From: a virus
Lineage: Duplodnaviria; Heunggongvirae; Uroviricota; Caudoviricetes
IMG/VR virus record: IMGVR_UViG_3300044638_005715
Coordinates: 39,398 to 103,397 of that record
Direction: 5' to 3' (one strand)
Length of the DNA: 64,000 nucleotides
Part shown: one piece after another, positions 1-64,000 of the stretch
Layout: the number at the start of each line of letters is the position of its first letter
How positions within the stretch are numbered: the first letter of the stretch is position 1
Program-made: the position numbers and the translations under genes
The notes under the pieces: model-generated
Database searches by the model: none
Seen by the model: the letters and a program-made list of their open reading frames with translations, nothing else
What the model was told of the DNA's origin: nothing

Positions 1-138
1 TATTCTGCTGATAAGCAATATGATGATAGGGGTAAATATATGGCCCTATATACTAAACGCAATCCACCAGATTTTTGGCAGGAATTTTTGTCAGAAGGTG
101 AATTAAAAGTTTTTAGAAATTTAAATTCACTTACTTGA
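1..138 (+). CDS. 3' end of an upstream gene (partial, hypothetical)
   Basis: Open frame from position 1 to a TGA at 136-138; its stop overlaps the -35 box of the downstream promoter. Confidence 0.3.
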   Translation, partial: YSADKQYDDRGKYMALYTKRNPPDFWQEFLSEGELKVFRNLNSLT

Positions 139-163
139 CAAATTTAATTTTTAAATTAAAATA
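135..163 (+). promoter_or_regulatory. sigma70-like promoter (TTGACA-N16-TAAAAT) upstream of the 202 gene
   Basis: TTGACA at 135-140 and TAAAAT at 157-162; AT-rich palindrome AATTTAA/TTAAATT in the spacer. Confidence 0.45.
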
Positions 164-201
164 ACTTCATCTGTTCCATACACTTTAAATAAGGATTTAT
201 T

Positions 202-504
202 ATGTCAAAAATTCGCTACATTCACAATGGTTACTATGAGACGATGCCAATTGCATGTTTATTTCAAAATAATGAGGGCGATATTGGTATTAGTATCTGT
301 AGTACACATGATAGGCCCAATAAACAAAGGGGCCGTGAAATTGCAGAGGCACGATCATATAAGGTAGATTTGGATAGTTTTATGTCATCTATACCAAAGA
401 GAATGATTGATAATATGGAATATTTCCGTGTGCCACTTAAAGAAGTCCTTGAGAAAGAAATCAGCAAGATGAAAGAGCAATTTTTGAAACGTGTGCAGAA
501 ATGA
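202..504 (+). CDS. hypothetical protein
   Basis: ATG-initiated 100-aa ORF; its stop overlaps the start of the next gene (ATGA coupling). Confidence 0.5.
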   Translation: MSKIRYIHNGYYETMPIACLFQNNEGDIGISICSTHDRPNKQRGREIAEARSYKVDLDSFMSSIPKRMIDNMEYFRVPLKEVLEKEISKMKEQFLKRVQK

Positions 505-893
505 ACTATAAAATATTCGAGAGAGCAATCGCCCTTGCTAAAACAATGAAGGGCGATATATCTCAACGATATACAGTATTTTCATTTATTTATCGTAAAA
601 ATCAAATATATGCGGTCGGTGGCAATGATATGACTAAGACTCATACTGCCGCATATTACAATAATTATGAGTATCCATACCTACATTCTGAACTAGCGGC
701 TATTAGAGCATTTAAAGATATTGACAATTCTTATCGTTATAATTTCCTTAATATTAGATTAGACAGAAGCGGCAAACTTAGAAATTCAATGCCATGTAAA
801 TATTGCCAATCTATATTAGATTTGCATAATTTTAAATCACTCACATATTCAGTAGATAACGGATTTACTTTTAGGTATTCAAATGAAGAATGA
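501..893 (+). CDS. cytidine/deoxycytidylate-deaminase-fold (CDA-like, TadA-like) zinc deaminase
   Basis: HSE (H-x-E) followed by PCKYC (PCxxC) zinc-binding motifs, the signature of the CDA superfamily; translationally coupled to the Thg1-like gene. Confidence 0.55.
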   Translation: MNYKIFERAIALAKTMKGDISQRYTVFSFIYRKNQIYAVGGNDMTKTHTAAYYNNYEYPYLHSELAAIRAFKDIDNSYRYNFLNIRLDRSGKLRNSMPCKYCQSILDLHNFKSLTYSVDNGFTFRYSNEE

Positions 894-1698
894 TAGTTTT
901 GGCGATCGTATGAAGATGTATGAGATGGCAGAGTCTGGCCGTAAACTAATGCCAGGGATACCAATAATGGCTAGATTAGATGGTAGATGTTTTCATACCT
1001 TTTGTCAAGGAATGGAAAGACCATTTTATGAACCTCTTTCTCGTCTGATGATTGAATGTACAAAATATTTGGTGGCTGAAACACATGCATTGTGTGGATA
1101 TACACAATCAGATGAAATAACATTGACTTGGCACTATATAAATCCAAAAACAGAGCCAATTTTTAGTGGCAGAATTAGTAAAATTATATCAACACTTGCA
1201 GCTATGCAGTCAGTGTATTTCAATAAATATATGCACAACTATTTAGATGCTAAATATTGTAATAAAATAATCACATTTGATTGTAGGGTTTGGAATGTCC
1301 CGAATATTATTGAGGGGGCAAATGCATTTTTGTGGAGAGAGCAAGATGCCACAAAAAATAGTATTTCAATGGCGGCTAGATCATATTATAGTCATAAACA
1401 ATTACATAAGAAAAATGGGGCAGAAATGCAAGATATGTTGCATAAGGTAGGAGTTAATTGGAATGACTATCCATCATTTTTTAAGAGGGGCACATATCTT
1501 ATGCCTAAATTAATAAATGTTAATATTGATGAATTGAACATAGATGAGGCAAAAAAGAAATATATATTAGAATCTAATCCATCACTACAATATCAAAGAC
1601 GTATTGTAAGTGAAATGGATTTACCTCCATTAAGCCAAGTTGTTAATCGGGCAGATTTCATTTATTCTGGATCTGAGCCAAAATTATTTACACAATGA
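883..1698 (+). CDS. Thg1-like protein (tRNA-His guanylyltransferase / 3'-5' polymerase family)
   Basis: IMARLDGRCFHTF matches the Thg1 RLDGRNFHRF motif; GYTQSDEIT matches the YGQSDEYSF catalytic motif; LWREQDA matches SWRQADCH. Confidence 0.75.
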   Translation: MKNDSFGDRMKMYEMAESGRKLMPGIPIMARLDGRCFHTFCQGMERPFYEPLSRLMIECTKYLVAETHALCGYTQSDEITLTWHYINPKTEPIFSGRISKIISTLAAMQSVYFNKYMHNYLDAKYCNKIITFDCRVWNVPNIIEGANAFLWREQDATKNSISMAARSYYSHKQLHKKNGAEMQDMLHKVGVNWNDYPSFFKRGTYLMPKLINVNIDELNIDEAKKKYILESNPSLQYQRRIVSEMDLPPLSQVVNRADFIYSGSEPKLFTQ

Positions 1699-1815
1699 AA
1701 AATAAATATTCTAATTCAATTGATCATATATTAAAATTGATTCACATATTGATATTAATATGTTGATTTGGAATATCATTGGCAATGAACCTGCAATACA
1801 AATAAGAGATAATAT

Positions 1816-2028
1816 ATGCCATCAGATACAGTCAAATTTAAGAGATCCTCATACACAAAAAATATAGAGGTATGCATTGAAGATGAAGTTGCAAATAAAT
1901 TACACAATTTTGTGGATGGTGGCATAATCAATAAGATAGATAATAGATTGGAGAATATGGTTTGGTCTTATATTAATTTTAGGATATCTTATATTATAGA
2001 GTGGAATATTAATGATGAAACAAATTAA
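1816..2028 (+). CDS. hypothetical small protein
   Basis: 70-aa ORF in an otherwise gene-poor interval; weak support. Confidence 0.3.
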   Translation: MPSDTVKFKRSSYTKNIEVCIEDEVANKLHNFVDGGIINKIDNRLENMVWSYINFRISYIIEWNINDETN

Positions 2029-2164
2029 GAAACAATTATGTAATGATAAAATTTACAATCTTCAATTTTGTATATTTCCTAAATTTATTACTCCTAAAAT
2101 CAATACGAAAATTCGTGGTTTCCTTTGGGGTAATATTGTTCCGATAAACTTCAATGAAATCTTC

Positions 2165-2192
2165 TTGACATTTGATTTTTTTTCCTTATAAT
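2165..2192 (+). promoter_or_regulatory. consensus sigma70 promoter TTGACA-N16-TATAAT (early promoter)
   Basis: TTGACA 2165-2170 and TATAAT 2187-2192; 26/28 identical to the promoter at 13536-13563. Confidence 0.65.
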
Positions 2193-2198
2193 AATAAT

Positions 2199-2777
2199 AT
2201 GATTTTTTTCACATCAGATACCCATTGGAATCATACCAATATAGTTGGCCCATCCATATCTACATGGAAAGATGGATATAGGGATTTTGAATCAAAAGAG
2301 CAAATGAATAGTGTTCTAATTGATAATATTAATGCAGTGGTTTGTAAAAATGATACATTATATCACGATGGAGATTTTGCTTTTGGCAATAGGAAACTTA
2401 TTGATGATTTAAGGGCCCGTATTAATTGCTCAAATATTATATTAATATTGGGAAATCATGATTATTATGAAAAATATCCAGATATCTATAATAGAAATTT
2501 CCGTGTTGAAAAATATATGGAATTAACCATTAGTAATACACTTATTACTTTATTTCATTATCCCATTGCATCATGGCGAGATATTGGAAATGGGGCATTC
2601 AATTTGCATGGTCATTCTCATGGTACATATCCTCCTAATGGAAAACAACTAGATGTAGGTGTAGATAATCCACTTAATTTATATAAACCGTGGTCCATGG
2701 ATCAAATTTTTAACCACATGAAGAATGTTGATATTGTTACTGTAGATCATCACGTTAAGGGAACTAATAGTCGCTAA
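2199..2777 (+). CDS. calcineurin-like metallophosphoesterase
   Basis: SDTHWNH, GDFAFG and LGNHDYY motifs. The ORF track starts at TTG 2172 inside the promoter; I call the ATG at 2199 instead. Confidence 0.7.
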   Translation: MIFFTSDTHWNHTNIVGPSISTWKDGYRDFESKEQMNSVLIDNINAVVCKNDTLYHDGDFAFGNRKLIDDLRARINCSNIILILGNHDYYEKYPDIYNRNFRVEKYMELTISNTLITLFHYPIASWRDIGNGAFNLHGHSHGTYPPNGKQLDVGVDNPLNLYKPWSMDQIFNHMKNVDIVTVDHHVKGTNSR

Positions 2778-2778
2778 T

Positions 2779-4905
2779 ATGAAAATTACACACAGAACTA
2801 ACCCAGTTTTAGTAGAAAATGATAATGATGTAAAACAATTTGGTATGATTGTTGATGCCAAGTCATTTAGTATTATTGTCGATGGAATTTATAGTGACAC
2901 AATAAAGGCCATTGTTAGGGAATATGGATGTAATGCTATAGACAGCCACAAAAAGGCAAAAAATTATAGTCCATTTGACATTCATATGCCAACATATAGT
3001 CAGCCTGTATTCTATGTTAGAGATTATGGGGTGGGCCTGGATGAGGAAGACATTGTGAATGTTTTTACAGTTGCTTTTAAATCCACAAAGGAAGATAGTA
3101 ATCTGTTTACGGGCCAACTTGGTATTGGTGCAATGTGCGGTTTTGCTTATAATACAAAGTCATTCACTGTAACATCATGGAAAGATGGTATTGAATATAT
3201 ATATGCATGTTTTCTAAATGAAGATGGGTGCCCAGCATATACTAAAATTTCAGAAAAAAAATCTACAGAACCAACTGGCGTGAAAATTGAATTACCAGTT
3301 GCAAAAAAGGATATGAATAATTTTCGTGTAGATGGTAAGAAGATCATATCATGCTTTGAAATTCAACCAAGTCTATTTGGGGGGCTACAAAAGGGCGATG
3401 TTACAACAATTTTGCATGATAGTAAAACACATTTTAAATTTAATAATTGGGCATACTCTTCTAATAGTAATATAGAGGGGGCCCATGTATTAATGGGAAG
3501 TGTATTATATAAAATACCCTCAGATAATAAGTTAGCAAAATTTTCAAATTTACTAAATCATAATATTATTATATTGGCTAATATTGGTGATATTGATTTT
3601 ACGGTATCTAGAGAGCAAGCTAAATTAACCATTAGGACAGTTGAATTCATAAAAGATGCATTTAAACAGGTTGAAAATGATCTAGTGAAACTTTTTGATG
3701 ATATTTCTAGTGAAAAAAATGAATATGGGGCCATTCAGAAATGCCTAAATATACTCAATAATATGACAAGGGAACAAAGGAATATTATACATTCATTATG
3801 TATATTAAATGAGGTTAAATTTCATAGTAATAGAATACAATCATGCATGAATTCATTTACAGATTCTATCAATAAGAGTGTTCGTCGTGATGATATTCGT
3901 GTATTAGTATCTGCTAATACTATGAGGGGAATTCGTTGCGATAAGTCTTTTAATGGGCTAAATAGATGCATTAATATTCAACTGTATTTAGAGGATAAAA
4001 AGGGTTATAGAAATATTATTGGCAACAGTGTCAAATCTGATAATGATAAATTTAAAGTTGCCATCATATTTAATAGTAAACTATATACCAAGGAAAGCAT
4101 TGTAGCTTTATTAAATTGTGATGAATCTGATATTATATTGACTTCCTCGATAACTAAGCCATCAATTAATAGATCCACAATTGGTAAATCTGGAGATATT
4201 TCTAAACTTAATATATATGCAAAGCGTGCTTCAGATAAATTTATCAATATTGAAAATGCATTTAATGATAAGACAACGTATTATTACGTCGAAAGATGTG
4301 GTTATAGCTATAAGTACAAAGATATGGTAGATAATATTACTAATTTATCTATAGTATTTAAGTATATGAATACTGAACATGGCTGTCTCGATATTTACGC
4401 TGTTAAAACTAAAGCAATAAAAAATCTTGGTAAAAATTGGATAAACATTATTGATTTTGTTACTGAAAAAATTAATAAGGAAGAAGTTATAAAGTTATTG
4501 GCCAATAAAAATGTTTTAGATTCCTTATGGAGTAAGGCAAGTTATTCTTACGATGATAATCTTTATGAATTTATTAGTAAAAATCGCATGGAATTACCAA
4601 GCGATCATCGTATAATTCAATGGTTTGACTCAATGAAGGCCCTATATGTGGATCATAAAGCTGTTAAATCTTCGCAAGCATTGAATTTTCAAACACAAAT
4701 TATGAAAAAATATGCTGGAATTGATGAAAATCACAATTCTGTTAAAAAGATTTATAATATGATAATGAAGCAGTATACTGATTCTATTAAATCATTGGAA
4801 TATGCGGCAGATTATCCAATCATTATTGAAGCATTAGCAAACAATAGAAAATATAAAAATGACAAACTAAAATCACAAATAATTAAATTTTTAACTATCG
4901 CATAA
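2779..4905 (+). CDS. Hsp90/HtpG-like GHKL (Bergerat-fold) ATPase
   Basis: N-box REYGCNAIDS (compare ELISNASDA). G1 box RDYGVGL. G2 box GQLGIGAMCGFAYNTKSFTVTS (compare [21 protein letters not shown] of Hsp90). Length is 708 aa. Confidence 0.65.
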   Translation: MKITHRTNPVLVENDNDVKQFGMIVDAKSFSIIVDGIYSDTIKAIVREYGCNAIDSHKKAKNYSPFDIHMPTYSQPVFYVRDYGVGLDEEDIVNVFTVAFKSTKEDSNLFTGQLGIGAMCGFAYNTKSFTVTSWKDGIEYIYACFLNEDGCPAYTKISEKKSTEPTGVKIELPVAKKDMNNFRVDGKKIISCFEIQPSLFGGLQKGDVTTILHDSKTHFKFNNWAYSSNSNIEGAHVLMGSVLYKIPSDNKLAKFSNLLNHNIIILANIGDIDFTVSREQAKLTIRTVEFIKDAFKQVENDLVKLFDDISSEKNEYGAIQKCLNILNNMTREQRNIIHSLCILNEVKFHSNRIQSCMNSFTDSINKSVRRDDIRVLVSANTMRGIRCDKSFNGLNRCINIQLYLEDKKGYRNIIGNSVKSDNDKFKVAIIFNSKLYTKESIVALLNCDESDIILTSSITKPSINRSTIGKSGDISKLNIYAKRASDKFINIENAFNDKTTYYYVERCGYSYKYKDMVDNITNLSIVFKYMNTEHGCLDIYAVKTKAIKNLGKNWINIIDFVTEKINKEEVIKLLANKNVLDSLWSKASYSYDDNLYEFISKNRMELPSDHRIIQWFDSMKALYVDHKAVKSSQALNFQTQIMKKYAGIDENHNSVKKIYNMIMKQYTDSIKSLEYAADYPIIIEALANNRKYKNDKLKSQIIKFLTIA

Positions 4906-4917
4906 GGGTGTATATAG

Positions 4918-5985
4918 ATGAATAAAGCAGCTAAAATAATTACTAGTAATGGAATAACCCTATATTATAATGGTGGGGTCTTTATGGTTTCTAAAGATCA
5001 TGCCGCATATAATGATATGCTATCCTCACTAAAACATAATGATTATGAAAAATTTATTAAGTTATATAGTAAGACAAACCCAATGGAATGCCTCATAGAG
5101 GATAATAGTATTGTATCAGATAATACTGGATCATATTATGTTAAAAATAATAAGAGAATTTTTCTAGGAGACATCCTTAGTCAAAGATATAATGATCTAT
5201 TCGAAGGTGGATATGATGTATCTTATTTAAGGAAATTTATTGAAAATCTAGTTCAAAATACTAGTTATAATGCAATTAAAAGTCTATACGGTTTCTTGGA
5301 AGATAATGATATTCCAATCACTGATGATGGTCACTTTCTCGCTTATAAAGTAGTTGATAAGAATTATCAATCAAAAACCAAAATTAAAAATCTTAACTTA
5401 GTTTCTGGCCAATATAATGATAATCAATCTATTCATAATGGAATTGGTGAAATTATTGAATGTTTAAGGTCAGATGTTGATGATGATAGTGGTACTCCAT
5501 GTAGTTCTGGATTTCATGCGGGAGGTCTAAAATACAGTGGGCCAGGAGGTACATATTATTCAAGTGGCGATAAAGTAATTATTGTCAAAATTAATCCCAA
5601 AGATGTAGTATCTGTTCCAGAAGGGCATACTTATAAATTAAGAACATGCAAGTATGAAGTGATTAAAGATTATACAGATGTACTACCTACAATAGCAACT
5701 GATGAATGTTATTCTGAAAGTAGTAATAATGATAGTCCAAAATTCTTTACAAAATATAATAAATGTCATTATGTGGGTGAATTAATAACATTTAAATATC
5801 GCGGGAAAACAAGACATGGTATAATCAAAGATATTGAGTCAGATAAAAAGCGTGTACTTATTCAATTGACTTCACAAGATATAGGTTTTATCGATGGCGA
5901 TAAAAATTTAAGAAGTTTTATAGTTGAAAAAATGCAAGAGTTAGCAAATTTGTCATTTTATTATAAAATAATTAATAAAACATGA
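4918..5985 (+). CDS. hypothetical protein, translationally coupled to the GHKL ATPase and guaC
   Basis: 355-aa ORF with RBS AAGGGTG; C-terminal small beta-rich (SH3/KOW-like) region; no recognisable catalytic motif. Confidence 0.5.
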   Translation: MNKAAKIITSNGITLYYNGGVFMVSKDHAAYNDMLSSLKHNDYEKFIKLYSKTNPMECLIEDNSIVSDNTGSYYVKNNKRIFLGDILSQRYNDLFEGGYDVSYLRKFIENLVQNTSYNAIKSLYGFLEDNDIPITDDGHFLAYKVVDKNYQSKTKIKNLNLVSGQYNDNQSIHNGIGEIIECLRSDVDDDSGTPCSSGFHAGGLKYSGPGGTYYSSGDKVIIVKINPKDVVSVPEGHTYKLRTCKYEVIKDYTDVLPTIATDECYSESSNNDSPKFFTKYNKCHYVGELITFKYRGKTRHGIIKDIESDKKRVLIQLTSQDIGFIDGDKNLRSFIVEKMQELANLSFYYKIINKT

Positions 5986-6947
5986 AAAAAACATATTCAT
6001 TTAATGATGTACATATAGTTCCAAGATCTAGTGAGCTAGATAGTAGGGCCCAGCCCATTCTGGAAGTATCATATGTAACAAAACATAGTAAGAGAACATT
6101 TAATGGTATGCCACTTATAGTATCCAATATGGATTATATTGGAACATATAAAATGGCATCAGCATTAGCACCTTATAAAATATGGGTGGCTTTAAATAAA
6201 TTTCAAAATATAGTTACCTATAATTACACATATAATAATGTATTTTTTACATTAGGAATGAATGATAAGGATAAAACTAAATTCGACATATTAAAAGCTC
6301 GCCAATCACCAATATGCCTAGATGTAGCTAATGGTTATATCTATAAGTTTTTGGATTATGTAAAATGGGTTAGGGATCAATGCCCCTCATCTATTATTAT
6401 GGCTGGTAATGTATGTACGCCAGAAGGTGTTGAAAATTTAATTAAAGCTGGGGCAGATATTGTTAAGGCTGGAATTGGCGGCGGATCGTTTTGTTTAACT
6501 AGAAATAAAACTGGGGTCGGCATTCCACAATTTACAGTGGCTCAAGAATGCGGCTGGGCAGCTAATGAAATGGGGGCCCTATGCTGTTCAGACGGAGGTG
6601 TCCGCGAAATCGGAGATATAGCTAAGGCATTAGGTTCTGGTTCTCACTTAGTGATGGCCGGATCACTATTTGCTGGTTATGACGAAAATGAAGTTGAATG
6701 GCAAGAAGATCCAATAAGTGGAAAAATAATGCCATTTTACGGAATGTCATCAGCCATGGCTAATAAGAAGTATTTCGATGGATTGAAAGATTATAGGACT
6801 AGTGAGGGCCGTGAGGATTATATTAAGTCTAAGGGGCCCATTTCTGCTTTAGTTCAGGATATAAGGGGCGGCTTGGCATCATGCTGTACTTATACAAACA
6901 CTAAACACATTGAGAATTTAAAGAAAAATTGCACATTTTATAATTGA
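5982..6947 (+). CDS. guaC: GMP reductase (IMPDH/GuaC family, no CBS domains)
   Basis: N-terminal FNDVHIVP and SNMDYIG motifs; active-site GIGGGSFCLTR...GVGIPQ. Length 321 aa fits GuaC rather than IMPDH. Confidence 0.7.
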   Translation: MKKTYSFNDVHIVPRSSELDSRAQPILEVSYVTKHSKRTFNGMPLIVSNMDYIGTYKMASALAPYKIWVALNKFQNIVTYNYTYNNVFFTLGMNDKDKTKFDILKARQSPICLDVANGYIYKFLDYVKWVRDQCPSSIIMAGNVCTPEGVENLIKAGADIVKAGIGGGSFCLTRNKTGVGIPQFTVAQECGWAANEMGALCCSDGGVREIGDIAKALGSGSHLVMAGSLFAGYDENEVEWQEDPISGKIMPFYGMSSAMANKKYFDGLKDYRTSEGREDYIKSKGPISALVQDIRGGLASCCTYTNTKHIENLKKNCTFYN

Positions 6948-6971
6948 CAAATCGGTTTGTCATTGTACAAT
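6944..6971 (+). promoter_or_regulatory. sigma70-like promoter (TTGACA-N16-TACAAT) with an overlapping palindromic operator, upstream of ssb
   Basis: TTGACA 6944-6949 and TACAAT 6966-6971; inverted repeat TGACAAA-tcgg-TTTGTCA at 6945-6962. Confidence 0.55.
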
Positions 6972-7004
6972 ACACTAAACTTTTATACCTTATAGGGGAA
7001 TATT

Positions 7005-7406
7005 ATGTCGGATACTAATGTAACTGTAATGAGTGGTCGTGTTACTCGCGATTGTGAATTACGATATACTCAGAATAGTAATGCTGTAGCCAGTCTATCT
7101 ATTGCTTGTAATAGGAAATCAGGTGATCAGGAAAAGACAGTATATATGGATATTAAGATCTGGGGAAAACGAGCAGAAACACTAAGTGAATACTTGAAAA
7201 AGGGTCGTTATATTGTTGTTACAGGACCTATTGAAGAAGATTCATGGGATGATTCTAATGGCAATAAGCGAACAAAAAAGATTTTAGTTGCTGAAACTAT
7301 TAATTTGGTGCCACGCGGAGAATCTACACAAGATGCAAAGTCTCCATATAATACCCAGGAAGATATTCCATCCGGTCTAGTTCCTGATGATCGTGGAGAA
7401 TTCTAA
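7005..7406 (+). CDS. ssb: single-stranded DNA-binding protein (OB fold)
   Basis: VMSGRVTRDCELRYT...IWGKRAETLSEYLKKGRYIVVTG resembles the canonical SSB pattern; acidic C-terminal tail DDRGEF. Confidence 0.75.
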   Translation: MSDTNVTVMSGRVTRDCELRYTQNSNAVASLSIACNRKSGDQEKTVYMDIKIWGKRAETLSEYLKKGRYIVVTGPIEEDSWDDSNGNKRTKKILVAETINLVPRGESTQDAKSPYNTQEDIPSGLVPDDRGEF

Positions 7407-7409
7407 CAT

Positions 7410-7694
7410 ATGGTTATCACAGATGAAGAATTAATCGATATCTGTTTAACTATTGTTAGTATTAGTGGTGGTAAAGAGTTAAAGGGCCCTGTTCTCAAAG
7501 TTTTGTTGGATAGGGCCCAAAAACTTACTAAATCAAATGACAAGAATGTTGTATTATCTAAAATAAACCAAATGTCATTTCTAAAAGATTTAGAGATTAT
7601 GTGCCGTGATAACATAATAGATATTGATAATAGTGAAGGATATATTAATTTTAATTTTACAGAACAAGGTAAGGAACTTTTATATGGTAGGTAG
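7410..7694 (+). CDS. hypothetical small acidic protein (paralog of the next gene)
   Basis: 94-aa ORF; C-terminal D/E-rich stretch resembles that of 7684-7968. Confidence 0.4.
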   Translation: MVITDEELIDICLTIVSISGGKELKGPVLKVLLDRAQKLTKSNDKNVVLSKINQMSFLKDLEIMCRDNIIDIDNSEGYINFNFTEQGKELLYGR

Positions 7695-7968
7695 TTGGTT
7701 AGAATCTAATGATCGGGAATCTATTCTGAGTGTTGCCCTAGAAGCATTAACATATAATATAGAGAATGTTGAGGCAATGAAATTAGTTATACAATATGTT
7801 TTGTTTCAAAAGCCCAATTTAACAGAGGATGAAATTTCTGATATTGTGCATTTAATGATTATTGATAAAGCTGTTAATAATCTTGTCAATGATGGTGTAT
7901 TAGAGATTGATTATTCAGGTGATGAAAATCGTTATTATTTATCTAAAGATTTCATGGAAGATGAATAA
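7684..7968 (+). CDS. hypothetical small acidic protein (tandem paralog)
   Basis: Start moved to the internal ATG (MVGSWLES); similar architecture to 7410-7694. Confidence 0.4.
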   Translation: MVGSWLESNDRESILSVALEALTYNIENVEAMKLVIQYVLFQKPNLTEDEISDIVHLMIIDKAVNNLVNDGVLEIDYSGDENRYYLSKDFMEDE

Positions 7969-8483
7969 TGGATTTTATAAACGAATATTGGAAGTGTGTA
8001 GGTTCAGACCAGCACACCCATAAAATTCGTCAAAATAAACATTTGCAATCTCTTGACCAATTCTTAATTGATTGCGTGGAATTGCCAGCTAAATTAGAAA
8101 TGACGATTCCATGCAAATATAGAAAGGAAAAAAAATGGGATATATTTTTCCCATCCTTACAACTAGCCATTGAATATAAAACGATTACATCTAGAAGTAT
8201 TCAAAAATGTAAGTATCTACGAATTGAAGAGGGCCTTGGTAGCTGCGTAGATGCAAAAGAATACAATATTGATCTAAAGTTGGGCTACATTATTATATTT
8301 GCTTTTGATTATTGTTCTTCCAGCATTTTAAAATCACGCGATATCATCATGAATGCCTTTAAAGATATGGTTGATGATAATTATTATGATTTATTTTATG
8401 CTATACAAACTAATGGGCCTGACCATTATGAATTTCTAACTGGTGATCTAAACAATTTATTAGGAATGATTAAAAATGTCTGA
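7968..8483 (+). CDS. hypothetical protein
   Basis: 171-aa ORF, start-stop overlap with neighbours. Confidence 0.45.
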   Translation: MDFINEYWKCVGSDQHTHKIRQNKHLQSLDQFLIDCVELPAKLEMTIPCKYRKEKKWDIFFPSLQLAIEYKTITSRSIQKCKYLRIEEGLGSCVDAKEYNIDLKLGYIIIFAFDYCSSSILKSRDIIMNAFKDMVDDNYYDLFYAIQTNGPDHYEFLTGDLNNLLGMIKNV

Positions 8484-8997
8484 TATAGTATCTTTAGTGG
8501 AAATTTATGGTGATGAATCATCTGTTCTTGATATATTGAATTTTGGCACAGGTCGAAAAGATTATACATATCATTATCCAGAACATTTTGGTTTTGGTAT
8601 TATAGAAAAGCAAAGACAAGAAAATGAAATGTATTTGCAACAACAAGAGCAAGATTACGAAGATATTAAGCAGGCTATTATAGATAATAAATATTATTTA
8701 TTTAAGTCAATTAATCTATGTTTTAAATTAAATTTTGCAAATGATGATACTTTATTAAGATTTTTAAGGTCATATAAATCATTTATTCCATGCTCACAAC
8801 AACAGTTTGATGATTTTCATTCGAAATCATATATAGTAATTAATATTTTCAATTTATATGAAATTTACAAGTGGTCCAAAAATTGCGGTTATAATGAAAT
8901 AGCTACACAATATAAAGAAATGATATTATGCATTAAAGATTGTATGATAGGTAGGGCGATAATTGAAGTATTAAATAATGAAATGGGAATGAATTGA
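8476..8997 (+). CDS. hypothetical protein
   Basis: 173-aa ORF overlapping neighbour starts. Confidence 0.45.
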   Translation: MSDIVSLVEIYGDESSVLDILNFGTGRKDYTYHYPEHFGFGIIEKQRQENEMYLQQQEQDYEDIKQAIIDNKYYLFKSINLCFKLNFANDDTLLRFLRSYKSFIPCSQQQFDDFHSKSYIVINIFNLYEIYKWSKNCGYNEIATQYKEMILCIKDCMIGRAIIEVLNNEMGMN

Positions 8998-9191
8998 TGG
9001 ATTTAAAAGATAATATCCACTTTAAGAATAGAAATATTGTTGGTAGGCATTTAGCGTCAATATCTAATAAGATTGTATCAAATCATATATATAGATATAT
9101 TACATATAGTAATTATTATAGTATTTTCTTGGCAAATTTAATAGAATATGAATTAATGAATGAGGATCATAATGCTTCCAGTAGTGAGTGA
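8994..9191 (+). CDS. hypothetical small protein
   Basis: 65-aa ORF in an operon-like overlap (ATGA). Confidence 0.3.
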   Translation: MMDLKDNIHFKNRNIVGRHLASISNKIVSNHIYRYITYSNYYSIFLANLIEYELMNEDHNASSSE

Positions 9192-9408
9192 AGAACTATT
9201 TTATTTTATAGCACATAATTTTAATACAGAAAATGATGAAAGCCATAAACTATATTCTGATATGTATAAGCAACAACCCGTCTTAGAACTGATGACAAAA
9301 TTAGTTATTGATTCAGATATGTCGCATGATACTAAGGATGGATTTTGTAAGGGCATGTTACAAGTTTGGCACCTTTTAAACCAGCAGGACATTTTAGATA
9401 ATTTATGA
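9160..9408 (+). CDS. hypothetical small protein
   Basis: 82-aa ORF. Confidence 0.3.
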   Translation: MRIIMLPVVSEELFYFIAHNFNTENDESHKLYSDMYKQQPVLELMTKLVIDSDMSHDTKDGFCKGMLQVWHLLNQQDILDNL

Positions 9409-10172
9409 TTAATTTTATTATACAAGATGGAGTATTTTCCGATGAGCAGGAAGAATTAATACAAATTTTAAATGATAGAAAAATTCCATATGAATTAAAT
9501 ATGCCATACAGCATTATTGCCAATGGTAATTATGTTGTTCGTGGCTCAACTGAATTTATAACTGGTTTCGATAGGATGTTTGGAGAATATTGTCATATTA
9601 TTCCATTGAATTTAAAAACATACACATATAGTAAATATGTAAGATCTGTAAGGGCCCTCAATCAGGATTATATTCTTCTTCCTTATCATAAATTATATGA
9701 TGATTTTACATGTAATCATGTTGTTAATTTATTCGAGGGTGAACGAATATTTATGAGACCTAATTCTGGTCGAAAAATATTTGCAGGTACTACCTTATAT
9801 AAACGCACATGGCTAAAAGAATTAGATATTATTAGGTCAATTCCAAATACGTCAATTAAAGATAATACAATGGTGGTATTATCATCTTATAAGAAGCTAG
9901 ATGCGGAATTCAGGATATTTATTCATAATAAACGTATAGTAACATATAGCCAGTATGAAGGATATTATGATGAAATAAATTTCTCTACTTGCCTAGATGA
10001 AATAAGTTATCTTATACGAAATTTGAAAACAACATGCGTAGATGTTGTCGATGTTGGACTGTTTAATCGTAAATTTTACATAATTGAAAGAAATAGCCCG
10101 ATGTCTTCTGGGTGGTATGACATGGATTATCATAAAATTATTGATTGCTTGGAAAATTTCTTTAAAGAATAG
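9405..10172 (+). CDS. hypothetical protein, possibly ATP-grasp-like
   Basis: C-terminal IIERNSPMSSGW resembles the ATP-grasp E-x-N-x-x-PG motif; weak. Confidence 0.4.
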   Translation: MINFIIQDGVFSDEQEELIQILNDRKIPYELNMPYSIIANGNYVVRGSTEFITGFDRMFGEYCHIIPLNLKTYTYSKYVRSVRALNQDYILLPYHKLYDDFTCNHVVNLFEGERIFMRPNSGRKIFAGTTLYKRTWLKELDIIRSIPNTSIKDNTMVVLSSYKKLDAEFRIFIHNKRIVTYSQYEGYYDEINFSTCLDEISYLIRNLKTTCVDVVDVGLFNRKFYIIERNSPMSSGWYDMDYHKIIDCLENFFKE

Positions 10173-10292
10173 TTTGGTAAAAATTGGAAGGCCCTCATAT
10201 AATGTTCTAAAAACATTCAGTCAACCCCCACTGCCTTTCAGAAAAAGATATAATTTATATAGTAACAAAAGTAACACAGGTAACAAATTAAT

Positions 10293-10556
10293 ATGACAGT
10301 TGCAGAATTGATTGAAGAGTTAAAGAAATTACCACCAGATTCGGAAGTAATTATAAGTAAAGATGCAGAGGGTAATAGTTATAGCCCATTATATTCAGTA
10401 TGTGGTGATGCAATTTATAAACCATCCAGTTTATGGCGTGGAGATATAACTTGGAGCGAATTATCGGCAGATGATATGTGTTGTAGTTCAAATGAGCAAT
10501 GGGAGGCATTTAAAGCTTCGAGTCGGCGTTGCTGTGTCTTAGAACCAATTAACTAG
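10293..10556 (+). CDS. hypothetical small protein (GC-richer codon usage)
   Basis: 87-aa ORF. Confidence 0.35.
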   Translation: MTVAELIEELKKLPPDSEVIISKDAEGNSYSPLYSVCGDAIYKPSSLWRGDITWSELSADDMCCSSNEQWEAFKASSRRCCVLEPIN

Positions 10557-10574
10557 TTATAACAAAGAGGAATC

Positions 10575-11693
10575 ATGATTAATATTCAAGATCATAAGTG
10601 GAAAAAAAAATATCCCCTAACAGACCAGAATGCTTTTATTGCACTTGTTGATGTTATGGGCGATGATAATGCAATCGTTCAGGCCGCAAGAACATCATTT
10701 GATGGTGATGCACCTTATGGAATAGCTATTTCCGATAAGGTAAAGAAATGGGCGGAAAAAAAATTATATATTAATTTAGACCATGCCCAATCTATATCTA
10801 AAAATAGCAACGGTATTACTATTCATGGAATAGAAGAAGACTATGAATATTATACTAATAATGAATATTATAAATCTATCTATGGTATATATGAAAAACA
10901 ATTAATTGAGGATAGGCATTTAACAAGATATCTGATGAACCACCAACATTCTACACCATTTGAAATGGTTGTAGTTAAATTTATGGTGCAGGTTCCAATG
11001 GATTGTTGGAGGCAGTGGGTAAGACACCGAATGGCATCAATAAATGAATATTCGACAAGATATACTGAGGCACTAGATTTCTTTCAGGTAACTAATCAGA
11101 GGGAATGGAGGACACAATCAAAGGATAATAAACAGGGTTCATCGGGTTACTTAGAAACATGGCCAGAAAATTGGACAATAAATACAAACTCTAACGTGAT
11201 TCATATTCCCGGAGAAGCTGCAAAATGTTATGGTGCAGGACAATCACCAATGCCTAAAACAGTCGGTGAATATCTTTCAACAGAAGAAGAAAAGTTTCAC
11301 AAATATGCAAAAAAACTTTATAAAGAACGCCTTGATTTAGGAATTGCTAGGGAACAAGCACGAAAAGATTTACCATTAAGCACATATACAAGAGCATATT
11401 GGAAATCAGATTTAAGAAACATATTTAATTTCTTAAAATTAAGAATGGACTCACATGCTCAATTAGAAATCAGGCAGTTTGCTAATGCGATGTTTGATAT
11501 TATCAAGCCTCTATTTCCTGTTGCGTGTGAAGCATTTGAGGACTACGTCCTTCATGCTAAAAGCTTTTCTCGCATGGAAATGGAAGAACTGCGATCAATT
11601 ATCTCTCATTTCATTGATCAGGGATTTGAAATTAACAAGCCCGCCTCCATGACTGATCGTGAATGGAAGGAATTTATAGATAAGATATCATAA
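10575..11693 (+). CDS. thyX: flavin-dependent thymidylate synthase ThyX
   Basis: Exact ThyX signature RHRMASINEYSTR (RHRxxSxxxxSxR); RBS AGAGGA. Confidence 0.8.
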   Translation: MINIQDHKWKKKYPLTDQNAFIALVDVMGDDNAIVQAARTSFDGDAPYGIAISDKVKKWAEKKLYINLDHAQSISKNSNGITIHGIEEDYEYYTNNEYYKSIYGIYEKQLIEDRHLTRYLMNHQHSTPFEMVVVKFMVQVPMDCWRQWVRHRMASINEYSTRYTEALDFFQVTNQREWRTQSKDNKQGSSGYLETWPENWTINTNSNVIHIPGEAAKCYGAGQSPMPKTVGEYLSTEEEKFHKYAKKLYKERLDLGIAREQARKDLPLSTYTRAYWKSDLRNIFNFLKLRMDSHAQLEIRQFANAMFDIIKPLFPVACEAFEDYVLHAKSFSRMEMEELRSIISHFIDQGFEINKPASMTDREWKEFIDKIS

Positions 11694-11812
11694 TATGGGT
11701 AGTAAAAAACCTCAAGAAATGCCAGTTAATTATTTACCTTCTGGTATTATAAGGCCAACAAGTCCACCACCGCCACGGCCCCCAGATAAGAAAATAAATA
11801 TACATATAACAT

Positions 11813-12199
11813 ATGATGAAAAAACCAAAAAAGCCAAAAATGAGCTTTAATTCCTTAAAATCCATTAAGGAAAACCATTGGCATTATAGAGTCAATAAAA
11901 GTGAAGATGAATATCCATGTATTGAATGTCATACTACAGGATATATAAAAAATAGGATGGAATATTGTTCTAATGAGGGCCTAAAATATGCAGATACTAT
12001 TAAGTGCCCAAGTTGTAATGGGTCTGGATCTATGACAAGATCTGACTATATAAAAATTTATCAAGAGGCAAAAGCCTTTTATAAAGAAGAATTACAAAGA
12101 TATACTAGAGAAATGAACCTATACAATTCTATTGTAAATAAACTATCTAAAGAAGAAATAGAATATATTAAAAAGAGATTAGTATTTTTCTGGCAGTGA
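11813..12199 (+). CDS. DnaJ-type zinc-finger (CxxCxGxG) protein
   Basis: CIECHTTGY and CPSCNGSGS repeats typical of the DnaJ cysteine-rich domain. Confidence 0.45.
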   Translation: MMKKPKKPKMSFNSLKSIKENHWHYRVNKSEDEYPCIECHTTGYIKNRMEYCSNEGLKYADTIKCPSCNGSGSMTRSDYIKIYQEAKAFYKEELQRYTREMNLYNSIVNKLSKEEIEYIKKRLVFFWQ

Positions 12200-12570
12200 A
12201 AAGAATAATGAATAAATATATTATAATGCATAAAACAACATATGAATACATACAAAAATGTTTATATTCAGGAGAAAGACCACCAATACCAATACAATAT
12301 GGTGGTTTTGAAAATATATCTATGTATGGTATGCAAATAATAATACAAAATAAATTGGAACCAACCATTGATGAGCCAGAATGGGTTTTTCCAAAGGAAA
12401 GATTTGTTATATATGAAAACAAAGACATTGAATGGTGTAAATTTTTTGGTATTGGTCGCCCAGGCAGGCCCTTTAAATTAGGTGAAATTTATGAAGTTAA
12501 TCCAGATATGCTTACTTATTTTTCTTTGCCTTTTAACCAAAACGGCATCAGGACAATCTTCCCGTATTAA
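12196..12570 (+). CDS. hypothetical protein
   Basis: 124-aa ORF. Confidence 0.4.
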   Translation: MKRIMNKYIIMHKTTYEYIQKCLYSGERPPIPIQYGGFENISMYGMQIIIQNKLEPTIDEPEWVFPKERFVIYENKDIEWCKFFGIGRPGRPFKLGEIYEVNPDMLTYFSLPFNQNGIRTIFPY

Positions 12571-12754
12571 TGCAAGGCCCAATATATTTGGTGGGCAAAA
12601 TTATTATCGATCGGGACAGCCGCAATTTTCTACTGTGCCAAACATTTTCAGCGGCTATAATTATAGAGGAAAAATAAATGGCTATTCTCAAAGGTCCATC
12701 TATGGTGGGCAAAATTACTACATAAGGAATAAAAATGGAAATTCGTCCAGATAA
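12482..12754 (+). CDS. secreted Tyr/Gly-rich repeat peptide (signal peptide plus three NIFGGQNYY-like repeats)
   Basis: Hydrophobic signal MKFMKLIQICLLIFLCLLTKTASG followed by three ~17-aa repeats; the DNA direct repeat tggtgggcaaaattat occurs twice. Confidence 0.45.
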   Translation: MKFMKLIQICLLIFLCLLTKTASGQSSRINARPNIFGGQNYYRSGQPQFSTVPNIFSGYNYRGKINGYSQRSIYGGQNYYIRNKNGNSSR

Positions 12755-13298
12755 TTTGCAAGAATTGGTAGGTCAATGGTCTCAAGATAATTTCGGTAAT
12801 CAGGTGTCTAAAAGTTCTGGTGTTGAACTTGGTTCAATACCTCCACTATTAGGCATGGTTGAAGAAATATGTGATGAACTGATGACAGCTTATAATAATA
12901 GAGATGAAAAAGGGGCCCTTGATGCATTAGGTGATATAATGATCTTCATGTGTGATTTTGCATGTAGAGAAACAATTCCAGTCACATTATATAAACTAGA
13001 AGATACAATAGATGTATTATGTGAAGAGATGATGTTTGCCCACTTATTAGGTAAATTATGTCATGTGGTCTTAAAAAGGCATCAGGGTATACGCGGGTAT
13101 GACGATGACAATAAATATGTTGCAGAAAGAAATAAGATATTAGCATCATTATGTTATCAAATCAAATCCTGTCTTTTGGCAATAGAGGGAGAAATGTTTG
13201 AAAAATATCATCATCCTGAAGCACATTGGATTTTAGCTTGCGAAGTGTTTAGTAATATTGTATCTAAACGAAATTGGAAAAAACCAACTGATAATTAA
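12735..13298 (+). CDS. mazG: MazG-like nucleotide pyrophosphohydrolase
   Basis: EEICDEL (EExxE) and ALGDIMIF (D..GD) motifs of the all-alpha NTP-PPase fold. Confidence 0.55.
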   Translation: MEIRPDNLQELVGQWSQDNFGNQVSKSSGVELGSIPPLLGMVEEICDELMTAYNNRDEKGALDALGDIMIFMCDFACRETIPVTLYKLEDTIDVLCEEMMFAHLLGKLCHVVLKRHQGIRGYDDDNKYVAERNKILASLCYQIKSCLLAIEGEMFEKYHHPEAHWILACEVFSNIVSKRNWKKPTDN

Positions 13299-13308
13299 TG
13301 GAGATTAT

Positions 13309-13539
13309 ATGACAAATACTATTATAGGTGTTTTAAAAAAGGTAGATTTAGATACTAAACGTGGTACTATTCACTCAAAAGGAGAGCGGAAAAATATCGA
13401 TTTAAGTAAATTTACTAATAAGCAGATTATGGATATGTTTCGATATAATGAAGATATAATGTTTATTGGAAAATACAAAACAGTAAAATCAAAAATGCTA
13501 ATAGTAGAAGATTACAATTTTATCGGCAATACCACTTGA
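13309..13539 (+). CDS. hypothetical small protein
   Basis: Start set at the ATG preceded by GGAG (the ORF track starts earlier at 13258). Confidence 0.35.
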   Translation: MTNTIIGVLKKVDLDTKRGTIHSKGERKNIDLSKFTNKQIMDMFRYNEDIMFIGKYKTVKSKMLIVEDYNFIGNTT

Positions 13540-13563
13540 CATTTTATTTTTTTGCCTTATAAT
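13536..13563 (+). promoter_or_regulatory. consensus sigma70 promoter TTGACA-N16-TATAAT (early promoter)
   Basis: TTGACA 13536-13541 and TATAAT 13558-13563; near-identical to 2165-2192; its 20-mer core recurs at 56344-56363. Confidence 0.65.
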
Positions 13564-13605
13564 TAAGTTGTCGCTAACTCAACTGACAATAAGGGAAATA
13601 AAAAT

Positions 13606-14181
13606 ATGAGAAGTGCCCCACGGAAAGAATGTCCGACTTGTAAAACTATGAACCACGTTAAAAAATCATCATGTGATTGTGGTTTTAAATTTTATGATAA
13701 AAAAATTCAGACTGTTAACAAATTGGTGGGGAAATCGCCAAAGAATGCACCACAGAAGGAATGTCCTGGGTGTAAGTCATTGAATCATGTTAAAGTGGCT
13801 ACATGCGTATGTGGCCACTCATTTTATAAGGCTAAATTTAAGCCTCAAATCATCCAGCAAGATAAATCAGTCAATGGTGAGAAAATGAATACCACTTGGA
13901 AAGATTTGTCTATTGGAGATATAATTAAGTCAGTTAATGGGCATGGTCCATTTTGGTTAAATACTAGAAATCAGGAAAAAACCTATATGGGCTCATATGG
14001 TAAATTTAAAATTGTGAAAATTTTAGATGATGGTATCATGGGTGTTTCATATAATCAAGATACTAGTAAGCAATTCGAGTTTCTGTATATGGGTGAGGTT
14101 GTTCCGTCAAAAAATATTGATAATTTTTATCGGGCCCCACATAAACTATTTAGATTAAAAAAGAGAGGTAATAATGAGTAA
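13606..14181 (+). CDS. tandem zinc-ribbon protein
   Basis: Two duplicated modules: PRKECPTCKTMNHVKKSSCDCGFKFY and PQKECPGCKSLNHVKVATCVCGHSFY. Confidence 0.5.
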   Translation: MRSAPRKECPTCKTMNHVKKSSCDCGFKFYDKKIQTVNKLVGKSPKNAPQKECPGCKSLNHVKVATCVCGHSFYKAKFKPQIIQQDKSVNGEKMNTTWKDLSIGDIIKSVNGHGPFWLNTRNQEKTYMGSYGKFKIVKILDDGIMGVSYNQDTSKQFEFLYMGEVVPSKNIDNFYRAPHKLFRLKKRGNNE

Positions 14182-14407
14182 TAAGATTAATTGGTCGGAT
14201 TTATTTCAGCAGTATGGCAATATTAAGGTATGGGCAGAATTTTGTGATGGCACACTAAGTGGCCGTCAGTTATATGCTCACTTTGTCAATACTAAGTTAG
14301 GCGGCTCAGTTAGGAATCTTTTGCGAACACTCGGTGTTGATCAGACTAGGAAACTTGCAAAGAGGGCACTAGCTCGAAGACGTTGTTATTATAGCAGTCT
14401 TGCCTAA
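14174..14407 (+). CDS. hypothetical small basic protein
   Basis: 77-aa ORF. Confidence 0.35.
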   Translation: MSNKINWSDLFQQYGNIKVWAEFCDGTLSGRQLYAHFVNTKLGGSVRNLLRTLGVDQTRKLAKRALARRRCYYSSLA

Positions 14408-14433
14408 AACACAGTTTTACTAATTTGCCCAGT

Positions 14434-15300
14434 ATGAATGATATAGAATTTTTAATACTGAAAAATAGCATACCATTACAAGATATATCATGTATTAACC
14501 CAAATGATAAATCTTATGAGTATAAGTTTTGCCTACATGAATTAGCTAGGCAAGCAAAAGAATTATCTAGTCTAAAAATAGATATTAGGGAAATTCAATA
14601 TGAGGAAATCCCATCTAAAGTTAATTCTGCTATTTTATGTATTTTAGATTCTAGGTCGCTAATACCAACAGATTATATAACTCGAATTATAGCCATTAAT
14701 AATTTACATAGGTCTGCTTCATTTTTTTGCGGACCTATTTTTACAGATTATGTCCAGATTAAATTAAATTGGCTATCTAAAAATTTATTGAAAACATATA
14801 GGGTTTATAATTTAGGTGAATTTGATGGCTTTATTTCAGGCAATATTTGCGGCGACTTTAGGAATTATCCACCAATTTATGGGAACATATTCATTGGTTC
14901 ATACTATAATGCAGTTGGTGGTTATTCACCACTCATTTCTCCGAGGGGCCCGATCCATAAAAATCCTAAATTTTTTCAAAGACTAGAAGGACAAAATAAG
15001 GAAATCATATATAGTACAAGACTATCGACTGGATATGCGATATGTCGGCCCGATACTGATATTGAGAATTTCTCCTCTTATTATTATGGATTGGGATACC
15101 AAGATGGTATTTCATTATCTAGTGAAGATAGTGAACAGCAATATATAAGGTCTAATAATATGCTACATATTGATGATCCATCATGGATAATACAGGGGCC
15201 AGATTCAAACAATGAATCTTATAAAGATCATTTAACGATACTAAAGTGTCAGTATGATTTAGGTTTTGCAGAGGCGAAATTAAAAACACGTATTGTATGA
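14434..15300 (+). CDS. hypothetical protein (first gene of glycosyltransferase island 1)
   Basis: Start moved to the ATG (track uses TTG 14425); co-oriented and overlapping the downstream glycosyltransferase genes. Confidence 0.4.
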   Translation: MNDIEFLILKNSIPLQDISCINPNDKSYEYKFCLHELARQAKELSSLKIDIREIQYEEIPSKVNSAILCILDSRSLIPTDYITRIIAINNLHRSASFFCGPIFTDYVQIKLNWLSKNLLKTYRVYNLGEFDGFISGNICGDFRNYPPIYGNIFIGSYYNAVGGYSPLISPRGPIHKNPKFFQRLEGQNKEIIYSTRLSTGYAICRPDTDIENFSSYYYGLGYQDGISLSSEDSEQQYIRSNNMLHIDDPSWIIQGPDSNNESYKDHLTILKCQYDLGFAEAKLKTRIV

Positions 15301-16262
15301 AATTTAATTTAAGTAATACAACATCTTTCGCACAGCATAGATCTGGATGGTCATATGCTATGCAATACTTAAAAATATATCACAGTAAATATGGTATATT
15401 AGTTGATGATTTTATAGAGAAAACATTTTCATGGGATTTAGACTCATATTACTTACATAATAATAAACATGGGTTGCCATATAATAAAGACTGGATAGGA
15501 TTTTTACATAATCCTCCAAATGTTCCTGACTGGTTTTATAAATATCACCACCCTGAATCAATATTGGGTCGTGAATTATTTCAAATATCATTACAGAAAT
15601 GCAAATGTATTGTAACTTTATCGGATTATTTAAAAAACTGGCTTAGTAATAAAGTCGATGTGCCCATTATCAGCGTGAAACATCCTACGGGATATCCAAA
15701 CCTATATTGGAATTATAGAAAATTTATTAATGGGTCCAAAAAAATTCTTCAACTTGGATATTGGTTGAGGGATTTTGACGCTATTTGTAGATTGAAAACA
15801 CCAAATGGATATGTGAAATATCTGATGCCATCAGATCATGCAACATATAACCACTTAGCCAAAATTAGAGAGGCATGTAGTTCAGAATCTCCACATGAAG
15901 TAAAAAATAAGTGGTCGAATACAACTATATTAAGTAAGTTATCTAATGATGAATTTGATACGCTGTTGTCAAATTCTATTGTATATTTAAAATTATATGA
16001 TAGTTCAGCTAATAACGCAATTATTGAATGTGTTGCTAGAAATACACCAATTATTGTAAATCCAATTCCGCCGGTAATAGAATACCTTGGACCTAATTAT
16101 CCATTATATGCTGAAACAGAGGAAGTGGGGACTAGTATTTTATATGATATTGAGAAAATATATAGGGCTCATACCTATTTAAAGAATATGAATAAAGAAT
16201 GGCTTGATGGTAGGTTCTTTGCACATGATGTATATAAAAAGGTAAATGAATGTCTTATGTAA
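15297..16262 (+). CDS. glycosyltransferase (GT-B fold-like)
   Basis: C-terminal pattern YLKLYDSSANNAIIECVARNTPIIVNP resembles the GT-B donor-binding region. Confidence 0.45.
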   Translation: MKFNLSNTTSFAQHRSGWSYAMQYLKIYHSKYGILVDDFIEKTFSWDLDSYYLHNNKHGLPYNKDWIGFLHNPPNVPDWFYKYHHPESILGRELFQISLQKCKCIVTLSDYLKNWLSNKVDVPIISVKHPTGYPNLYWNYRKFINGSKKILQLGYWLRDFDAICRLKTPNGYVKYLMPSDHATYNHLAKIREACSSESPHEVKNKWSNTTILSKLSNDEFDTLLSNSIVYLKLYDSSANNAIIECVARNTPIIVNPIPPVIEYLGPNYPLYAETEEVGTSILYDIEKIYRAHTYLKNMNKEWLDGRFFAHDVYKKVNECLM

Positions 16263-17074
16263 TTTATACTGGGGCCTTTTCTATAGGTTGGAATTATTTT
16301 GACGGACTCCAACAATGGCAAATATATAATTTATATAATATGCAAAAATATTGTGATCGGCACGATATTGAATTAAGAGTAATAGATAATTCAAATAAGG
16401 AATTATCATCTTTATTTTCCTATGCAAGAGAAAAAAGTAATTATAAAGCTGATTCATGGAATATAGCAACATTATCTAGTATCATAGCGTTAAATGATTT
16501 TTCTAAACGTAACGATGATAAATTTTTATGGTTAGATCTTGACTTTGTTATAACTGATCATAAGTTAGATATATTTAAATATATTGATGAATATCATATA
16601 TTGATTGAACTATGGTATAAAACAATATTTAATGAAAAGAAGGAAAAATTTTTCTCATATCTGAATAGATATTTGCCGCAAAATGCACAATATATTTTCC
16701 CACTATTATGTTACAGTGGTATTTTTGGATGTGATACAATACGAGCTAAAGGCATAATTGATTTTATGCATAGTCATTCAGTATATCCAACATATAGTTT
16801 TATTGATGATATGATTGAATTATATAAAGGAGATAAACATTTTATATCAGATGAATGTATAATGGAATTTGTTTGCAACAATTATGCTGGAAGTGAAGGT
16901 AATGGTAGAATAAATGTTCCAGTTAATATTAAAGATTATATTAATATTGAACTAGTTACAGAAGATAATATGGATTCAGTAAATGCAATATCTGATGATT
17001 TTTTTGGATATCACTTTGCTAGTGGTAGTAAAATCAATATACCTAAATTCTTTCGAGACAACAAACTATGTTAA
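16250..17074 (+). CDS. putative nucleotide-diphospho-sugar transferase (GT-A-like)
   Basis: WLDLDFVITD, a DxD-like motif. Confidence 0.35.
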   Translation: MSYVIYTGAFSIGWNYFDGLQQWQIYNLYNMQKYCDRHDIELRVIDNSNKELSSLFSYAREKSNYKADSWNIATLSSIIALNDFSKRNDDKFLWLDLDFVITDHKLDIFKYIDEYHILIELWYKTIFNEKKEKFFSYLNRYLPQNAQYIFPLLCYSGIFGCDTIRAKGIIDFMHSHSVYPTYSFIDDMIELYKGDKHFISDECIMEFVCNNYAGSEGNGRINVPVNIKDYINIELVTEDNMDSVNAISDDFFGYHFASGSKINIPKFFRDNKLC

Positions 17075-18135
17075 ATTTAAATATTCAGGCCCCAATATGT
17101 CATACGGGATATGGTCAGGTTGGCTATAACTTATCATTAGAATTAAGCAAAATAGCTAATGTTACTATATTTCCAATTGGGCCCGTTCAGGAATTTCCGC
17201 AATCAAATATTATCAATAACCTTATAATAGGCAATAAGAATATAGAAAATATAATGGAGGCCCCATCTATTAAGATATGGCACCAGAATGATTTATTTTC
17301 TCATATATCTAGATCACAAAGGGTGGGCTTTCCAATATTTGAATTAGATAGGTTTAGTGATATTGAAATAATGAGCCTTAAATCATGTGATGTCATTTAT
17401 GTATGCTCAAAATGGGCCCAAAATATAATTCATAATCACCTACCTAATAAAAATGTAGTTGTTGTCCCGCTTGGTGTTGATACTGATATTTTTTACCCTT
17501 CTAGTGTAAAAAGAAAAAATACCATATTTCTCAATTGTGGTAAATGGGAAATTAGAAAGGGGCATGATGTTTTATTACATGCATTTAATAAGGCATTTTC
17601 ACCAAAAGATAATGTAGAATTATGGATGATGTGTGAAAATATGATAACCCCACAAGTGAATAATGAGTGGATTAAATTATATAAGGAAAGTCCACTGGGT
17701 AATAAGGTAAGAATCATACCATATCAGCAGTCACATATAGATGTGGCTAATATAATGAAACAGGCTGATTGCGGTGTTTTTCCAGCGAGGGCGGAAGGTT
17801 GGAATTTAGAATTATTAGAAATGATGGCATGTGGAAAAAATGTTATAACTACTAATTATGCTGGCCATACTGAATTTTGCAACAATGATAATTCCAGACT
17901 AATTGAAATTACAGAGACTGAATCTGCATATGATGGAATATGGTTTAATCATCAGGGTTCGTGGGCGTCTATTAAAAATAATGAAATGGAAGCTTTAATA
18001 ACACACATGAGAAATATTCACAATGAAAAATTATCTAATGGGTACGTTGAAGGAAATATTAGTGGAATTATGACATCTCGTACATTTTCTTGGAAAAATT
18101 CTGCTTTTTTGGCTTCATCACTATATCATAAATAA
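17068..18135 (+). CDS. glycosyltransferase family 4 (GT-B)
   Basis: GKWEIRKGHDVLL together with EGWNLELLEMMACGKNVITT (the GT4 E-x7-E region). Confidence 0.6.
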   Translation: MLNLNIQAPICHTGYGQVGYNLSLELSKIANVTIFPIGPVQEFPQSNIINNLIIGNKNIENIMEAPSIKIWHQNDLFSHISRSQRVGFPIFELDRFSDIEIMSLKSCDVIYVCSKWAQNIIHNHLPNKNVVVVPLGVDTDIFYPSSVKRKNTIFLNCGKWEIRKGHDVLLHAFNKAFSPKDNVELWMMCENMITPQVNNEWIKLYKESPLGNKVRIIPYQQSHIDVANIMKQADCGVFPARAEGWNLELLEMMACGKNVITTNYAGHTEFCNNDNSRLIEITETESAYDGIWFNHQGSWASIKNNEMEALITHMRNIHNEKLSNGYVEGNISGIMTSRTFSWKNSAFLASSLYHK

Positions 18136-18515
18136 TGAATGTACAGCTTCAAATTATTTTTCTATTCGAAAATAAGTCACTGAATGTTTTTGATCCTGGG
18201 TATGTTCAAATATTATTAGTAAATAATAAATTGCCAAGCCTTCAAATAGATCAAGACGTTGATGAAATTAAAACAGCATTAAATGATTTATCAGACAAGT
18301 GTATACATTATAATTTTAGCTCATTAATTAAGCATTTAGTAAATTGTGAAATTGATAGTAATAATCAAACACTTATTATAACATATAAAATAATTTGCGA
18401 TTATATTAAAGGCATAAATAAAGTAGGCAACTTAATACAATTAACATCATTACATAGGAATTCAATACAAGAATATGATAAATACATCAATGGAAAAGGA
18501 ATGTGTTTCAGATGA
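18135..18515 (+). CDS. hypothetical protein
   Basis: 126-aa ORF. Confidence 0.4.
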   Translation: MNVQLQIIFLFENKSLNVFDPGYVQILLVNNKLPSLQIDQDVDEIKTALNDLSDKCIHYNFSSLIKHLVNCEIDSNNQTLIITYKIICDYIKGINKVGNLIQLTSLHRNSIQEYDKYINGKGMCFR

Positions 18516-18801
18516 TAATAAGCTTAAATGTGCCCTTATTTTTTCTGTTACTAGCAATAATGAAATTATAGTTGAGCACATAATGAACAAGGGAGATCAG
18601 GAAGCAATTTCTTCTTTTGCAAGTATATATACTGGAATAAAAAACTACTCATTATTAAAACCAGCATTATCGTCATTAATGAAAGAATTAAATCCTGAAG
18701 AAAATGCATTTTTTATTTCATGTATGTCGAATTTAAAGAATGGCTCAGAACCAGTTTTATGCCCGCTAGAAAATAATGCAGTTATTAAAAACGAAAAATG
18801 A
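18475..18801 (+). CDS. hypothetical protein
   Basis: 108-aa ORF. Confidence 0.35.
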   Translation: MINTSMEKECVSDDNKLKCALIFSVTSNNEIIVEHIMNKGDQEAISSFASIYTGIKNYSLLKPALSSLMKELNPEENAFFISCMSNLKNGSEPVLCPLENNAVIKNEK

Positions 18802-18808
18802 GGTTATA

Positions 18809-19414
18809 ATGAGAAAAATTTCTTGGCAAAGTTGGAATATAGATGAGCAAGAACAAATTGAGATTGGTGACAATATTGATGAATCAGAAGAATATAATTC
18901 TTATGAGATGAATATGATGAGTGCTAATGAACAACTAGGGGCCCTTTTCCCCCCAGAACAAAATTTCATTATTACACCATTTGGATTATATTCACCCCAA
19001 AATCCATTCACACCATCTAAAAGATGGGATTGTTGGATAGGTTATACAAACTTTGATATTGGAGTTGACGTAGTAAATATTATTAAGAGGATTCCAGGTG
19101 TTGAATCTTTATGTGTGATGGGCCGGTATACATTTTGTATAGGTATTCCAAAACATGGTGATTTATTTAATTCACAAGAAACTAAACTACTTATACAGGA
19201 GTCTTTATGTGGTGAAACAGATATAGAAGTAATTAGAGATAAAATTGCTAAACAAAAACATTGGGCCGTTTTAATGAGGGCCGATGGTTATTATCATTGT
19301 GCATACTCTAAGCGAAAAGACAATGAATATAAAAAACAACTTGATAAATTGAACTTGTTACAACAAAATTATGGTGGAGTTATATATGATTCGGAAACAA
19401 ATAGCAACATTTGA
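18809..19414 (+). CDS. hypothetical protein immediately upstream of the sigma factor
   Basis: Start at the ATG with RBS GAGG; Cys-containing; possible transcription accessory, but no motif support. Confidence 0.4.
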   Translation: MRKISWQSWNIDEQEQIEIGDNIDESEEYNSYEMNMMSANEQLGALFPPEQNFIITPFGLYSPQNPFTPSKRWDCWIGYTNFDIGVDVVNIIKRIPGVESLCVMGRYTFCIGIPKHGDLFNSQETKLLIQESLCGETDIEVIRDKIAKQKHWAVLMRADGYYHCAYSKRKDNEYKKQLDKLNLLQQNYGGVIYDSETNSNI

Positions 19415-19895
19415 TGAATTACTTGCAGATGCTTATTGTATTGCTACTATCAAAGGATTAATTACGAGATATACACAAAAAGTGGGAAAATATGTAGATT
19501 ATAGTGATTTAGAATCTATAGCTATGGAGGGTGCTTGGAATGCATTATGTTCTTACAATCCAGAAAAATCTGCATTTACAACACATTTACATAATACAAT
19601 AGAATATAAATTGAGAACATTTTGTTATAAGAGTAGGAAAAAATATAATAAAATGAGAGAAATATGCAAGCATAGGGTCGATCTTGTATCTATCAAAAAT
19701 GAGTATTACAAAAATCATTCGAATCCAGCACTTGAAATTATAAATGATTTAGATGATGAGGAAAAATCCATATTAATTGATAAATTTATTGGAAATTATA
19801 CTAATATTGAAATGGCAGAAAAATATAATGTGAATAATCAAGAAACTATGAGACTTAAAATTAAAAAAATATTACACAAAATACAAAATCAATGA
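19371..19895 (+). CDS. RNA polymerase sigma factor (sigma70/ECF-like, regions 2 and 4)
   Basis: IAMEGAWNAL (region-2-like) and C-terminal HTH LIDKFIGNYTNIEMAEKYNVNNQETMRLKIKKILHKI (region 4). Confidence 0.55.
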   Translation: MVELYMIRKQIATFDELLADAYCIATIKGLITRYTQKVGKYVDYSDLESIAMEGAWNALCSYNPEKSAFTTHLHNTIEYKLRTFCYKSRKKYNKMREICKHRVDLVSIKNEYYKNHSNPALEIINDLDDEEKSILIDKFIGNYTNIEMAEKYNVNNQETMRLKIKKILHKIQNQ

Positions 19896-19964
19896 GTATA
19901 ATAATAATGGAATAGGACTATATTTAGGAACACAGGACTGATATTTTGCTGGAGTTTTATTATT

Positions 19965-20660
19965 ATGGCAGTCCCAGGTTTTAAGGGCCACTTACGCAAT
20001 ACTAGCGGTGGCGAATATACTAAGCAAACATATAGTGCAGTTGCACTTGGTTTAACTGATCCAGAAGTTATTTTCACAAGGGCTTTTGGCATTAATGATG
20101 CAATACAGTCCAATCAATTAGCTTCGCGTGATACTTTACCCCGTGAACGAAGTGGTGCAGGCACATATAATGCTAAGAAAATTCTTTCAGGTGGAGAATT
20201 TGCATATAATGCCGCTAAATATGGTACTTATATTGCTTCTCGTTTAACCAATAAATTGGCAGGCATTAGCAATAATGCATTGTTATTTATGGGTAAGGGT
20301 AAGTTACGCAAAATTAATCATGATTTTGCTCATGACTTTGGTGCTAGGATTTTATCAGCATTTAGGGCAAATCTATTTGCTCCATTAGGGCTATTAGATA
20401 ATGGTCAAAAATTAAAGTCTCGTCGTTTGTGGCTTGATCCCGCTAATCGTAATTCTGCATCTGGGGCCGCTCCAGTAAGCTTAACCACCACCAATATGTT
20501 AGATATTGCTGATGGTAATGCAACAGATAAGGCATTCGATAGGGCATCCAAACCAACAAGGGCTATTCCTGGAACACTTGTTGTTCTCATTGACTTTACA
20601 GATGCTGATATTGCTACCAGTGGCAATTATCTACAATATAGTCCAATTACCTACGCTTAA
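19965..20660 (+). CDS. hypothetical Ala/Gly/Ser-rich protein in a self-contained transcription unit with deviant GC-richer codon usage
   Basis: RBS GGAG; CGT/CGC arginine codons unlike the rest of the window; followed directly by a strong terminator. Confidence 0.55.
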   Translation: MAVPGFKGHLRNTSGGEYTKQTYSAVALGLTDPEVIFTRAFGINDAIQSNQLASRDTLPRERSGAGTYNAKKILSGGEFAYNAAKYGTYIASRLTNKLAGISNNALLFMGKGKLRKINHDFAHDFGARILSAFRANLFAPLGLLDNGQKLKSRRLWLDPANRNSASGAAPVSLTTTNMLDIADGNATDKAFDRASKPTRAIPGTLVVLIDFTDADIATSGNYLQYSPITYA

Positions 20661-20680
20661 TTCTTGTATAATTTAGAAAA

Positions 20681-20708
20681 AGGGGATAGCAATATCCCCT
20701 TATTTTTT
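20681..20708 (+). terminator. rho-independent terminator
   Basis: Stem AGGGGATA/TATCCCCT with loop GCAA, followed by TTATTTTTTAA. Confidence 0.8.
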
Positions 20709-20724
20709 AAATCGAGGAATTATT

Positions 20725-21036
20725 ATGAGCATGTCCTTACAGGATATAATAAATACTTCATTTATAATATTGCAAATATTTTGCATATTGTTATTGCCAC
20801 TTATTATATGGATGGTAAAATCAATTATGACGCAAGATAAAGATATTGCATTATTAAAGAAGGAAGTTGATGAAGCATTTCCAGCAAGATTTATCTCCAT
20901 GGAAAAAAATATTACTAATGTTCAAGAAAATTTAAAACAGTTAACAGAAGATTCTATTTATACGAAGAGTAAAATAGAAAGAATTGAAGAATTATTGGTT
21001 GACCTTAAAAAAGAAATTATAAGAGATAGAAAATGA
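20725..21036 (+). CDS. single-pass membrane protein with a coiled-coil tail
   Basis: Hydrophobic segment FIILQIFCILLLPLIIWMV followed by a charged helical region. Confidence 0.45.
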   Translation: MSMSLQDIINTSFIILQIFCILLLPLIIWMVKSIMTQDKDIALLKKEVDEAFPARFISMEKNITNVQENLKQLTEDSIYTKSKIERIEELLVDLKKEIIRDRK

Positions 21037-21233
21037 ATAAAGATCTAATTGATAGGATTAATGAAGCAAGAAATGAGGATATGGCAAAACATAAATCACT
21101 TATGTATATTAGTGAGAATGTATCAATTAGTTGGGATGAAATTATTCAAGCATTAGAAGATAAAAATAAACCTACTATCAGTTCTGCTATATTTAATGAG
21201 CAATATGATAATGGGTATGATCAATTTAAATAA
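21033..21233 (+). CDS. hypothetical small protein
   Basis: 66-aa ORF. Confidence 0.35.
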   Translation: MNKDLIDRINEARNEDMAKHKSLMYISENVSISWDEIIQALEDKNKPTISSAIFNEQYDNGYDQFK

Positions 21234-21246
21234 TTTATAAATTCTA

Positions 21247-21774
21247 ATGAGACAAGACAAAATATCTAATTTTATGCAATTGGCTTTTACAATTGCTAAT
21301 AGGTCCCCAGACCCAAAAACTAAATGTGGTTCAATAATAACAGATAATCGTGGAAGAATCATAGGATCGGGCTATAATGGAATGCCCCGAGATACTGATG
21401 AAGAAGCATTTCCATGGGAACGCGGCGAAGGGCAAGAAGACCCATTATCCAAGTACCCATATGTACACCACGCGGAAAAAAATGCCATTCTAAATTGTGT
21501 TGTTACGCCACATTATATTGGCGGTGCAATTTGTTATGTTAATGGCAAATGTTGCTTTAGATGTTTAAATGACCTATGGCAATTTGGAATTCATACAGTA
21601 TATCAGGGCAATGTATTACCCAGAATGGTTGACGATAATCATAAAAAAATTATTGATCGCATTATATCTAAAACGGGTATTAATATTATCAACGTAGATT
21701 GTTCCATATATAATTGGTATGAAGACATCATGAGGCAGCAAAATGAGTATTTTCGACAAGAGAACAGCCTTTAA
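21247..21774 (+). CDS. dCMP deaminase
   Basis: HHAEKNAIL and CCFRCLN zinc motifs (HAE...CxxC) of deoxycytidylate deaminases. Confidence 0.7.
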   Translation: MRQDKISNFMQLAFTIANRSPDPKTKCGSIITDNRGRIIGSGYNGMPRDTDEEAFPWERGEGQEDPLSKYPYVHHAEKNAILNCVVTPHYIGGAICYVNGKCCFRCLNDLWQFGIHTVYQGNVLPRMVDDNHKKIIDRIISKTGINIINVDCSIYNWYEDIMRQQNEYFRQENSL

Positions 21775-23674
21775 GCCCTTTGAATATCCTGATGTTATTA
21801 AATTTGTGGATGCTATAAATCACAGTTATTGGCTTCACTCGGAATGGAATTTCATTTCTGACATACAGGATTTTAACACAAAATTAAGTGAGAAGGAAAA
21901 AAATGCAATAAAAAATGCATTATTGGCCATATCTCAAATAGAGGTTAGTGTTAAAAGCTTTTGGGGCAAATTACATGACACATTACCAAAACCAGAATTT
22001 AATGCTGTTGGTGCCACATTTGCGGAATCTGAGTGTTTCGATAACCAAACAGAAGTGTTAACATCTGATGGTTGGATTAAATTTGAGGAATTATCAAATC
22101 TTCATGAAGTGGCACAGTATGATATTGATACCAAACACATAACATTTGAAAAGCCACTAGAAGTAATAAAGAAACCATATAATGGAAAAATGCATATTTA
22201 CCAGGGGAGAAGGACGGACTTATGTGTGACTCCAAACCATGAATTATTACTAATAAATCCACACAGCAAAAAAATCAATAAGAAAAAATCAATAAGCGGT
22301 GCTTGGGGAAGAAACTTTTATTATCCTAGCTCTGGATATGGTGTCGGCACATTAGAATTTACAGATATTGACAGATTGTTAATAGCCATTCAGGCCGATG
22401 GATCTTTATACGGTGCATGTCCAAGTGGTACTGGTAGAAAAGATTTTTGTTTTGAGTTATCTAAAAATAGAAAAATAAAGAGAATAAAATATATACTTCA
22501 AAAACTACAAATAAATTATACAGAATCCATAAGATCTAGTAATAATCATACTATTATTAGTGGTGTATTACCAGATTATATTGATGTGGACAAGATAAAG
22601 AACTTTGACTATATTGATGTCACAAAAATATCACCGGAATTTTGTAGGAATTTTATTGAAGAATTATTAAATTGGGATGCCTCATTAAAAACATATTATA
22701 ATTCAAATGAAAAAGCTGTTGATAAAGTTCAAATCATAGCAACTCTCGGGGGATTTACATGCTCCAAAGGTATCAATAGAACCAAAGAGCAAAACATGTT
22801 AAGAAAAAACCCAGACGGAAACATTAGAAAATCATCTAAAACTCAATATTCTGTAAATATAACAAACACAGACAAAATTGTTTATCCACATAGAAAAGAA
22901 ATAGATTATGATGATATGGTATATTGTGTTACAATGTCCAAGGGAACAGTTGTTACTAGAAGGGGATCTAGTGTTTCTATACAAGGTAATTGTAGACACG
23001 AAAGGGCTTATAGCCACTTGTTAGAAGTATTAGATCTTAATCATGATTTTGAGATTCTATTACAGAATCCAGTAATTCAGGGCCGAGTAGATTATTTAAC
23101 TAAATATCTTAAAGGGGCCGCCGATAATAATAAAGAAGCATATACATTAACACTTACTTTATTTTCCCTTTTCATTGAGAATGTTAGTTTATTCAGCCAA
23201 TTTGCAATTATTAAATCATTTAACAAATATAAGAATGTGTTGAAGGACATAGACAATGTTGTGCAAGCAACACAACAGGAAGAACAGCTACACGCTAAGT
23301 TTGGGGCCTACATTGTTAATCAAATTAAATTAGAGTATCCTGAGTGGTTCGATGAAGAATTTTATGCCAAAATTAAAAGGGCCTGCCACAAAGCTTATGA
23401 TGCCGAGTCCAAGATTATTGATTGGATTTTTGAATTAGGCGATTTAGAATTTATAACAGCAAAACAAATTAAAGAATTTATTAAGAATAGGTTTAATCTA
23501 TCATTAGATATGATTGGTTGCGATCCTGTTTTTGATATTGATTCAGAGATTATTAAACAGATGAAATGGTTTGATGAGGAAATATATACTACAAATAATA
23601 TAGATTTCTTCAATAAGAAAAGTACAAATTATAGTAAAAAGATTGATTCTATTAATTCAGGGGATTTATTTTAA
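21743..23674 (+). CDS. nrdB: ribonucleotide reductase small subunit NrdB interrupted by an intein
   Basis: Extein FAESE|...|CRHERAYSHLL restores the E-x-x-H iron ligands. C-terminal DFFNKKSTNYSK is the R1-binding tail. Internal LLIAIQADGS matches LAGLIDADG. Confidence 0.75.
   Translation: MSIFDKRTAFKPFEYPDVIKFVDAINHSYWLHSEWNFISDIQDFNTKLSEKEKNAIKNALLAISQIEVSVKSFWGKLHDTLPKPEFNAVGATFAESECFDNQTEVLTSDGWIKFEELSNLHEVAQYDIDTKHITFEKPLEVIKKPYNGKMHIYQGRRTDLCVTPNHELLLINPHSKKINKKKSISGAWGRNFYYPSSGYGVGTLEFTDIDRLLIAIQADGSLYGACPSGTGRKDFCFELSKNRKIKRIKYILQKLQINYTESIRSSNNHTIISGVLPDYIDVDKIKNFDYIDVTKISPEFCRNFIEELLNWDASLKTYYNSNEKAVDKVQIIATLGGFTCSKGINRTKEQNMLRKNPDGNIRKSSKTQYSVNITNTDKIVYPHRKEIDYDDMVYCVTMSKGTVVTRRGSSVSIQGNCRHERAYSHLLEVLDLNHDFEILLQNPVIQGRVDYLTKYLKGAADNNKEAYTLTLTLFSLFIENVSLFSQFAIIKSFNKYKNVLKDIDNVVQATQQEEQLHAKFGAYIVNQIKLEYPEWFDEEFYAKIKRACHKAYDAESKIIDWIFELGDLEFITAKQIKEFIKNRFNLSLDMIGCDPVFDIDSEIIKQMKWFDEEIYTTNNIDFFNKKSTNYSKKIDSINSGDLF
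22034..22990 (+). mobile_element. intein (319 aa, LAGLIDADG homing-endonuclease domain) within nrdB
   Basis: Starts at Cys (CFDNQ...) and ends ...SIQGN followed by a +1 Cys; penultimate residue is Gly rather than His. Confidence 0.65.
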
Positions 23675-25332
23675 TGGATAGCCTACATAGTAAATATCGG
23701 TGGTTAACACAAGCATCTTATGATTTTTTAAAACGTGATTATTTATTAGAGGGACAAACTCTAGAGGATCGCGTTAATATCATATGTGAGAACGCACAAA
23801 AAATATTAGGTATTGATGGTTTTTCGGCTAAATTAAAATCCTATATAGAAAATGGTTGGATATCATTATCAACCCCTATATGGTGTAATTTTGGGGTGGA
23901 TCGTGGTCTTCCAATTAGTTGTTTTTCATCGTATGTAGATGATAATATGGAATCCATTTTATATTCTACTGCTGAAGTCGGTATGATGACTAAAAATGGT
24001 GGTGGTACATCTGCATATTTTGGTGCTTTGAGACCTAGAGGGGCCACTATTACTAATAATGGAACAAGTTCTGGGCCAGTTCATTTTATGCAAATATTTG
24101 AAACATTATTAGGGGTTATTAGTCAGGGTTCATGTAGAAGGGGTAATTTTGCTGCCTATCTTGCTATTGAACATCCAGATATTATGGAATTTTTAAGTTT
24201 GCGTAGCGAGGGTAATCCAATTCAGGATATTTCCTTTGGAGTTTGTGTTAGTGATGAGTTCATGAATTCTATGATTGCTGGCGACGAACACAAGAGAAAA
24301 GTATGGGCAAGGGTCTTACAAAGAAGGAAAGAGTCTGGATATCCATATATTATGTTCTCAGACACTGTGAATAATAATACTGTTGACATATATAAGGATA
24401 AAAATTTACGGATTCATTCATCAAATCTCTGTTCCGAAATTTTATTGCCAACGGATAAAGATAATTCATTTGTTTGTGACTTATCCTCTGTCAATCTTTT
24501 ATATTATGATGAATGGAAGGATACCGATTTAGTAGAAACAGTAGTTTTCTTATTAGATGCTGTAATGACAGAATTTATTGAGAAGGCAAGTAAAATAAAG
24601 TATATGGAAAGGGCTGTTAATTTCGCTAAAAATCATAGGGCCCTTGGCCTCGGTGTGATAGGTTGGCATAGTTATTTACAATCTAATATGATTGCTTATG
24701 AAAGTATGAAAGCTAAAAATTTAAATTCTAAAATATTTAAAGATATTAAAACAAAGTCATACGATGCCTCTAAGAAATTAGCGGAAATATACGGTGAGCC
24801 AACCCTATTAAGCGGTTATGGTCGTAGAAATACAACATTAATGGCTATTGCCCCTACTAAATCATCTGCTTTTATTATGGGCCAAGCATCTGAATCTACC
24901 GAGGTTGAAAAAAGCAATTATTATATCAAAGATTTGGCTAAAATTAAGGTTAGTCATAAAAATCCTTATTTGATAAAAGTATTAGAGGCCCATGGTAAAA
25001 ATACTGAAATTGTATGGGATTCAATATTAAAAAATAATGGAAGTGTTCAGCATTTAGAATTTTTAACCGAACATGAAAGAAATGTATTTAAAGCTTCTTG
25101 GGAAATATCAGTTATGGAAGTTATAATTCAAGCAGCACAACGCCAGAAATATATTGACCAGGGGCAATCATTAAATATTATGATTCATCCCAGCACACCT
25201 GCTAAAGAAATTAACACTCTTATGATTGAAGCATGGAAAATGGGCATCAAAACATTATACTATCAATATAGCATGAATGCCGCCCAAGAATTTAATAGGG
25301 CACTATTAGAATGTAAGTCCTGCGAAGGATAA
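23674..25332 (+). CDS. nrdA: ribonucleotide reductase large subunit NrdA (short form, no ATP cone)
   Basis: NLCSEILLP active-site motif; start overlaps the nrdB stop (TAATG). Confidence 0.75.
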   Translation: MDSLHSKYRWLTQASYDFLKRDYLLEGQTLEDRVNIICENAQKILGIDGFSAKLKSYIENGWISLSTPIWCNFGVDRGLPISCFSSYVDDNMESILYSTAEVGMMTKNGGGTSAYFGALRPRGATITNNGTSSGPVHFMQIFETLLGVISQGSCRRGNFAAYLAIEHPDIMEFLSLRSEGNPIQDISFGVCVSDEFMNSMIAGDEHKRKVWARVLQRRKESGYPYIMFSDTVNNNTVDIYKDKNLRIHSSNLCSEILLPTDKDNSFVCDLSSVNLLYYDEWKDTDLVETVVFLLDAVMTEFIEKASKIKYMERAVNFAKNHRALGLGVIGWHSYLQSNMIAYESMKAKNLNSKIFKDIKTKSYDASKKLAEIYGEPTLLSGYGRRNTTLMAIAPTKSSAFIMGQASESTEVEKSNYYIKDLAKIKVSHKNPYLIKVLEAHGKNTEIVWDSILKNNGSVQHLEFLTEHERNVFKASWEISVMEVIIQAAQRQKYIDQGQSLNIMIHPSTPAKEINTLMIEAWKMGIKTLYYQYSMNAAQEFNRALLECKSCEG

Positions 25333-25333
25333 A

Positions 25334-26320
25334 ATGATAAATAATCATAGATATCAATATTACGCTAAAGCTATTAATATATCATTAAATGATAATAGTG
25401 ATAGGCTCATAAACTTAGGTTTATCTAAATATTTAAGTGGTGTACAATCATTTAGTTCATCACTGTCTATTAATCCTATCGATATGGGTGATATTGACTT
25501 TAATATATCTAATTCACGCAATAATTGTGATATTAATTTGGAAAGATATATAAGAAAAAGTGGTGATTTTTTTATAACACAGTCTAATTCTATAATTAAT
25601 GAACTCTTCAAAAATAAGGGATTGGCAATTCCATTTAATATTATAGCAATTTATGGAAATGAAAATGAAGGCCGTGTTTTGAGCGGAAATGTTAATTATA
25701 CATATGTGTATAAAAATTTTCGAATCACTTCATTGAGATATGATATGTCAATTAGGGGGCCTGGAATTAAAGAATCCATCGGTTGGATAGGAACTGATAT
25801 ATATGTGGATCAGAATCCACAATTGCAATTTCCTAATGCGGCCGAGAATGTAGACCTATTTCATAGAGAAGATTTTATACCAATTTTTTCTCCTTCTAAT
25901 CATTCTATACTACCAGATTTGGTACATGATTTAATTAATCATCATACTGGGTTAGATGAGCATTATATGGGACTTCAAGATATATCTATATCAATTGATA
26001 TTCCATATACTGAATTAGTGGATGAGGGAACATGGAATTTGAATAATGCAAATAAATATTATTTAGTTAATGTTCCTATATTAATAGAGACAATATTCAC
26101 TCTTAATACTAAAAGGGGCACACTAGATAAATATTTTAATAGTAGTCCAGATAGAGACAATAATACAATTAAATTAAATTATGGTAACTTTCAATTTAAT
26201 ATGGGAGATAATAATCGACTAATATCTATGTCAACGAAAGGTGGGGACACTGATGGTTCAATAGAAACATTGGATATTACATATAATAATTTTAATGCAT
26301 TCAAAATTCAGGGTTTATAA
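25334..26320 (+). CDS. hypothetical Asn-rich protein
   Basis: 328-aa ORF. Confidence 0.45.
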   Translation: MINNHRYQYYAKAINISLNDNSDRLINLGLSKYLSGVQSFSSSLSINPIDMGDIDFNISNSRNNCDINLERYIRKSGDFFITQSNSIINELFKNKGLAIPFNIIAIYGNENEGRVLSGNVNYTYVYKNFRITSLRYDMSIRGPGIKESIGWIGTDIYVDQNPQLQFPNAAENVDLFHREDFIPIFSPSNHSILPDLVHDLINHHTGLDEHYMGLQDISISIDIPYTELVDEGTWNLNNANKYYLVNVPILIETIFTLNTKRGTLDKYFNSSPDRDNNTIKLNYGNFQFNMGDNNRLISMSTKGGDTDGSIETLDITYNNFNAFKIQGL

Positions 26321-26997
26321 TGACAAGAAAAAAACAGCATGATGTAAAAGTAACTGACACAAGAAAAATCTTGAAACCACAAACTAAAAATCAAGCAAGT
26401 TATATCAGGGATATTGCAGAAAATGATATAACATTTTGTACGGGGCCAGCGGGAACTGGCAAAACGGCTATTGCTGTTGGTATGGCGTGTGAATATCTAT
26501 TAGAAGGCAGAATAGAAAAGGTTATTATTACTAGGCCCATCATTGAATCTGGCCGAGGAATTGGGTTTTTACCAGGGTCAGCAATGGAAAAGGTTCACCC
26601 GTACATGGTTCCAGTAATAGAAGAAATGGAGGAATATTTAGGAAAAGAGGCATTGCATAGATATAGGTCTACTGATGTTATTCAGGTATGCCCATTAGAA
26701 TATATGCGTGGTCGTAACTTTCATAATGCCTTCGTAATTTTAGATGAGGCACAAAACTGCACGATTAAACAAATAAAAATGTTTATTACTAGAATCGGAA
26801 AAAATTCTAAAGTAGTATTAAATGGTGATATTGATCAAGTAGATTTACCAGAATATTGCAGGGACTCATTTAAGAGATGTATTAATGCTGCTGAAAATAT
26901 GGAACATATTGCTGTATCATATTTGCGTTATGAGGATATTGTAAGAAGTCATACATATGGTGAGTTACTTAGGGCACTAAATAAATTAGGTGATTAA
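26320..26997 (+). CDS. phoH: PhoH-like ATPase
   Basis: Walker A GPAGTGKT; PhoH-like length and downstream motifs. Confidence 0.75.
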   Translation: MTRKKQHDVKVTDTRKILKPQTKNQASYIRDIAENDITFCTGPAGTGKTAIAVGMACEYLLEGRIEKVIITRPIIESGRGIGFLPGSAMEKVHPYMVPVIEEMEEYLGKEALHRYRSTDVIQVCPLEYMRGRNFHNAFVILDEAQNCTIKQIKMFITRIGKNSKVVLNGDIDQVDLPEYCRDSFKRCINAAENMEHIAVSYLRYEDIVRSHTYGELLRALNKLGD

Positions 26998-27354
26998 ATG
27001 CCAAGATATAGTTTTACTTGTGAAAAATGTGGTCATAACCAGGAGAAATTCTGGTTAATTTCAGAATATGATAATAATCTTAAATCATGTAAATGTGAAA
27101 AATGTAAAAGTAGAAAAATATATAGGAATTATCAATCTGATAATATGTACGGATCTGTCAGAGAAGTTAAAACTGTCGGGCAGCTTGCTGAAAGAAATAC
27201 AAAGAAAATGGGGCGATATGAATTGGAGAATAGATTAAAAGAGGATAAAATTCCAGAAGAGATTGAGAAGCGTAATAAACGCCAAAAACTGAATAAGTTG
27301 TCTAAAATGAATGATAAGCAAAAAACAAAGTATATCATGGAAGGGGAATTATGA
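26998..27354 (+). CDS. zinc-ribbon / lysine-rich protein
   Basis: CEKCGH...CKCEKCKS. Confidence 0.4.
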   Translation: MPRYSFTCEKCGHNQEKFWLISEYDNNLKSCKCEKCKSRKIYRNYQSDNMYGSVREVKTVGQLAERNTKKMGRYELENRLKEDKIPEEIEKRNKRQKLNKLSKMNDKQKTKYIMEGEL

Positions 27355-27584
27355 TATCTGATATCCATGATAATATACAGAATAATATAGATGATTACCC
27401 TCATAAAGCAGAAGTTACTATATCTATAAAAATATTGTCTGACACACCCAATGGTTTAAGAGCAAGGGATGATTTAGCCAAAGTGGGAATTTTCAATGTT
27501 CTTGGCTATAATAAAGATAATTGCCTATCTAAACTAGATGGTGTTATACATTATATTTCTTTAAAATCGGATCATTATCAATGA
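27351..27584 (+). CDS. hypothetical small protein
   Basis: 77-aa ORF. Confidence 0.35.
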   Translation: MISDIHDNIQNNIDDYPHKAEVTISIKILSDTPNGLRARDDLAKVGIFNVLGYNKDNCLSKLDGVIHYISLKSDHYQ

Positions 27585-27853
27585 TAGTAAAATATATAGG
27601 TATTAATGGGGCCGAATCAGACGAACAACATTCATTCCTAAAGATTGTAGAACAAAATGGAAAAACATTTTATTTTGGTCTAATTTATGAGGGTCTGTTA
27701 ATTAATCCATATACTGACAGATTTACTCTAAGTAAAAGGATTAAATCTAAATTTGTTAAGATTTCTAAACATGTTTATGATAATTATATGAAATTTCTAG
27801 AGACTCAAAAAACTCCACATTTAAATATTGCTAGAAGGGGATTAATAGGATGA
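27581..27853 (+). CDS. hypothetical small protein
   Basis: 90-aa ORF. Confidence 0.35.
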   Translation: MIVKYIGINGAESDEQHSFLKIVEQNGKTFYFGLIYEGLLINPYTDRFTLSKRIKSKFVKISKHVYDNYMKFLETQKTPHLNIARRGLIG

Positions 27854-28194
27854 AAAGAGGGCCGTTATCAAATAGCGACAAAGACTATATAGCAGCTAAT
27901 CATAAAAAGAAGCCGTTAGCAACATTAGTTAAAAAATTGCAAAAGTCAGAAAATTTAATTTCTGCTTATATTAATATATTAAATAACCCACCACAACAAC
28001 AGACATCGGAAGAAAATACTACTGGAAAGCAGACAGTGGTGGATACTTCAAAGTTGTTTATTAATCATCGTGGGGCGACAGTTATGACTCCAAATGCCTC
28101 ATCTATTTCAGATCAAAATAAATCTGTTAGGAAACCATCTGGTGTAAAATACATGAAAGATTGTGTTTATAAAATAAAGCCTGAAAAAACATGA
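27850..28194 (+). CDS. hypothetical protein
   Basis: 114-aa ORF. Confidence 0.35.
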   Translation: MKRGPLSNSDKDYIAANHKKKPLATLVKKLQKSENLISAYINILNNPPQQQTSEENTTGKQTVVDTSKLFINHRGATVMTPNASSISDQNKSVRKPSGVKYMKDCVYKIKPEKT

Positions 28195-28694
28195 TATGCA
28201 CAGAAATTAATGAACATATAAAATCACTGATACGCAATATGGAAATATTGTGGTCTGTAAAATTGAATGATGGTACAGAAGTATATTCCGATTATTATAT
28301 ATATGGGCTAGAAAGTCCGTGGATCAGATTGCAAGAATATTGCAACTCTAATAATAAATATATAATTTCTGTACACGTTATAATGTTTGGAAGTGAAAAA
28401 ATAACATTAATGGAGAATGAAAATGGCCTAGATGGTGTATTTGTTCATCGGGGATCTTCTAAGGAAATTTTAATTAATGATGAATGCGATACTGGTGTAT
28501 CATATAAACATGTTGTATGTGGTTTATTGAATAATGATACTGGAATTATACACGTTAAAAAATTCTCATGGCCAGAAAACTGTATAGAACCCTTTATCCA
28601 GGAAAGAAATTTAACGAAATTAAACTTTGACTTAATGATTTTTAAAAATGACGAAAGAAAAAGAGAAGCTGGAGAAAAATTTCAAATCTCCTAG
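28191..28694 (+). CDS. hypothetical protein
   Basis: 167-aa ORF. Confidence 0.4.
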   Translation: MICTEINEHIKSLIRNMEILWSVKLNDGTEVYSDYYIYGLESPWIRLQEYCNSNNKYIISVHVIMFGSEKITLMENENGLDGVFVHRGSSKEILINDECDTGVSYKHVVCGLLNNDTGIIHVKKFSWPENCIEPFIQERNLTKLNFDLMIFKNDERKREAGEKFQIS

Positions 28695-29109
28695 TACGGG
28701 TCAACTATGCACATTACCACAATACATTGCTGAAATTATATGCACACGAAAGTCCGAGAAAGAAAATAAAGGCAATTTAGCATTTAAATTTTGGAATAAG
28801 TCGCAGAAAAAACAATATGAAATACAAATCATATGTGCAAATAAATTAATAAAAAAATATGGTAATGAAGCTGTTTTATCTTTTATAAATAATAATAAGC
28901 ACATATATTCATTGGGTTATTATCAACCACATGCATTTGTAGAAGAACTAATACAAGCTGAAGTTGAAAAAATAGCTAATAAAATAGTTGAACATAATAT
29001 TACAATAATTGATCAACCAACTGATATAAAGCCAGTTAAAAAGCTGGCAAAGAAAAATATATTTTCACAAATGAAAAGGATAGAAAATGGCGAAAGTGAA
29101 AAAAACTGA
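28648..29109 (+). CDS. hypothetical protein
   Basis: 153-aa ORF; 47-nt overlap with the previous gene. Confidence 0.35.
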   Translation: MTKEKEKLEKNFKSPSTGQLCTLPQYIAEIICTRKSEKENKGNLAFKFWNKSQKKQYEIQIICANKLIKKYGNEAVLSFINNNKHIYSLGYYQPHAFVEELIQAEVEKIANKIVEHNITIIDQPTDIKPVKKLAKKNIFSQMKRIENGESEKN

Positions 29110-30187
29110 TGATGTTTCAGAATTAGCAAAATATTGTAAAGATATTACTAAGAAATATGGAAATATTATAAAGACTGGTGCCGAATTACTAGAAGAGAGA
29201 AAAGATTATCAAACCATTAGTATTAGTCCCTTAGCAGATATGTCGCTAGGTGGTGGTATTAAAGAGGGTTCTTGGTTGATTTTAAGTGGCCCACCTAAAA
29301 CAGGTAAGACAACATTAGCTATGCAATTGGCATATATATACCAGCAGCTTGGACGCAATATTATTTATGTTAATGCAGAAGGGCGTCTTAAAGAAATGAA
29401 CTTTGAAATTGAGGGATTAGACCCCGCAAAGATGACAATTATCACGGCCGAAAACGAACCTATACCGGCCGAAGACTATTTACAAATTGTTTATAATCTA
29501 GTATCGCTGAAAGAAAATGAGGGGTGTTTATGTATCATTGACTCAGTATCATCTTTAATACCATCTAGGGACCTAGAAGAAGATGTTACTGGAAGTCAGA
29601 GGCCCACATTACCAAAAATTTTATCTAATTTTACTAAAAAAATGGGCCAAATAGTTCCAAATCAAAGGGCCATAATTGTATTGATTACACACGTTATCGC
29701 CAATACGAGTGGATATGGTGCAAGCAGAATGGCCGATTCAGGATGTAAAATTCAATTTCAATCAGATACTAGATTAGAGGTAAAATCAATTGCCCCATGG
29801 ATGCAGGGCGATGAACAGATAGGTCAGAGTGTAACATGGAAAGTGTTTTGGTCGTCTGTTGGTTCTCCGGGCCATGAATTCCAAAATTGGATCAGATATG
29901 GGCATGGTATAGATAATATTCAAGAAATTTTAATGATAGGTCAGGAGGCCGGTTTAATTAGTCAGGCCCTTTCATGGTTTACATGTAATTTTATGCTTGA
30001 TAATCCAGATCTTATCATAAAGATAAATGGAATAGAAAAATCAGAGGCTGCCAAGATAAAAGAAGATCCAGAAAAAATTCTTAAATTGTGCAAGTTTCAG
30101 GGGATAGAAAAGGTCTATAATTTTCTCAAGGATAATCCATTAGCGTATACTTTACTACAAGATAAAATAAAAGAAATGTTATGTTAG
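29087..30187 (+). CDS. RecA-family recombinase (UvsX/RecA-like)
   Basis: Walker A GPPKTGKT within LILSGPPKTGKTTLAMQLA; RecA-like length and Walker B region. Confidence 0.65.
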   Translation: MAKVKKTDDVSELAKYCKDITKKYGNIIKTGAELLEERKDYQTISISPLADMSLGGGIKEGSWLILSGPPKTGKTTLAMQLAYIYQQLGRNIIYVNAEGRLKEMNFEIEGLDPAKMTIITAENEPIPAEDYLQIVYNLVSLKENEGCLCIIDSVSSLIPSRDLEEDVTGSQRPTLPKILSNFTKKMGQIVPNQRAIIVLITHVIANTSGYGASRMADSGCKIQFQSDTRLEVKSIAPWMQGDEQIGQSVTWKVFWSSVGSPGHEFQNWIRYGHGIDNIQEILMIGQEAGLISQALSWFTCNFMLDNPDLIIKINGIEKSEAAKIKEDPEKILKLCKFQGIEKVYNFLKDNPLAYTLLQDKIKEMLC

Positions 30188-30591
30188 TATACGGACTAGA
30201 TGGTAAAGAATATAAAATGACTATGAGATGTAAAACCTATAATGAGGAAAGTAAATCTAGTTATCATAAAAGGGCTAGAATCTTATTAAAGGATGTATAT
30301 CCATTTGATACTATTAGAGAAGAGATTTTATTACCGGGCACGAAAACAACATTTAATAAGTTAGATCTATTTGCTGATTTTTTTATTCCTTCTCGTCGAA
30401 TGATTATTGAGGTAAATGGCAGTCAACATTCCACATATAATAGATTTTTCCATCGCAATAAATTAAATTTTCTTAAAGCAAAGCATAGAGATGCTGTTAA
30501 GAAGCAGTGGTGCGATCTAAATAAAATAGAATTAATTGAATTTAATTATAATGAGTCAATTGATGAATGGAGAACAAAACTTGGAAATTGA
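30181..30591 (+). CDS. free-standing PD-(D/E)xK (DUF559-like) endonuclease, putative homing endonuclease
   Basis: FADFFIPSRRMIIEVNGSQH core; paralog of 41311-42159 and of the C-terminus of 54323-55075. Confidence 0.45.
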   Translation: MLVYGLDGKEYKMTMRCKTYNEESKSSYHKRARILLKDVYPFDTIREEILLPGTKTTFNKLDLFADFFIPSRRMIIEVNGSQHSTYNRFFHRNKLNFLKAKHRDAVKKQWCDLNKIELIEFNYNESIDEWRTKLGN

Positions 30592-31048
30592 TGATTTTTT
30601 TGCACTTATTGATAAATGGTGTGAGAATAATTTACTGAATATAAATCCCAACATAGATCAGGATATATTGAATGAAATATTTAATATTGACGATATATCA
30701 AATTTACCAATTGATGAGTTAAATAATATTATATTTCGTTTAACTAAATTCTTGTATCATATTCAGGGTGTCTATAATAGAGAAAGGGCTATTTCTAATT
30801 ATGCATCATTATCAATATATGAAATCATATGTGATATTGACTTATCAGACAATGATAAATATTTAAAAGCAGAAGAAAAATATGCAAAAAAAATAAACAT
30901 GTCTGAATTTACTAAAAAGTTATATAAATTATATGTAAATGCTAATAGTAAGGTTATTCTATTAGAATCTAGAATAAATACTATTGAGAAAATGATTGAG
31001 ACTATTTCAAATATTAATAGAAGGAAGGTTTTTAAAAATGACAATTAA
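30536..31048 (+). CDS. hypothetical protein
   Basis: 170-aa ORF. Confidence 0.4.
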   Translation: MNLIIMSQLMNGEQNLEIDDFFALIDKWCENNLLNINPNIDQDILNEIFNIDDISNLPIDELNNIIFRLTKFLYHIQGVYNRERAISNYASLSIYEIICDIDLSDNDKYLKAEEKYAKKINMSEFTKKLYKLYVNANSKVILLESRINTIEKMIETISNINRRKVFKNDN

Positions 31049-31565
31049 CTTAGTTGAACTATTAGATTTGGCAGTTAAAACAAATAACGAAGAATTGGCC
31101 ACTTGGATTAAAAATCAGTTGGCATCTAATCAACCAACTATTACAAAGAAAAGGGCTGGTCGGCCTCCAAAGAAAGTTGCGGACGTTCAGCAGGTTAAAC
31201 CAAATAAACTCAAGACTGTCAAGAAATCCGTATCTAAAGCAAGTGACCAGACTAATACAGCTACTCAAAAAGTATCTAGAATTATTGATTTAGAACAATT
31301 TAAGACAAATACAGTATCGAAAAAAAGGTCTACTCCAATTAGGGGAACAGGACAAAATTTATGGCAGGATGATGGAATAGCAGAAAAGAATGAACTAAAT
31401 GTTACACCAAATATTCCCCCGGTAAAAAGAGAACGGGAAAAATATAGTTTAAAAAGAATCGAATGTACTTCATGTAAAAATCAAATTAGTGTAAAACCAA
31501 TACATGTAAGGGAAAATTTTATTTGTGATGAGTGTATTATTAAAAAGGGTCGAGTTCGTGAATAG
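31038..31565 (+). CDS. DNA-binding protein with AT-hook-like and C-terminal zinc-ribbon
   Basis: KKRAGRPPKK and CTSCKN...CDEC; start set at the ATG after RBS GGAAGG. Confidence 0.4.
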   Translation: MTINLVELLDLAVKTNNEELATWIKNQLASNQPTITKKRAGRPPKKVADVQQVKPNKLKTVKKSVSKASDQTNTATQKVSRIIDLEQFKTNTVSKKRSTPIRGTGQNLWQDDGIAEKNELNVTPNIPPVKREREKYSLKRIECTSCKNQISVKPIHVRENFICDECIIKKGRVRE

Positions 31566-31740
31566 TTCAGAAAGAGTTTATAATAGAATTTATAATTTAC
31601 AAGAATCAATTTTTCAGCTTAATATTAGGCAAGAAACCGAATTATCGGAAAGCGAAATATGCAAAATAGAAAAGCGTAAAAAGAAATTACAGAAAGAAAT
31701 AGATAAGCTATACAAAAAACTCAATAATACAGAATCATAA
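31525..31740 (+). CDS. hypothetical small coiled-coil protein
   Basis: 71-aa ORF. Confidence 0.3.
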   Translation: MMSVLLKRVEFVNSSERVYNRIYNLQESIFQLNIRQETELSESEICKIEKRKKKLQKEIDKLYKKLNNTES

Positions 31741-32276
31741 TGCACGCATTAGATTGGATTGGATATATAATTGAATGGATAGGTAATTTTATCCCCAGAA
31801 TAGCACATATAAAGAAAACACATAAGGGTGTAATGTACACTCGATCTGGTGCTAAAATTGTTGATGCTGGAATGCATGTTTATTTGCCCTTATGGACATC
31901 ATTAGAATTATATCCAATAAAAAGGCAAACATTAAATATACCGCCGCAAACACTAACTACTAAAAATGGTGAAACTTTATTAGTAGCTGTTGCCGTAATA
32001 TATTATATTAATGATGTATATAGGGCATTAGTTGGTACATACGAATTGCAAGATACAATCAGTGATATTTGTCAGCAATCAGTTAAATATTGTATATTGC
32101 AACATTCTTTTGATGAAATTATTCAAAATCAAGAAGAAATTGATGAAGAAATATGTGCGGATATATTATCATCCGTAATAGACTATGGCGTTGGAATTGA
32201 AAATGCATTTATTACAGATATAGCCAAAGTCAAAGTATTAAAAATTGTATCTTCTAACAACAATATTATAAATTAA
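31740..32276 (+). CDS. SPFH/band-7 domain protein
   Basis: MHVYLPLWTSLELYPIKRQTLNIPPQTLTTKNGETLLVAVAVIYY matches the stomatin/HflK consensus (GLHF.P...V..R.Q.LD.P.Q...TKDN..V.VD.VV.Y). Confidence 0.55.
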   Translation: MHALDWIGYIIEWIGNFIPRIAHIKKTHKGVMYTRSGAKIVDAGMHVYLPLWTSLELYPIKRQTLNIPPQTLTTKNGETLLVAVAVIYYINDVYRALVGTYELQDTISDICQQSVKYCILQHSFDEIIQNQEEIDEEICADILSSVIDYGVGIENAFITDIAKVKVLKIVSSNNNIIN

Positions 32277-32284
32277 GATAAATA

Positions 32285-33733
32285 ATGAAAGATTTAGCTA
32301 TAGAAAGGGCCATGCTGGCCTCATTGTGTCAATATGGACATGATGTTTTATTAGATTGTAGTTTTTTAACATCTGATCATTTTAATGAAAATAATCAAAT
32401 ATTATTTCATTGTATTAAATCCTGCCTAGATAGTGGTATGAATGTAGATATTACATCTATACTATCAAAAGCACAGGATCTAGGATATGATAAAATAATA
32501 TGCACAGAGGATGAAGTATCATATATAAGATCATTATTTAATTTGCCAGTTGTTAAGAAAAACATTCCATATTATTATGAAAAGCTAATTAAGATAGATA
32601 TTGCTCAAAAATTAAGGCAAAAATTAAAAAGGTCTTTAGAAGAAGTCGATAATATTAATGGTACTGAATCTATTAATGATATATTAGGTATTATAGAAAG
32701 GCCATTCTTTGAAATAACAAGTGAACTTCATAATACAAGTAATAATGTAGAATCAATAGGCAGCGATATATATGAGTATATTGAAAAACTAAAAGATAAT
32801 GATGGGGCCCCTATTGGAATACCATCACCTTTTGCTGCTTATAATCAAGCTATAGGAGGCGGCCATAGAAGAAAGTGTGTAGATTTGATTGGGGCCAGAA
32901 GTAAGGTTGGTAAAAGTCTATATGCTAACGCTACAGCATTACATGTTGCTAAAAATTTGGGAATTCCTGTGTTATATTTAGATACGGAAATGGATAAGCA
33001 GGATCAACAAACACGTATTTTAGCAAACTTAGCAGAAATTACCATGGATGATTTAACTACTGGTAAATTTGCGGAAAGTGACGATGCACTCAATAGAATT
33101 GACAATGCTGCCAAAACATTAGAAAAAATACCCTACCATTATATTAATATTTCTGGACAAAGTTTTGATACTATATTATCTATAATGAGAAGGTGGATTC
33201 ATCAACATGTGGGAGTAAATGATGAAGGGTCTACTAATGATTGTTTAATAATTTATGACTATTTGAAATTAATGAGTTCTGATTCTATTAGTGATAATTT
33301 ACAAGAATATCAGGCTCTAGGATTTCAAATTACAGCATTGCATAATTTTTGCGTCAAATATGATGTACCCTGTTTAACATTCGTCCAATTAAATAGAGAC
33401 GGAATCACTAAGAAAAGCACTGACGTAATATCGGGATCTGATAGGATTTTATGGTTATGCACATCTTTTTCTATTTTCAGCATAAAAAGTGATGAAGAAC
33501 AGGCAGATGATAGGGCCAAGGGCATGAAAAAACCATTTAATAGAAAATTAGATCCTATTGTAGCAAGACATGGTGGATGTATGGATGAGGGTGATTATAT
33601 TAATATTATGATGGATGGACAATATGGGCGATTGACTCAGGGCCCAACTAGGAATAATCTAGAATCATTTATAAGGGAAAAAGACAAGGGTTTTGTACAT
33701 GATAAGCAACAACCAAATTTCTCTAATATCTAA
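32285..33733 (+). CDS. dnaB: replicative DNA helicase DnaB
   Basis: Walker A GARSKVGKS, DTEMD (SLEMS-like), 482 aa. Confidence 0.75.
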   Translation: MKDLAIERAMLASLCQYGHDVLLDCSFLTSDHFNENNQILFHCIKSCLDSGMNVDITSILSKAQDLGYDKIICTEDEVSYIRSLFNLPVVKKNIPYYYEKLIKIDIAQKLRQKLKRSLEEVDNINGTESINDILGIIERPFFEITSELHNTSNNVESIGSDIYEYIEKLKDNDGAPIGIPSPFAAYNQAIGGGHRRKCVDLIGARSKVGKSLYANATALHVAKNLGIPVLYLDTEMDKQDQQTRILANLAEITMDDLTTGKFAESDDALNRIDNAAKTLEKIPYHYINISGQSFDTILSIMRRWIHQHVGVNDEGSTNDCLIIYDYLKLMSSDSISDNLQEYQALGFQITALHNFCVKYDVPCLTFVQLNRDGITKKSTDVISGSDRILWLCTSFSIFSIKSDEEQADDRAKGMKKPFNRKLDPIVARHGGCMDEGDYINIMMDGQYGRLTQGPTRNNLESFIREKDKGFVHDKQQPNFSNI

Positions 33734-34730
33734 AAAATTAATTGAAAATTTAAATATTATATTGGAACATTTTGAGATAGAATATAGCGAAACTAATACG
33801 AGGTTCTTTTTCTCATGCCCAGCACATAACGGAGATAATAATAATGCCTGCACAATATATAAAAATACAGGGGTATGGAATTGCCATACGGCATTGTGTC
33901 ATGAAAAATACAAAAAAACTATAATAGGTTTTATTAGGGGCGTATTATGTTCTCGATTAGACAAAGATATAAGTTTTTTGGATTCTGTATCTTATGGGGC
34001 TAATCTTGTTGGATTAGATATAAAAAGTGACATAGATTTAGTAGATTTTAATAAGCAGCAGAAACTAGCCAACTATAATAAATTATATGATATTTTCATG
34101 AAAACAAATGATGGTGTCGGAGAGCCAATACATGATAATATATTAGAAGTGATAAAAATACCATCGGCATATTACATAAGAAGGGGTTATACAGAGGCTA
34201 TTCTAAGAAAATTTAATGTTGGTGATTGTTATGATAGATCTAACCCAATGTTTAATAGGGCCGTTGTCCCTATATATGATGTTAATAAAAATTATGTTGG
34301 ATGTTCTGCTAGGGCCACCACAGAAGGTTATAAGCCAAAATGGAAAAATACAGAAGGTATGCTAAAAACCAATTATATTTATGGTTTAGATCAAGCATAT
34401 GATGAAATTAAAAGAACTGGTGTTATTTTCCTTGTAGAGGGGCCCGGAGATTTGTGGAGAATGCATGAAGCAAACTATAATAACACTGGGGCTTTATTCG
34501 GTGTCGCACTAACGGAGGCTCAACTAATTTTATTAGAAAGCCTTCCAATTTCTGATATTATATTAGCTACAGATTCTGATAAGGCGGGTAATGAAGCGGC
34601 CGAAAAAATTAAAAAACAACTTCAAAGAAAATTTAATGTAAGAAGACTTTTGACAAACTATAAAGATATCGGCGAAAATCAATCTGATAAATTAAAGGAG
34701 ATAATTGATAAAGTATGGTTAAAATTTTAG
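33693..34730 (+). CDS. DnaG-type DNA primase (zinc finger plus TOPRIM)
   Basis: CPAHNGDNNNAC...C..C zinc-binding; TOPRIM LVEGPGDLWRMHE and DSDKAGNEAAEK. Confidence 0.7.
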   Translation: MYMISNNQISLISKKLIENLNIILEHFEIEYSETNTRFFFSCPAHNGDNNNACTIYKNTGVWNCHTALCHEKYKKTIIGFIRGVLCSRLDKDISFLDSVSYGANLVGLDIKSDIDLVDFNKQQKLANYNKLYDIFMKTNDGVGEPIHDNILEVIKIPSAYYIRRGYTEAILRKFNVGDCYDRSNPMFNRAVVPIYDVNKNYVGCSARATTEGYKPKWKNTEGMLKTNYIYGLDQAYDEIKRTGVIFLVEGPGDLWRMHEANYNNTGALFGVALTEAQLILLESLPISDIILATDSDKAGNEAAEKIKKQLQRKFNVRRLLTNYKDIGENQSDKLKEIIDKVWLKF

Positions 34731-35515
34731 CTTTTGCTGGGGCGAAACAATCGGGCAAAAATACATGTAGTAATTTTCTGCATGGATTCCAATTAAAATC
34801 TTATAATGTTATAGATAATTTCTATATTCTTAATGATGGACAATTAATAACAGAAAATAAAATTGATGGAAATACCTCTCAAAAGGGCCTGCTTGATGTA
34901 AATAGAAAAGATGATGAATTTAGTGAATGGGCTTCGGAAGATATGTGGCCCCTAATTAAAAACTATTCATTTGCTGATGCATTAAAATCACTCTGTATAC
35001 ACTTATTTAATATCCCTTATAATTGTGTTTATGGCACTGATGAAGAAAAAAACACTATTATACCGTGGCTATTATGGGAAAATATGCCTGGAATATTGGC
35101 TTGTGAAAATCATAATTTAACAGATGAGCAATTAGCCTTATCGGGTTTGCAATATCATAAATCAGGTCCAATGACTGCCAGAGAATTTATGCAATTTTTT
35201 GGTACTGATATTATGAGGAAAATGTATGAAAATATTTGGTGTGATAAACTAATTAAGGACATTAAAAGCGAAGATCCTGGCATTGCCGTTATTTCAGATT
35301 GTAGATTTCGTAATGAATGCGAATATATCAAATCACATGGTGGCAAAATTATTCATTTGACTCGACGACCATTTCAAGACGGCCATAAGAGTGAAAATGA
35401 TTTAGTTGGTTATAATGGATTTGATGGTGTTATAGATAATGAAAATATGAATATTGGTGATTCTTGCGATGAATTATTAAAAATTATTCAATCATGGGGG
35501 TGGATGGGATGCTAG
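34715..35515 (+). CDS. deoxynucleoside monophosphate kinase (T4 gp1-like)
   Basis: MVKILAFAGAKQSGKNTCSNFL resembles the T4 dNMP kinase N-terminus MKLIFLSGVKRSGKDTTADFI. Confidence 0.65.
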   Translation: MVKILAFAGAKQSGKNTCSNFLHGFQLKSYNVIDNFYILNDGQLITENKIDGNTSQKGLLDVNRKDDEFSEWASEDMWPLIKNYSFADALKSLCIHLFNIPYNCVYGTDEEKNTIIPWLLWENMPGILACENHNLTDEQLALSGLQYHKSGPMTAREFMQFFGTDIMRKMYENIWCDKLIKDIKSEDPGIAVISDCRFRNECEYIKSHGGKIIHLTRRPFQDGHKSENDLVGYNGFDGVIDNENMNIGDSCDELLKIIQSWGWMGC

Positions 35516-37479
35516 TACCATTCTTTCGTTCTTCTAGCCTATCCCAAATTAAATACTGTGAGATGAGCTACTTTATTACTTATAATTTAGGATATCAACA
35601 GGAGACACAAAAAAAAGCTAATTTAGGCACTATAACCCATAAAGTATTTGAGATATTAGCATCATGTAAAAAGAAAACTCAGGATAAAGTTACTCCACGC
35701 ATGTCGATTATGGATGATGAGTTGGGTAAAATAAGTTTCACAATTTCATCACTGTATACATACGACTTTGTATTAGATTTATTGAAAAGATCTTTTGATC
35801 ACTATTCCAAAGCACACGTTGGAACAGAATATAGTGATGAAGATTATAAATTTTGCCTGAATATGGTTAATAATGGCATTTTACATGCTAATGGGTTATT
35901 TGATCCCAGAAATAGAAATATAGTTGCCACAGAGCCAAAATTCGATATAACAATAGAAGAAGATTGGGCTAAATTTAAGATAGACGGAGAGGAAAAATAT
36001 TTATCGATTAAGGGATCTATCGATTTAGTAACTAAAATAAATGATGATACTATTGAAATGATAGATTGGAAAGCATTACCTGTGGAAACACCTATACCAA
36101 CTAGGTATGGATGGACCACAATGGGTGATATTACTATTGGTGAAATAATCTTTGATAAAGATGGCAAGCAAACTAGGGTTATAGGTAAATCAACACCTAA
36201 GTATAATTATTGTTATAAATTTATATTTGATGATACAACCGAAGTTATATCTGATGAAGATCATATATGGCACATGAGTAATGGAATAAATAAAACCACA
36301 AAAGAAATAATTCCTGGTGATCAAATATCAGTAACAAAACCATTAGAAATTGAAGATACTGATCTACCTATAGACCCATATGTACTTGGATATTGGCTTG
36401 GAAATGGTAGAAATAGATGCGGTGCAATTACATCATCTGATGATTTTGTATTTGATGAGATTGAAAGACGCGGATATACTCTTGGTTGGGACACAGAGAA
36501 GGACAATGATAAAATTAAGACTAGAACAGTAATTGGGCTTACAACAAAACTCAGATCATTGAGTCTTTTGCACAACAAACATATTCCTATGATATATCTT
36601 CGAGCATCATTTAGGCAAAGACTAGATTTGCTTAGAGGTTTAATGGATTCTGATGGGAATGCTAATCCCGCTAGAAAGCAAGCTGTTTTTACATCAACCG
36701 AGAAGACTTTATCAAACGATGTCATGCAGCTTTTATTAGGGCTTGGCCAAAGAGTAAATCAGGGTGATATTACAAGATCAACTAATTTTTCAGAGAATGT
36801 ACAGGTATATCCTCTACATTTTCGCCCACAACATAATATTAACCCATTCTTGCTTCCAAGAAAAGCAGATAAAATTAACCTAGAATGGGGGCCCGGAAAA
36901 TCTAACGTTAGAAGGATAAAAAACATAGAAAAGCTTAATGTTATTAGAAAGGTGCAATGTATTATGGTTGATAGTCCATCTAATACATATTTATGCACAC
37001 ATAATATGATCCCAACACATAATACTGGTCAAAGAAAAAATTGGGCCACAGGGAAAATTAAAACATATGAAGATTTGCATGATGACATACAATTACTTCT
37101 TTATCATTATGCTATTAGAAAATTATATCCAGAATATAAGCAAATTATACCTAGTATTTTCTTTCTAAGGGACGGTGGCCCATTTAGTTTATGCTTTGAT
37201 GAAAGGGATGATGAGAAATTTATTAAGAAACTAAGAGAAAATTTTGAATATATAACCAATAATAAGATGCCGAAACCAATTAATAATTGGAGGAATGATT
37301 TTAGGTGTCAAAAACTATGTACATTCTATAAAAATAAGTGGGATGGCACTAATACAAGGATGTGTAATTATGTTGAAAATCATATTAAAACATATGGTAT
37401 AGATGTTACACAAAAGCAATTAAAGAAAGAAGATTTTACATTGGGATATTATGCAGCACCAGGGCAAGTGAGTAAATAA
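35494..37479 (+). CDS. Cas4/RecB-family PD-(D/E)xK exonuclease (4-Cys) interrupted by an intein
   Basis: Exteins join as ...IEMIDWK|TGQRK, giving the RecB DYKTG motif. QLLLYHYA is the QhxxY motif. One N-terminal Cys plus C-terminal C..C......C. Confidence 0.6.
   Translation: MGVDGMLVPFFRSSSLSQIKYCEMSYFITYNLGYQQETQKKANLGTITHKVFEILASCKKKTQDKVTPRMSIMDDELGKISFTISSLYTYDFVLDLLKRSFDHYSKAHVGTEYSDEDYKFCLNMVNNGILHANGLFDPRNRNIVATEPKFDITIEEDWAKFKIDGEEKYLSIKGSIDLVTKINDDTIEMIDWKALPVETPIPTRYGWTTMGDITIGEIIFDKDGKQTRVIGKSTPKYNYCYKFIFDDTTEVISDEDHIWHMSNGINKTTKEIIPGDQISVTKPLEIEDTDLPIDPYVLGYWLGNGRNRCGAITSSDDFVFDEIERRGYTLGWDTEKDNDKIKTRTVIGLTTKLRSLSLLHNKHIPMIYLRASFRQRLDLLRGLMDSDGNANPARKQAVFTSTEKTLSNDVMQLLLGLGQRVNQGDITRSTNFSENVQVYPLHFRPQHNINPFLLPRKADKINLEWGPGKSNVRRIKNIEKLNVIRKVQCIMVDSPSNTYLCTHNMIPTHNTGQRKNWATGKIKTYEDLHDDIQLLLYHYAIRKLYPEYKQIIPSIFFLRDGGPFSLCFDERDDEKFIKKLRENFEYITNNKMPKPINNWRNDFRCQKLCTFYKNKWDGTNTRMCNYVENHIKTYGIDVTQKQLKKEDFTLGYYAAPGQVSK
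36073..37023 (+). mobile_element. intein (317 aa, LAGLIDADG x2) in the nuclease active site; apparent Ala1 start
   Basis: ALPVETPIPTRYGW resembles Hint block A. LGYWLGNGRN and LLRGLMDSDGNAN resemble LAGLIDADG motifs. Ends ...IPTHN followed by a +1 Thr. Confidence 0.55.
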
Positions 37480-37947
37480 ATGAAAGAATTAACATTAGAA
37501 GAAAAATCAGTAAATTATGATACGTTTCGCCACATTGAAAGGGTTAGAAATTTAATAAATACATGTATTAGGAATCTGTTAACCAGGGCCGAAAAACATG
37601 ACCAATCTAAACTTGAAGATCCAGAAGTTTCTTATTTTTTAAAATATACAGCACTCTTAAAGACATGTACATATAATAGTGATCAATATAAATCTTATTT
37701 ACAAGAGATGAAACCAGCATTAGATCATCATTATGCTAATAATTCTCATCATCCAGAGCACTATAAGGATGGAATTAATGATATGAATTTATTAGATTTA
37801 ATGGAGATGTTATGTGATTGGAAAGCTGCCAGCGAGAGACATAATGACGGAAATATTCGTAAATCAATAGAAGTCAATGTACAACGATTTGGAATATCGC
37901 CACAATTAACACGCATTTTAGAAAATACAGTAGATTTATTATCATGA
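37480..37947 (+). CDS. hypothetical His-rich protein (possible HD-like hydrolase)
   Basis: HHYANNSHHPEHY cluster; weak. Confidence 0.35.
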   Translation: MKELTLEEKSVNYDTFRHIERVRNLINTCIRNLLTRAEKHDQSKLEDPEVSYFLKYTALLKTCTYNSDQYKSYLQEMKPALDHHYANNSHHPEHYKDGINDMNLLDLMEMLCDWKAASERHNDGNIRKSIEVNVQRFGISPQLTRILENTVDLLS

Positions 37948-38411
37948 TTATAGCAGGTACGGGCCATAGACCAAAATATTGCCCATGTAAATACAATGAA
38001 TCCCATCCATGGCTGGCGGAATTAAAAAATAAACTACGTCTAGCTTTGGATGAAGTACGCCCAGTCGCTATAATTAGTGGCATGGCGATTGGTTGGGACA
38101 CTTGGTTGGCGGAAGTCTCCCTTAGTTCAAATATCCCACTTCATTGTTACGTGCCATTCAAGGGCCAGGGCAAAACTTGGCCCAGTGCCTCATATAAAAA
38201 ATATTTAGATATTTTAGATAGGGCGGCACTAGTTAAGCACACATCTGAAAATTATACACCAGATTGTTTTTTTGTGCGTGATAAAGCAATGATTGACGAT
38301 TGTTCTATTGTTTTTTCACTTCTTGACCCATCTATCAATAGTGGTGGGACATATTATACAGTTCAATACGCTAAAGAAAAGAATAAACCTATTACAAATT
38401 TTTGGTTCTAA
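37944..38411 (+). CDS. SLOG-superfamily protein (YpsA/DUF1273-like)
   Basis: N-terminal IIAGTGHRP, then ISGMAIGWDTW and YYTVQYA; pattern of YpsA-family Rossmann-like proteins. Confidence 0.5.
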   Translation: MIIAGTGHRPKYCPCKYNESHPWLAELKNKLRLALDEVRPVAIISGMAIGWDTWLAEVSLSSNIPLHCYVPFKGQGKTWPSASYKKYLDILDRAALVKHTSENYTPDCFFVRDKAMIDDCSIVFSLLDPSINSGGTYYTVQYAKEKNKPITNFWF

Positions 38412-38414
38412 TAT

Positions 38415-39122
38415 ATGAGTAAATTAAATCGTGGTTTGCCAATCATAATATATGATTTCGAAACAACAGGTAAAAATCCTTACACATGTCAGGTAACACA
38501 AATTGCAGCTATTGTTATAGATGGTATGTCATTAACTCCTAAAGATGGGGGCATATTTAATACAGAGGTATGTCCCATTTTTGACGATGACAAGGCTATT
38601 GCTGCGGGGTATGGGCCCGTAGAACAAGAGGCCCTAAATATTACTAGAAAAACTAGAGAGGGCCTAGAAGGGGCACCTGATATTAAGATTGCCTGGAAAA
38701 ACTTTCGAGATTTTTGTAAAAGATTTTCAAGGGGCTCAGATTCATACAATGCACCCATTTCTGCTGGATATAATATTAATGGATATGATGCAATTATTGT
38801 AAAAAGACTATGTGATAAATATGGGCCCGTAGATAAAAATGGACGCCCATCCATATTCAATGCACTATTTAAATATGATGTAATGGATATGGTATATTCA
38901 TGGCTTGAATTTTCAGATTCTTCTGAATTATCTGGAATTAGTTTAGTTAAAGTATGTGAGTTTTTAGGAATACCTAGTGAACATACCGATTTAGCACATG
39001 ATGCATTAGTTGATGTTAAAAATACCGCTAATATACTTATTAGATTTTTAAAATATCAACGAGAATTATCACGTAATACAAAGTTTAAGAATAGTTTTGA
39101 GAATGGGGTATTTTATGTTTAA
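38415..39122 (+). CDS. DnaQ-like 3'-5' exonuclease
   Basis: Exo I IIYDFETTG; Exo III HDALVD. Confidence 0.7.
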   Translation: MSKLNRGLPIIIYDFETTGKNPYTCQVTQIAAIVIDGMSLTPKDGGIFNTEVCPIFDDDKAIAAGYGPVEQEALNITRKTREGLEGAPDIKIAWKNFRDFCKRFSRGSDSYNAPISAGYNINGYDAIIVKRLCDKYGPVDKNGRPSIFNALFKYDVMDMVYSWLEFSDSSELSGISLVKVCEFLGIPSEHTDLAHDALVDVKNTANILIRFLKYQRELSRNTKFKNSFENGVFYV

Positions 39123-39750
39123 TTTAAATATTGAAGATTGTAAATCACAGATTGGTCAAGACGTATGGATAACTAAAAAATTAAATGAAATGGATTTTAA
39201 TCCAAATGATTTTTACTTTGTTGATATTGGTGCTTATGATGGTTTGCACCTATCCAACACGTATGCATTTGAAAAAAATCTAGGGGCAAAGGGAGTGTGC
39301 GTAGAATGTAATCCACTTATGATCCAAGGGTTTAAATATAATAGACCAAATTCTGATTTATGCACTAAGGCCATTTATACAGAAAGCGGACATAAATTAA
39401 AGTTTTCACTAAATGATTGCAATTCGTGCATTGATAATAATGGAGATTATGAAGTAGAGACCATAAGTATTAATGATTTATTAACAACATATAACGCCCC
39501 TCGAAATATAACATATATTAATTTAGATATTGAGGGATTAGAACCAGAAATTCTTGCCACTTTTGATTTTAGTAAATGGAATGTTTTAACATGGACAATT
39601 GAACATAATCATGTAGAAGCAAATAAGAATAAAATATTAGATATTCTACTCAAGCATAATTATATGGTTAAATTACATGAATGGGATATCTTTGCCTACA
39701 AAGATTTCTTAGAGCCCATTTATTATGTTGATGGTGTCCGCGTAAAATAA
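39115..39750 (+). CDS. FkbM-family SAM-dependent methyltransferase
   Basis: FVDIGAYDGLH (G-A-x-D-G) motif; start could also be 39097. Confidence 0.5.
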   Translation: MFNLNIEDCKSQIGQDVWITKKLNEMDFNPNDFYFVDIGAYDGLHLSNTYAFEKNLGAKGVCVECNPLMIQGFKYNRPNSDLCTKAIYTESGHKLKFSLNDCNSCIDNNGDYEVETISINDLLTTYNAPRNITYINLDIEGLEPEILATFDFSKWNVLTWTIEHNHVEANKNKILDILLKHNYMVKLHEWDIFAYKDFLEPIYYVDGVRVK

Positions 39751-39764
39751 TAAGGAAAAAAATA

Positions 39765-41228
39765 ATGAAAGAAATTAAGTGGGCCCCAAACCATATGCAC
39801 TCTAGTTATAGTTTGTTAGATGGTTTTGCTAAACCAGCAGACATTGCTAAAAGATGTAAAGAATATGGATATAAATCGGCGGCTATAACAGACCATGGAA
39901 ATATAGCTGGGTGTGTTCAACATTTTACAGCCTGTAAAAAAGAGGGCATTAAACCAATATTGGGTTGTGAATTCTATTTTAGTAAGGACGCGGGCCTTAG
40001 AGATTCTACCAATAAAGAGTTGAGCCACGTTGTAATATTATCTAAAAATTTGAATGGATGGAATGAATTGATAGGGTGTGTTTCTGAAAGTAACTTGCCG
40101 GAAAATTTTTACTTTAAGCCGCGTATTGATTATACTATCATGAAAAAATTTCTTGGTAACAATAATCACATATGTATTACGGGACACCCAGGAACAGAAC
40201 TATCAAATGCCTTATTTGAAGATATGAAATTCTATAGATCAAAATCTGTAGAAGATGCTAGAAAATTTATAAAGCCAAACTGGAAAGAATGTGCCTTAGA
40301 AGTGATAGAAAAACACCTAGAAATATTTGGTGATAATCTCTATATTGAAATTCAGCTTATTGATAAAGATAATTTACCAGCTAGTCTTGTAATAGCCGAA
40401 TGTTTAAGAGAGATTGTTGCCGAGTCTAATGGTAAATTAAAGCCAATAGCTACTGCTGATAGTCACTATGTAGATAGAAAAGATGCTGAATCACAAAGGA
40501 TTTTGTTAGCATCGGCCCTGAATAAAACAATTCCTGGTATAATGAATGATTTAAGAAATAATATTGATGTTCCTCTAGGAACATTCTTTATTTCAGATAA
40601 TTATCATATACCTACGCTGGGTGAAATGATAGAAAATCACACCGTGGAAGAATTATTAAATGCATATTTAGCTGCTGAATCTTGCGAAGAGTATGATATT
40701 ACGAACGCACCGCTTCTACCAAAATTTAATGTTGATGATGAATTTACATATCTTTCTGAATTATGTAATAAGGGATGGAAAAATAAGATTGAGCATTTAT
40801 TGACGGATGAAAATCGCCACATATATAAGGAAAGACTAGATAGGGAATTAGGAGTCATTCAAGAGGCGGGACTTTCTGGTTATTTCCTTATTGTTCAAGA
40901 CATTATGGAATTTGTTAGGTCTAAAAATTGGATTCCTACAACACCGGGCAGAGGATGTTTTTTACCAGATACTAATGTAAAAATGTCAAATGGATCATAT
41001 TGTCCAATATCAATGATTGAGTCAGGAGATAAAGTAATAGATTGTTACAAAAATGAACAAGAAGTATATGCAACATTAGAATATGACATTGATGAGGATA
41101 TTATAGAAATTGAATTTATTAATAATAAAATAGTGAGATGTACAAAAGATCATAAATTTTTAACAAAAAATCGTGGATGGGTACAAGCTCAATATCTTAA
41201 TGATGAAGATGATATTGTTGAGGTTTAA
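39765..41228 (+). CDS. dnaE: DNA polymerase III alpha (DnaE) N-terminal fragment (PHP domain) fused to split-intein N half
   Basis: PHP motif MHSSYSLLDG...ITDHGN. Extein ends ...PTTPGRG, where DnaE continues GSAAGS. The following 90 aa starting CFLPDTNVKM resemble the N-terminal blocks of a split intein (Int-N), then a stop. Confidence 0.75.
   Translation: MKEIKWAPNHMHSSYSLLDGFAKPADIAKRCKEYGYKSAAITDHGNIAGCVQHFTACKKEGIKPILGCEFYFSKDAGLRDSTNKELSHVVILSKNLNGWNELIGCVSESNLPENFYFKPRIDYTIMKKFLGNNNHICITGHPGTELSNALFEDMKFYRSKSVEDARKFIKPNWKECALEVIEKHLEIFGDNLYIEIQLIDKDNLPASLVIAECLREIVAESNGKLKPIATADSHYVDRKDAESQRILLASALNKTIPGIMNDLRNNIDVPLGTFFISDNYHIPTLGEMIENHTVEELLNAYLAAESCEEYDITNAPLLPKFNVDDEFTYLSELCNKGWKNKIEHLLTDENRHIYKERLDRELGVIQEAGLSGYFLIVQDIMEFVRSKNWIPTTPGRGCFLPDTNVKMSNGSYCPISMIESGDKVIDCYKNEQEVYATLEYDIDEDIIEIEFINNKIVRCTKDHKFLTKNRGWVQAQYLNDEDDIVEV
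40956..41225 (+). mobile_element. split intein N-terminal half (Int-N, 90 aa)
   Basis: Cys1, CFLPDTNV...G (block A), TKDHKF (block B, TxxH). Confidence 0.65.
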
Positions 41229-41310
41229 AAATAAAGAACCTCGACATGGAAATTTGTGAGTATAAATATATGTATATATATGCTTCACAAACTTTCGAAA
41301 TGGATAAATA

Positions 41311-42159
41311 ATGGGCTCAATATCGTTAAATGATTTTAGATTATTAAATTATAATTCAAATGGTATATCAAATTTTAAACTAATAAATGGAATATGTACT
41401 AAATGTAATTCTGATTTTTCGTATTCTACAATATATAAATTTATTAGAAATAGAATAAATAAAATAAATAAAAAACACTTATGGGATACGTGTCAAAAAT
41501 GTTGGCATTTAATTAATACTGTTGAAGATCAATACTGGATGGAAAACAATTCAAAAATCCAGTCAAAAATACAGTCTTCCGAGGAACAAAAAAGAAAAAA
41601 TTCTATAGGTGTTTCTAAATCGTGGACACATGATAGAAGGAAAAAAACTTCTGAATGGTTAAAAGAAAGATGGAAAAATGATGACAAATTTCGTAAAAAG
41701 GCATTAAATAATTTACAATGGACACAAATTAATGATAATAGGCGAGATAAAATATTAAAAGGAAGTTTAGGAAAGGGTGGTCTCAAAGGAATATATAATG
41801 ATATATATTATGATAGTGCGTTAGAATTATCTTACATTTTATATTGTATAGATAATCAAATTGAAATTATAAGATATAATATACAACCTATACATTATTT
41901 AGATGAAAATAAGAAAGATAGGGTATATATTCCAGATTTTATAATAAATAATGATACAATTATAGAAATTAAAGGATATGGAATATATTATCAAAAAAAC
42001 TATGAGAGATCGATATTAAAAATTGAATCATTAAAATCATGGTCTAGTAAAAATGGATTTAAATATCAAATAATATTTAATACAGAAGACATATTAAAAA
42101 AAAACTATAAAAAGGCTAGAAAAATACATCATGAAAATAAAAACAAAAAAGATTTTTAG
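41311..42159 (+). CDS. free-standing PD-(D/E)xK endonuclease with N-terminal zinc-finger/NUMOD-like repeats (putative homing endonuclease) between the dnaE halves
   Basis: VYIPDFIINNDTIIEIKGYG (PD...ExK); CTKCNSD...CQKCWH; overlaps the Int-C start by 29 nt. Confidence 0.55.
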   Translation: MGSISLNDFRLLNYNSNGISNFKLINGICTKCNSDFSYSTIYKFIRNRINKINKKHLWDTCQKCWHLINTVEDQYWMENNSKIQSKIQSSEEQKRKNSIGVSKSWTHDRRKKTSEWLKERWKNDDKFRKKALNNLQWTQINDNRRDKILKGSLGKGGLKGIYNDIYYDSALELSYILYCIDNQIEIIRYNIQPIHYLDENKKDRVYIPDFIINNDTIIEIKGYGIYYQKNYERSILKIESLKSWSSKNGFKYQIIFNTEDILKKNYKKARKIHHENKNKKDF

Positions 42160-42235
42160 ATACAGTGGAAAGGTATATGATCTATCTGTTGAAAATACAA
42201 GTTGTTATAATGTAGAGGGTTTAGGAGTTCATAAT
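42131..42235 (+). mobile_element. split intein C-terminal half (Int-C)
   Basis: Ends HN followed by a +1 Ser. Confidence 0.65.
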
Positions 42236-44485
42236 TCTGCTGCTGGATGTCTAATATCATATTTAATCGGAATTACTAATATTGATCCATTAAAGCACGA
42301 TTTGATTTTCGAGCGATTTTATTCGGCGGCAAGAAAAGGTAGTTTGCCAGATATTGATCTTGATGTGCCCGCAGAGCATAGAGAGGATGTGATCGAATAC
42401 ATTAAGCAAAAGTATGGAAATGAAAATGTATCACAAATGGTCACATTTAATAGTTTGATGGGTAGATCTGCATTAAAAGAGGTACTAAAGGTTTATAATG
42501 CTGTATCATTTATAGAAATGAATGAAATGACTAAGGATATACCAAATGAAGCTTCTATTGCTGACGACCTACAAGAAAGTGGCGAAACATCTATCATTAT
42601 GTGGGCCCTGAAAAATCGTGCCTCTAAACTTGAGAAGTGGTGTAAAATAGATGAGCAGGGTAATTTAACTGGGGATTGTGCCGATTATTTTAGAATGGCA
42701 ATTAATATAGAGGGCACAAAAAAATCACAAGCTAAACATGCGGCCGGTATTATTATTTCGGCTTCTCCATTAAAAAATGTTTGCCCAATGGTAAGGGATA
42801 AAGAGGGGCTCCCAGTAGCTGGTTTTGAAATGAATGATTTGGAACTATTGGGCCATGTTAAGTTCGATATATTGGGTGTAGATATTCTAAGTAAAATTAT
42901 TAAAATATGTGAAAGATGCAATATTAGTATTGATGAAATGCATAAATTTAATGATAAAAAAACATGGGACCTTATTAGTAGTGGTGATGTAATTGGCATA
43001 TTCCAATTAGAAAAGCAAAAGCGTTGGGCAAAGAAACTCAAGCCGCAAACTATTGAGCATCTTTCTGCCCTTATTGCTATTATTAGGCCGGGAGTTGCTG
43101 ATGTTATTGTCGATGGCAAATCTATGACCGAACACTATATTGATAGAAAAAATGGTGATGAAGATATTACATATGAATTTCCATGTCTAGAGCCCATACT
43201 AGAAAATACATATGGTATTATGATTTATCAAGAGCAGGCATTAAGAATAGCATCGGAAATCGCAGGTTTTAATTTAAAAGAGGCAGATGCACTTAGAAAA
43301 GCAATCGGCAAGAAATTAGTTGATAAAATGGCCGAGTTGAAAACAAAATTTATTGATGGATGTGTTAATAATGAAAAGCTAAACCTAGAAGACTCCACAA
43401 GATTATTCGAGTGGATTGAGAAGTCTCAAAAATATCTGTTTAATGCAAGCCATAGTTTTTCTTATGCTTATAATGCTTATTATTCGGCATTTTGTAAGGC
43501 AAATAATATATATGATAGGTATCCAGTATTTTATGAGATTTATTTAGAGCATAGCAAAAGAAAGCAAGATTCACTTCATGAAATTAGGTCTATGGTAAAT
43601 AATGCAAAATTAAATGGATTTGAAGTTAGGGCTCCTGACTTATGTAATTTTAATTTAAGCTTTACACTTTCAGAAGATTTATCTACGATTTATTTTGGTG
43701 TATCGAGTGTTAAGGATGTTGGAGAAAAAGAATGTAGTAAAATACTAAATATATTTAATGAATTAGAAGATTCATGCAATATGAATTGGATGCAAGTTTT
43801 AACACAAATATGTGATAAGATTAATAAAAAAGCAGTTGAAGCTCTCATATCTGTAGGGGCCCTTAATGGTCCAAAAAATAAGGTTTCAAGATTAAAAATG
43901 CTTTATGAGTATGGTTTTTGGAGAGAACTAACGAAAAATGAACAGAAATTCATTAAAGAAAATATGATAAATGGATCTTTAAAAGATAATGTAAAGAATT
44001 TAATAAATAATGCAAAAATACAAGCTAAAAGATTATCTGCTGTAACATCTATTTATAAATCTCTTGAATCGCCACCTTATGGTATATCTGATAATATAGA
44101 AATTATATCTCAATTAGAATCTAAATATTTAGGAATATCACTTTCATGTGCAAAGAGTGATTTTTTAATACCGGAAGTAAATACTACATGTAGAGAGGTG
44201 GCATTAAATTCTTGTAGGAATTATGATATTAGTATAGGTGTTGAAATTAAATCATATCATGAGCACATTATAAACAATAAGAATAGTAAAAATCATGGAT
44301 TAACGATGGCATTTCTATCATGTGAAGATAACACTGGTGTTTTGGATAATATAATATTATTTCCTGAAGAATATAATCGTTTTAAAGATTTGCTTTTTGA
44401 TGGAAATACAATTATAATTGTTGGTGACGCTTCAAAAAATCGCGATGGCTCACTTATTGTAAAAAATATGATATCTACTATATAG
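42131..44485 (+). CDS. dnaE: split-intein C half (35 aa) fused to the DnaE C-terminal fragment
   Basis: MKIKTKKIFRYSGKVYDLSVENTSCYNVEGLGVHN parallels the Npu DnaE Int-C MIKIATRKYLGKQNVYDIGVERDHNFALKNGFIASN. The +1 Ser begins SAAGCLISYLIGITNIDP, the DnaE motif. Confidence 0.75.
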   Translation: MKIKTKKIFRYSGKVYDLSVENTSCYNVEGLGVHNSAAGCLISYLIGITNIDPLKHDLIFERFYSAARKGSLPDIDLDVPAEHREDVIEYIKQKYGNENVSQMVTFNSLMGRSALKEVLKVYNAVSFIEMNEMTKDIPNEASIADDLQESGETSIIMWALKNRASKLEKWCKIDEQGNLTGDCADYFRMAINIEGTKKSQAKHAAGIIISASPLKNVCPMVRDKEGLPVAGFEMNDLELLGHVKFDILGVDILSKIIKICERCNISIDEMHKFNDKKTWDLISSGDVIGIFQLEKQKRWAKKLKPQTIEHLSALIAIIRPGVADVIVDGKSMTEHYIDRKNGDEDITYEFPCLEPILENTYGIMIYQEQALRIASEIAGFNLKEADALRKAIGKKLVDKMAELKTKFIDGCVNNEKLNLEDSTRLFEWIEKSQKYLFNASHSFSYAYNAYYSAFCKANNIYDRYPVFYEIYLEHSKRKQDSLHEIRSMVNNAKLNGFEVRAPDLCNFNLSFTLSEDLSTIYFGVSSVKDVGEKECSKILNIFNELEDSCNMNWMQVLTQICDKINKKAVEALISVGALNGPKNKVSRLKMLYEYGFWRELTKNEQKFIKENMINGSLKDNVKNLINNAKIQAKRLSAVTSIYKSLESPPYGISDNIEIISQLESKYLGISLSCAKSDFLIPEVNTTCREVALNSCRNYDISIGVEIKSYHEHIINNKNSKNHGLTMAFLSCEDNTGVLDNIILFPEEYNRFKDLLFDGNTIIIVGDASKNRDGSLIVKNMISTI

Positions 44486-44494
44486 GGGATTTTA

Positions 44495-44791
44495 ATGAAT
44501 AATTGTATATTTTCTGGATATGTATATGAAAAACCAGAATTACAAATGGTTGACGGTGTTAGCTATTGTAACTTTTCTCTACTAGTCAACGAGGAAAGAA
44601 AGGGTAATAAAATAGAAACTATTATAGATTGTGAAATTTGGGATTCTGGAGCGGAAGCATTTGTTAATCTAGCTAACGGTGGGGATGAGGTATTCATTGA
44701 ATCATCTGCTCGCAATACAGAATTTGATGAAGAAGAATATGTTATATTCCGTGTAAATAAATTTAAGATCATTTTTGGAAATAATAAATGA
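44495..44791 (+). CDS. small OB-fold (SSB-like) protein
   Basis: FSGYVYEKPELQ...IDCEIWDSGAEAF resembles the SSB L45/beta pattern. Confidence 0.4.
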   Translation: MNNCIFSGYVYEKPELQMVDGVSYCNFSLLVNEERKGNKIETIIDCEIWDSGAEAFVNLANGGDEVFIESSARNTEFDEEEYVIFRVNKFKIIFGNNK

Positions 44792-46398
44792 AAAAAAGAA
44801 TATTGATGGTATCAGAATCTTCTGTGCTATCTAGTGGTTATGCTATATACACGTATGAATTATTGAAAAGACTTAATGAAATTGAAGATTTTGAAATTGC
44901 AGAACTAGCCTGCTTTGTGGATCATGATGATCATAGATTGAAACATATTCCATGGAAAGTTTATGTTAATAAACCTCCGGAAAATTCACCACAATATAAT
45001 ATATATAAGTCGGAAAAGTCATATGAATTTGGGGAATTTACATTTAATGATGTGTGTCTTGATTTTCAGCCTACGCATGTAATAGATATTCGAGATTTCT
45101 GGATGTTCGCCTATCAGGGGCATTCTCCATATCGTGATCATTACAATTGGCTTATTATGCCTACAGTAGATGCACATCCACAAAATAAAGAATGGATTGA
45201 TTATTTTAAATGTGCCGATGGTGTATTAACATATTCTGAATTTGGTAGGACAACATTATCAAAACAATGCCCATCAATTAATTTAAAGGGTGTGGCATCT
45301 CCAGCGGCGAATAGTTGTTTTAAGCCAATGGATAAGCGTATTATACGTGATAAATTTAATATTGCGGAAGATGCTTTTATTATAGGCACTGTAATGCGTA
45401 ATCAAAGGCGTAAACTTTTTCCGGATTTATTTCGTTCATTTGATAGGCTTTTATCAGAATCAAAGTCCAAAAATTTATATTTATATTGCCATACTGGCTT
45501 TCCAGATGTTGGGTGGTCAATTCCAGAATTATTAATTGAATACAATTTATCTGATAAGGTACTATTTACATATAAGTGTGATAATTGCCAACATATTGAA
45601 AGTTGTTTCTTTCATGATGCTATTAAACAATGTAAAAAGTGCAAAACACTATCTTCTAAATTATCTTGCACATCATTTCCTATTCAGGATTCAGAATTAG
45701 CTGAAATATATAATATATTTGATGTTTATGTTCAGTTGGCGAATAGTGAGGGATTTGGTATGCCGGTTGTTGAGGCCGCATCATGTGGTTTACCAATTAT
45801 TGCTACATATTATTCAGCAATGCAATCAACTATTGATAATCTAGATCAATTCGGTGTTTCTATCAAACACTATACCAAGGAAATAGAAACAGGCTGTTTA
45901 AGGGCGGCCCCCGAGATTAATGAACTTAATTCTTATTTACATACCCTTATGACAGATACTGTTATTTATAATGATTATAAATTTAGAGCACTCGATAATA
46001 AGGCCCTATATAATTGGGACAGGACTGCTAAAGTTTGGGAAAATGCAATAAGATCTACTAATAATAAGAAATTACCGTGGAATAGTAGGCCCCAAATACA
46101 TGAGCCATCACCGCTCTTAGATATTCCAGATCCGTTAAACCAAGCTAATTTTCTTATCATAGAAGTTTTAGGAAAGCCAGATTGGATTGGATCATTTATA
46201 TGGCAAAGATTAGTCAATGATCTCACGTATAAATCAAGGATAGGTAATATGAACCAGGGTTTCTATTTTAATGAAGATTATATTAAAGATCACACATTTA
46301 GGCAGCCATTTAGTTTTACCGATGCTTATAATGAATGTGTTGGTATTAGAAACTATTATAATCAATGCGAAATGAAAAGGTGCCAAAATTATGAATAA
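44788..46398 (+). CDS. glycosyltransferase family 4-like (GT-B) with an extra Cys-rich insert
   Basis: YVQLANSEGFGMPVVEAASCGLPIIAT (E-x7-E region). Confidence 0.55.
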   Translation: MKKRILMVSESSVLSSGYAIYTYELLKRLNEIEDFEIAELACFVDHDDHRLKHIPWKVYVNKPPENSPQYNIYKSEKSYEFGEFTFNDVCLDFQPTHVIDIRDFWMFAYQGHSPYRDHYNWLIMPTVDAHPQNKEWIDYFKCADGVLTYSEFGRTTLSKQCPSINLKGVASPAANSCFKPMDKRIIRDKFNIAEDAFIIGTVMRNQRRKLFPDLFRSFDRLLSESKSKNLYLYCHTGFPDVGWSIPELLIEYNLSDKVLFTYKCDNCQHIESCFFHDAIKQCKKCKTLSSKLSCTSFPIQDSELAEIYNIFDVYVQLANSEGFGMPVVEAASCGLPIIATYYSAMQSTIDNLDQFGVSIKHYTKEIETGCLRAAPEINELNSYLHTLMTDTVIYNDYKFRALDNKALYNWDRTAKVWENAIRSTNNKKLPWNSRPQIHEPSPLLDIPDPLNQANFLIIEVLGKPDWIGSFIWQRLVNDLTYKSRIGNMNQGFYFNEDYIKDHTFRQPFSFTDAYNECVGIRNYYNQCEMKRCQNYE

Positions 46399-47509
46399 AA
46401 AACCAAAAGTTTTATATATAGGTAATTATAATGATGGCACTGGATGGGGAAATGCCGCACTAAATAATATATTATCTATGCATTCAGCAGGTATTAATGT
46501 TGTTCCAAGGTCAATTACATATAATAATAATAAACAATGTAATAACATTACAATATCAGAATTAGAAATGTCTAATAATATTATGGATGTTGATGTATGT
46601 ATACAACATGTCTTGCCTCAATTATATATTTATAAAAATGGAATGAAAAATATAGGATATTATGAAATAGAAACTCTGTATATAGATAGTGAAATTTATA
46701 ATTATCTGGAATTAATGGATGAAATATGGGTTGCTAATGTAGATTCTTATATTGCATGTTGTGGTGCGGGTTTACTCCCATCTAAGGTAAAAATTATTCC
46801 ACATTCGATTGATATGGATTATATAACAAATCATCAATCATCATTGCAAATTAAGGAATTAAAAAACTCATTTAATTTTATGTTTGTTGGTGAGTTTATA
46901 ACGAGAAAAAATATAAAAGCATTGCTTAAAGCCTATTATTTGGGATTTGATCAGCGTGTGCAAAATGTAAATTTATTTTTGAAATTAAATGGTCCTACGC
47001 CCAATATTAATTATAATATAAAGCTATATAATGACATGGACCAAATAGTAAGAGATGAACTGCATTTGGATTATTACAATAACGTAAGCGTAATGTTTGA
47101 TTACCTAAATAAAGATGATTTATTATCTGTTATGAAACAATGCCATGCATTTGTGTGCCCAAGCTATGGAGAGTCATGCTGTATACCCGCCATGGAATCT
47201 TTAGCTATGGGAATTCCATCAATATGGACAAGTGGCATTGGCATTGGTGATTATGGGGTAGGTATTCCTGTTAATTCTACTGAAGAACCATGTAATCATA
47301 TCTTATCACCAATTTCAAATCTTTATAATGGTAGAAATCAATGGAGGTCTATACATATACAAGAATTAATTAATGCTATGCAATTAATGGTAAAGTTGAA
47401 ATCTGATCAAAAATTCTTGTCTGAATTTGAGACAAAGAGACAGGAATTTATTAATAAATATAGTATTGGTGCAATTGGTAAAAAAATCAAAGAGGTTCTA
47501 CATGCCTAG
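46391..47509 (+). CDS. glycosyltransferase (GT-B-like)
   Basis: FVCPSYGESCCIPAMESLAMGIPSIWT. Confidence 0.5.
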   Translation: MNKKPKVLYIGNYNDGTGWGNAALNNILSMHSAGINVVPRSITYNNNKQCNNITISELEMSNNIMDVDVCIQHVLPQLYIYKNGMKNIGYYEIETLYIDSEIYNYLELMDEIWVANVDSYIACCGAGLLPSKVKIIPHSIDMDYITNHQSSLQIKELKNSFNFMFVGEFITRKNIKALLKAYYLGFDQRVQNVNLFLKLNGPTPNINYNIKLYNDMDQIVRDELHLDYYNNVSVMFDYLNKDDLLSVMKQCHAFVCPSYGESCCIPAMESLAMGIPSIWTSGIGIGDYGVGIPVNSTEEPCNHILSPISNLYNGRNQWRSIHIQELINAMQLMVKLKSDQKFLSEFETKRQEFINKYSIGAIGKKIKEVLHA

Positions 47510-48461
47510 TATACAAGGAATTATGGCGGCCGTTAATCATAGTGGGCCCCTAAATATTATTACCATTGGTTGTGCTCACGAACGATATGAACAAACTTTG
47601 GCCCTCACTGGGCACAATTTTTATTCTCTTAAATATCAAAAAGCATGGAATAATGAATATGGTATCAGACCTAAAAATTATTTTGAATTAAATTCGCTAC
47701 CAGATATATTTGATTATCACTTAATTTTGTCGCATGTGTCAGATGAAAGAATATATATTGCCAAAGAACTATCTGAAATGTTGGGTGTGCCCGTTATTCG
47801 ACACACGCACACACTTCCATTTAGCGAAGTAGAAAAAGATCTGTTTAAATCTATTCAAGTAGATTTGGACACATTTATATCTGCTTATAGTGCATCGGAA
47901 TGGGGTTCTACTAATCCAGCAACTGTTATAAATCATGGATTAGATATTGGATTTTGGAATGATAGTGGAAGAAGCTATGAAAATTCAGATAATACATGTT
48001 TATCTGTTGTAAATTTTTGGAAAGATAGGGATTCTGCATGTGGTTGGAATTTTTGGAATGAGGCTACTCACGATATACCAAAAGTTGTATGTGGTAATAA
48101 TCCAGGACTATCGGAACCAAAACAACCCCATCAATTAAAAAAAATGTATTATAACTCAAGAATATTTATCAATACATCTTTAAGGTCTCCAATTCCCATG
48201 TCATTATTGGAAGCAATGGCATGTGGATGTGCGGTTATTTCTACTAATACATGCATGATTCCTGAAATTATTGAAAATGGTTATAATGGATTTTTATGTG
48301 ATTCTCCCGAAGAAATGAATCGGCAATGTAAATTGCTTTTGTCACAGCCTGAATTAGCTAATATAATTGGTAAAAGGGCGGCTGAAACTATTCGCAGTCA
48401 TTTTAATCATGAGAATTTTATACGGTCATGGGACAATATTTTTAGAGGCATTATATCTTGA
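47502..48461 (+). CDS. glycosyltransferase family 4-like
   Basis: RIFINTSLRSPIPMSLLEAMACGCAVIST; start moved to the ATG with RBS AAAGAGG. Confidence 0.5.
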   Translation: MPSIQGIMAAVNHSGPLNIITIGCAHERYEQTLALTGHNFYSLKYQKAWNNEYGIRPKNYFELNSLPDIFDYHLILSHVSDERIYIAKELSEMLGVPVIRHTHTLPFSEVEKDLFKSIQVDLDTFISAYSASEWGSTNPATVINHGLDIGFWNDSGRSYENSDNTCLSVVNFWKDRDSACGWNFWNEATHDIPKVVCGNNPGLSEPKQPHQLKKMYYNSRIFINTSLRSPIPMSLLEAMACGCAVISTNTCMIPEIIENGYNGFLCDSPEEMNRQCKLLLSQPELANIIGKRAAETIRSHFNHENFIRSWDNIFRGIIS

Positions 48462-48865
48462 ATATTTATTTATCAAAAGAACAAAATAAAGATTATGAAG
48501 AGTTGGGATATATCCATATTGCAGACATATCATTTTTAGATAATTTTGTGCTTGATGGTGAGGCGACTTCTTTTGTTGTTTGTGATTATCTATCTTTATT
48601 TCATGAGTCAGAATTACTTAATATATTAAGTAAAATAATGAATAAAATTAGACTTAGTGGAACATTGATTATTACAGATGTTAATTATTATGCAATTAAA
48701 ATAATTAAAGATATTAATCAGTTCATTGAGGCCAATCAAACGAAGCAATTTATTAAGACTGATATTATAATAGATAACTTAAAAAATAATGGTTTTGAAA
48801 TTCAGCAAATGAAACTAAATCACGAAGTTTTTTGCATTAATAGCATTAGAAATCAAATGGGGTAA
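48458..48865 (+). CDS. hypothetical protein (glycosyltransferase island 2)
   Basis: 135-aa ORF. Confidence 0.4.
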   Translation: MNIYLSKEQNKDYEELGYIHIADISFLDNFVLDGEATSFVVCDYLSLFHESELLNILSKIMNKIRLSGTLIITDVNYYAIKIIKDINQFIEANQTKQFIKTDIIIDNLKNNGFEIQQMKLNHEVFCINSIRNQMG

Positions 48866-48868
48866 AAG

Positions 48869-49585
48869 ATGGAAGATATTGAATTTAATTGTTCTGATTG
48901 TATATTTGCATCGATTAAGAGTGGGGAACAAATTGGCTGTACCCTAAACAGAATTGAGAAATTCTCCAAGTATGGGGTCACTAGAAATAATGGTAGATAT
49001 CAATTTAATAGATATTGTAATGCATATAGACCACCAGAATATTTAGGAGATAAATCTATTAATATGGATAATTTTCTAAATGAAATACGGCCACGCATAA
49101 CATATATTATTGATTTTGATTATGATTTAACATTATTGCAGTCTAATATTGAGTCTATTAATGGCAATGTTGGAGCTATTATAATAATAAACGATAAGGT
49201 AGAATATAATGAGGATATAGCATTATATTTATCTAAGACTGGATATAAATATTATATAGTTCAAATGTTGCTGAATTTAAGTGAGCAAGATAAATTTGAT
49301 AATGCATTTAAACATGCCAAAAATGGATGGGCAATCTTTTTAACCAAGGGCGATAAATTGCCCAATAATTATTATGATATTATTGATACAAAAATTAACA
49401 TAGATATGACACGGCTAGCATTTTCTAAAAATGAGAAAGGAAGTTTTATCATACAGTCGGCCCTATATTCATTTATAAAAAGAAATGAGGAATTAAAAGG
49501 CGATACATTAGAGGAAAAAATAGGCCAAGTTAAAAAATCTGACCCAGATATTTTACCTCAATGGGGAGATTTATTTAATGCATAA
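48869..49585 (+). CDS. hypothetical protein with N-terminal Cys cluster (glycosyltransferase island 2)
   Basis: 238-aa ORF. Confidence 0.4.
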   Translation: MEDIEFNCSDCIFASIKSGEQIGCTLNRIEKFSKYGVTRNNGRYQFNRYCNAYRPPEYLGDKSINMDNFLNEIRPRITYIIDFDYDLTLLQSNIESINGNVGAIIIINDKVEYNEDIALYLSKTGYKYYIVQMLLNLSEQDKFDNAFKHAKNGWAIFLTKGDKLPNNYYDIIDTKINIDMTRLAFSKNEKGSFIIQSALYSFIKRNEELKGDTLEEKIGQVKKSDPDILPQWGDLFNA

Positions 49586-50369
49586 AGTAGCAATTATCAT
49601 TTGTAATTATAATTATGAAGATTATGTAGTGGGATCTATTGACTCGGCACTAAGTCAAATATTTTATGAAAATGAAGTTAGACTTAGTGTTTATTTTGTG
49701 GATGATGGATCGTCAGATGGATCATGGGAATTAGTTAAGAAAAATTTCTTATTTAATAATACCATATCTTTAATAACAGAACCTGATCGTAAATATGAGT
49801 GTTTTTCCTCCCTTATAAATAATGATGTGGGCACATATTGTTATAAGATAGAAAATTCGGGAGCTAGTAATGCTAGAAACTTCTTAATTAATAAGGCCAT
49901 AAATAATCATGATTATATATGTATATTAGATTCTGACGATATGATGGATAGATATAAGATTGATACATTATTATCATTAATTAATAAGTATGATGAAATT
50001 GGTGTTGCTTATGCTGATTATATATTAAATAAGCCACTATATACTACATATGAATATAAGGAAGATTATTCATTAGCTGGATTATATATAAGTTGTATTG
50101 TACATAGCGGATCTTTAATTAAATCTAATTATTTAAAAATGGTTCAATTAGACAATGGTGAATTTTATAAAACGTGTTTACATGGGCCAGCTAGTCAGGG
50201 GTTTATTGGTTCCACAGAAGATTATGATTTATGGTTTAGGTTATCTAAAGTATGTATGTTGGCACACTGTCCACAACCATTAACAATAGTAAATGAGCAT
50301 GGTAGAAATCAATCAAGTAAAATGACACCGCAGATATTTGCAGATAATATAAGGAAAATGAATGTATAA
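49578..50369 (+). CDS. glycosyltransferase family 2 (GT-A)
   Basis: IIICNYNYEDYV, DDGSSDGS, DSDD motifs. Confidence 0.6.
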   Translation: MHKVAIIICNYNYEDYVVGSIDSALSQIFYENEVRLSVYFVDDGSSDGSWELVKKNFLFNNTISLITEPDRKYECFSSLINNDVGTYCYKIENSGASNARNFLINKAINNHDYICILDSDDMMDRYKIDTLLSLINKYDEIGVAYADYILNKPLYTTYEYKEDYSLAGLYISCIVHSGSLIKSNYLKMVQLDNGEFYKTCLHGPASQGFIGSTEDYDLWFRLSKVCMLAHCPQPLTIVNEHGRNQSSKMTPQIFADNIRKMNV

Positions 50370-51051
50370 TATCACAGTAGCTATATTAGCGGCCGGTATT
50401 CCAAAAAAAATGAAATCATATGGCCCAACATCACTTATTAAAGTAGATGATGATCGAATATTACTAGATGACCAAATTAATAAAATTAGATATATTTATA
50501 AAAACGCAAATATTGTAATTGTCGCAGGGTATGAATTTCAAAAAATAAAGCGTAAATTAAAATCTCCCAAGGTGGAATTAATAGAAAATCTCCATTTTGA
50601 TTCAACGAATTCGGCACATAGCTTATTATTAGCTACTAAAAATAACCCGGTAGATAATTTATTAATGATACATGGCGATATATTATTTAATGTAGATACA
50701 TTGAAATATATTAGCAATATACATTATTCTGAAAATTCAGCTATACTATATGATCAGAATAATATGATTAAGCCTAATAAGCCCGGTATTTTGAAAAACC
50801 AATATGTATTAGAGCATATAAATTACTTACATAAAAATAAATGGGCACAAATAGCATTCTTTAACAAGGGCGAATATAATAAGTTACTAAAAGTCAACCC
50901 TGGCAATCGCTATAGTTTTGAATTGATTAATGAAATTAATAGTAATGAAAATAGTGTTTTCTATTGCCATAGCCCAAATAATATGAAATTAATAGAAATT
51001 GAATGTACTAAGGATTTAACAAGTGAAAAATTTAAAAGTATTAATAGCTAG
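50362..51051 (+). CDS. sugar-nucleotidyltransferase-like protein (MobA/IspD/GlmU fold)
   Basis: N-terminal VAILAAGIPKKMKSYGP (LAAGxGxR-like). Confidence 0.45.
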   Translation: MYNITVAILAAGIPKKMKSYGPTSLIKVDDDRILLDDQINKIRYIYKNANIVIVAGYEFQKIKRKLKSPKVELIENLHFDSTNSAHSLLLATKNNPVDNLLMIHGDILFNVDTLKYISNIHYSENSAILYDQNNMIKPNKPGILKNQYVLEHINYLHKNKWAQIAFFNKGEYNKLLKVNPGNRYSFELINEINSNENSVFYCHSPNNMKLIEIECTKDLTSEKFKSINS

Positions 51052-52102
51052 TGATGGTATGCACGCTCACTTTTTTGAGCGTCAGGGTTGGTTAAATGCA
51101 TTCAATGCTATTCCAGGTGTACAGGCATTGATGTATGAGTGTAAAAAATATAAGGCATTTGATGTTTTCGACACATTTGAGCCAGACATTTTTATAGGTC
51201 AATTATATAATTTAGATGATGCAACATTTAAATGTATATTAGAAAGGCCAAATCTTAAAGTGGCTTTGCGTGCTGGTGATTGGGGTGATTTTCAAAATAC
51301 ATTTGATCATTCTAAGCATCCAACTATGCTATTTACCACAGATGAAGATATACGAAATATAAAAAGTTTAAAAGAACAAACTGGGCAACCATCATATGTA
51401 TTTTGCCACTATGATCAAGAAGGAATTGAGAAAACACATAATTATTTTCGGGACATATTAAATATAAATATCATGGGCCTTCCAATGGGGGCCGATGTTT
51501 TCTTATATGGTGGTGGTAAACATTTACCAGAATATGAATGTGATATTAGCTTTATTGGGGGGTGGTGGCACAATAAGGCAAAAAATATAGATAAGTGCTT
51601 ACGGCCACTTTGCTATCCTGTCGGGGCTTATAATATTAAGGTTTTTGCATGGCAGCCATGGCCCCATCTTCCACAGTATTGCGGCAATTTAGATAACTCA
51701 TTAGCCAAGCATGTTTTTGCCTCTTCTAAAATATGCCCCAATATTAGTGAACCTCATTCAACTGAATTTGGCATAGATATTAATGAGAGATCATTTAAGA
51801 CATTATGTGCGGGAGGATTTTGCATATATGATAATGTGGAGGCAGCTAAAAGACTATACAGGGATGGTGAGGAAGTTGTATTCTACAATGATGAAAGTGA
51901 ATTCCGAAAAATCATAGATTACTATCTTGTGAATAAAGATGAGGCCCGATTAATTGCGGCGAATGGTCAAAAAAGAGTTTTTAATGATCATACATATTTT
52001 GATAGGGTAAATCAAATATTAGAGGGTTTCGGTATTAATAAGAAGGAAGAGATAAAATCAACTAAATGGAAAGTGATAAATGATCAAATCAATAATATTT
52101 AG
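51023..52102 (+). CDS. hypothetical protein, possible glycosyltransferase
   Basis: Track start is GTG; an alternative ATG lies at 51059. Confidence 0.4.
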   Translation: MKNLKVLIASDGMHAHFFERQGWLNAFNAIPGVQALMYECKKYKAFDVFDTFEPDIFIGQLYNLDDATFKCILERPNLKVALRAGDWGDFQNTFDHSKHPTMLFTTDEDIRNIKSLKEQTGQPSYVFCHYDQEGIEKTHNYFRDILNINIMGLPMGADVFLYGGGKHLPEYECDISFIGGWWHNKAKNIDKCLRPLCYPVGAYNIKVFAWQPWPHLPQYCGNLDNSLAKHVFASSKICPNISEPHSTEFGIDINERSFKTLCAGGFCIYDNVEAAKRLYRDGEEVVFYNDESEFRKIIDYYLVNKDEARLIAANGQKRVFNDHTYFDRVNQILEGFGINKKEEIKSTKWKVINDQINNI

Positions 52103-52922
52103 TAAAAATCGCCCCCTACAATTAGATTTAACTTTAAGTAGTATAAAGGAAAATTTTATTAGTAGGGGATCTGTATCTGTCATATGCTATATTGATGACC
52201 CATATATTGAATCTTACAAAAGGGTCGAATCTGAACATCCAGATATAAAATTTATAAATGAAAAACTTCACTCGGGGCATCTATTAGATATAGTAATTGA
52301 AGAAATTATTAATGGTGAAAAATATGTGTCATTCTTCACTGATGATATAATATTTTATCAGGAATTTAATTATTCATCTAATGACCTAAATGACATATTT
52401 TCTATACAATCCATGGCATGTTTATCGCTTAGGCTTGGTATTAATACGATATTAAGAAATGCTGAACAAAACATTCAAGACAATATTCCAGAAGTATATC
52501 GCCATGAAAATGGTTTATTGATTTGGGACAGATTATCTATACCGCCTGGAGGTTATTGGGCCTATCCATTATCAGTTGATGGTCATATATTTGAAAAGGG
52601 AAAAATATTACCAATTATTAGGGCCATTGATAAAATACAAATACATGTGTATCCATCTCAAAGATCACCCAATAAATTAGAAGAACTTATGCAAATGTTC
52701 TTTTTTCATGTTCCAAATTTAATGTCGTGTCCAGAATATAGCTGTATTGTAAATAGCCCCAATAACAGAGTGCAGAATGTTATATTAAATCAATATGGTA
52801 ATAAATTTAATCATAGCCCAAGTGATTTATTAGACTTGTATATGGGGGGTCATCGAATACAATTATCAGATTTAAATATAAACAATATTAAATGCCCACA
52901 CACAGAGATTAAATTAGTATGA
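52080..52922 (+). CDS. hypothetical protein (glycosyltransferase island 2)
   Basis: 280-aa ORF. Confidence 0.4.
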   Translation: MIKSIIFSKNRPLQLDLTLSSIKENFISRGSVSVICYIDDPYIESYKRVESEHPDIKFINEKLHSGHLLDIVIEEIINGEKYVSFFTDDIIFYQEFNYSSNDLNDIFSIQSMACLSLRLGINTILRNAEQNIQDNIPEVYRHENGLLIWDRLSIPPGGYWAYPLSVDGHIFEKGKILPIIRAIDKIQIHVYPSQRSPNKLEELMQMFFFHVPNLMSCPEYSCIVNSPNNRVQNVILNQYGNKFNHSPSDLLDLYMGGHRIQLSDLNINNIKCPHTEIKLV

Positions 52923-53812
52923 TTTTATTAACACATGTTGGAAATCCGATACCTAATTATGTATTTTACTCTATTATACATTTAAGAAAATATAATCCTA
53001 TAGCTGATATAGTATTTATAACGAATGAAAATATGCAAAATAATAATACTATGAATCTATTAAGGAAATACAATATTATTGTTATTGATGCAAATGATTA
53101 TTCCGACAATATGCTAGTAAAGGATCTAAATAGATTAACATGGATTAAAGATTTGCACCCATTGGGCCCGCCAAGTACATATGGTAGCCAACCTAATTTT
53201 TGGCACCTTACAATGGAACGTATATTCTATATTAATGCATTTTTACAAAAACAAAATATAAATAATGTACTACATATAGAAAATGACAACGTGATGTTTT
53301 ATGATTACAATATGGCATTTAATTATTGCGATCAAGACTCTATATCCTGTGTTCATAGGAAACATTATGGAGAAGATTCAACACTATTTAGTTTTGTAGG
53401 TATAAAAAACAATAAGATTTTACACACCACATGTTTAAAAATGTTGGAATTAGTTGCACTAGGTGAAAAAAAATTACAGTCTAAATATGGGCTATCACAT
53501 ATATCAGAAATGCACTTGTTAAATATAATTAGATCAGAGAACGACACTATAAAATATTTCCCGATGTTGCCGGGTGAATCCGAATATATTTTTGATCCTT
53601 ATGGTTATGGGGCCTATTTGTTGGGTGATAATATGAACCATGGTCCAGGCCACATTGATATCACAGATGATGTTGGAAAATTATTATCATCCGAACAAAT
53701 TAAACTTAGTCTGGTTAACAATATTCCATATCTTTCTCTTTCTTATAATAAGAAATCATACAAGATATTTAATCTCCATGTTCATAGAAAAAATATAGAA
53801 AAATTATTGTAA
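52919..53812 (+). CDS. hypothetical protein (glycosyltransferase island 2)
   Basis: 297-aa ORF. Confidence 0.4.
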   Translation: MILLTHVGNPIPNYVFYSIIHLRKYNPIADIVFITNENMQNNNTMNLLRKYNIIVIDANDYSDNMLVKDLNRLTWIKDLHPLGPPSTYGSQPNFWHLTMERIFYINAFLQKQNINNVLHIENDNVMFYDYNMAFNYCDQDSISCVHRKHYGEDSTLFSFVGIKNNKILHTTCLKMLELVALGEKKLQSKYGLSHISEMHLLNIIRSENDTIKYFPMLPGESEYIFDPYGYGAYLLGDNMNHGPGHIDITDDVGKLLSSEQIKLSLVNNIPYLSLSYNKKSYKIFNLHVHRKNIEKLL

Positions 53813-53833
53813 AATATTGAATTTAAACATATA
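53805..53833 (+). promoter_or_regulatory. possible sigma70-like promoter TTGTAA-N17-TATAAT
   Basis: Upstream of the 53866 gene. Confidence 0.3.
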
Positions 53834-53865
53834 ATATTGTAACAAGTTGATTCAAGGATAATTAA

Positions 53866-54321
53866 ATGAATAACACGCTAGCGGCATTAGTAAATGATTT
53901 GGGGAATTCACAATCGAATTTCTTTATGATTAAAGAATTTAATAGTGGTGTAATCAAATCGCCCTTCTGTTTTTATAATAATATTTATCCTCACATAATA
54001 CAGCCAAATTTTGCTGTAATGAATGTATCATATTTACCGCATTTCAATGGTTCATTATTTTGTACAACTGTTAATTGTGCCGATATAGCATTACGTGCTC
54101 AAAGCAATTACAAAATATATTTATATATGTGGGATATGACATTTATGAAATGTAATGATGATTACACTTACAATATGTCAATATTTAGGAACCCTGAAAT
54201 TTCTATAATTACAAGAAGTGTGAGTCACTATGCAGCAATTGAAAATTTTTGTGGTAAGAAACCAAAAGCCATAATTGATAATTGGGACATAAATAAAATT
54301 AAAGAATTAATCAAGGTGTAA
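53866..54321 (+). CDS. hypothetical protein
   Basis: 151-aa ORF. Confidence 0.4.
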   Translation: MNNTLAALVNDLGNSQSNFFMIKEFNSGVIKSPFCFYNNIYPHIIQPNFAVMNVSYLPHFNGSLFCTTVNCADIALRAQSNYKIYLYMWDMTFMKCNDDYTYNMSIFRNPEISIITRSVSHYAAIENFCGKKPKAIIDNWDINKIKELIKV

Positions 54322-54322
54322 T

Positions 54323-55075
54323 ATGGACACAGAAAAAGTTATTGAAGAATATGCAACCGGTAAAAGCATTAATCAATTATCAAAAGAATTTAATACATAT
54401 CCAGCAAAAATTTTTCGCTTATTGCAAAAGGCTGGATGTGAAATTAGAAATAAATCAGATGCTCAAAAAAATGCCTTAAAATCTGGAATCAGTATTCATC
54501 CTACAGAAGGTAAAAAGAGGCCACCATCTACTAAAAATAAAATTAGTGAAAAGAATGCCAAAGTATGGGAAAATAAAACTGACGAAGAACGTGAAAAATT
54601 TAAACAAAATGCTAAAGCTAATTGGAGCAAAAAGAGTGCTGATGAAAGAATTGCCATGGGAAAAAAGGCGGGTGCAGCATTACGTGAAGCATCTATTCAT
54701 GGATCGAGAGCAGAACATTTTGTAAGGGAAAAATTAGAAGAAAGTGGCTATAAAGTAGATGTTCACCGAACTGATATTGGTGGTAATTATGAGGTTGATT
54801 TATATCTGCCAAAACATCAAGTAGCTATTGAAATCGATGGCCCCCAACATTTTTTACCAGTTTTTGGAGCGGCTAGATTAGAAAAAAATATCAAATATGA
54901 CACAGTTAAAAATGGTATTTTATTGAGTAAAGGGATTAAAATTATCCGAGTGAAATATATTAAGAAACACAGTTCTCAAAAAATATTGAGGGATTTATGG
55001 AATAATATTGATAAAGAATTGCAAAGTATTATAAGTAAAAAAAATACAACTAATTTAATAGAAATAGAGGTTTAG
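54323..55075 (+). CDS. HTH plus PD-(D/E)xK (DUF559-like) endonuclease, putative homing endonuclease
   Basis: N-terminal HTH YATGKSINQLSKEFNTYPAKIFRLL; C-terminal YEVDLYLPKHQVAIEIDGPQHF. Confidence 0.5.
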   Translation: MDTEKVIEEYATGKSINQLSKEFNTYPAKIFRLLQKAGCEIRNKSDAQKNALKSGISIHPTEGKKRPPSTKNKISEKNAKVWENKTDEEREKFKQNAKANWSKKSADERIAMGKKAGAALREASIHGSRAEHFVREKLEESGYKVDVHRTDIGGNYEVDLYLPKHQVAIEIDGPQHFLPVFGAARLEKNIKYDTVKNGILLSKGIKIIRVKYIKKHSSQKILRDLWNNIDKELQSIISKKNTTNLIEIEV

Positions 55076-55077
55076 GA

Positions 55078-55920
55078 ATGGTAAAAAAACAAAACGTAGA
55101 ACAAAACGAACAAGATACTGATATTTTATCTGATTATGATATTGTGCCGATTGATTCAAATAATTCAATAGCTGTCCCAAAAGATCCTAGCGTGCCACAA
55201 TATGGATCAAAAGAATGGCATGATTATGTCATGGGGCATTTTGAACCGAATGAACTAATGGATGGAAATCCAAACTGTGCAGCATTGAGGCGAATTGCTG
55301 AATTATTATTAGGTGAAATTATAGACAGTGGCCCTGTAAGAGAATATGTTGCTAGTGATGCCAATGGTCCAGGTAGGGCAACTGTTGTTTTCGAAGTTGT
55401 GTTTAATTGGTATAATACAGGGCAAGTTAAAAGATTCCGAGAAGTGGCTGATTGTTGGCATGGTAATACAGATGATTTGTTTTGTGCCTTCCCAATATCT
55501 ACGGCCTCAACAAGGGCCGAGGGTAGGGCACTACGGAAAGCATTAAAGGTTAAATGTTTAGCAGCAGAAGAAGTGCCACTCAAAAAGGATGTGGCGAGTA
55601 TAGTTCGTCAAAGTATAAATGTTGAATCAGCACCAACAACTGGTGCAATTACTAAAAGTGAAAATATTAGTCAGTCACAATTAAACTTTTTAGATGTTAA
55701 ATGTAAGCAATTTAATATTAATGTACACCAATTGATTAATCAATTTATGAGTGATCCAAAGAATTTTCCAGATATTAAAAAACGTTCCTATTCGGATATA
55801 ACGGAGGTGCCAAAATTAGTAGCTTGTAAGATTTTAGAATTGTTGAGTCAGATACAGAGAAACGAGTACCAACCACCAGATAATACTAGTGGTTATGATA
55901 AAAATTGGAGAAATAAATAA
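55078..55920 (+). CDS. hypothetical protein (GC-richer codon usage)
   Basis: 280-aa ORF. Confidence 0.45.
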   Translation: MVKKQNVEQNEQDTDILSDYDIVPIDSNNSIAVPKDPSVPQYGSKEWHDYVMGHFEPNELMDGNPNCAALRRIAELLLGEIIDSGPVREYVASDANGPGRATVVFEVVFNWYNTGQVKRFREVADCWHGNTDDLFCAFPISTASTRAEGRALRKALKVKCLAAEEVPLKKDVASIVRQSINVESAPTTGAITKSENISQSQLNFLDVKCKQFNINVHQLINQFMSDPKNFPDIKKRSYSDITEVPKLVACKILELLSQIQRNEYQPPDNTSGYDKNWRNK

Positions 55921-56303
55921 TGAAATTGACATATACGACAGCAGACAAGAATTTAACAGTTGAAATTGAAGGTAATAACGATAAGGAATTATTCCGAAAG
56001 TTATCACACTTCCAGGAAATTTTTGAGGATGTTCCATCTGCAAAGATTGGTGATGATGTATTCTCAGGGGGGGATGTCCGTTACCGAATTCGTCACGTAA
56101 AGTATACTGACGAAAAGGGTAAGGAAAAGGAGGCTGATTACTTCGAGAAGCTAGTAGTCTCAGGAAAGCTCAAGGGATATAAGAAGAGTTATGGTGTCCT
56201 AGATGATGGCACAGATAACTTATTCCCAAAGAGGGATGTAGAAGGTGAAAATATTGTGAAGGGCTTTAACGGCTGGCACAAATATAATAGCCAGGAAAAG
56301 TAA
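55920..56303 (+). CDS. hypothetical Lys/Gly-rich protein (AAG-biased codons)
   Basis: 127-aa ORF ending just before the bidirectional terminator. Confidence 0.45.
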   Translation: MKLTYTTADKNLTVEIEGNNDKELFRKLSHFQEIFEDVPSAKIGDDVFSGGDVRYRIRHVKYTDEKGKEKEADYFEKLVVSGKLKGYKKSYGVLDDGTDNLFPKRDVEGENIVKGFNGWHKYNSQEK

Positions 56304-56324
56304 TTTAGAGTAATCTAAAAAGAA

Positions 56325-56345
56325 AAGGGGGCCTCATGCCCCCTT
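56325..56345. terminator. bidirectional rho-independent terminator between convergent modules
   Basis: AAGGGGGC-ctcat-GCCCCCTT, flanked by AAAAAG on the left and TTATTTTTTTG on the right. Confidence 0.85.
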
Positions 56346-56370
56346 ATTTTTTTGCCTTATAATATTTTAA

Positions 56371-57273
56371 TTATAGATATTCAAGACTAACATGTAGGGC
56401 ATAACTTGTCTTACTACCAACTGTATTAGGGGTGGCACTCATTAAAACACGCCATGTATGTCGTGTATCTATTCCACTTCCCCCAAATGTGCCACTTGTG
56501 CCAGGGGCCCCAATATTAGGTACTGTTAATGGAGATGTGCTATTATAATATTGTCGCCATTTTGGCTGGACAGTGCTATCATAACCCCTATGTAAGAATC
56601 GCTGTCCACTTCCGGGGCTATCCATTAATGGAACTATAATTCCAGTGCCACCAACAGTTTCATCTGCCCCAACAGCAGTTAGTCGAGAATCACCATTGAC
56701 TTTAGCATCGCTAGTACGCCCATTATAGAACTTAACACCTACAGAATTTTCATAATAACCCTGGGAAGTATTGGCGGCTGGCCATGGACTACCCCACCAG
56801 AACGCATCACCAGAGCCATATGAGCTTAGTGTATTAACGGCACCCGGTGCAGACACCCATGAATTATATGCGAGGCCATTAAAATTAATTATTTCAGCAA
56901 CCTTAGTATTAACACCAGAAGCAGGAAAATTAATATTATTTCTATCATAAATTCTTAATTGAGCATTCTGAACCTTTACTGGCTCTGAATGATCAAAATT
57001 AATATCTAGTAATCTTTCAGATCCATTAATTCTAACAAGTGGAATACCGCTTGCTAAATCTTCTGGAATACCTGATGCGGTATGTGTATATTTAGTATTT
57101 TTAGCATTTCCACCATTAATAGACCCATTACTATTAGTAATATATGATCTACTTTGATATTGGCCAACAGCTACAGAAGCACCAAATGTACTACCATAAA
57201 AGCCGACTCCAGACCCATTTAAATTATTTGATTGATATGTGCCAAATGTTATTTCTGCCATTATTATCTCCAA
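56371..57273 (-). CDS. Gly/Ser/Asn-rich fibre-like virion protein
   Basis: Low-complexity G/S/N/T-rich 300-aa protein with RBS GGAGA; last gene of the minus-strand structural block. Confidence 0.5.
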   Translation of the reverse strand: MEIIMAEITFGTYQSNNLNGSGVGFYGSTFGASVAVGQYQSRSYITNSNGSINGGNAKNTKYTHTASGIPEDLASGIPLVRINGSERLLDINFDHSEPVKVQNAQLRIYDRNNINFPASGVNTKVAEIINFNGLAYNSWVSAPGAVNTLSSYGSGDAFWWGSPWPAANTSQGYYENSVGVKFYNGRTSDAKVNGDSRLTAVGADETVGGTGIIVPLMDSPGSGQRFLHRGYDSTVQPKWRQYYNSTSPLTVPNIGAPGTSGTFGGSGIDTRHTWRVLMSATPNTVGSKTSYALHVSLEYL

Positions 57274-57300
57274 GATTAAGTTACATTAATAAATACGCAA

Positions 57301-57657
57301 TTAGGATTCTGTACGATCTTTGCAGAAATTACAATACTGTAATTCTTGCTTTATTTTTTGATTATTAATAATGAATTCTGGCGTGGCCGGTTTTAATTTG
57401 CGTATCATGCAAAGTTCATATATGGTGCATTTATAGACATTGGTATTCCCTTTGCATCCACAATCCACAATAGCCACAGGATCGCCCCTATGTATACATT
57501 CGCAATTTGGAGTGAGTGTTTTAGGAATAAATTCTTCTATTTTTTCATCCTTTTCGTATATTATTCTTGCACATTTACATCGTATGGGCCAAACCTTGGG
57601 TTTATTATATAATTGACCACATTCACATTTAATAGTCATATATGGAATTCCTCTCAA
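57301..57657 (-). CDS. Cys-rich zinc-binding small protein
   Basis: About 14 Cys in CxC/CxxC pairs. Confidence 0.45.
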   Translation of the reverse strand: MRGIPYMTIKCECGQLYNKPKVWPIRCKCARIIYEKDEKIEEFIPKTLTPNCECIHRGDPVAIVDCGCKGNTNVYKCTIYELCMIRKLKPATPEFIINNQKIKQELQYCNFCKDRTES

Positions 57658-59128
57658 TATTAAATGACATATTTATATTAACACCATTACAAGATTTAGA
57701 TGTATTTAATAAATAATTAAAGGTCGGTGGTTTGAAACACTCAAAGTGATATATGTTATCTGTACCACTTGAATAGGCTGGAAATATTGCAGGAGGATCT
57801 ATAAAACCAAGTGGATTAGATAGAAATTTGACTAAAACTGAATTAGATTTGAAATAATCATTCGATAATATGGGATTAAATACACCATTACATATATCAT
57901 CATTCTCCAAATTAATACAATCTATATTAATACTAATTGCTTGTGGCATTCTTAAATTAAGTGTATCTCCAAAATATAATGTATCATATTCTGCCTTATT
58001 TACATATAATGAACAAAATAATGATAATGAGGGGGTGGGAGATACTACACTTAAATATAATGATGCTATACCATTATAATTAAGAGTTGGCTGTGATATT
58101 TGACATCCTAGAGGCTGTAATACATGTGGTTTTGTATATGTTCCAGAAATTGGAATCGTATTTATTAAATAAGAAGGGGAATAATTAAGTGAGCATAAAA
58201 ATGTCTGATTGGGCGAAACGGGTAAAATACCCGGATATGTACCAGTAAATGTACCATTAAACTGAACAGATAATTCATAAAATACATTAATAATATTGCT
58301 GACATTATTTTCAAAGCAAGACTGTCTCCTTAATGTATTAAATGACATAGAAGAAAGACTCGATTCTATCTCAAGTTGAGACGACGCATATCTACTAGAT
58401 AACCCAGATTTACATATTTTAACAGTTCCTCCCTTAGATTTAACAATATTAAATTCATCTTCAGTAAGGCCGCATAATCTATCTTTTATACTGTTATAGG
58501 GCTCAAGAGATATATCTTGAAAACATGTTTCATTACAGCATGTATATTTACATATTTTATTTTGAATTCCTAAATAGGAATCATTAATCCATCTTTCTCC
58601 GGCGTTACTAACATCATCCAATATAGTAATATCAGGATATGTGCTTTTAATAAAATTCTTGGCTATTTGTAGTTCTTGTGCATAAGATTCTATGGTTATT
58701 GATCCAGAATTATCGAGAACGAATAAAAGAAGTTTGGGGCCCTCCGCATATATTTCACTATATGGATCATTTAACATTAATTCAAAAAAAGATATTATTT
58801 GGTCTGATGTTAATCTTGGCTCATTAAAACCAGTTATTGGATATTCTACTGCATTAATTTGATCTCTATCAGTGTCATATGGTAAGTCAGATCCAGCATA
58901 TTTAATCCCCCCAATTGTTCCCCCTGGAATCATGAGGCCCATTCTAATTTTCTGACCGCTGCAATTTTTTACTTCATCAATAAAATTATTCCAAACCAAT
59001 AAATCCTCATCATATAAACTCTGTTCTGGATCTGTATATATAAATTCAGATTCGTCATATATAGATATAATGAAAGATGTAATATAACATTTTCCACATA
59101 AGCAATTACAAATAGGGGGCCTACCCAT
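57629..59128 (-). CDS. vWA (von Willebrand factor A) domain virion-associated protein
   Basis: FVLDNSGSI MIDAS motif (DxSxS); N-terminal Cys cluster. Confidence 0.5.
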   Translation of the reverse strand: MGRPPICNCLCGKCYITSFIISIYDESEFIYTDPEQSLYDEDLLVWNNFIDEVKNCSGQKIRMGLMIPGGTIGGIKYAGSDLPYDTDRDQINAVEYPITGFNEPRLTSDQIISFFELMLNDPYSEIYAEGPKLLLFVLDNSGSITIESYAQELQIAKNFIKSTYPDITILDDVSNAGERWINDSYLGIQNKICKYTCCNETCFQDISLEPYNSIKDRLCGLTEDEFNIVKSKGGTVKICKSGLSSRYASSQLEIESSLSSMSFNTLRRQSCFENNVSNIINVFYELSVQFNGTFTGTYPGILPVSPNQTFLCSLNYSPSYLINTIPISGTYTKPHVLQPLGCQISQPTLNYNGIASLYLSVVSPTPSLSLFCSLYVNKAEYDTLYFGDTLNLRMPQAISINIDCINLENDDICNGVFNPILSNDYFKSNSVLVKFLSNPLGFIDPPAIFPAYSSGTDNIYHFECFKPPTFNYLLNTSKSCNGVNINMSFNIERNSIYDY

Positions 59129-59873
59129 TTATATCACCACATCCTATATAAAATGGACGCCACTCATAATTAATTCTCATGACAGATATATAAATTTCCC
59201 GACCATTTAATACAACTGACAAACTCTTATCCCGATTATAACATTCAATAATTTCGCCCATATCTTGCCAATCTTTTCCCCTACTAACAGATATATTAAA
59301 TGTGGTTGGGGACCTTGCTGATATTGGTGCGGTGATGTCTGAAATTAATAGGCCCTCAACAATATGAAGGCCACCAGACCATACCTTGCGTTCGTCATCC
59401 CATTTTAGATCTACGGGCCCACTTTTATATAGTTTGCGATTTTTTGCAACACCTTTATCAAAACCACCATCACCATCATTAGGAACTGGCTGGTCACAAA
59501 TATCAAAACCATATCCCGACATTAACATTGGGCCACGAAAACCCATTGTTCTAAATTCCTGAATGTCCTTATATTGTTTTTTGATTGGTGATAGATTTTT
59601 AGCATCATCATCATGGCAGACTGTATTATAGTCCATATTAACACCAAGTGAAAAATATGGATTAAGAGTATCAGATGTTGGTCCTATATGTTCACCAGTG
59701 GGCTTTTCTAACCCAGGTTTACTTGTGGGATTTTTTTGTACATATATTGGTGTATATAGTTGATCATTAGAACAATGGAAAGAATTAGAATAATTACCAT
59801 TTATGGTTCTAGTGATTGAATTAATATTAGAATTAGATATATTAAAATTAGTTTCCTCCATTATTTTCCTCAT
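59121..59873 (-). CDS. hypothetical structural protein
   Basis: 250-aa ORF, overlap-coupled. Confidence 0.45.
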   Translation of the reverse strand: MRKIMEETNFNISNSNINSITRTINGNYSNSFHCSNDQLYTPIYVQKNPTSKPGLEKPTGEHIGPTSDTLNPYFSLGVNMDYNTVCHDDDAKNLSPIKKQYKDIQEFRTMGFRGPMLMSGYGFDICDQPVPNDGDGGFDKGVAKNRKLYKSGPVDLKWDDERKVWSGGLHIVEGLLISDITAPISARSPTTFNISVSRGKDWQDMGEIIECYNRDKSLSVVLNGREIYISVMRINYEWRPFYIGCGDING

Positions 59874-62385
59874 CTGGATTTAGGTTGTTTAATATAGCAC
59901 CAATACCATTCATATTAAACATGTTATTAATTCTTGACTTTTCCATATTCTTTCTTCTGTCCGCGAACGGAGATGATAATTCTCGTTTCCTGAATTTTTG
60001 TCTTTGTTCTTGTAAAAATCTAATAGAGTTTTTATTAATATTGGATATTCTATCAGCATTATATCTATTTAATCGGCCAAATTGTGGTGTCCAGCTATTA
60101 AATTTATATGATGTGGTAATACCATCTATTGAAATAGATATATCTAAACCAGTTAAATATGGGCCAGAACCACCCATTTTTTCAGCCAAGTTATATTCTG
60201 GTATAGTAGCTACATCAATAGATCCGCTTTCAGTATCCCCAATTCCAGAATTATCAATATACGCATATGCAGAAAATGCTACTTGTTGTAAAGTTGCATA
60301 ACTACCATAAGTTTCCGGACGTAGGCTATCCTCTAAAATAACTTCAGTACCACCATCTCCCTCTACTTTATTCCACCAAGCACCCCAACTATATTTATTA
60401 CTTTGTCGGGGCACACCTACTACATATGGTATATCCATAGCTGGAACCAGTGGGAAGGCAAAAACAGATGAAAAATCCATACCTCCCTGTAATAATTTAT
60501 TATATGAATAATCTGCATCCGGAATTAATTGTAATACTTGCATATAGTCAAATAAAAATCTATCTTCTGTCATATATCCGTCATCTATATATACTGGTGG
60601 TACAGTAACCAAAGCATATTGATGACCATTTTGAACGTATACTGTTCTATCAACCTGTACGTTATATGAAGCTATTGTCCTTCCTTGTATCTCATATGAA
60701 TCTGATATATTACTAAAATCCTTAATTAGTGAACTTTCATTGATTAACCATTCGCAGGCTGGTTTCAGTTTTCCTTCTGCGTCATAAAAAGCAATATCTC
60801 TATATGAATCTACTCTCACTGGGCCATATAGTGCAGGTTCTATCCATGCAGAATCAGCTATATCCCAAGCATTAATTACCCTATATTCTTCTGGTATCCA
60901 CTTTATATTATTAAATATGCCGCCCGGTTCTTCTGATAGCCTTACCAAAAACTTGCGGCCATAGAACTCATTACCGGCCGTAGAAATAATTGAACAAAGA
61001 CTATTTAAAATATCTAGGATCTCTTCAGAAATTAAGCCAGATTTAATTTTACCAGAGCAGTATTGATATGCGACTGGATCGCCATTAGCAATCGCCGTAA
61101 TAGCCTGGACATCAAATTCTCTACCAGCATAACTATTCTCATCTTGTAAATCACAATAAGTATAAACATAGGGGGCTAATACAGTTTTATTTAATATATG
61201 ATATAGGGCCCATGTATCAAACCCACTCATTGCACATCTTACTTCAAAAACTGTAGAGGGCCAATATTCACCAAAATTAGTTTGTCTTGGATACAATGCC
61301 CTCAACCAATTAGAAACCTTATAATCTAAAACAGGAATAACAGCATTAGATTTCGGACTATAATTAGTGCCATAATAAAAATTATCTGAAACACTTGGGA
61401 CAGTTTCGATTTTTTGTGCTGTTTTTATGCCCCAAACTGGTATAAAATCAATTTTATTTATTATCTCGTATTTCGAAGCAGGGCCCCCTACCACTAGCTT
61501 TTGAGTTGGAGAATTAACAAACTCCTTACCAAAGTTAGCACCAGCAAGCAATCCACGCTGTTCATATTCCTTGACAATGCCCTTCACCCTATCCCGCTCA
61601 GGTTGATAGGTTTTAGCATTCAATACGGCATAAATAACAGGATCTTCAATAATTCCGTTCTCACTTATCTCACCACTCTTCGGCCGAATAGATGTTAAAA
61701 AATCATAAGAGAAAATACTACAGCAATCCTCAATAATAGAAGCTAATGACTGAATAGGGCCCTTCAATCTATAGTCACTATTCACAATATCTTTAATAGA
61801 TGACAAATCTATCTCATATTCAGCATTACCAAATTTAGCTTTTCCACCAAATGTTTGTTCTCCCCTAGATATACTCTCTATTATAGAAAGTGCATCCATG
61901 ACAGGATAACCAAGAGAATTCACACCAGAATTACCGAATAAGCCCCCAGTGTAAAAGTTTTCTCTAACACCAAATACATTCCAGACATTACGAATATCCC
62001 CTCCAACAAACACATTTGCGGCAACACTAGGAAATTGGCCATAGAAATTTGTGCCATCATAAGCGTCTAATATTATTTGTATTCCTTGTAGTAATTTTCC
62101 TGGAGATTCTAATACTACATCCCATGTATATCCACCCATATTTTTATTGTGAAGATACCTCTGTAAAATTCCACCAAATGTTAACTTACCAAATTTAATA
62201 CCTATTGGTGTTCCTAATCGTGGAAATCTTTGCTCGAAATCTTCTTTAGCTGCTGGACCATCACCCTTAAAAACTAAAGATAATTGTGCGGTGCCACCAT
62301 CAATTCCATATCCAGCATTAAAATTCATTGATTGAATATGGGCCCCAAATAACATTGGTGCCTCAATTATTGGTAATTGACTCAT
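59848..62385 (-). CDS. large virion/tail protein (845 aa)
   Basis: Long ORF in the minus-strand operon; no catalytic motifs. Confidence 0.5.
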   Translation of the reverse strand: MSQLPIIEAPMLFGAHIQSMNFNAGYGIDGGTAQLSLVFKGDGPAAKEDFEQRFPRLGTPIGIKFGKLTFGGILQRYLHNKNMGGYTWDVVLESPGKLLQGIQIILDAYDGTNFYGQFPSVAANVFVGGDIRNVWNVFGVRENFYTGGLFGNSGVNSLGYPVMDALSIIESISRGEQTFGGKAKFGNAEYEIDLSSIKDIVNSDYRLKGPIQSLASIIEDCCSIFSYDFLTSIRPKSGEISENGIIEDPVIYAVLNAKTYQPERDRVKGIVKEYEQRGLLAGANFGKEFVNSPTQKLVVGGPASKYEIINKIDFIPVWGIKTAQKIETVPSVSDNFYYGTNYSPKSNAVIPVLDYKVSNWLRALYPRQTNFGEYWPSTVFEVRCAMSGFDTWALYHILNKTVLAPYVYTYCDLQDENSYAGREFDVQAITAIANGDPVAYQYCSGKIKSGLISEEILDILNSLCSIISTAGNEFYGRKFLVRLSEEPGGIFNNIKWIPEEYRVINAWDIADSAWIEPALYGPVRVDSYRDIAFYDAEGKLKPACEWLINESSLIKDFSNISDSYEIQGRTIASYNVQVDRTVYVQNGHQYALVTVPPVYIDDGYMTEDRFLFDYMQVLQLIPDADYSYNKLLQGGMDFSSVFAFPLVPAMDIPYVVGVPRQSNKYSWGAWWNKVEGDGGTEVILEDSLRPETYGSYATLQQVAFSAYAYIDNSGIGDTESGSIDVATIPEYNLAEKMGGSGPYLTGLDISISIDGITTSYKFNSWTPQFGRLNRYNADRISNINKNSIRFLQEQRQKFRKRELSSPFADRRKNMEKSRINNMFNMNGIGAILNNLNPDEENNGGN

Positions 62386-63908
62386 TTAAATACCCAGGTA
62401 ACATTTACAGTATAATTTCCCAATATTTCATCAAAAGACTCATTAAATGCTTCTACATAATATCCATCCTCTACATTTCCTGGCTTATACCTCAATAAAA
62501 TAGGTTTAAAATATTCGGTTGGTTTTACATTTTTAAAACATTTTGACATAATAGCGTCTATTTGTATAATTCGTCTTCTCTCTGGGCGTGTTCTCATATC
62601 CTGAATTTCAGGCCCATCCACATTAAATATTAGTGGGATGATAGCAATTTTATTAACAATAAAGTCTTCATTATCTGATTCATAGTTTATGTTTATAGAT
62701 AACGATGTGGTAATTGGTTTACCATCTATGATTAATTCTGATGGATATGGCCGATCATTATAAGAATAAGAAAATGTAATAATACCTGAATTTTTATTCC
62801 TTCCAATACTTCTGCTAATTAAAATATTTTGTAGGCTAGACGAGCAATCCCCATACTGTTCATACGCTGAATTAGCTATTGTAAAAGCCTGATTATCAAT
62901 AACATTAAATAGAGCCTCTGCATTAGATAACTTTTGAATTGTGTTGCTAATTGATGATTGTGAATTAAGGCCCTCTATTGTGCCACTCAAGTTAACCGTC
63001 GTAATACCCGACTCATCAAGATCGGAACTGACTTCCATATCCACAACCGCTGGTGACCTTGAGGATAACCAAGTGTCCGTAATTGAATATGATCCACCAG
63101 CAATATCACAATTAGGAACTCTTAAATGATTATAATATAAATAATTATTATCTAAATCAGTAATTCCATTAATTGACCCAGACATTTTCCTAATGTTGAA
63201 ATCAACATCTGAACTACCAGATATACTACCAGTAATTAAGTCATTTGGTGTGACCAGTCTACTTCTAACAAATAATTCTGCTTGTCTCCATGCATCACCA
63301 TCAGTAGCTATTCCGCCCTCATTATATTTTTTTATACCAACAGCAGAAATAGTATGTGATATGGTATATGTTTTATATATGTCAGATTCCCATGAGCCGC
63401 TAGATGTAAATTGATCTGTATTTTCAGTAACTTCTATAGTTTCATCCACAGATTGTATTGCATATGGATATACAGTATTATTATAGGCTTCAAATTCAAA
63501 AGTATATTCTGTATATGCTAGGCCCCTACTTTCATCACTTTGTTCTGGAATATTTACACTTAATAGTTTAGCTGAATCATATTGAAGCGTATTAGGAAGG
63601 CCCCCGTATGGTGTTATTTCTAATTTTCCATGATTATCATTTGATTCTATTTTAGATTGTAATTCAAGTATGATAGCATGAAAATTATTCTGTTTTGCCC
63701 CCTTATTGACTAAGACACCATTATCATCATATTCGGCGTCACCATCTATAATAATACGGCCCGTTATCTGAATATTATATTTAATACCTATTTGAGACCC
63801 ATCATTTACTGGAACAGAAGTGGAATTAATAGAATATTTTGGAAATGGTCGGCCTGATTGGCCCCCAATTGCATATTCAGTTCCATTACTAAAGAAAATT
63901 ACTGCCAT
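62382..63908 (-). CDS. virion/tail protein (508 aa)
   Basis: Long ORF, overlap-coupled to its neighbours. Confidence 0.5.
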   Translation of the reverse strand: MAVIFFSNGTEYAIGGQSGRPFPKYSINSTSVPVNDGSQIGIKYNIQITGRIIIDGDAEYDDNGVLVNKGAKQNNFHAIILELQSKIESNDNHGKLEITPYGGLPNTLQYDSAKLLSVNIPEQSDESRGLAYTEYTFEFEAYNNTVYPYAIQSVDETIEVTENTDQFTSSGSWESDIYKTYTISHTISAVGIKKYNEGGIATDGDAWRQAELFVRSRLVTPNDLITGSISGSSDVDFNIRKMSGSINGITDLDNNYLYYNHLRVPNCDIAGGSYSITDTWLSSRSPAVVDMEVSSDLDESGITTVNLSGTIEGLNSQSSISNTIQKLSNAEALFNVIDNQAFTIANSAYEQYGDCSSSLQNILISRSIGRNKNSGIITFSYSYNDRPYPSELIIDGKPITTSLSININYESDNEDFIVNKIAIIPLIFNVDGPEIQDMRTRPERRRIIQIDAIMSKCFKNVKPTEYFKPILLRYKPGNVEDGYYVEAFNESFDEILGNYTVNVTWVFK

Positions 63909-64000
63909 TATTCAATATATCCCCGTATAAACGTATTCATATTTCTGTCCTGAACAGAAGTTCCATCAATTACAATATTTATACCCAAATCTTGTAAATT
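63908..64000 (-). CDS. 3' end of a further minus-strand structural gene (partial)
   Basis: Open frame to the window edge; its stop TAA overlaps the ATG of 62382-63908 (ATAATG). Confidence 0.35.
   Translation of the reverse strand, partial: NLQDLGINIVIDGTSVQDRNMNTFIRGYIE

Follow-up and report, generated by a model that had tools for sequence, protein, structure and literature searches.

GGGCC/GGCCC blocks are in several-fold excess in an AT-rich uncultured lake phage and four related lineages

Introduction

Cyanobacterial genomes carry iterated palindromes (HIPs), namely HIP1 (GCGATCGC) and the alternates GGCGCC, rCCGGy and GCsGC (Elhai 2015, PMC4390886; Xu et al. 2018, PMC5861425). Like the words described below, HIPs are short, GC-rich, (quasi-)palindromic, lineage-specific and scattered through coding DNA in all frames. 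HIP1 sites are positionally conserved, and HIP periodicity spans 10-90 kb, a scale extending beyond the 64-kb stretch of phage DNA analyzed here (the window). A mismatch-repair ratchet is among the proposed origins of HIPs and has been modelled for the alternate ones (PMC4390886).

Other known systems bear on the same question. Dcm/Vsr very-short-patch (VSP) repair has been suggested to influence oligonucleotide abundance in Escherichia coli (Bhagwat & McClelland 1992; Merkl et al. 1992; both as cited in PMC4687349). In cyanobacteria, orphan methylation yields GGm4CC through M.Ssp6803II/DmtB (PMC6105098). Phages avoid restriction sites, and in a large survey over-representation was found in only about 1% of virus-site pairs (PMC4687349).

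Results

An exact search of the window, which has a GC content of 31.3%, returned 33 copies of GGGCCC, matching the preliminary description, which had counted at least 33 with listed positions that were off by 0-10 nt. The sites are located at positions 2413-2418, 3479-3484, 6046-6051, 6574-6579, 6834-6839, 7484-7489, 7513-7518, 9652-9657, 12913-12918, 14132-14137, 14946-14951, 17179-17184, 17414-17419, 18939-18944, 24638-24643, 32805-32810, 33640-33645, 34440-34445, 36889-36894, 38613-38618, 38823-38828, 39781-39786, 42603-42608, 43857-43862, 47544-47549, 53164-53169, 56505-56510, 58737-58742, 59415-59420, 61206-61211, 61481-61486, 61757-61762 and 62340-62345.

The size of the excess depends on the null model. 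Base composition (order 0) predicts 0.94 copies (35-fold excess), and a dinucleotide shuffle or order-1 model predicts 4.1-4.3 (7.6-fold), with 0 of 100 dinucleotide shuffles reaching 33; the order-2 and order-3 Markov expectations are 6.8 and 18.8. Synonymous-codon shuffling within genes gave 5.5 +/- 1.8 copies (6-fold, z=15), codon permutation gave 4.4, and a shuffle barred from recreating avoided palindromes, CpG or depleted words gave 8-10, leaving a 3-4-fold excess. Thus, the excess is real, with GGGCCC above expectation under both the order-3 model and the codon shuffle, but the initially reported 30-fold figure is true only relative to base composition, the codon-aware excess being 3-6-fold. 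The accompanying statement that the sites use rare codons holds for GGG, CCC and GCC, which make up 14%, 12% and 19% of the Gly, Pro and Ala codons, respectively, but not for AGG (26% of Arg).

The palindromic hexamer itself is not the unit of enrichment. The order-4 Markov model, built from the GGGCC and GGCCC pentamers, predicts 34.7 copies of GGGCCC and thus fully accounts for those observed; the unit is the pentamer. Across positions 1-64,000, the plus strand carries 90 GGGCC and 72 GGCCC, and the resulting 162 GGSCC are the most enriched 5-mers (42 by synonymous shuffle, z about 22, 3.9-fold codon-aware). The same stretch (1-64,000) contains an excess of GnCm blocks, with 62 SGGCCS (11.5 expected by synonymous shuffle) and 159 G/C-only runs of at least 6 nt (about 70). 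Enrichment rises with the number of flanking G/C and with GnCm block length: GGCC flanked by A/T is not enriched in the window (27 vs 34 expected), GGCCW is enriched about 1.4-fold and GGCCS about 3-3.9-fold, and S on both flanks gives about 6-fold, roughly the product. GGWCC, which a transition at the central base would produce, falls below expectation (21 vs 37-38, z -4.2 to -4.6, 0.55-fold), the other transition neighbours of GGGCC are not, and the G<->C transversion variants GGGGC, CGGCC and GGGCG are themselves enriched 2-3-fold. Four-fold degenerate sites, about 80% A/T overall, show the same dependence on context: G/C makes up 74% at GGN|CC and about 20% in A/T contexts, with G preferred before SS and C preferred after SS. 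The resulting densities (GGGCCC 516/Mb, SGGCCS 970/Mb, GGSCC 2500/Mb) compare with about 500-2500 copies per Mb for HIPs.

As originally described, the sites are dispersed, lie in genes on both strands and fall in all three coding phases. GGGCCC occurs 8, 17 and 6 times in phases 0, 1 and 2, each 6-10-fold over the synonymous shuffle, and 2 sites are intergenic; therefore, it is the DNA and not the protein sequence on which the effect acts. With no conserved flanks, the GGGCCC sites are independent of one another and do not form a repeat family. Their mean spacing is 1.87 kb with a Poisson-like CV of 0.97, site spacing in general being no more regular than chance would give (CV 1.0-1.1). Sites were not found to pair into hairpins, and strand polarity does not go beyond a G>C skew (90 GGGCC vs 72 GGCCC), with nothing resembling Chi. 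The glycosyltransferase island does hold only two GGGCCC, as noted earlier, but is not significantly poor (binomial p=0.14) and is as enriched as the remainder relative to its own codons; the excess is uniform across all regions and modules, this variable sugar island included.

The same phage has been purged of nearly all other restriction-type palindromes. GCGC is absent (33-38 expected), thirteen hexamer palindromes are missing from the window, and CpG stands at 0.60. Of the GC-only hexamer palindromes, CGGCCG is tolerated beside GGGCCC, and six others are missing. In this, together with the depletion of GGWCC, the genome resembles other phages that avoid restriction sites, whereas the excess of GGSCC and GGGCCC has the opposite sign.

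In five lineages, namely this phage and four related uncultured phage lineages with RIIA identities of 37-42% between them, GGSCC ranks first among 5-mers. Thus, the DNA-level signature is distributed across a clade. GGSCC does not rank first in phages related more distantly, nor in T4, P-SSM2, HTVC008M or a Nostoc plasmid, and the impression that such a feature is unusual for phages was borne out: T4, P-SSM2 and HTVC008M show no such excess or avoid GGCC. Among the relatives, L007 and L009 avoid GCGC and lack the GGSCC excess, which is also absent from L020-L023; in L020 and L021, CCWGG is absent and CCSGG is increased by about the same amount. The Nostoc PCC 7120 replicon has the opposite bias (GGCC 14 vs 85), with normal GCGC and 42 copies of HIP1.

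Comparison of two relatives at about 77% nucleotide identity, L001 and L006, revealed no excess positional conservation: GGCC is kept in 27% of cases vs 38% for all 4-mers, and GGSCC in 34% vs 31% for all 5-mers. Sites thus turn over between relatives, and a GGCC in one is most often matched by GGGC/GCCC in the other. Among GC-only words, enriched ones persist at about 31% and non-enriched ones at about 11%, and C<->T differences are less frequent where S flanks the position (0.11 vs 0.18). Poisson-like spacing and this turnover disfavor the earlier suggestion of a discrete binding or recognition site at fixed positions.

A gene at 54323-55075 (plus strand) encodes a conserved 250-aa protein with a predicted N-terminal HTH and a C-terminal Vsr/DUF559-fold domain. 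Its sequence matches are below threshold (DUF559, E 6.5e-4; TIGR00632 vsr, E 1.4e-3), and an identical protein is labelled 'very-short-patch-repair endonuclease' by JGI. The best PDB fold matches of its AF2 model (pLDDT 89.5) are 1CW0 and 1VSR (prob 1.0, E 1e-3, TM 0.6). Judging from the A2 invariant columns, compared with the E. coli Vsr sequence, the catalytic residues appear to be DUF559-type and not those of Vsr. The protein is 70-75% identical in enriched relatives matched by contig (the L001 and L003 phages), whose RIIA shares only 37-42% identity. A second, weaker candidate is the small ORF at 30181-30591 (plus strand), directly 3' of the UvsX-like recombinase gene, with a faint hint of DUF559 of the Vsr superfamily (Pfam E 0.016, under the cut-off) and no match in a PDB sequence search. 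No DNA methyltransferase was found in the 64-kb window, and neither a DNA cytosine methyltransferase nor a canonical Vsr was found there or in the approximately 22-kb RIIA-region stretches of relatives L001-L006.

Discussion

The comparison with HIP1 made in the preliminary description was a useful lead, but the phage contains no HIP1, the positions of its GGSCC and GGCC sites are not conserved and the unit is not the palindrome. Other differences from HIPs are that the signature belongs to a phage clade rather than a cellular genome, that the hexamer is explained by its pentamers with enrichment graded by GC-block length, and that no cognate methyltransferase was found in the window. The phage shares with Dcm/Vsr repair a 5-bp palindromic target with central degeneracy, an over-represented C-containing word with a depleted T-containing derivative (here GGWCC) and a predicted Vsr-fold nuclease gene. 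The proposed effect of VSP repair on word abundance in E. coli is far more modest than the 3.9-fold seen here, and the depleted derivative in the phage differs at the central position rather than at a methylated C; moreover, no m5C methyltransferase was found in the window, and the putative nuclease resembles DUF559 proteins and carries an additional HTH. As in orphan GGCC methylation, a GGCC-core word is frequent in the genome with no restriction use, but A/T-flanked GGCC is not enriched and no methyltransferase gene was found in the window.

Tentatively, we favor a bias of repair or mutation, specific to context, through which G/C is retained or introduced in GG_CC-type contexts against strong AT pressure, and infer that this, rather than selection, is the cause. 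In its favor we count the excess in all three phases, the prediction of the hexamer from its pentamers, the context dependence at four-fold sites, the depletion of GGWCC, the Poisson spacing and turnover of sites, the greater persistence of enriched GC-only words, the lower frequency of C<->T differences next to S, the uniform enrichment across modules, the five lineages with the same top word, the small yield of avoidance alone, the conserved Vsr-fold protein and the VSP and HIP precedents. Such a strand-symmetric, context-dependent bias could operate during mismatch repair of short patches (T:G -> C:G) or stem from mutation itself, and would favor keeping or making G/C within G-run and C-run contexts (GG_CC, GGG_C, G_CCC). 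The outcome would be a ratchet turning GGWCC and one-off neighbours into GGSCC and lengthening blocks as GnCm, with GGGCCC arising where GGGCC on one strand overlaps GGGCC on the other. Sites would be steadily lost and refilled, and therefore density, not position, would be maintained. The agent might be the conserved HTH and Vsr-fold nuclease, a weak candidate, or a host enzyme; homologues at 43-47% identity in L020-L023, relatives without the GGSCC excess, count against the nuclease, as do its sub-threshold sequence matches and its apparently DUF559-type catalytic residues. Against the bias itself stand the failure to find a cytosine methyltransferase or a canonical Vsr in the window and the RIIA-region stretches, the modest context effect on L001/L006 substitutions (about 1.6-fold), the undepleted other transition neighbours and the enriched G<->C variants, which are not obviously expected from a strictly sequence-specific enzyme; in addition, Poisson spacing and turnover are equally predicted by selection on density.

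Such selection, rather unlikely in our view, would act on a GGSCC/SGGCCS word that some protein of the phage or its host binds, methylates, nicks or uses for priming. Examples would be an orphan methyltransferase of the GGCC family that marks 'self', a protein of the nucleoid or of packaging, and a primase starting on GC-only templates; copies per kb would be kept, with positions free. The one-sided flank rule resembles 5-bp asymmetric recognition around a symmetric core, one top word is common to five lineages despite their divergent RIIA, GGSCC and CGGCCG are the sole GC-only palindromic words tolerated, sites occur about once per 570 nt per strand, and in cyanobacteria the orphan GGm4CC modification is common and matters functionally (PMC6105098). 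However, no methyltransferase was seen in the window, spacing is only as even as random, positions are not conserved, strand polarity is limited to the G>C skew, and block-length grading with tolerated G<->C variants is atypical of a specific protein site. It is improbable that the phage instead mirrors, via shared repair or replication machinery, a GGSCC/GGGCCC-rich host with a HIP1-like iterated palindrome or Chi-like word. The trait is clade-restricted, with sister lineages differing as expected with differing hosts, SD usage is weak and some cyanobacteria have alternate HIPs (PMC4390886), but the phage has no HIP1, CGATCG is at expectation and Chi-like polarity is missing. The Nostoc replicon, with its opposite bias, does not support a cyanobacterial host, and the sole match in the genome collection was a distant RIIA, 29% identical, whose contig is binned with a Flavobacteriales MAG and shows no enrichment. 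Least probable is a by-product of restriction-site avoidance and CpG depletion, whereby purging of GCGC, GGWCC, GCWGC and most hexamers funnels neighbouring G/C-rich codons into the few words left, in which a G-run is followed by a C-run. Besides the purged palindromes and the low CpG, this fits GGN|GC, where C is barred (GCGC), A is avoided (GGAGC) and GGG|GC remains, and the CCSGG gain in L020 and L021. Nevertheless, shuffles in which all palindromic 4-, 5- and 6-mers, CpG and all significantly depleted 5-6-mers were capped at their observed counts yielded 8-10 GGGCCC and 56-66 GGSCC (33 and 162 observed), which largely refutes this reading and limits avoidance to at most about 20% of the excess. 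GGNCC overall is also above expectation (183 vs about 81), so a mere shift of GGWCC into GGSCC does not explain the effect; in addition, L007 and L009 avoid GCGC without gaining GGSCC.

We propose that a lineage-specific oligonucleotide signature, and not a discrete site, is what shows itself in GGGCCC: in this AT-rich uncultured lake phage, palindromes have mostly been purged, yet GGGCC/GGCCC blocks are present in several-fold excess.

Over-representation of GGGCCC at the DNA level

An exact search of the window (64,000 bp, 31.3% GC) returned exactly 33 copies of GGGCCC, the number counted by eye in the preliminary description, each lying 0-10 nt from the position listed there. The 30-fold excess originally claimed for the hexamer holds against base composition, which predicts 0.94 copies, but the excess is smaller against every other null model tested. 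Dinucleotide shuffling and an order-1 Markov model gave 4.1-4.3 copies, with 33 reached in none of 100 shuffles, and the order-2 and order-3 models gave 6.8 and 18.8, respectively. For the codon-aware nulls, synonymous codons were shuffled per gene in 85 called genes spanning ~98% of the window, which leaves proteins and codon usage unchanged; this procedure yielded 5.5 ± 1.8 copies (z = 15), and permuting whole codons yielded 4.4. GGGCCC was 6-10-fold over the shuffle in each of the three reading phases, and at the sites CTN leucine codons were often chosen over TTR, completing GCC-C. Because the excess survives synonymous shuffling and all three phases are enriched, it is real and acts on DNA, as had been proposed, and a protein-level or codon-usage cause is excluded. 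Separately, the window displays dinucleotide biases (AC/GT 0.75, AT 1.18, CpG 0.60, GG/CC 1.40), and its coding strand carries a strong purine excess (A>T, G>C).

The enriched unit is GGSCC within longer GC-blocks

An order-4 Markov model predicted 34.7 copies of GGGCCC, matching the observed count; therefore, the frequency of the hexamer is the one predicted by the two pentamers that overlap in it, GGGCC and GGCCC (collectively GGSCC, where S is G or C). GGSCC was the top over-represented 5-mer in the window (162 vs 42 expected, z about 22), and GGGC/GCCC and GGCC led the 4-mers by enrichment. Splitting GGCC by its flanks was decisive for defining the unit. Between A/T bases (W), GGCC showed no excess (WGGCCW, 27 observed vs 34 expected), and AGGCCT, belonging to this class, was absent (0 vs about 5). 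One G/C flank brought the enrichment to 1.7-3.2-fold, and two brought it to about 5.4-fold (SGGCCS, 62 vs 11.5), with GGGCCC at 6.1-fold (33 vs 5.4), GGGCCG at 4.0-fold (20 vs 5.0) and CGGCCG at 8-fold (9 vs 1.1). Thus, the palindrome originally put forward as the unit is ruled out in that role by the order-4 model and the flank tables, and the signal is carried by the pentamers.

The longer the GC-block, the higher the enrichment: among exact blocks flanked by A/T, those of 3-4 nt stood at about 1x, GGGCC at 2.7x, GGGGCC at 5.7x and GGGGCCC at 15x, and just 10 of the 33 GGGCCC copies have A/T flanks. Runs of at least 6 nt made up of G/C only numbered 159, vs about 70 in shuffles. GC-only words without a G-to-C junction (CCGGG, CGGGG and GGGGG) were not enriched in the window, extension of homopolymer runs is excluded by A/T-flanked GGGGG at 0.4x, and the remaining six GC-only hexamer palindromes had zero copies in the window. 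At four-fold sites, the third base of GGN preceding CC was G or C in 74% of cases, vs about 20% in A/T contexts, with G preferred when two G/C bases followed and C preferred when two preceded. GGGCCC resembles the highly iterated palindromes (HIPs) of cyanobacteria in being a GC-rich palindrome over-represented relative to both composition and codon-aware nulls, but its count does not exceed the one predicted from its sub-words, as that of a HIP-type unit would be expected to.

Distribution along the window

The flanks of the 33 GGGCCC sites showed no conservation within +/-12 nt and, therefore, the sites do not belong to a repeat element, be it a repeat family or a dispersed REP/MITE-like element. 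Spacing was Poisson-like for GGGCCC, GGCC and GC-blocks (CV 0.97-1.10), which rejects regularly spaced 'clamps', and GGGCC...GGCCC pairs at hairpin distances matched expectation, which rejects RNA/DNA hairpin pairing. On the + strand, GGGCC (90) and GGCCC (72) followed the G>C skew, and on the coding strand each was enriched about 4.5-fold, so that the strand or orientation polarity of a Chi-like recombination hotspot is not present. The enrichment was even over the early, replication, sugar-island and structural regions, in agreement with the dispersed sites noted previously. The depletion reported for the larger glycosyltransferase island is not upheld, its two GGGCCC copies representing no significant deficit (p = 0.14).

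Restriction to a phage clade and turnover of sites

Relatives were found through RIIA homologues (35-42% identity), and about 22 kb around each was fetched. Loci sharing a Thg1-x-RIIA-RIIB-IMPDH synteny (L001/L002, L003-L005 and L006) are enriched, with GGSCC ranking first among 5-mers against synonymous shuffles (z 5.3-7.4), WGGCCW at about 1x and 0-1 copies of GCGC. A more distant locus, L019, is also enriched (GGSCC, 70 vs 26). Other distant loci carry no GGSCC excess, namely L007 and L009, in which GCGC is still avoided, as well as L008, L010, L014 and L020-L023. In the reference AT-rich phages T4, P-SSM2 and HTVC008M, GGCC occurs at 0.07-0.9x composition and long G/C runs are fewer than random, so that a generic property of AT-rich phages is excluded. 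Given that the enrichment is found in some relatives but not in others or in the reference phages, the trait is unusual, core sequence-specific and clade-restricted; its suspected rarity among phages is thus upheld by the comparison, the excess being confined, among the loci and phages compared, to the window and four related lineages. Across the whole L022/L023 loci, the top GC-rich words were CGGCC (17 vs 4.5) and GCSGC (16 vs 5.8), not GGSCC, and these may be lineage-specific variants of the bias.

L001 and L006 share an alignable stretch of 9.3 kb with about 77% identity. GGCC was kept at 27% of sites, vs 38% for all 4-mers, its usual counterpart being GGGC/GCCC, and GGSCC was kept at 34%, vs 31% for all 5-mers; jointly, the enriched GC-only words persisted at ~31%, vs ~11% for non-enriched GC-only words. 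C<->T differences were rarer in G/C-flanked contexts (0.11 vs 0.18) and commonest after A (0.20 vs 0.13-0.14). From the retention figures, individual positions are not preserved, contrary to a reading of fixed sites; what is maintained is density, through differences in loss and gain. By contrast, HIP1 sites keep their positions across related genomes more often than control words do (Xu et al. 2018, PMC5861425). Under the logic applied to HIP1 in that study, turnover of this kind speaks for sites being continually replenished rather than for selection at individual sites.

Gene content of the phage

The window comes from the large genome of an uncultured phage. Its identified genes include RIIA/RIIB, Thg1, ThyX, an intein-bearing RNR, PhoH, UvsX and a GMP-reductase-like protein of the IMPDH family (PHROGs match, 'dehydrogenase'; orthologues in relatives carry Pfam IMPDH). 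The replication module includes DnaB, a Toprim primase, a dNMP kinase and a split DnaE, with an N-part (39765-41228) ending in an intein-like segment and a C-part (42131-44485) separated by a TnsA-like endonuclease ORF (41311-42159). The arrangement resembles an intein that has been split or invaded by an endonuclease, at a site that we take to differ from that of the cyanobacterial DnaE split intein. Inteins are plentiful among the replication and nucleotide-metabolism genes; the RNR small subunit (643 aa; 21743-23674) has an intein-like insert, and a 661-aa PD-(D/E)XK nuclease (35494-37479) carries a LAGLIDADG domain. There are two glycosyltransferase clusters (14425-18135 and 44788-53812), the larger containing an ORF that we judge from its sequence to be nucleotidyltransferase-like, with no Pfam hit; in relatives, different sugar-pathway genes occupy its place. 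Other ORFs include a sigma-70 region-2-like one (19371-19895), one with a sub-threshold hint of a DpnII/MboI-type REase fold (7968-8483) and, directly after the UvsX-like recombinase, one with a faint DUF559 hint (136 aa; 30181-30591).

Five large ORFs on the - strand (56371-63908; 300, 499, 250, 845 and 508 aa) are presumably structural and have no Pfam or PHROG hit. No known homologues of the structural genes in the window were found, and a tblastn search with the 845-aa protein, run against 50,697 phage records, gave no match. A tRNA search of the window was negative. INPHARED nucleotide and protein searches and scans of IMG/VR viral contigs revealed no close relative, and a metagenome scan and a genome scan recovered one distant locus apiece. 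The 250-aa protein encoded at 54323-55075 and contigs of 4-12 kb are identical in three metagenomes, JGI 3300002835 (which we take to be Lake Mendota), SRR27430802 and SRR27430019; the longest contig encoding the identical protein is 137 kb, and the remaining contigs of this phage are virtually the same (99.93-100% identity). Searching the literature for the sample accessions was unproductive.

Candidate agents

No DNA methyltransferase or canonical Vsr was found in the 64-kb window, and no word-specific methyltransferase in the window or across the ~22-kb stretches around RIIA from L001-L006, a search confined to phage DNA and, for this phage, to 64 kb of a 137-kb genome. An FkbM-family methyltransferase (39097-39750; TIGR01444, 37.6 bits vs a cut-off of 37.7) lies within the replication module, between a DnaQ-like exonuclease and DnaE, and is unlikely to be a DNA methyltransferase. 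In our reading, its sequence shows motifs of the FkbM type, with DPPY and PC-type motifs lacking; the enzyme belongs with the methyltransferases of sugars or small molecules.

A candidate agent is the conserved protein with a predicted Vsr/DUF559 fold encoded on the + strand at 54323-55075, by a gene of the syntenic core that separates the sugar island from the structural module, and annotated by JGI as a 'very-short-patch-repair endonuclease'. It combines an N-terminal HTH with a faintly HMG-box-like middle part (E about 0.3), and its matches to TIGR00632 (Vsr; 18.9 bits vs 97.85) and DUF559 (20.0 vs 20.6) fall under the cut-offs. In an AlphaFold (AF2) model built from an alignment of 42 homologues (pLDDT 89.5), the best two PDB fold matches were E. 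coli Vsr structures 1CW0 and 1VSR (prob 1.0, E about 1e-3, TM 0.6). Homologues are 70-75% identical in the enriched L001 and L003 phages, by contig-based assignment, and 54% identical in the enriched L019. However, presence of the nuclease does not track the trait, as homologues (43-47% identity) also occur in L020-L023, loci without GGSCC excess, and the invariant residues D159, E170, D172 and H176 look, in our assessment, DUF559-like rather than Vsr-like; both observations weaken the link of the protein to the excess. Of the T-containing derivatives that a footprint of very-short-patch repair would deplete, GGWCC stood at 0.55x in the window (z -4.2 to -4.6), but GGGTC, GGGCT and GAGCC at 0.9-1.2x. 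The nuclease gene is part of the syntenic core throughout a large family of uncultured phages, freshwater as well as marine, and forms 131 clusters, some with >100 members in Tara/ENA data; cultured phages yielded no close homologue.

Possible origins of the excess

The window contains no GCGC (33-38 expected) and zero copies of thirteen hexamer palindromes with expectations of 3.7-14.8 (CTTAAG, GCATGC, GGATCC, AGTACT, AGGCCT, TACGTA, CCTAGG, TGCGCA, CTGCAG, CAGCTG, GGTACC, GTGCAC and GAGCTC). Numerous restriction systems in the host could lie behind this avoidance, as could a nuclease encoded by the phage itself, the sites of which it would avoid. GCGC is nearly absent from relatives too (L001-L007 and L009), including those without GGSCC excess. 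Avoidance contributes to the excess, since exclusion of GGC|GC and GGA|GC leaves GGG|GC. However, Markov-chain (MCMC) shuffles of synonymous codons, capped at the observed counts of avoided words (palindromic 4-, 5- and 6-mers outside the GGCC family and CpG, with significantly depleted 5-6-mers added in a second set), gave 8-10 GGGCCC and 56-66 GGSCC, vs 33 and 162 observed, and GGNCC totalled 183 vs about 81. Avoidance thus accounts for at most about a fifth of the excess, which persists under these constraints, and its origin as a by-product of restriction avoidance is very improbable. Simple restriction-site escape is seen in L020 and L021, where CCWGG is at 0 and CCSGG is up by about an equal amount; over whole loci, L019, L020 and L021 have no CCWGG (15-32 expected) and similarly raised CCSGG, a clean example of EcoRII/Dcm-type escape by a central W->S change. 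A genome signature derived from the host is likewise unlikely. SD usage in the window is weak, and the only match in genome collections was a distant RIIA, carried by a contig that had been binned with a Flavobacteriales MAG and is not enriched. A Nostoc-type signature is unsupported because HIP1 is absent from the window and the GGCC bias of a Nostoc PCC 7120 plasmid runs the opposite way.

Selection for the density of a recognition word is conceivable, if rather doubtful. Our tentative preference is for context-dependent repair or mutation bias, which would act as a ratchet toward GGSCC/GnCm blocks, by analogy with the footprints of very-short-patch repair and with Elhai's model of alternate HIPs. 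Such a repair or mutation bias need not be phage-encoded; that this freshwater clade itself encodes a short-patch repair or modification activity with sequence specificity, for which the HTH/Vsr-fold protein might be responsible, writing a HIP-like word (GGSCC, then GGGCCC) into an AT-rich, palindrome-purged genome, seems a fairly long shot.

Implications

The GGGCCC excess is thus confirmed as a DNA-level, dispersed and unusual feature, and the first interpretation needs revision on three points: the pentamers rather than the hexamer form the unit, sites turn over, and the island carries no significant deficit. The trend for which phage genomes are known is loss of restriction-type palindromes rather than accumulation of one, and, as far as our literature searches show, no such signature has been described for phages. 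A genome purged of GCGC and thirteen hexamers yet carrying a several-fold, codon-independent GGSCC/GGGCCC excess, common to four related lineages, implies that some sequence-specific process must act on phage DNA. For practical purposes, the signature is a strong k-mer marker of this phage clade in lake metagenomes. If the word is a selected recognition word, it points to an unrecognised phage DNA-handling protein. The origin of cyanobacterial HIP1 has been an open question for about 30 years, and a repair or methylation ratchet would offer a compact system (genome about 137 kb) for testing how iterated palindromes form. Should the activity be borne by the phage itself, it would represent the first case of an iterated-palindrome system in a virus and offer a tractable, small-scale model of word origin.

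Follow-up and report, generated by a model that had tools for sequence, protein, structure and literature searches.

Thg1-like proteins (TLPs) of the bacterial type have a characterised activity in the templated repair of 5'-truncated tRNAs (PMC3061083, PMC4820378), and the original prediction for the locus described here was correct in stating that such proteins rebuild tRNA 5' ends. BtTLP from Bacillus thuringiensis (PDB 4KGK/4KGM) is a standalone protein with RxDG and QSDE motifs and with DA[ST]KNSISM in place of HINNLYN, the anticodon-reading motif of eukaryal Thg1 (PMC6471195). Annotation of Thg1 genes in phages goes back to phage 201phi2-1, and such genes are already part of the described phage RNA-repair toolkit (PMC2904730, PMC7824862), so the novelty of finding one in a phage had been overstated. 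The role proposed for phage TLPs is tRNA 5'-end restoration (PMC7824862), and phage and bacterial Thg1 homologues have been placed in RNA repair together with calcineurin-like phosphatases (PMC7824862 section 3.4.9; PMC2904730). Our search of the literature found no biochemical or genetic data on phage TLPs. To our knowledge, in vitro 5'-end repair is all that has been shown so far for bacterial and viral Thg1-like proteins.

Other described systems that resemble the locus are T4 Pnkp/Rnl1 and bacterial Pnkp/Hen1, where RNA breakage is countered by a ligase or polymerase together with a phosphoesterase. The phosphatase domain of Clostridium thermocellum Pnkp is a calcineurin-type metallophosphoesterase (MPE). 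In both, breaks in the anticodon loop are healed and sealed, and a polynucleotide kinase is part of the system. By contrast, we found no kinase in the window (the whole 64-kb stretch of phage DNA that was analysed), its polymerase is predicted to act on the 5' terminus and there is no fixed operon. We hold with moderate confidence that the TLP of the window is a tRNA 5'-end repair polymerase in a loose phage RNA-repair toolkit, with an MPE as its probable partner and with a neighbouring deaminase outside the unit.

The source phage and its Thg1-like protein

The window comes from an uncultured freshwater phage of 31% G+C with a DnaE-type polymerase and rIIA/rIIB. A nucleotide search with positions 1-6000 of the window against 50,697 phage records gave zero matches; this is a phage without a close isolate. 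With tblastn, the DnaE-type polymerase was at most 35% identical to that of any isolate (approximately 30% over the full length). A reading of the source as a T4-like phage was dropped because the replicative polymerase is DnaE-like. The loci used for comparison included the contig containing the window (L002), its closest relatives (L017 and L020) and an unrelated T4-like contig (L011). Features of the locus are collected in the table.

Table. Features of the TLP locus. Positions are those of the window unless a contig is named.
Feature	Position	Strand	Description
denV-like (Pyr_excise) gene, 3' end	1..135	+	tblastn of L002:9066-9638; PF03013 3.9e-05; remainder outside window
Promoter-like site TTGACA-16-TAAAAT (11/12)	135..162	+	40 nt upstream of orf100; consensus match only
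orf100	202..504	+	basic protein, pI 9.1; stop overlaps deaminase start (ATGA)
Small zinc deaminase, CDA fold	501..893	+	130 aa, basic; HSE residues 62-64, PCKYC 98-102
Thg1-like protein (TLP)	883..1698	+	271 aa; overlaps deaminase by 11 nt; RLDGRCFHTF and QSDE
TLP-MPE spacer	1699..2198	+	500 nt; orphan ORFs 1816-2028 and 2012-2191; stretch absent from relatives
Perfect sigma-70 consensus TTGACA-16-TATAAT (12/12)	2165..2192	+	consensus match
Calcineurin-like metallophosphoesterase (MPE)	2199..2777	+	phrog_547 (aq_1665-like); conserved downstream TLP neighbour
rIIA	2779-4905	+	phrog_612 1.9e-99; directly after MPE
rIIB	4918-5985	+	phrog_609 5.4e-46
Canonical dCMP deaminase	21247..21774	+	175 aa, pI 6.5; PF00383 2.4e-16, 59.9 bits; overlaps start of ribonucleotide reductase small-subunit gene
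RNA ligase	L002:6540-7793		2.6 kb upstream, outside window; PF09414 1.3e-12; PHA02142 OB domain

The region is part of an early, counter-defence and nucleotide-metabolism block. L017 and L020 share its gene order (Rnl, denV-like, orf100, deaminase, a VWA gene that is present in the relatives, TLP, MPE, rIIA, rIIB), including the order of rIIA and rIIB after the MPE. The two rII genes (2779..5985) are context genes that form an early counter-exclusion block. The promoter-like site at 135..162 likely marks the start of an orf100-deaminase-TLP transcript. orf100 had zero matches in Pfam, PHROG and NCBIfam and its homologues are confined to the same phage lineage, where they were found in L017 and L020 (39-46% identity) and in two further metagenomic proteins. 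We considered orf100 as a conserved partner of the deaminase and dropped it because it is limited to this lineage and because, in L105, L107 and L111, the small ORFs found upstream of the deaminase gene are not related to orf100.

The original prediction of a deaminase-fold protein with H-x-E and PCxxC, a clear Thg1-like protein with RLDGRCFHTF and QSDE and a calcineurin-like phosphoesterase held for all three proteins. The TLP matched PF04446 with 97.7 bits (cut-off 29.2; E 6.5e-28) over profile positions 2-130 of 130 and matched phrog_4717 at 3.9e-77. Its best solved relative is BtTLP (4kgk; E 8.5e-39, residues 4-209) with 40-45% identity across the catalytic core; matches to yeast, Candida and human Thg1 were weaker (4.9e-09 to 3e-05). 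Among 11 phage TLPs, R31, D33, G34, Q75, S76, D77 and E78 are invariant and correspond in the alignment to the same BtTLP motifs, and the metal-binding carboxylates of RxDG (at the end of strand 1) and SDE are present. Where Candida Thg1 has DCHINNLYN, the phage protein has DATKNSI. Judged by its sequence, it is a true Thg1-like protein of the bacterial type, from the family of 3'-5' RNA polymerases. It resembles BtTLP in size and in standing alone, but is extended at its C-terminus by about 60 residues (210-271), which are absent from BtTLP and conserved in other long phage TLPs.

As a comparison, PHROG 4717 covers 161 phage records and includes Pseudomonas phage 201phi2-1 gp319, BcepSaruman gp332 and the homologue in Vibrio phage D181, which have the same annotation and are 41-52% identical to the protein described here. 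Such homologues are mostly from jumbo phages (>200 kb) or Bacillus myophages, whereas the window TLP is from an uncultured freshwater phage and lies directly upstream of MPE-rIIA-rIIB, being part of neither a tRNA array nor an Rnl1/PNK island.

The small deaminase beside the TLP

The small deaminase scored 20.2 bits against PF00383 (cut-off 25), and 61 of the 62 family members that were aligned matched this profile at E<=0.01 (best 2.1e-09). The zinc ligands were kept throughout this alignment, in which N42, H62, E64, P98, C99 and C102 are invariant. An AF2 model (pLDDT 91.9) has the CDA fold, with the three-layer alpha/beta/alpha arrangement of deaminases. The protein is a real zinc deaminase and is probably active. 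Its family is distinct and phage-borne and comprises 648 cluster representatives; the pI of its members is 8.3-10.7 as compared to 6.0-7.7 for canonical phage dCMP deaminases. A single-protein search of IMG/VR with it found no relatives.

A canonical dCMP deaminase is also encoded in the window and has HHAEKNAI and CCxxC where the small deaminase has HSELAAI and PCxxC. There is no pairwise similarity between the two, and 501-893 encodes a second deaminase of a type other than that at 21247-21774. The small deaminase is not a dCMP deaminase proper (T4 Cd / ComEB), as the canonical HAExNA-type enzyme is encoded separately next to the ribonucleotide reductase gene. We considered it as the sole dCMP deaminase, since a family HMM and a motif scan saw no other; this was dropped when precomputed Pfam matches revealed 21247-21774.

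The best profile matches of the small deaminase were the dCMP deaminase of cyanophage S-TIM5 (4P9C; 2.1e-09) and PBCV-1 bi-DCD (7FH4; 4.5e-05), with TadA at 0.05. Structural comparison in BFVD gave TM-scores of 0.71-0.76 to small viral CMP/dCMP-type relatives, of which that at rank 3 (M1HJE6) may be chloroviral. The protein shares with 4P9C and 7FH4 a length of about 130-140 aa and the H-x-E / PCxxC zinc site. However, identity to them is just 16-24% and the family in the window differs in its strongly basic pI and in an insertion of about 10 residues (NIRxxxxGxxxxS) before PCxxC. Unlike TadA/ADAT2, its model ends in a beta-hairpin and has no helix after the last strand; in TadA, this C-terminal helix contributes to tRNA binding. 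The original prediction called the protein a nucleic-acid deaminase. This was not supported. The protein lacks a TadA-like C-terminal helix, and its best sequence relatives are nucleotide deaminases of the dCMP type from phages and chloroviruses.

It had also been proposed that the deaminase, TLP and MPE are one unit that acts jointly on tRNA, with base editing or repair and 5' rebuilding directed against host tRNA-targeting defences. The overlap of the deaminase and TLP genes and their common promoter-like site are consistent with this, as are the uniformly basic character of the deaminase family and an RNA ligase that lies no more than 4 kb from family members on the unrelated contigs L105 and L107. 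In addition, with a canonical dCMP deaminase in the genome, dUMP supply does not require the small enzyme, and phage L111 likewise has both kinds. However, the proposed translational coupling of deaminase and TLP applies to the window, where the genes overlap, and not to either of the closest relatives, where adjacency is missing even at 60% identity: 1-2.2 kb separate the two genes, with a VWA-domain gene in both L017 and L020 and a DUF7873 gene as well in L017. The deaminase abuts the TLP here only because these separating genes are absent. Across 72 groups of TLP loci, the deaminase family was near a TLP only in the window lineage and, 5 kb off, in L089; it was absent from 68 of the 72 neighbourhoods. 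Elsewhere, family members lie in T7-like or nucleotide/DNA-modification neighbourhoods. The profile and structural matches to nucleotide deaminases and the lack of a helix after the last strand also argue against joint action on tRNA, which we consider quite improbable. The position of the deaminase beside the TLP is a lineage-specific accident, and the three genes do not form a conserved module; only the adjacency of TLP and MPE recurs.

The metallophosphoesterase and the neighbours of phage TLPs

The MPE matched PF00149 with 31.5 bits (cut-off 21.5; E 2.9e-07), phrog_547 at 9.5e-47 and PDB 1xm7 at 7.8e-06, and five metal-binding motifs are legible in its translation (SDTHWNH, DGDFAFG, GNHDY, FHYP and HGHSHG). 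It is in the same family as the aq_1665-like phage phosphoesterases (PDB 1XM7; PHROG 547) and has all of the MPE metal-binding motifs, but a link to a TLP is seen in a minority of family members only. The start of the gene is most likely the ATG at 2199, where the gene callers place it, and not the TTG at 2172. A consensus promoter of its own had been claimed for this gene. The 12/12 match upstream of it is indeed perfect and is the only one to stand out among promoter-like matches in 1-3000, which showed no excess (19 versus 22.4 in shuffles), but the ATG is only 6 nt past the -10 hexamer. Because of this short distance, either the MPE mRNA would be leaderless or the site would mainly serve rIIA/rIIB. 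The two orphan ORFs in the spacer had no homologues in any locus examined. A search for structured RNA or tRNA in the spacer and in 1-3000 gave nothing significant, with only a sub-threshold miRNA match in Rfam (E 0.74) and a fold z-score of 0.27.

In L020, L011 and L017, the MPE adjoins the TLP in an operonic arrangement with gaps of 13, 17 and 118 nt, respectively, which makes the MPE a plausible partner. In the window, it is 500 nt from the TLP and has its own promoter-like site. The MPE family is abundant among phages, and only 7 of 72 groups had an MPE at 8 kb or less from the TLP, so that synteny in one lineage plus one coincidence could explain the pairing. As an alternative, the deaminase, TLP and MPE may be unrelated neighbours in a packed early region, with the deaminase in the metabolism of nucleotides or modified nucleotides, the MPE in a general non-RNA role and only the TLP acting on tRNA. 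We think this rather unlikely. Overlapping starts and stops are the rule across the window, which is rich in nucleotide-metabolism and glycosyltransferase genes; MPE homologues occur in 1420 phage records, most of them without Thg1; and the surroundings of phage TLPs are highly variable. These observations fit unrelated neighbours. Against this, TLP and MPE are 13-17 nt apart in two lineages that share only about 42% identity in their TLPs, and an MPE recurs within RNA-repair islands, in D181 and in L083. In D181, a CCA-adding enzyme, an RlaP-like NTase, the TLP, Rnl1, PNK and the MPE all lie within 10 kb.

We then counted neighbours at 72 dereplicated phage TLP loci in a span of 8 kb. As raw counts without a matched random-position control, tRNA genes were found within 8 kb of the TLP at 16 of the 72 loci (within 1.5 kb at 11), RNA ligase at 10, RlaP at 8 and PNK at 2, with any of these four at 27. 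These were far commoner neighbours of phage TLPs than any other protein family. Since tRNA genes are the commonest, and those within 1.5 kb are often in arrays of 5-28 genes, the TLP could serve routine maturation of phage tRNAs, for example by completing the 5' ends of tRNAs from packed arrays or by adding G-1 to a phage tRNA-His. A tRNA-maturation role has been proposed by the authors of phage genomes (PMC5259590, PMC6292376). In the huge phage LR745206, the TLP is among tRNA genes, near ORFs that we assigned from their translations as tRNA synthetase-like and TilS-like, and in L020 a tRNA-Arg gene lies at a distance of 5 kb from the TLP. However, searches of the 64-kb window and of the 10 kb upstream of it gave no tRNA gene, and 56 of the 72 loci have none within 8 kb. 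RNA ligase, RlaP and PNK as neighbours point to the repair of broken RNA, and we regard routine maturation as unlikely. In the window itself, PNK (with the D181 PNK as query), RlaP and a CCA-adding enzyme were not detected.

An Acb1-like (2H) phosphoesterase, which is unrelated to the MPE, is coupled to the TLP in L092, L097 and L102 and is 300 nt upstream of it in L085. With this enzyme at four jumbo-phage loci, a phosphoesterase partner is a recurrent theme. Acb1-like enzymes are anti-CBASS phosphodiesterases, and their coupling to TLPs also fits the idea that phage TLPs act with a phosphoesterase on some other 5' end or on nucleotide immune signals and not on tRNA. The Dictyostelium TLP4 reportedly has an essential role, apparently without tRNA, which counts in favour of this idea. 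The TLP palm domain is also related to GGDEF and Cas10 cyclases (PMC2904730, PMC12657218). However, 2H phosphoesterases also process RNA 2',3'-cyclic ends (PMC7824862). The identity of the TLP to the core of BtTLP, an in vitro tRNA 5'-end repair enzyme, is likewise at odds with a non-tRNA substrate. We know of no cyclase-type activity in any Thg1 family member, and we consider this last alternative highly improbable.

A proposed role in tRNA 5'-end restoration

By analogy with BtTLP, the repair polymerase that we favour would activate the 5'-monophosphate of a 5'-shortened tRNA and would then add the missing nucleotides in the 3'-5' direction with the 3' strand of the acceptor stem as template. 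It would do so within a loosely clustered phage RNA-repair toolkit, which in this lineage also includes the upstream RNA ligase with its N-terminal OB domain. The MPE probably belongs to this toolkit as an end-processing partner and may be a phosphatase/cyclic phosphodiesterase or a nuclease that trims damaged ends. We know of no antiphage nuclease that shortens tRNA 5' ends.

Neither the TLP nor the deaminase findings overturn current views. The small basic deaminases make up a large family of uncharacterised phage enzymes, and their substrate is worth determining. A TLP is now placed beside rIIA/rIIB in an environmental phage of medium size, and the genes that cluster with phage TLPs are those for tRNAs, RNA ligases, RlaP and two kinds of phosphoesterase that are unrelated to each other, of which we nominate the phrog_547 metallophosphoesterase as a testable TLP partner. 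This clustering strengthens the case for tRNA 5'-end restoration in the conflict between phage and host over translation.

Thg1-like protein and metallophosphoesterase

The genes in the first 6000 nt of the window lie on one strand and are tightly packed (see table). The original prediction placed here a candidate tRNA editing or repair module composed of a deaminase, a Thg1-like protein (TLP) and a calcineurin-like metallophosphoesterase (MPE), and every motif it quoted was found in the window sequence. The identity of the TLP was borne out by scores of 97.7 bits against PF04446 (cut-off 29.2) and 3.9e-77 against PHROG 4717 ('tRNA-His guanylyltransferase'). Among relatives with solved structures, the Bacillus thuringiensis TLP (BtTLP; 4KGK) matched best, at 8.5e-39 over residues 4-209; eukaryal Thg1 enzymes gave only 1e-5 to 1e-9. 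Across 11 aligned phage homologues, the carboxylates of the RxDG and QSDE motifs do not vary. The anticodon-reading HINNLYN motif is a feature of eukaryal Thg1 (PMC6471195), whereas the phage protein has DATKNSI at this position and in this resembles BtTLP. Judged from sequence, these four lines of evidence place the window TLP in the bacterial-type group. The activity characterised for this group is Watson-Crick-templated 3'-5' addition, by which 5'-truncated tRNAs are restored whatever their identity (PMC3061083, PMC4820378).

Features of the window and of related viral loci (handles L002 to L107 are fetched viral contigs)
Feature	Position	Strand	Remarks
denV-like gene, 3' end	1-135	+	
Promoter-like TTGACA-16-TAAAAT	135-162	+	
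orf100	202-504	+	no family assigned
Small deaminase-like ORF	501-893	+	130 aa; ATGA overlap with orf100
TLP ORF	883-1698	+	271 aa; 11-nt overlap with deaminase
500-nt stretch	1699-2198	+	orphan ORFs of 70 and 59 aa
Sigma-70 consensus TTGACA-16-TATAAT	2165-2192	+	perfect
MPE	2199-2777	+	all five calcineurin-type motifs; PF00149, phrog_547; start most likely ATG 2199
rIIA, rIIB, then GMP-reductase-like gene	3' of MPE	+	
R2K ATP-grasp protein	9405-10172		
ThyX-like ORF	10575-11693		372 aa, unusually long
GT1 glycosyltransferases, at least four	17068-18135, 44788-46398, 46391-47509, 47427-48461		
Canonical dCMP deaminase	21247-21774	+	PF00383, 2.4e-16
RNR small-subunit ORF	21743-23674		643 aa
dNMP kinase	34715-35515		
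YpsA-SLOG protein	37944-38411		
DnaE-type replicative polymerase	39765-44485		two ORFs
DnaE ORF 1	39765-41228		PHP and N-terminal part
ORF between DnaE halves	41311-42159		282 aa, unannotated
DnaE ORF 2	42131-44485		core, finger, HHH
Large ORFs	57629-63908	-	no PHROG match
Tandem Thg1-like paralogues	L009:5171-5980, 6001-6786		
Acb1-family 2H genes at Thg1-like start	L092:7495-7968, L097:7549-8004, L102:7513-7974		jumbo-phage loci
Acb1-family 2H gene upstream of Thg1-like gene	L085:7198-7683		
Acb1-like gene, then MPE	L050:15089-16200		
RNA ligase-small deaminase regions	L107:3335-5034, L105:2026-7393, L002:6540-10393		
VWA-domain proteins beside small deaminase	L017:4100-5101, L020:8240-9244, L104:4395-6985, L089:11907-13211		

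A phage-borne TLP as such is not new. Homologues were found with tblastn in 161 phage records, with hosts that include Bacillus, Prevotella, Caulobacter, Mycobacterium, Pseudomonas, Burkholderia and Vibrio, and most of these are already labelled tRNA-His guanylyltransferase. The homologue in 201phi2-1 was pointed out in 2010 (PMC2904730), and a 2021 survey of jumbo phages placed Thg1 among the nucleotidyltransferases restoring RNA ends (PMC7824862, section 3.4.9). Experimental studies of phage TLPs did not turn up in the literature searched. One 274-kb viral contig carries a tandem pair of Thg1-like paralogues, with 35% and 48% identity to the window TLP.

The calcineurin-like phosphoesterase predicted 3' of the TLP was confirmed by its motifs and family matches. 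It had also been assigned a consensus promoter of its own. The perfect sigma-70 consensus is present. The one point to correct is the gene start, for which ATG 2199 is most likely; only 6 nt then lie between the -10 hexamer and the ATG, and the transcript would be leaderless if the promoter is used.

The region recurs as identical copies in several freshwater metagenomes. In its two closest relatives (L017 and L020), the deaminase is 61-62%, the TLP 59-63% and the MPE 58-62% identical to the window proteins, and the order is RNA ligase, denV-like gene, orf100, deaminase, VWA-domain gene (333 aa), TLP, MPE, rIIA, rIIB, with an extra DUF7873 gene between deaminase and TLP in L017 only. Because one or two genes (1-2.2 kb) thus separate deaminase and TLP in these relatives, the overlap of the two genes in the window is lineage-specific; orf100 is kept in this phage lineage only. 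The conserved pair is TLP and MPE. The gap between them is 13 nt in L020, 118 nt in L017 and 17 nt in L011, an unrelated contig with a gp23-type capsid gene whose TLP and MPE are 42% and 37% identical to those of the window. The 500 nt between the two window genes are an insertion splitting this pair; they are missing from L017 and L020, carry the sigma-70 consensus and showed neither a significant Rfam match nor an unusual fold. Just beyond the window edge, 2.6 kb upstream of the TLP, is an RNA ligase that combines PF09414 with an N-terminal PHA02142 OB domain. The proposed module stands in part: there is a TLP-centred RNA-repair context, to which the MPE and the upstream RNA ligase probably belong, but the genes intervening in L017 and L020 show that deaminase, TLP and MPE are not a conserved unit.

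Neighbours of phage Thg1-like genes

A set of 80 IMG/VR loci plus annotated phages was reduced to 72 groups with a TLP identity threshold of 75%, and every ORF in the neighbourhoods was clustered. The neighbourhoods are highly variable, yet some neighbours recur. Within 8 kb of the TLP, tRNA genes occur in 16 of the 72 groups (11 within 1.5 kb, often as arrays), RNA ligases in 10, RlaP in 8, TnpB in 8, the phrog_547 MPE in 7 (4 within 500 nt), canonical dCMP deaminases in 6 (none close), Acb1-like 2H phosphoesterases in 5 and polynucleotide kinase in 2. A tRNA gene or RNA-repair enzyme is near the TLP in 27/72 groups, although this enrichment is qualitative because the counts have no matched random control. 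The clearest island is that of Vibrio phage D181, where a CCA-adding enzyme, RlaP-like nucleotidyltransferase, TLP, Rnl1, polynucleotide kinase and MPE (28% identical to the window MPE) lie within 10 kb.

Thg1-like genes often border tRNA gene arrays (loci L001, L029/L030, L034, L036, L061, L084, L087 and others), with up to 28 flanking tRNA genes. Acb1-family 2H genes (PF23474 at 1.3e-29) overlap or abut the Thg1-like start in three jumbo-phage loci, and in a fourth locus such a gene lies 300 nt upstream. Elsewhere an Acb1-like gene is directly followed by a phrog_547 MPE. The TLP-coupled 2H enzyme may have a role in RNA-end repair, or may tie the TLP to anti-CBASS functions.

The MPE has homologues in 1420 phage records, a number well above that for the TLP, so the role of this family is wider than partnership with the TLP. 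Only one relative has a solved structure, the uncharacterised Aquifex protein aq_1665 (1XM7). Calcineurin-like domains are occasional RNA-end phosphatases in jumbo phages (PMC7824862). The tight pairing of TLP and MPE in two lineages, the MPEs in two RNA-repair islands and, by analogy, the coupling of Acb1-like enzymes, which are unrelated to the MPE, to jumbo-phage TLPs make it plausible that the MPE is an end-processing partner of the TLP. In that role it might strip phosphates that block the end, or cut back damaged nucleotides so that the TLP can resynthesise them.

The small deaminase family

A full HMMER scan gave 648 cluster representatives of the small-deaminase family, nearly all of 120-140 aa. 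Residues N42, H62, E64, P98, C99 and C102 are invariant in 62 aligned members, so the zinc ligands and catalytic glutamate are intact; 61 of the 62 match PF00383. The confident AF2 model (pLDDT 91.9) has a CDA fold with a beta-hairpin at the end, and the protein is thus the CDA-fold deaminase that had been predicted. Its sub-family cannot be fixed since profile and fold methods disagree. The family profile is nearest to the dCMP deaminase of cyanophage S-TIM5 (2.1e-09) and other dCMP deaminases, with TadA at 0.05. Cytidine and blasticidin-S deaminases rank top in Foldseek (TM about 0.6), and among viral models the top matches are small CMP/dCMP-type deaminases from giant viruses and phages (TM 0.71-0.76). 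With dCMP deaminases as the best profile matches and no specific tie to tRNA, the suggestion that it is a tRNA or nucleic-acid partner was not upheld. A nucleic-acid substrate is possible; we read the protein as a predicted active deaminase whose partnership with the TLP is not conserved.

The window also encodes a canonical dCMP deaminase, with CCFRC instead of the usual PCxxC, whose gene runs into the start of the ORF for the ribonucleotide reductase (RNR) small subunit. It appeared among precomputed Pfam hits; the family HMM and motif scan for the small type did not pick it up, and pairwise comparison of the two deaminases gave no similarity. Both kinds are also present in another phage contig, L111. 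These data indicate that the small deaminase does not serve as the housekeeping dCMP deaminase. The small family is uniformly basic (pI 8.3-10.7, median 9.7), compared with pI 6.0-7.7 for eight canonical phage dCMP deaminases.

The contexts of members differ but all are among early genes: one small gene away from an upstream RNA ligase (L107), 4 kb from such a ligase (L105), alongside AAA/VWA-metallopeptidase genes as well as SpoU, MPE and rIIA/B (L104), together with ThyX and an MPE in a T7-like phage (L108), and next to glycosyltransferases and a deoxyribosyltransferase-like gene (L111). In three unrelated phage lineages, members have an RNA ligase with a PHA02142-type N-terminal OB domain 0.3-4 kb upstream. 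VWA-domain proteins adjoin the small deaminase in four contexts: directly downstream in L017 and L020, and as a DUF2201_N metallopeptidase/VWA-like protein directly upstream in L104 and L089, with an AAA ATPase-like gene before it in L104.

Elsewhere in the window, the RNR small subunit has an N-terminal extension of ~400 aa with weak matches to RNR, thymidylate-synthase and PhoH PHROGs, which may have arisen by fusion or as an intein-like insertion. The GC skew changes sign near 56 kb, at the very point where genes flip from the plus to the minus strand. The GT1 glycosyltransferases, ThyX-like protein, dNMP kinase, YpsA-SLOG protein and R2K ATP-grasp protein together hint at DNA hypermodification which, if true, could also be relevant to what the small deaminase does. 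Among the loose ends, the most interesting is the large, basic, phage-specific family of mini-deaminases, which coexists with canonical dCMP deaminases.

Follow-up and report, generated by a model that had tools for sequence, protein, structure and literature searches.

The window analyzed here, a 64,000-nucleotide stretch of a ∼137 kb phage with a DnaE-type polymerase, carries at positions 14434–18135 (island 1) four genes, all on the plus strand, that overlap by 4, 13, and 7 bases. The first-pass annotation had placed consecutive overlapping genes at exactly these coordinates, and public gene callers call the same four. We designate them GT_A (14434–15300; ATG start, with the automatic ORF list beginning at TTG 14425), GT_B (15297–16262, a GT-B fold glycosyltransferase), GT_C (16250–17074, a GT-A fold glycosyltransferase), and GT_D (17068–18135, a GT4-family glycosyltransferase). 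All four products are soluble proteins without transmembrane segments. The GC content of the genes (0.26–0.32, against a window mean of 0.31) and their codon usage (ranks 13–33 of 57) are typical of the phage, which argues that they are not recent passenger DNA. Phage markers are found in the form of rIIA/rIIB, a UvsX-like recombinase, DnaB, a primase, RNR, and PhoH, and the presence of homologs on IMG/VR contigs further supports a phage origin. The inspected and annotated part of the genome, ∼84 of ∼137 kb, has a lytic-type gene content in which no integrase was seen; the window itself contains neither a capsid nor a terminase gene, and no close cultured relative of the phage was found.

A perfect sigma-70-type promoter (TTGACA-16-TATAAT, 13536–13563, plus strand) occupies an intergenic gap 43 nt upstream of the reading frame o13606. 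Three perfect matches of this type occur against 0.27 expected, and a near-identical 28-nt sequence is common to the sites at 13536 and 2165 (2 matches against 0 expected). The transcription unit to which island 1 belongs likely starts at the 13536 site and probably ends at a terminator-like hairpin followed by a T-run (20680–20701, plus strand), located after o19965. The promoter, of the host sigma-70 type, would drive early transcription of the island.

Judged by its sequence, GT_D is a bona fide GT4 enzyme, as had been proposed from its E-x7-E motif. It scores well above the Pfam cutoffs for PF00534 (61.5 bits, cutoff 26.4) and PF13692 (60.7 bits, cutoff 27) and matches phrog_2170 (1.9e-24). 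Residues 243–251 read EGWNLELLE, and across 34 unique homologs this E243-x7-E251 motif and the stretch GKWExRKG (158–165) are each conserved to 95% or more. The latter stretch, G158-K-W-E-x-R-K-G165, is the G(R/K)-x4-KG phosphate-binding motif of the C-terminal domain; H72 is conserved among the homologs as well. By family membership, GT_D would be a retaining enzyme. GT_C was correctly singled out as a DxD-type transferase: it combines a GT-A fold with a conserved DxD that sits in an invariant W-x-D-x-D, and its best structural match is a chlorovirus glycosyltransferase implicated in capsid glycosylation.

GT_B had been called a GT-B-like protein, an assignment that holds by structure only. 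No curated glycosyltransferase family in Pfam or NCBIfam matches it (the best is PF13439, E 0.15, 12.5 bits), and a Pfam glycosyltransferase domain is present in 0 of the 120 homologs listed from a family of more than 200. The AF2 model (pLDDT 93.6) has two Rossmann-like domains in a GT-B arrangement, and Foldseek against the PDB returns, with a probability of 1.0, SenB first (8e-9), followed by BshA, MshA, sucrose-phosphate synthase, and PglA; the E values for SenB, BshA, and MshA range from 1e-8 to 1e-6. The closest viral relatives found with Foldseek in BFVD are glycosyltransferase domains of giant viruses, at TM scores of 0.72–0.86. On the strength of this model, we assign GT_B to the GT-B fold glycosyltransferases. 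The family signature is DSSANN-x3-E-x3-RNTP, with D235, S237, A238, N239, T250, and P251 invariant, and D235-x8-E244 takes the place of the canonical E-x7-E. The family is large and common to bacteria, phages, and giant viruses; Pfam has no model for it, and none of its members has a solved structure. Its cellular homologs (79 loci) are widespread on bacterial chromosomes, and large multi-pass membrane proteins are present at 42 of these loci. In a Bacteroidota MAG, the homolog lies inside a Wzm/Wzt polysaccharide cluster with GT2 genes, FkbM, and AlgX, and in a cyanobacterium it lies among GT2 genes, an epimerase, a sulfotransferase, and an ABC exporter. One further cellular homolog is fused to TPR repeats and stands beside peptide-modification genes of the PqqD/NTP_transf_5 type.

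GT_A has no sequence match in Pfam or the PDB, even with a 35-member profile, and none in NCBIfam. When aligned by hhalign to a 125-sequence GT2 profile, residues 67–216 match over 135 columns with 84% probability (E 7.5e-6), compared with 0.5% for reversed controls. The DxD metal-binding motif is degenerate among the 35 family members rather than conserved, with Asp at position 75 in only 20 of them and mostly Asn at position 77. GT_A is thus, on this profile comparison, a probable divergent GT2-like protein of the GT-A fold with a degenerate DxD. The family is small (45 cluster representatives among 1.84 billion), confined to phages, and strictly coupled to GT_B: GT_A lies directly upstream of GT_B in 6 of 6 phage lineages and at 0 of 79 cellular loci. 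In island 1, GT_B, GT_C, and GT_D are therefore well supported as glycosyltransferases and GT_A is a probable one, so that the earlier count of about four glycosyltransferase-like genes in a phage stands with that reservation, glycosyltransferase domains or folds being present.

The second island of the window contains five glycosyltransferases above the Pfam threshold, all on the plus strand. Its anchor is a 536-aa GT4-type enzyme (w44788, 44788–46398, PF00534, 5e-13), for which relatives throughout the clade have homologs of 35–46% identity in the same position, shortly after the DnaE-type polymerase. It is followed by two more GT4-type enzymes (46391–47509, PF00534, 5.9e-11; 47427–48461, PF00534, 2.5e-20), a GT2-family enzyme (49578–50369, PF00535, 2e-16), and a Glyco_trans_1_2-type enzyme (51023–52102, PF13524, 1e-23). 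Between the last two, at 50362–51051 on the plus strand, lies w50362, a probable sugar-1-phosphate nucleotidylyltransferase. It has no match in Pfam and resembles the N-terminal domain of GlmU; its match to the NCBIfam GlmU models (E 1.5e-11) is at domain level only, far below the equivalog cutoffs. Homologs of 27–32% identity occur in nearly all relatives, and from its sequence the protein would probably supply an NDP-sugar donor. An FkbM-family methyltransferase (39097–39750, plus strand; precomputed PF05050 Methyltransf_21), from a family that also stands beside the GT_B homolog in the bacterial Wzm/Wzt cluster described above, may O-methylate a sugar in the same pathway. Some ∼2.5 kb separate the end of island 2 from a block of very large, convergently oriented reading frames that look structural. 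With three firm and one probable glycosyltransferase in island 1 and five in island 2, the window does hold the at least eight such genes that had been claimed. Calling this unusually many for a phage was an overstatement, since 13 are reported for the cyanomyovirus S-SCSM2R (PMC12801897) and four core orthogroups for moraphages (PMC12619734).

Comparison with ∼70 related phage loci separates a conserved from a variable part of the gene set. GT_D homologs (40–53% identity) come from 46 IMG/VR loci, and the gene is present in 46 of 46 related loci, always in the same place following an SSB gene. GT_D belongs to the core gene set of the clade and serves as the right-hand anchor for a variable slot; the first-pass annotation had named absence from related phages, together with host-like codon usage, as the mark of passenger DNA, and neither is seen. 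The left anchor is the SSB gene (7005–7406, plus strand, precomputed PF00436); most relatives have a homolog of it upstream of GT_D, and in one, L045, the two genes are immediate neighbors. GT_A, GT_B, and GT_C are accessory genes carried by a minority of relatives. Elsewhere the slot holds a sulfotransferase, NDP-sugar enzymes, an epimerase, and a radical-SAM enzyme. Taken with the island after the polymerase, its lineage-specific content comprises further glycosyltransferases, NDP-sugar nucleotidyltransferases, an epimerase/dehydratase, a sulfotransferase, a radical-SAM enzyme, and a GlmS-like protein. In some relatives non-glycan genes, DUF1501 and a DNA ligase, also stand next to GT_D.

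Island 1 very probably belongs to a phage-encoded gene set for glycan assembly. The enzymes would act one after another in the cytoplasm on NDP-sugars that are made in part by phage enzymes such as the w50362 nucleotidylyltransferase. GT_D, together with w44788 of island 2, would build a core conserved in the clade, and the GT_A/GT_B pair and GT_C would add strain-specific extensions. The window encodes no transmembrane protein except a 103-aa reading frame, and no multi-pass membrane protein of at least 300 aa was found in the ∼70 related phage loci, which suggests either a cytoplasmic acceptor or reliance on host machinery. An initiating phosphoglycosyltransferase, flippase, ABC permease, polymerase, or ligase was likewise found neither in the window nor in those loci, and this lack of export and polymerase genes argues against a self-contained surface-polysaccharide pathway. 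As the leading reading, we tentatively propose as acceptor a protein of the virion, or another phage protein, that is glycosylated in the cytoplasm, most plausibly at least one structural protein; progeny virions would then be coated with a variable glycan, like those of mycobacteriophages, chloroviruses, and mimivirus-like giant viruses. This assignment proceeds by exclusion and analogy, and no structural gene was identified in the window. A circumstantial point in its favor is the short distance (∼2.5 kb) between island 2 and the large reading frames that may be structural. Core conservation in a clade with lytic-type content would fit a role in the virion or life cycle better than an optional conversion of the host. 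The matches of GT_C to a chlorovirus glycosyltransferase and of GT_B to giant-virus glycosyltransferase domains also count in favor of a virion acceptor, although these likenesses to A64R and the giant-virus proteins are at fold level only and say nothing about the acceptor. Against it counts the location of both islands in the replication and nucleotide-metabolism module, where they are apparently expressed early, as are the T4 DNA glucosyltransferases.

A bolder extension, which we regard as unlikely, would make GT_A and GT_B a phage-specific two-component glycosyltransferase with a noncatalytic GT_A. GT_B would be a polysaccharide-type enzyme that in phages is coupled to a GT_A with a decayed DxD; the partner would recognize the acceptor or activate GT_B, much as GtfB does in GtfA/GtfB and Alg14 does with Alg13, and would turn GT_B away from lipid-linked glycans toward a phage protein. 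Combined with GT_D, a core enzyme, the two would then yield a programmable virion glycan, sulfated in some lineages.

The first-pass annotation had listed three roles without choosing among them: glycosylation of virion proteins, remodeling of the host surface, and DNA hypermodification. The second of these, in a form that borrows from the host, is the strongest alternative to a virion acceptor, if a somewhat improbable one. The phage enzymes would modify undecaprenyl-linked intermediates of O-antigen, capsule, or S-layer, host exporters would display the product, and superinfection or the adsorption of progeny to infected cells and debris would be blocked. The occurrence of cellular GT_B homologs in Wzm/Wzt surface-polysaccharide clusters makes a lipid-linked acceptor plausible; such homologs are widespread on bacterial chromosomes, and the contexts examined are polysaccharide clusters. 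The phage also carries the FkbM methyltransferase, and the apparent early expression from a host-type promoter would suit host modification, which has likewise been proposed for the glycosyltransferase/LPS clusters of cyanomyoviruses (PMC12801897). The missing membrane components weigh on the other side, though they could be borrowed from the host. The gene set is, moreover, core to a clade with lytic-type content (rIIA/B, RNR, its own replisome, no integrase seen), whereas known surface-converting glycosyltransferase systems are accessory genes of temperate phages. Neither membrane glycosyltransferases of the Gtr seroconversion type (GtrA/GtrB/GtrX) nor an integrase was found among the annotated genes, and an NDP-sugar supply with nine or more glycosyltransferases would be a high price for a short-lived effect.

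A different soluble acceptor (host proteins, perhaps glycosylated so that host factors are inactivated, small molecules, a peptide, a compatible solute, or a storage glycan) is distinctly unlikely, as is the view that GT_A to GT_C are unrelated morons in a recombination hotspot. The small-molecule enzymes SenB, BshA, MshA, and sucrose-phosphate synthase among the GT4/GT-B relatives, and the peptide-modification genes near the TPR-fused GT_B homolog, fit the former, and the DUF1501 and DNA ligase genes in the slot on the GT_D side fit the latter. Small-molecule pathways, however, seldom require nine glycosyltransferases, and the strict adjacency of GT_A and GT_B, the four overlapping frames, and the recurrent NDP-sugar and sulfation enzymes point to one concerted pathway.

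DNA hypermodification, in which the enzymes would glycosylate 5hmC, 5hoC, or 5hmU and so evade restriction and CRISPR, is very unlikely despite the neighborhood of the islands (SSB genes, the DnaE-type polymerase, a dCMP deaminase, RNR, and a T4-type dNMP kinase), the apparently early expression, the core status of GT_D, and the descent of known phage DNA glycosyltransferases from LPS- or teichoic-acid-type enzymes that may bring NDP-sugar genes along. Known routes to glycosylated DNA need a ThyA homolog, or a C5-methyltransferase with a TET-like dioxygenase (PMC13326640, bioRxiv 2023.12.21.572611). The Pfam annotations of ∼84 of ∼137 kb, which take in the visible nucleotide-metabolism genes, contain no ThyA homolog or hydroxymethylase, no TET/5mYOX dioxygenase, and no DNA C5-methyltransferase, and this lack of an enzyme to generate a hydroxylated base disfavors a DNA target; the phage has ThyX and a dCMP deaminase, the canonical route to dTMP. 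Known DNA glycans are mono- to trisaccharides (bioRxiv 2023.12.21.572611), so that nine or more transferases, with the sulfotransferase, epimerase, and radical-SAM enzymes of relatives, exceed what any of them would need. The acidity of most of the transferases (pI 5.0–6.5) is weak evidence against DNA binding.

To return to a virion acceptor, a close parallel is with actinobacteriophages. The O-glycosylation of mycobacteriophage capsids and tail tubes (Freeman et al. 2023, as summarized in PMC12619734) depends on soluble phage GT-A and GT-B enzymes acting in the cytoplasm without export machinery, and gene content differs between related phages, as it does here. GT_D is weakly but significantly similar to the tandem glycosyltransferases of Streptomyces BE-cluster phages (22–25% identity, E 1e-6 to 1e-8). 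Actinobacteriophages with virion glycosylation carry one to four glycosyltransferases, in contrast to the nine or more found here together with NDP-sugar enzymes, in the early/replication module of a ∼137 kb phage. The capsid or fibril machinery of the chlorovirus/mimivirus type (e.g., PBCV-1 A64R) belongs to eukaryotic viruses, and the likeness is at fold or family level (11–27% identity). Multi-glycosyltransferase islands in large phages are already known: the glycosyltransferase or "cell-wall synthesis and modification" clusters of the large marine cyanomyoviruses S-SCSM2R, S-SCSM1, and P-SSM2 and the core glycosyltransferase orthogroups of moraphages likewise represent large phages with many glycosyltransferases, and with NDP-sugar epimerases, in islands. 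The present phage is of another lineage, with a DnaE-type polymerase and a definable architecture of anchor plus variable slot, and its set of glycosyltransferase families is a different one, with GT_A and GT_B both lacking a Pfam model. Phage DNA glycosyltransferase systems (T4 alpha-/beta-GT, RB69/DLP3 arabinosyl-5hoC, MT/5mYOX) resemble the islands in their setting among early DNA-metabolism genes, in the recruitment of polysaccharide-type enzymes, and in the NDP-sugar genes that can accompany them; they differ in their defining precursor enzymes, which were not found in the ∼84 kb, and the islands hold far more glycosyltransferases than any known DNA glycan requires. Bacterial Wzm/Wzt clusters contain true GT_B homologs (∼40% identity), GT2 enzymes, and FkbM, three enzyme types that the phage has as well. 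It lacks, however, Wzm/Wzt, the initiating transferase, and the membrane components, and in phages GT_B comes with the phage-only GT_A in every case.

Whatever the acceptor, the GT_A and GT_B families are targets for biochemistry and for better annotation, and the arrangement of a conserved anchor with a variable slot next to it offers an easy way to mine viromes for glycan diversity. Should the virion carry the glycan, virion glycosylation would extend beyond actinobacteriophages and giant viruses to a widespread clade of uncultured large phages, and glycan coats may be a general, fast-evolving feature of phage surfaces, with relevance to adsorption, grazing, immune recognition, and particle stickiness.

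The interval at 14434-18135 of the window (island 1) holds four co-directional ORFs that overlap one another: GT_A (14434-15300, + strand, 288 aa, with an ATG start, its ORF listing extending to a TTG at 14425), GT_B (15297-16262, + strand, 321 aa), GT_C (16250-17074, + strand, 274 aa), and GT_D (17068-18135, + strand, 355 aa). On identical contigs, public gene callers arrive at these four genes as well. The first-pass annotation had described this interval as a glycosyltransferase (GT) island in a phage, an observation borne out by a GT4 protein, predicted GT-B and GT-A folds, and a probable GT2-like gene. It had also raised the prospect of passenger DNA with host-like codon usage and no counterpart in related phages. 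The GC and codon usage of the island 1 genes are ordinary for this genome, and GT_D has homologs (40-53% identity) in 46 IMG/VR loci, the largest of whose contigs reaches 145 kb. Recent passenger DNA was rejected on composition, codon usage, and conservation in relatives.

The window comes from a large phage (GC about 31%) and covers a region of replication and nucleotide metabolism, which encodes rIIA and rIIB, a GMP-reductase-like protein, two SSBs, ThyX, dCMP deaminase, RNR, a T4-type dNMP kinase, PhoH, a UvsX-like recombinase, DnaB, primase, a split DnaE-type polymerase, and a sigma-factor-like protein. A 137,218-bp metagenomic contig carries sequence identical to that of the window. No close relative was found among cultured phages: megablast of the island gave no match, and no record exceeds 30% identity to the polymerase. 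Its assignment as PolA was rejected because the precomputed Pfam domains are PHP and DNA_pol3_alpha. Moraphages are reported to combine DNA polymerases I and B with genomes exceeding 200 kb (PMC12619734), which makes it unlikely that they belong to the same lineage.

The polymerase (39765-44485) lies in two ORFs, 39765-41228 (PHP and the pol3_alpha N-terminus) and 42131-44485, split by an inserted ORF (41311-42159, GC 0.22) with weak TnsA-like and endonuclease-I-like matches, which is probably a homing endonuclease; the same insertion is present in the relatives L064-L066 and missing from other relatives. The RNR small subunit (21743-23674, 643 aa) contains an internal segment of ∼320 aa matching PHROGs of unrelated function (RNR, thymidylate synthase, PhoH), a signature of an intein or homing endonuclease. 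ThyX (10575-11693, 372 aa) carries an inserted stretch, roughly 100 aa long, that has no counterpart in the 191-position Pfam profile, and the ThyX of relative L165 has 210 aa. The ORF starting at 35494 is a PD-(D/E)XK nuclease with a LAGLIDADG segment, and its "terminase" PHROG match, which probably stems from that intein/LAGLIDADG insertion, was set aside as a structural marker. Intein_splicing/LAGLIDADG genes also come after GT_D in L162 and L164. Unusual auxiliary genes include a clade-wide GMP reductase/IMPDH-family protein (5982-6947), an R2K-clade ATP-grasp protein (9405-10172), and a YpsA (SLOG-family) protein (37944-38411). A possible tRNA repair module lies just upstream of rIIA (883-1698 and the upstream flank, L077 6158-7411), where a Thg1-like tRNA-His guanylyltransferase has an RNA ligase and a metallophosphoesterase as near neighbors.

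By its sequence GT_D is a typical GT4: it scores far over the Pfam thresholds, it also matches phrog_2170, and the E-x7-E motif (residues 243-251), the GKWExRKG segment (158-165), and H72 are at least 95% conserved among 34 unique homologs. Among cultured phages, GT_D is best matched by one domain of a multidomain protein (1226 aa) of Microcystis phage Mel-JY01 (L167 4750-8430) that bears the annotation "methyltransferase FkbM", adjoins a "structural protein", and lies near a cytidylyltransferase-like gene. GT_C has only five word-sharing homologs, in which W94, D96, and D98 are invariant, and its model, of moderate confidence (pLDDT 73.9), has a predicted GT-A fold.

GT_B has no Pfam or NCBIfam match, and a Pfam GT domain is likewise absent from its homologs (among the 120 listed). 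An alignment of 33 sequences gave an AlphaFold model of high confidence (pLDDT 93.6), which predicts a GT-B fold nearest to SenB, BshA, MshA, sucrose-phosphate synthase, and PglA; SenB is also matched, weakly, by the GT_B profile among PDB sequences. The family signature is DSSANN-x3-E-x3-RNTP. The nearest viral models are GT domains within multidomain giant-virus proteins (TM 0.72-0.86, 22-27% identity), and solved structures are much more distant (TM about 0.6). A pattern scan of IMG/VR for GT_B gave no match; the phage homologs were obtained by tblastn inside the loci fetched with GT_D. One cellular homolog, in an Oculatellaceae cyanobacterium (GCA_036702875.1; L050 1-12332), is fused to TPR repeats within a cluster of two GT2 genes, an epimerase, a sulfotransferase-like gene, an ABC exporter, PqqD, and two NTP_transf_5 genes, a make-up reminiscent of modified-peptide (RiPP-like) or sulfated-glycan clusters.

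The GT_A family is small (45 cluster representatives among 1.84 billion), and nothing informative was found for it in Pfam (35 members), NCBIfam, PHROGs, or, with a profile, PDB sequences. Residues 67-216 align with the GT2 catalytic core in hhalign (84% probability, E 7.5e-6) when compared with a GT2 profile of 125 sequences built from the fetched loci; reversed-profile controls gave 0.5%, a single GT2 sequence only 5%, and GT_C nothing. Only 20 of the 35 members have Asp at the DxD position, and most have Asn at the third residue. The profile alignment together with the degenerate DxD suggests that GT_A is a probable GT2-like protein that may be non-catalytic. A GT_A family member lies directly upstream of GT_B in all six phage lineages that carry GT_B (the window, the L009 group, L031, L162, L164, and L165), and none of the 79 cellular loci carrying GT_B homologs has a GT_A homolog. 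That the pair works as a two-component protein glycosyltransferase is a speculative and rather doubtful proposal. A GT_B-GT2 fusion considered as a "Rosetta stone" for the pair was dropped, being a single cellular case (P0106) and a possible gene-calling or contig-end artifact.

Mapping of the relatives gives a conserved gene order of rIIA, rIIB, GMP reductase, in some cases dCMP deaminase, SSB, a variable slot, GT_D, a few small genes, the ORF o18776, the sigma-like gene, and the ORF o19965. The slot spans 9.6 kb in the window, and in L045 SSB directly abuts GT_D; GT_A, GT_B, and GT_C are limited to some lineages. In or near the slot, other relatives carry a sulfotransferase and an NTP_transferase (L009), a radical-SAM/SPASM enzyme with a sub-threshold Glyco_trans_1_2 match and an NAD-dependent epimerase/dehydratase (L034), a sub-threshold CAP59-like GT-A match (L020), or a nearby GlmS-like protein (L165). 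The genes beside GT_D for the sulfotransferase (L009 3488-4216), the radical-SAM/SPASM enzyme (L034 5456-6565), and a DUF1501 protein of a sulfatase-like family (L001 6930-8213) hint that members of the clade make or handle sulfated glycans.

A second GT cluster (island 2, 44788-53812) follows the polymerase gene. Two of its genes, the leading GT4 (w44788) and a nucleotidylyltransferase of GlmU-N-like type (w50362), are conserved immediately after the polymerase in almost every relative; the intervening and flanking genes are replaced in part among relatives, and the island is expanded in the window and its closest relative, L052. An SSB gene precedes each island (7005-7406 and 44495-44791), and in several relatives an SSB like that at 7005 stands before the island 2 anchor GT instead. 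Duplication of an SSB-GT4 module as the origin of the two islands was rejected, since GT_D and w44788 have only generic GT4 motifs in common and the two SSBs are dissimilar.

Four sigma-70-type sites, each matching 11 or all 12 of the 12 positions, are found in intergenic gaps on the + strand (135-162, 2165-2192, 6944-6971, and 13536-13563), 34-43 nt upstream of ORF starts. The one at 13536-13563 is a perfect site that, over all 28 nt and with the spacer counted, is nearly the same as a second perfect site at 2165-2192 (TTGACATTTkATTTTTTTkCCTTATAAT). These canonical -35 and -10 elements point to a host with a primary sigma factor that recognizes TTGACA/TATAAT, and so perhaps to one outside the Bacteroidota, despite the low GC. 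With a terminator-like hairpin at 20680, after o19965, the promoter at 13536 places island 1 in what appears to be an early unit transcribed by host RNA polymerase. o19965 itself (19965-20660, 231 aa), directly after the sigma-like gene and before the hairpin, is conserved and basic (pI 9.75), with atypical codon usage, the highest GC among the tabulated window ORFs (0.39), and no family or PDB match; it may be structural or bind DNA, and may be made at high levels.

The interpretation given in the first-pass annotation holds in part. As to what is glycosylated, we favor, tentatively, the virion-protein role among those that it had listed, with phage proteins as acceptors that would be reached in the cytoplasm. 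Such acceptors would fit soluble GTs, a donor supply that is in part phage-encoded, and a conserved core with variable extensions. They would also fit the position of island 2, the end of which is separated by about 2.5 kb from a convergent block of very large ORFs (1681, 1354, 845, 508, and 499 aa, no Pfam match) that are probably structural. Chloroviruses and giant viruses offer further precedents for this reading, beside that of mycobacteriophages (summarized in PMC12619734).

Remodeling of the host envelope is possible but less likely. Bacterial chromosomes commonly carry GT_B homologs, one of them within a Wzm/Wzt-type cluster of a Bacteroidota MAG alongside GT2 genes, FkbM, and AlgX, and the cyanobacterial homolog likewise clusters with GT2, epimerase, sulfotransferase, and ABC exporter genes; the phage also encodes an FkbM-type methyltransferase. 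Against this, the window and the related phage loci lack every membrane component of such pathways, and the gene set belongs to the core of a clade whose gene content is of the lytic type. No island protein has a hydrophobic segment, the only such window ORF being a 103-aa protein, and no multi-pass membrane protein of at least 300 aa was found in the related phage loci; multi-pass membrane proteins occur in 42 of the 79 cellular GT_B loci. Other soluble acceptors, or a set of unrelated morons, we consider unlikely. Glycosylation of phage DNA, the hypermodification role of the first-pass annotation, is very unlikely, given that the annotated genes of ∼84 kb of the 137-kb genome (the window plus ∼10 kb on each side), visible nucleotide-metabolism genes included, contain neither a ThyA homolog producing hmC, 5hoC, or hmU nucleotides nor a C5-methyltransferase with a TET-like dioxygenase, the two routes described (PMC13326640; bioRxiv 2023.12.21.572611), that ThyX and dCMP deaminase indicate canonical thymidylate synthesis, and that nine or more transferases are more than the known DNA glycans, mono- to trisaccharides, would need.

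Islands of multiple GTs are already on record for large phages, among them the 13 GTs of cyanomyovirus S-SCSM2R (PMC12801897) and the four core GT orthogroups of moraphages (PMC12619734), and their roles are debated; the locus studied here is another such island, in an uncharacterized phage clade. What may be new is the arrangement in which an anchor gene borders a variable slot, a Pfam-less GT_B family common to bacteria, phages, and giant viruses, and a phage-only GT_A family strictly coupled to GT_B. The conserved anchors and variable contents of both islands indicate, at the level of gene content, a clade with a core glycosylation capacity and lineage-specific elaboration.
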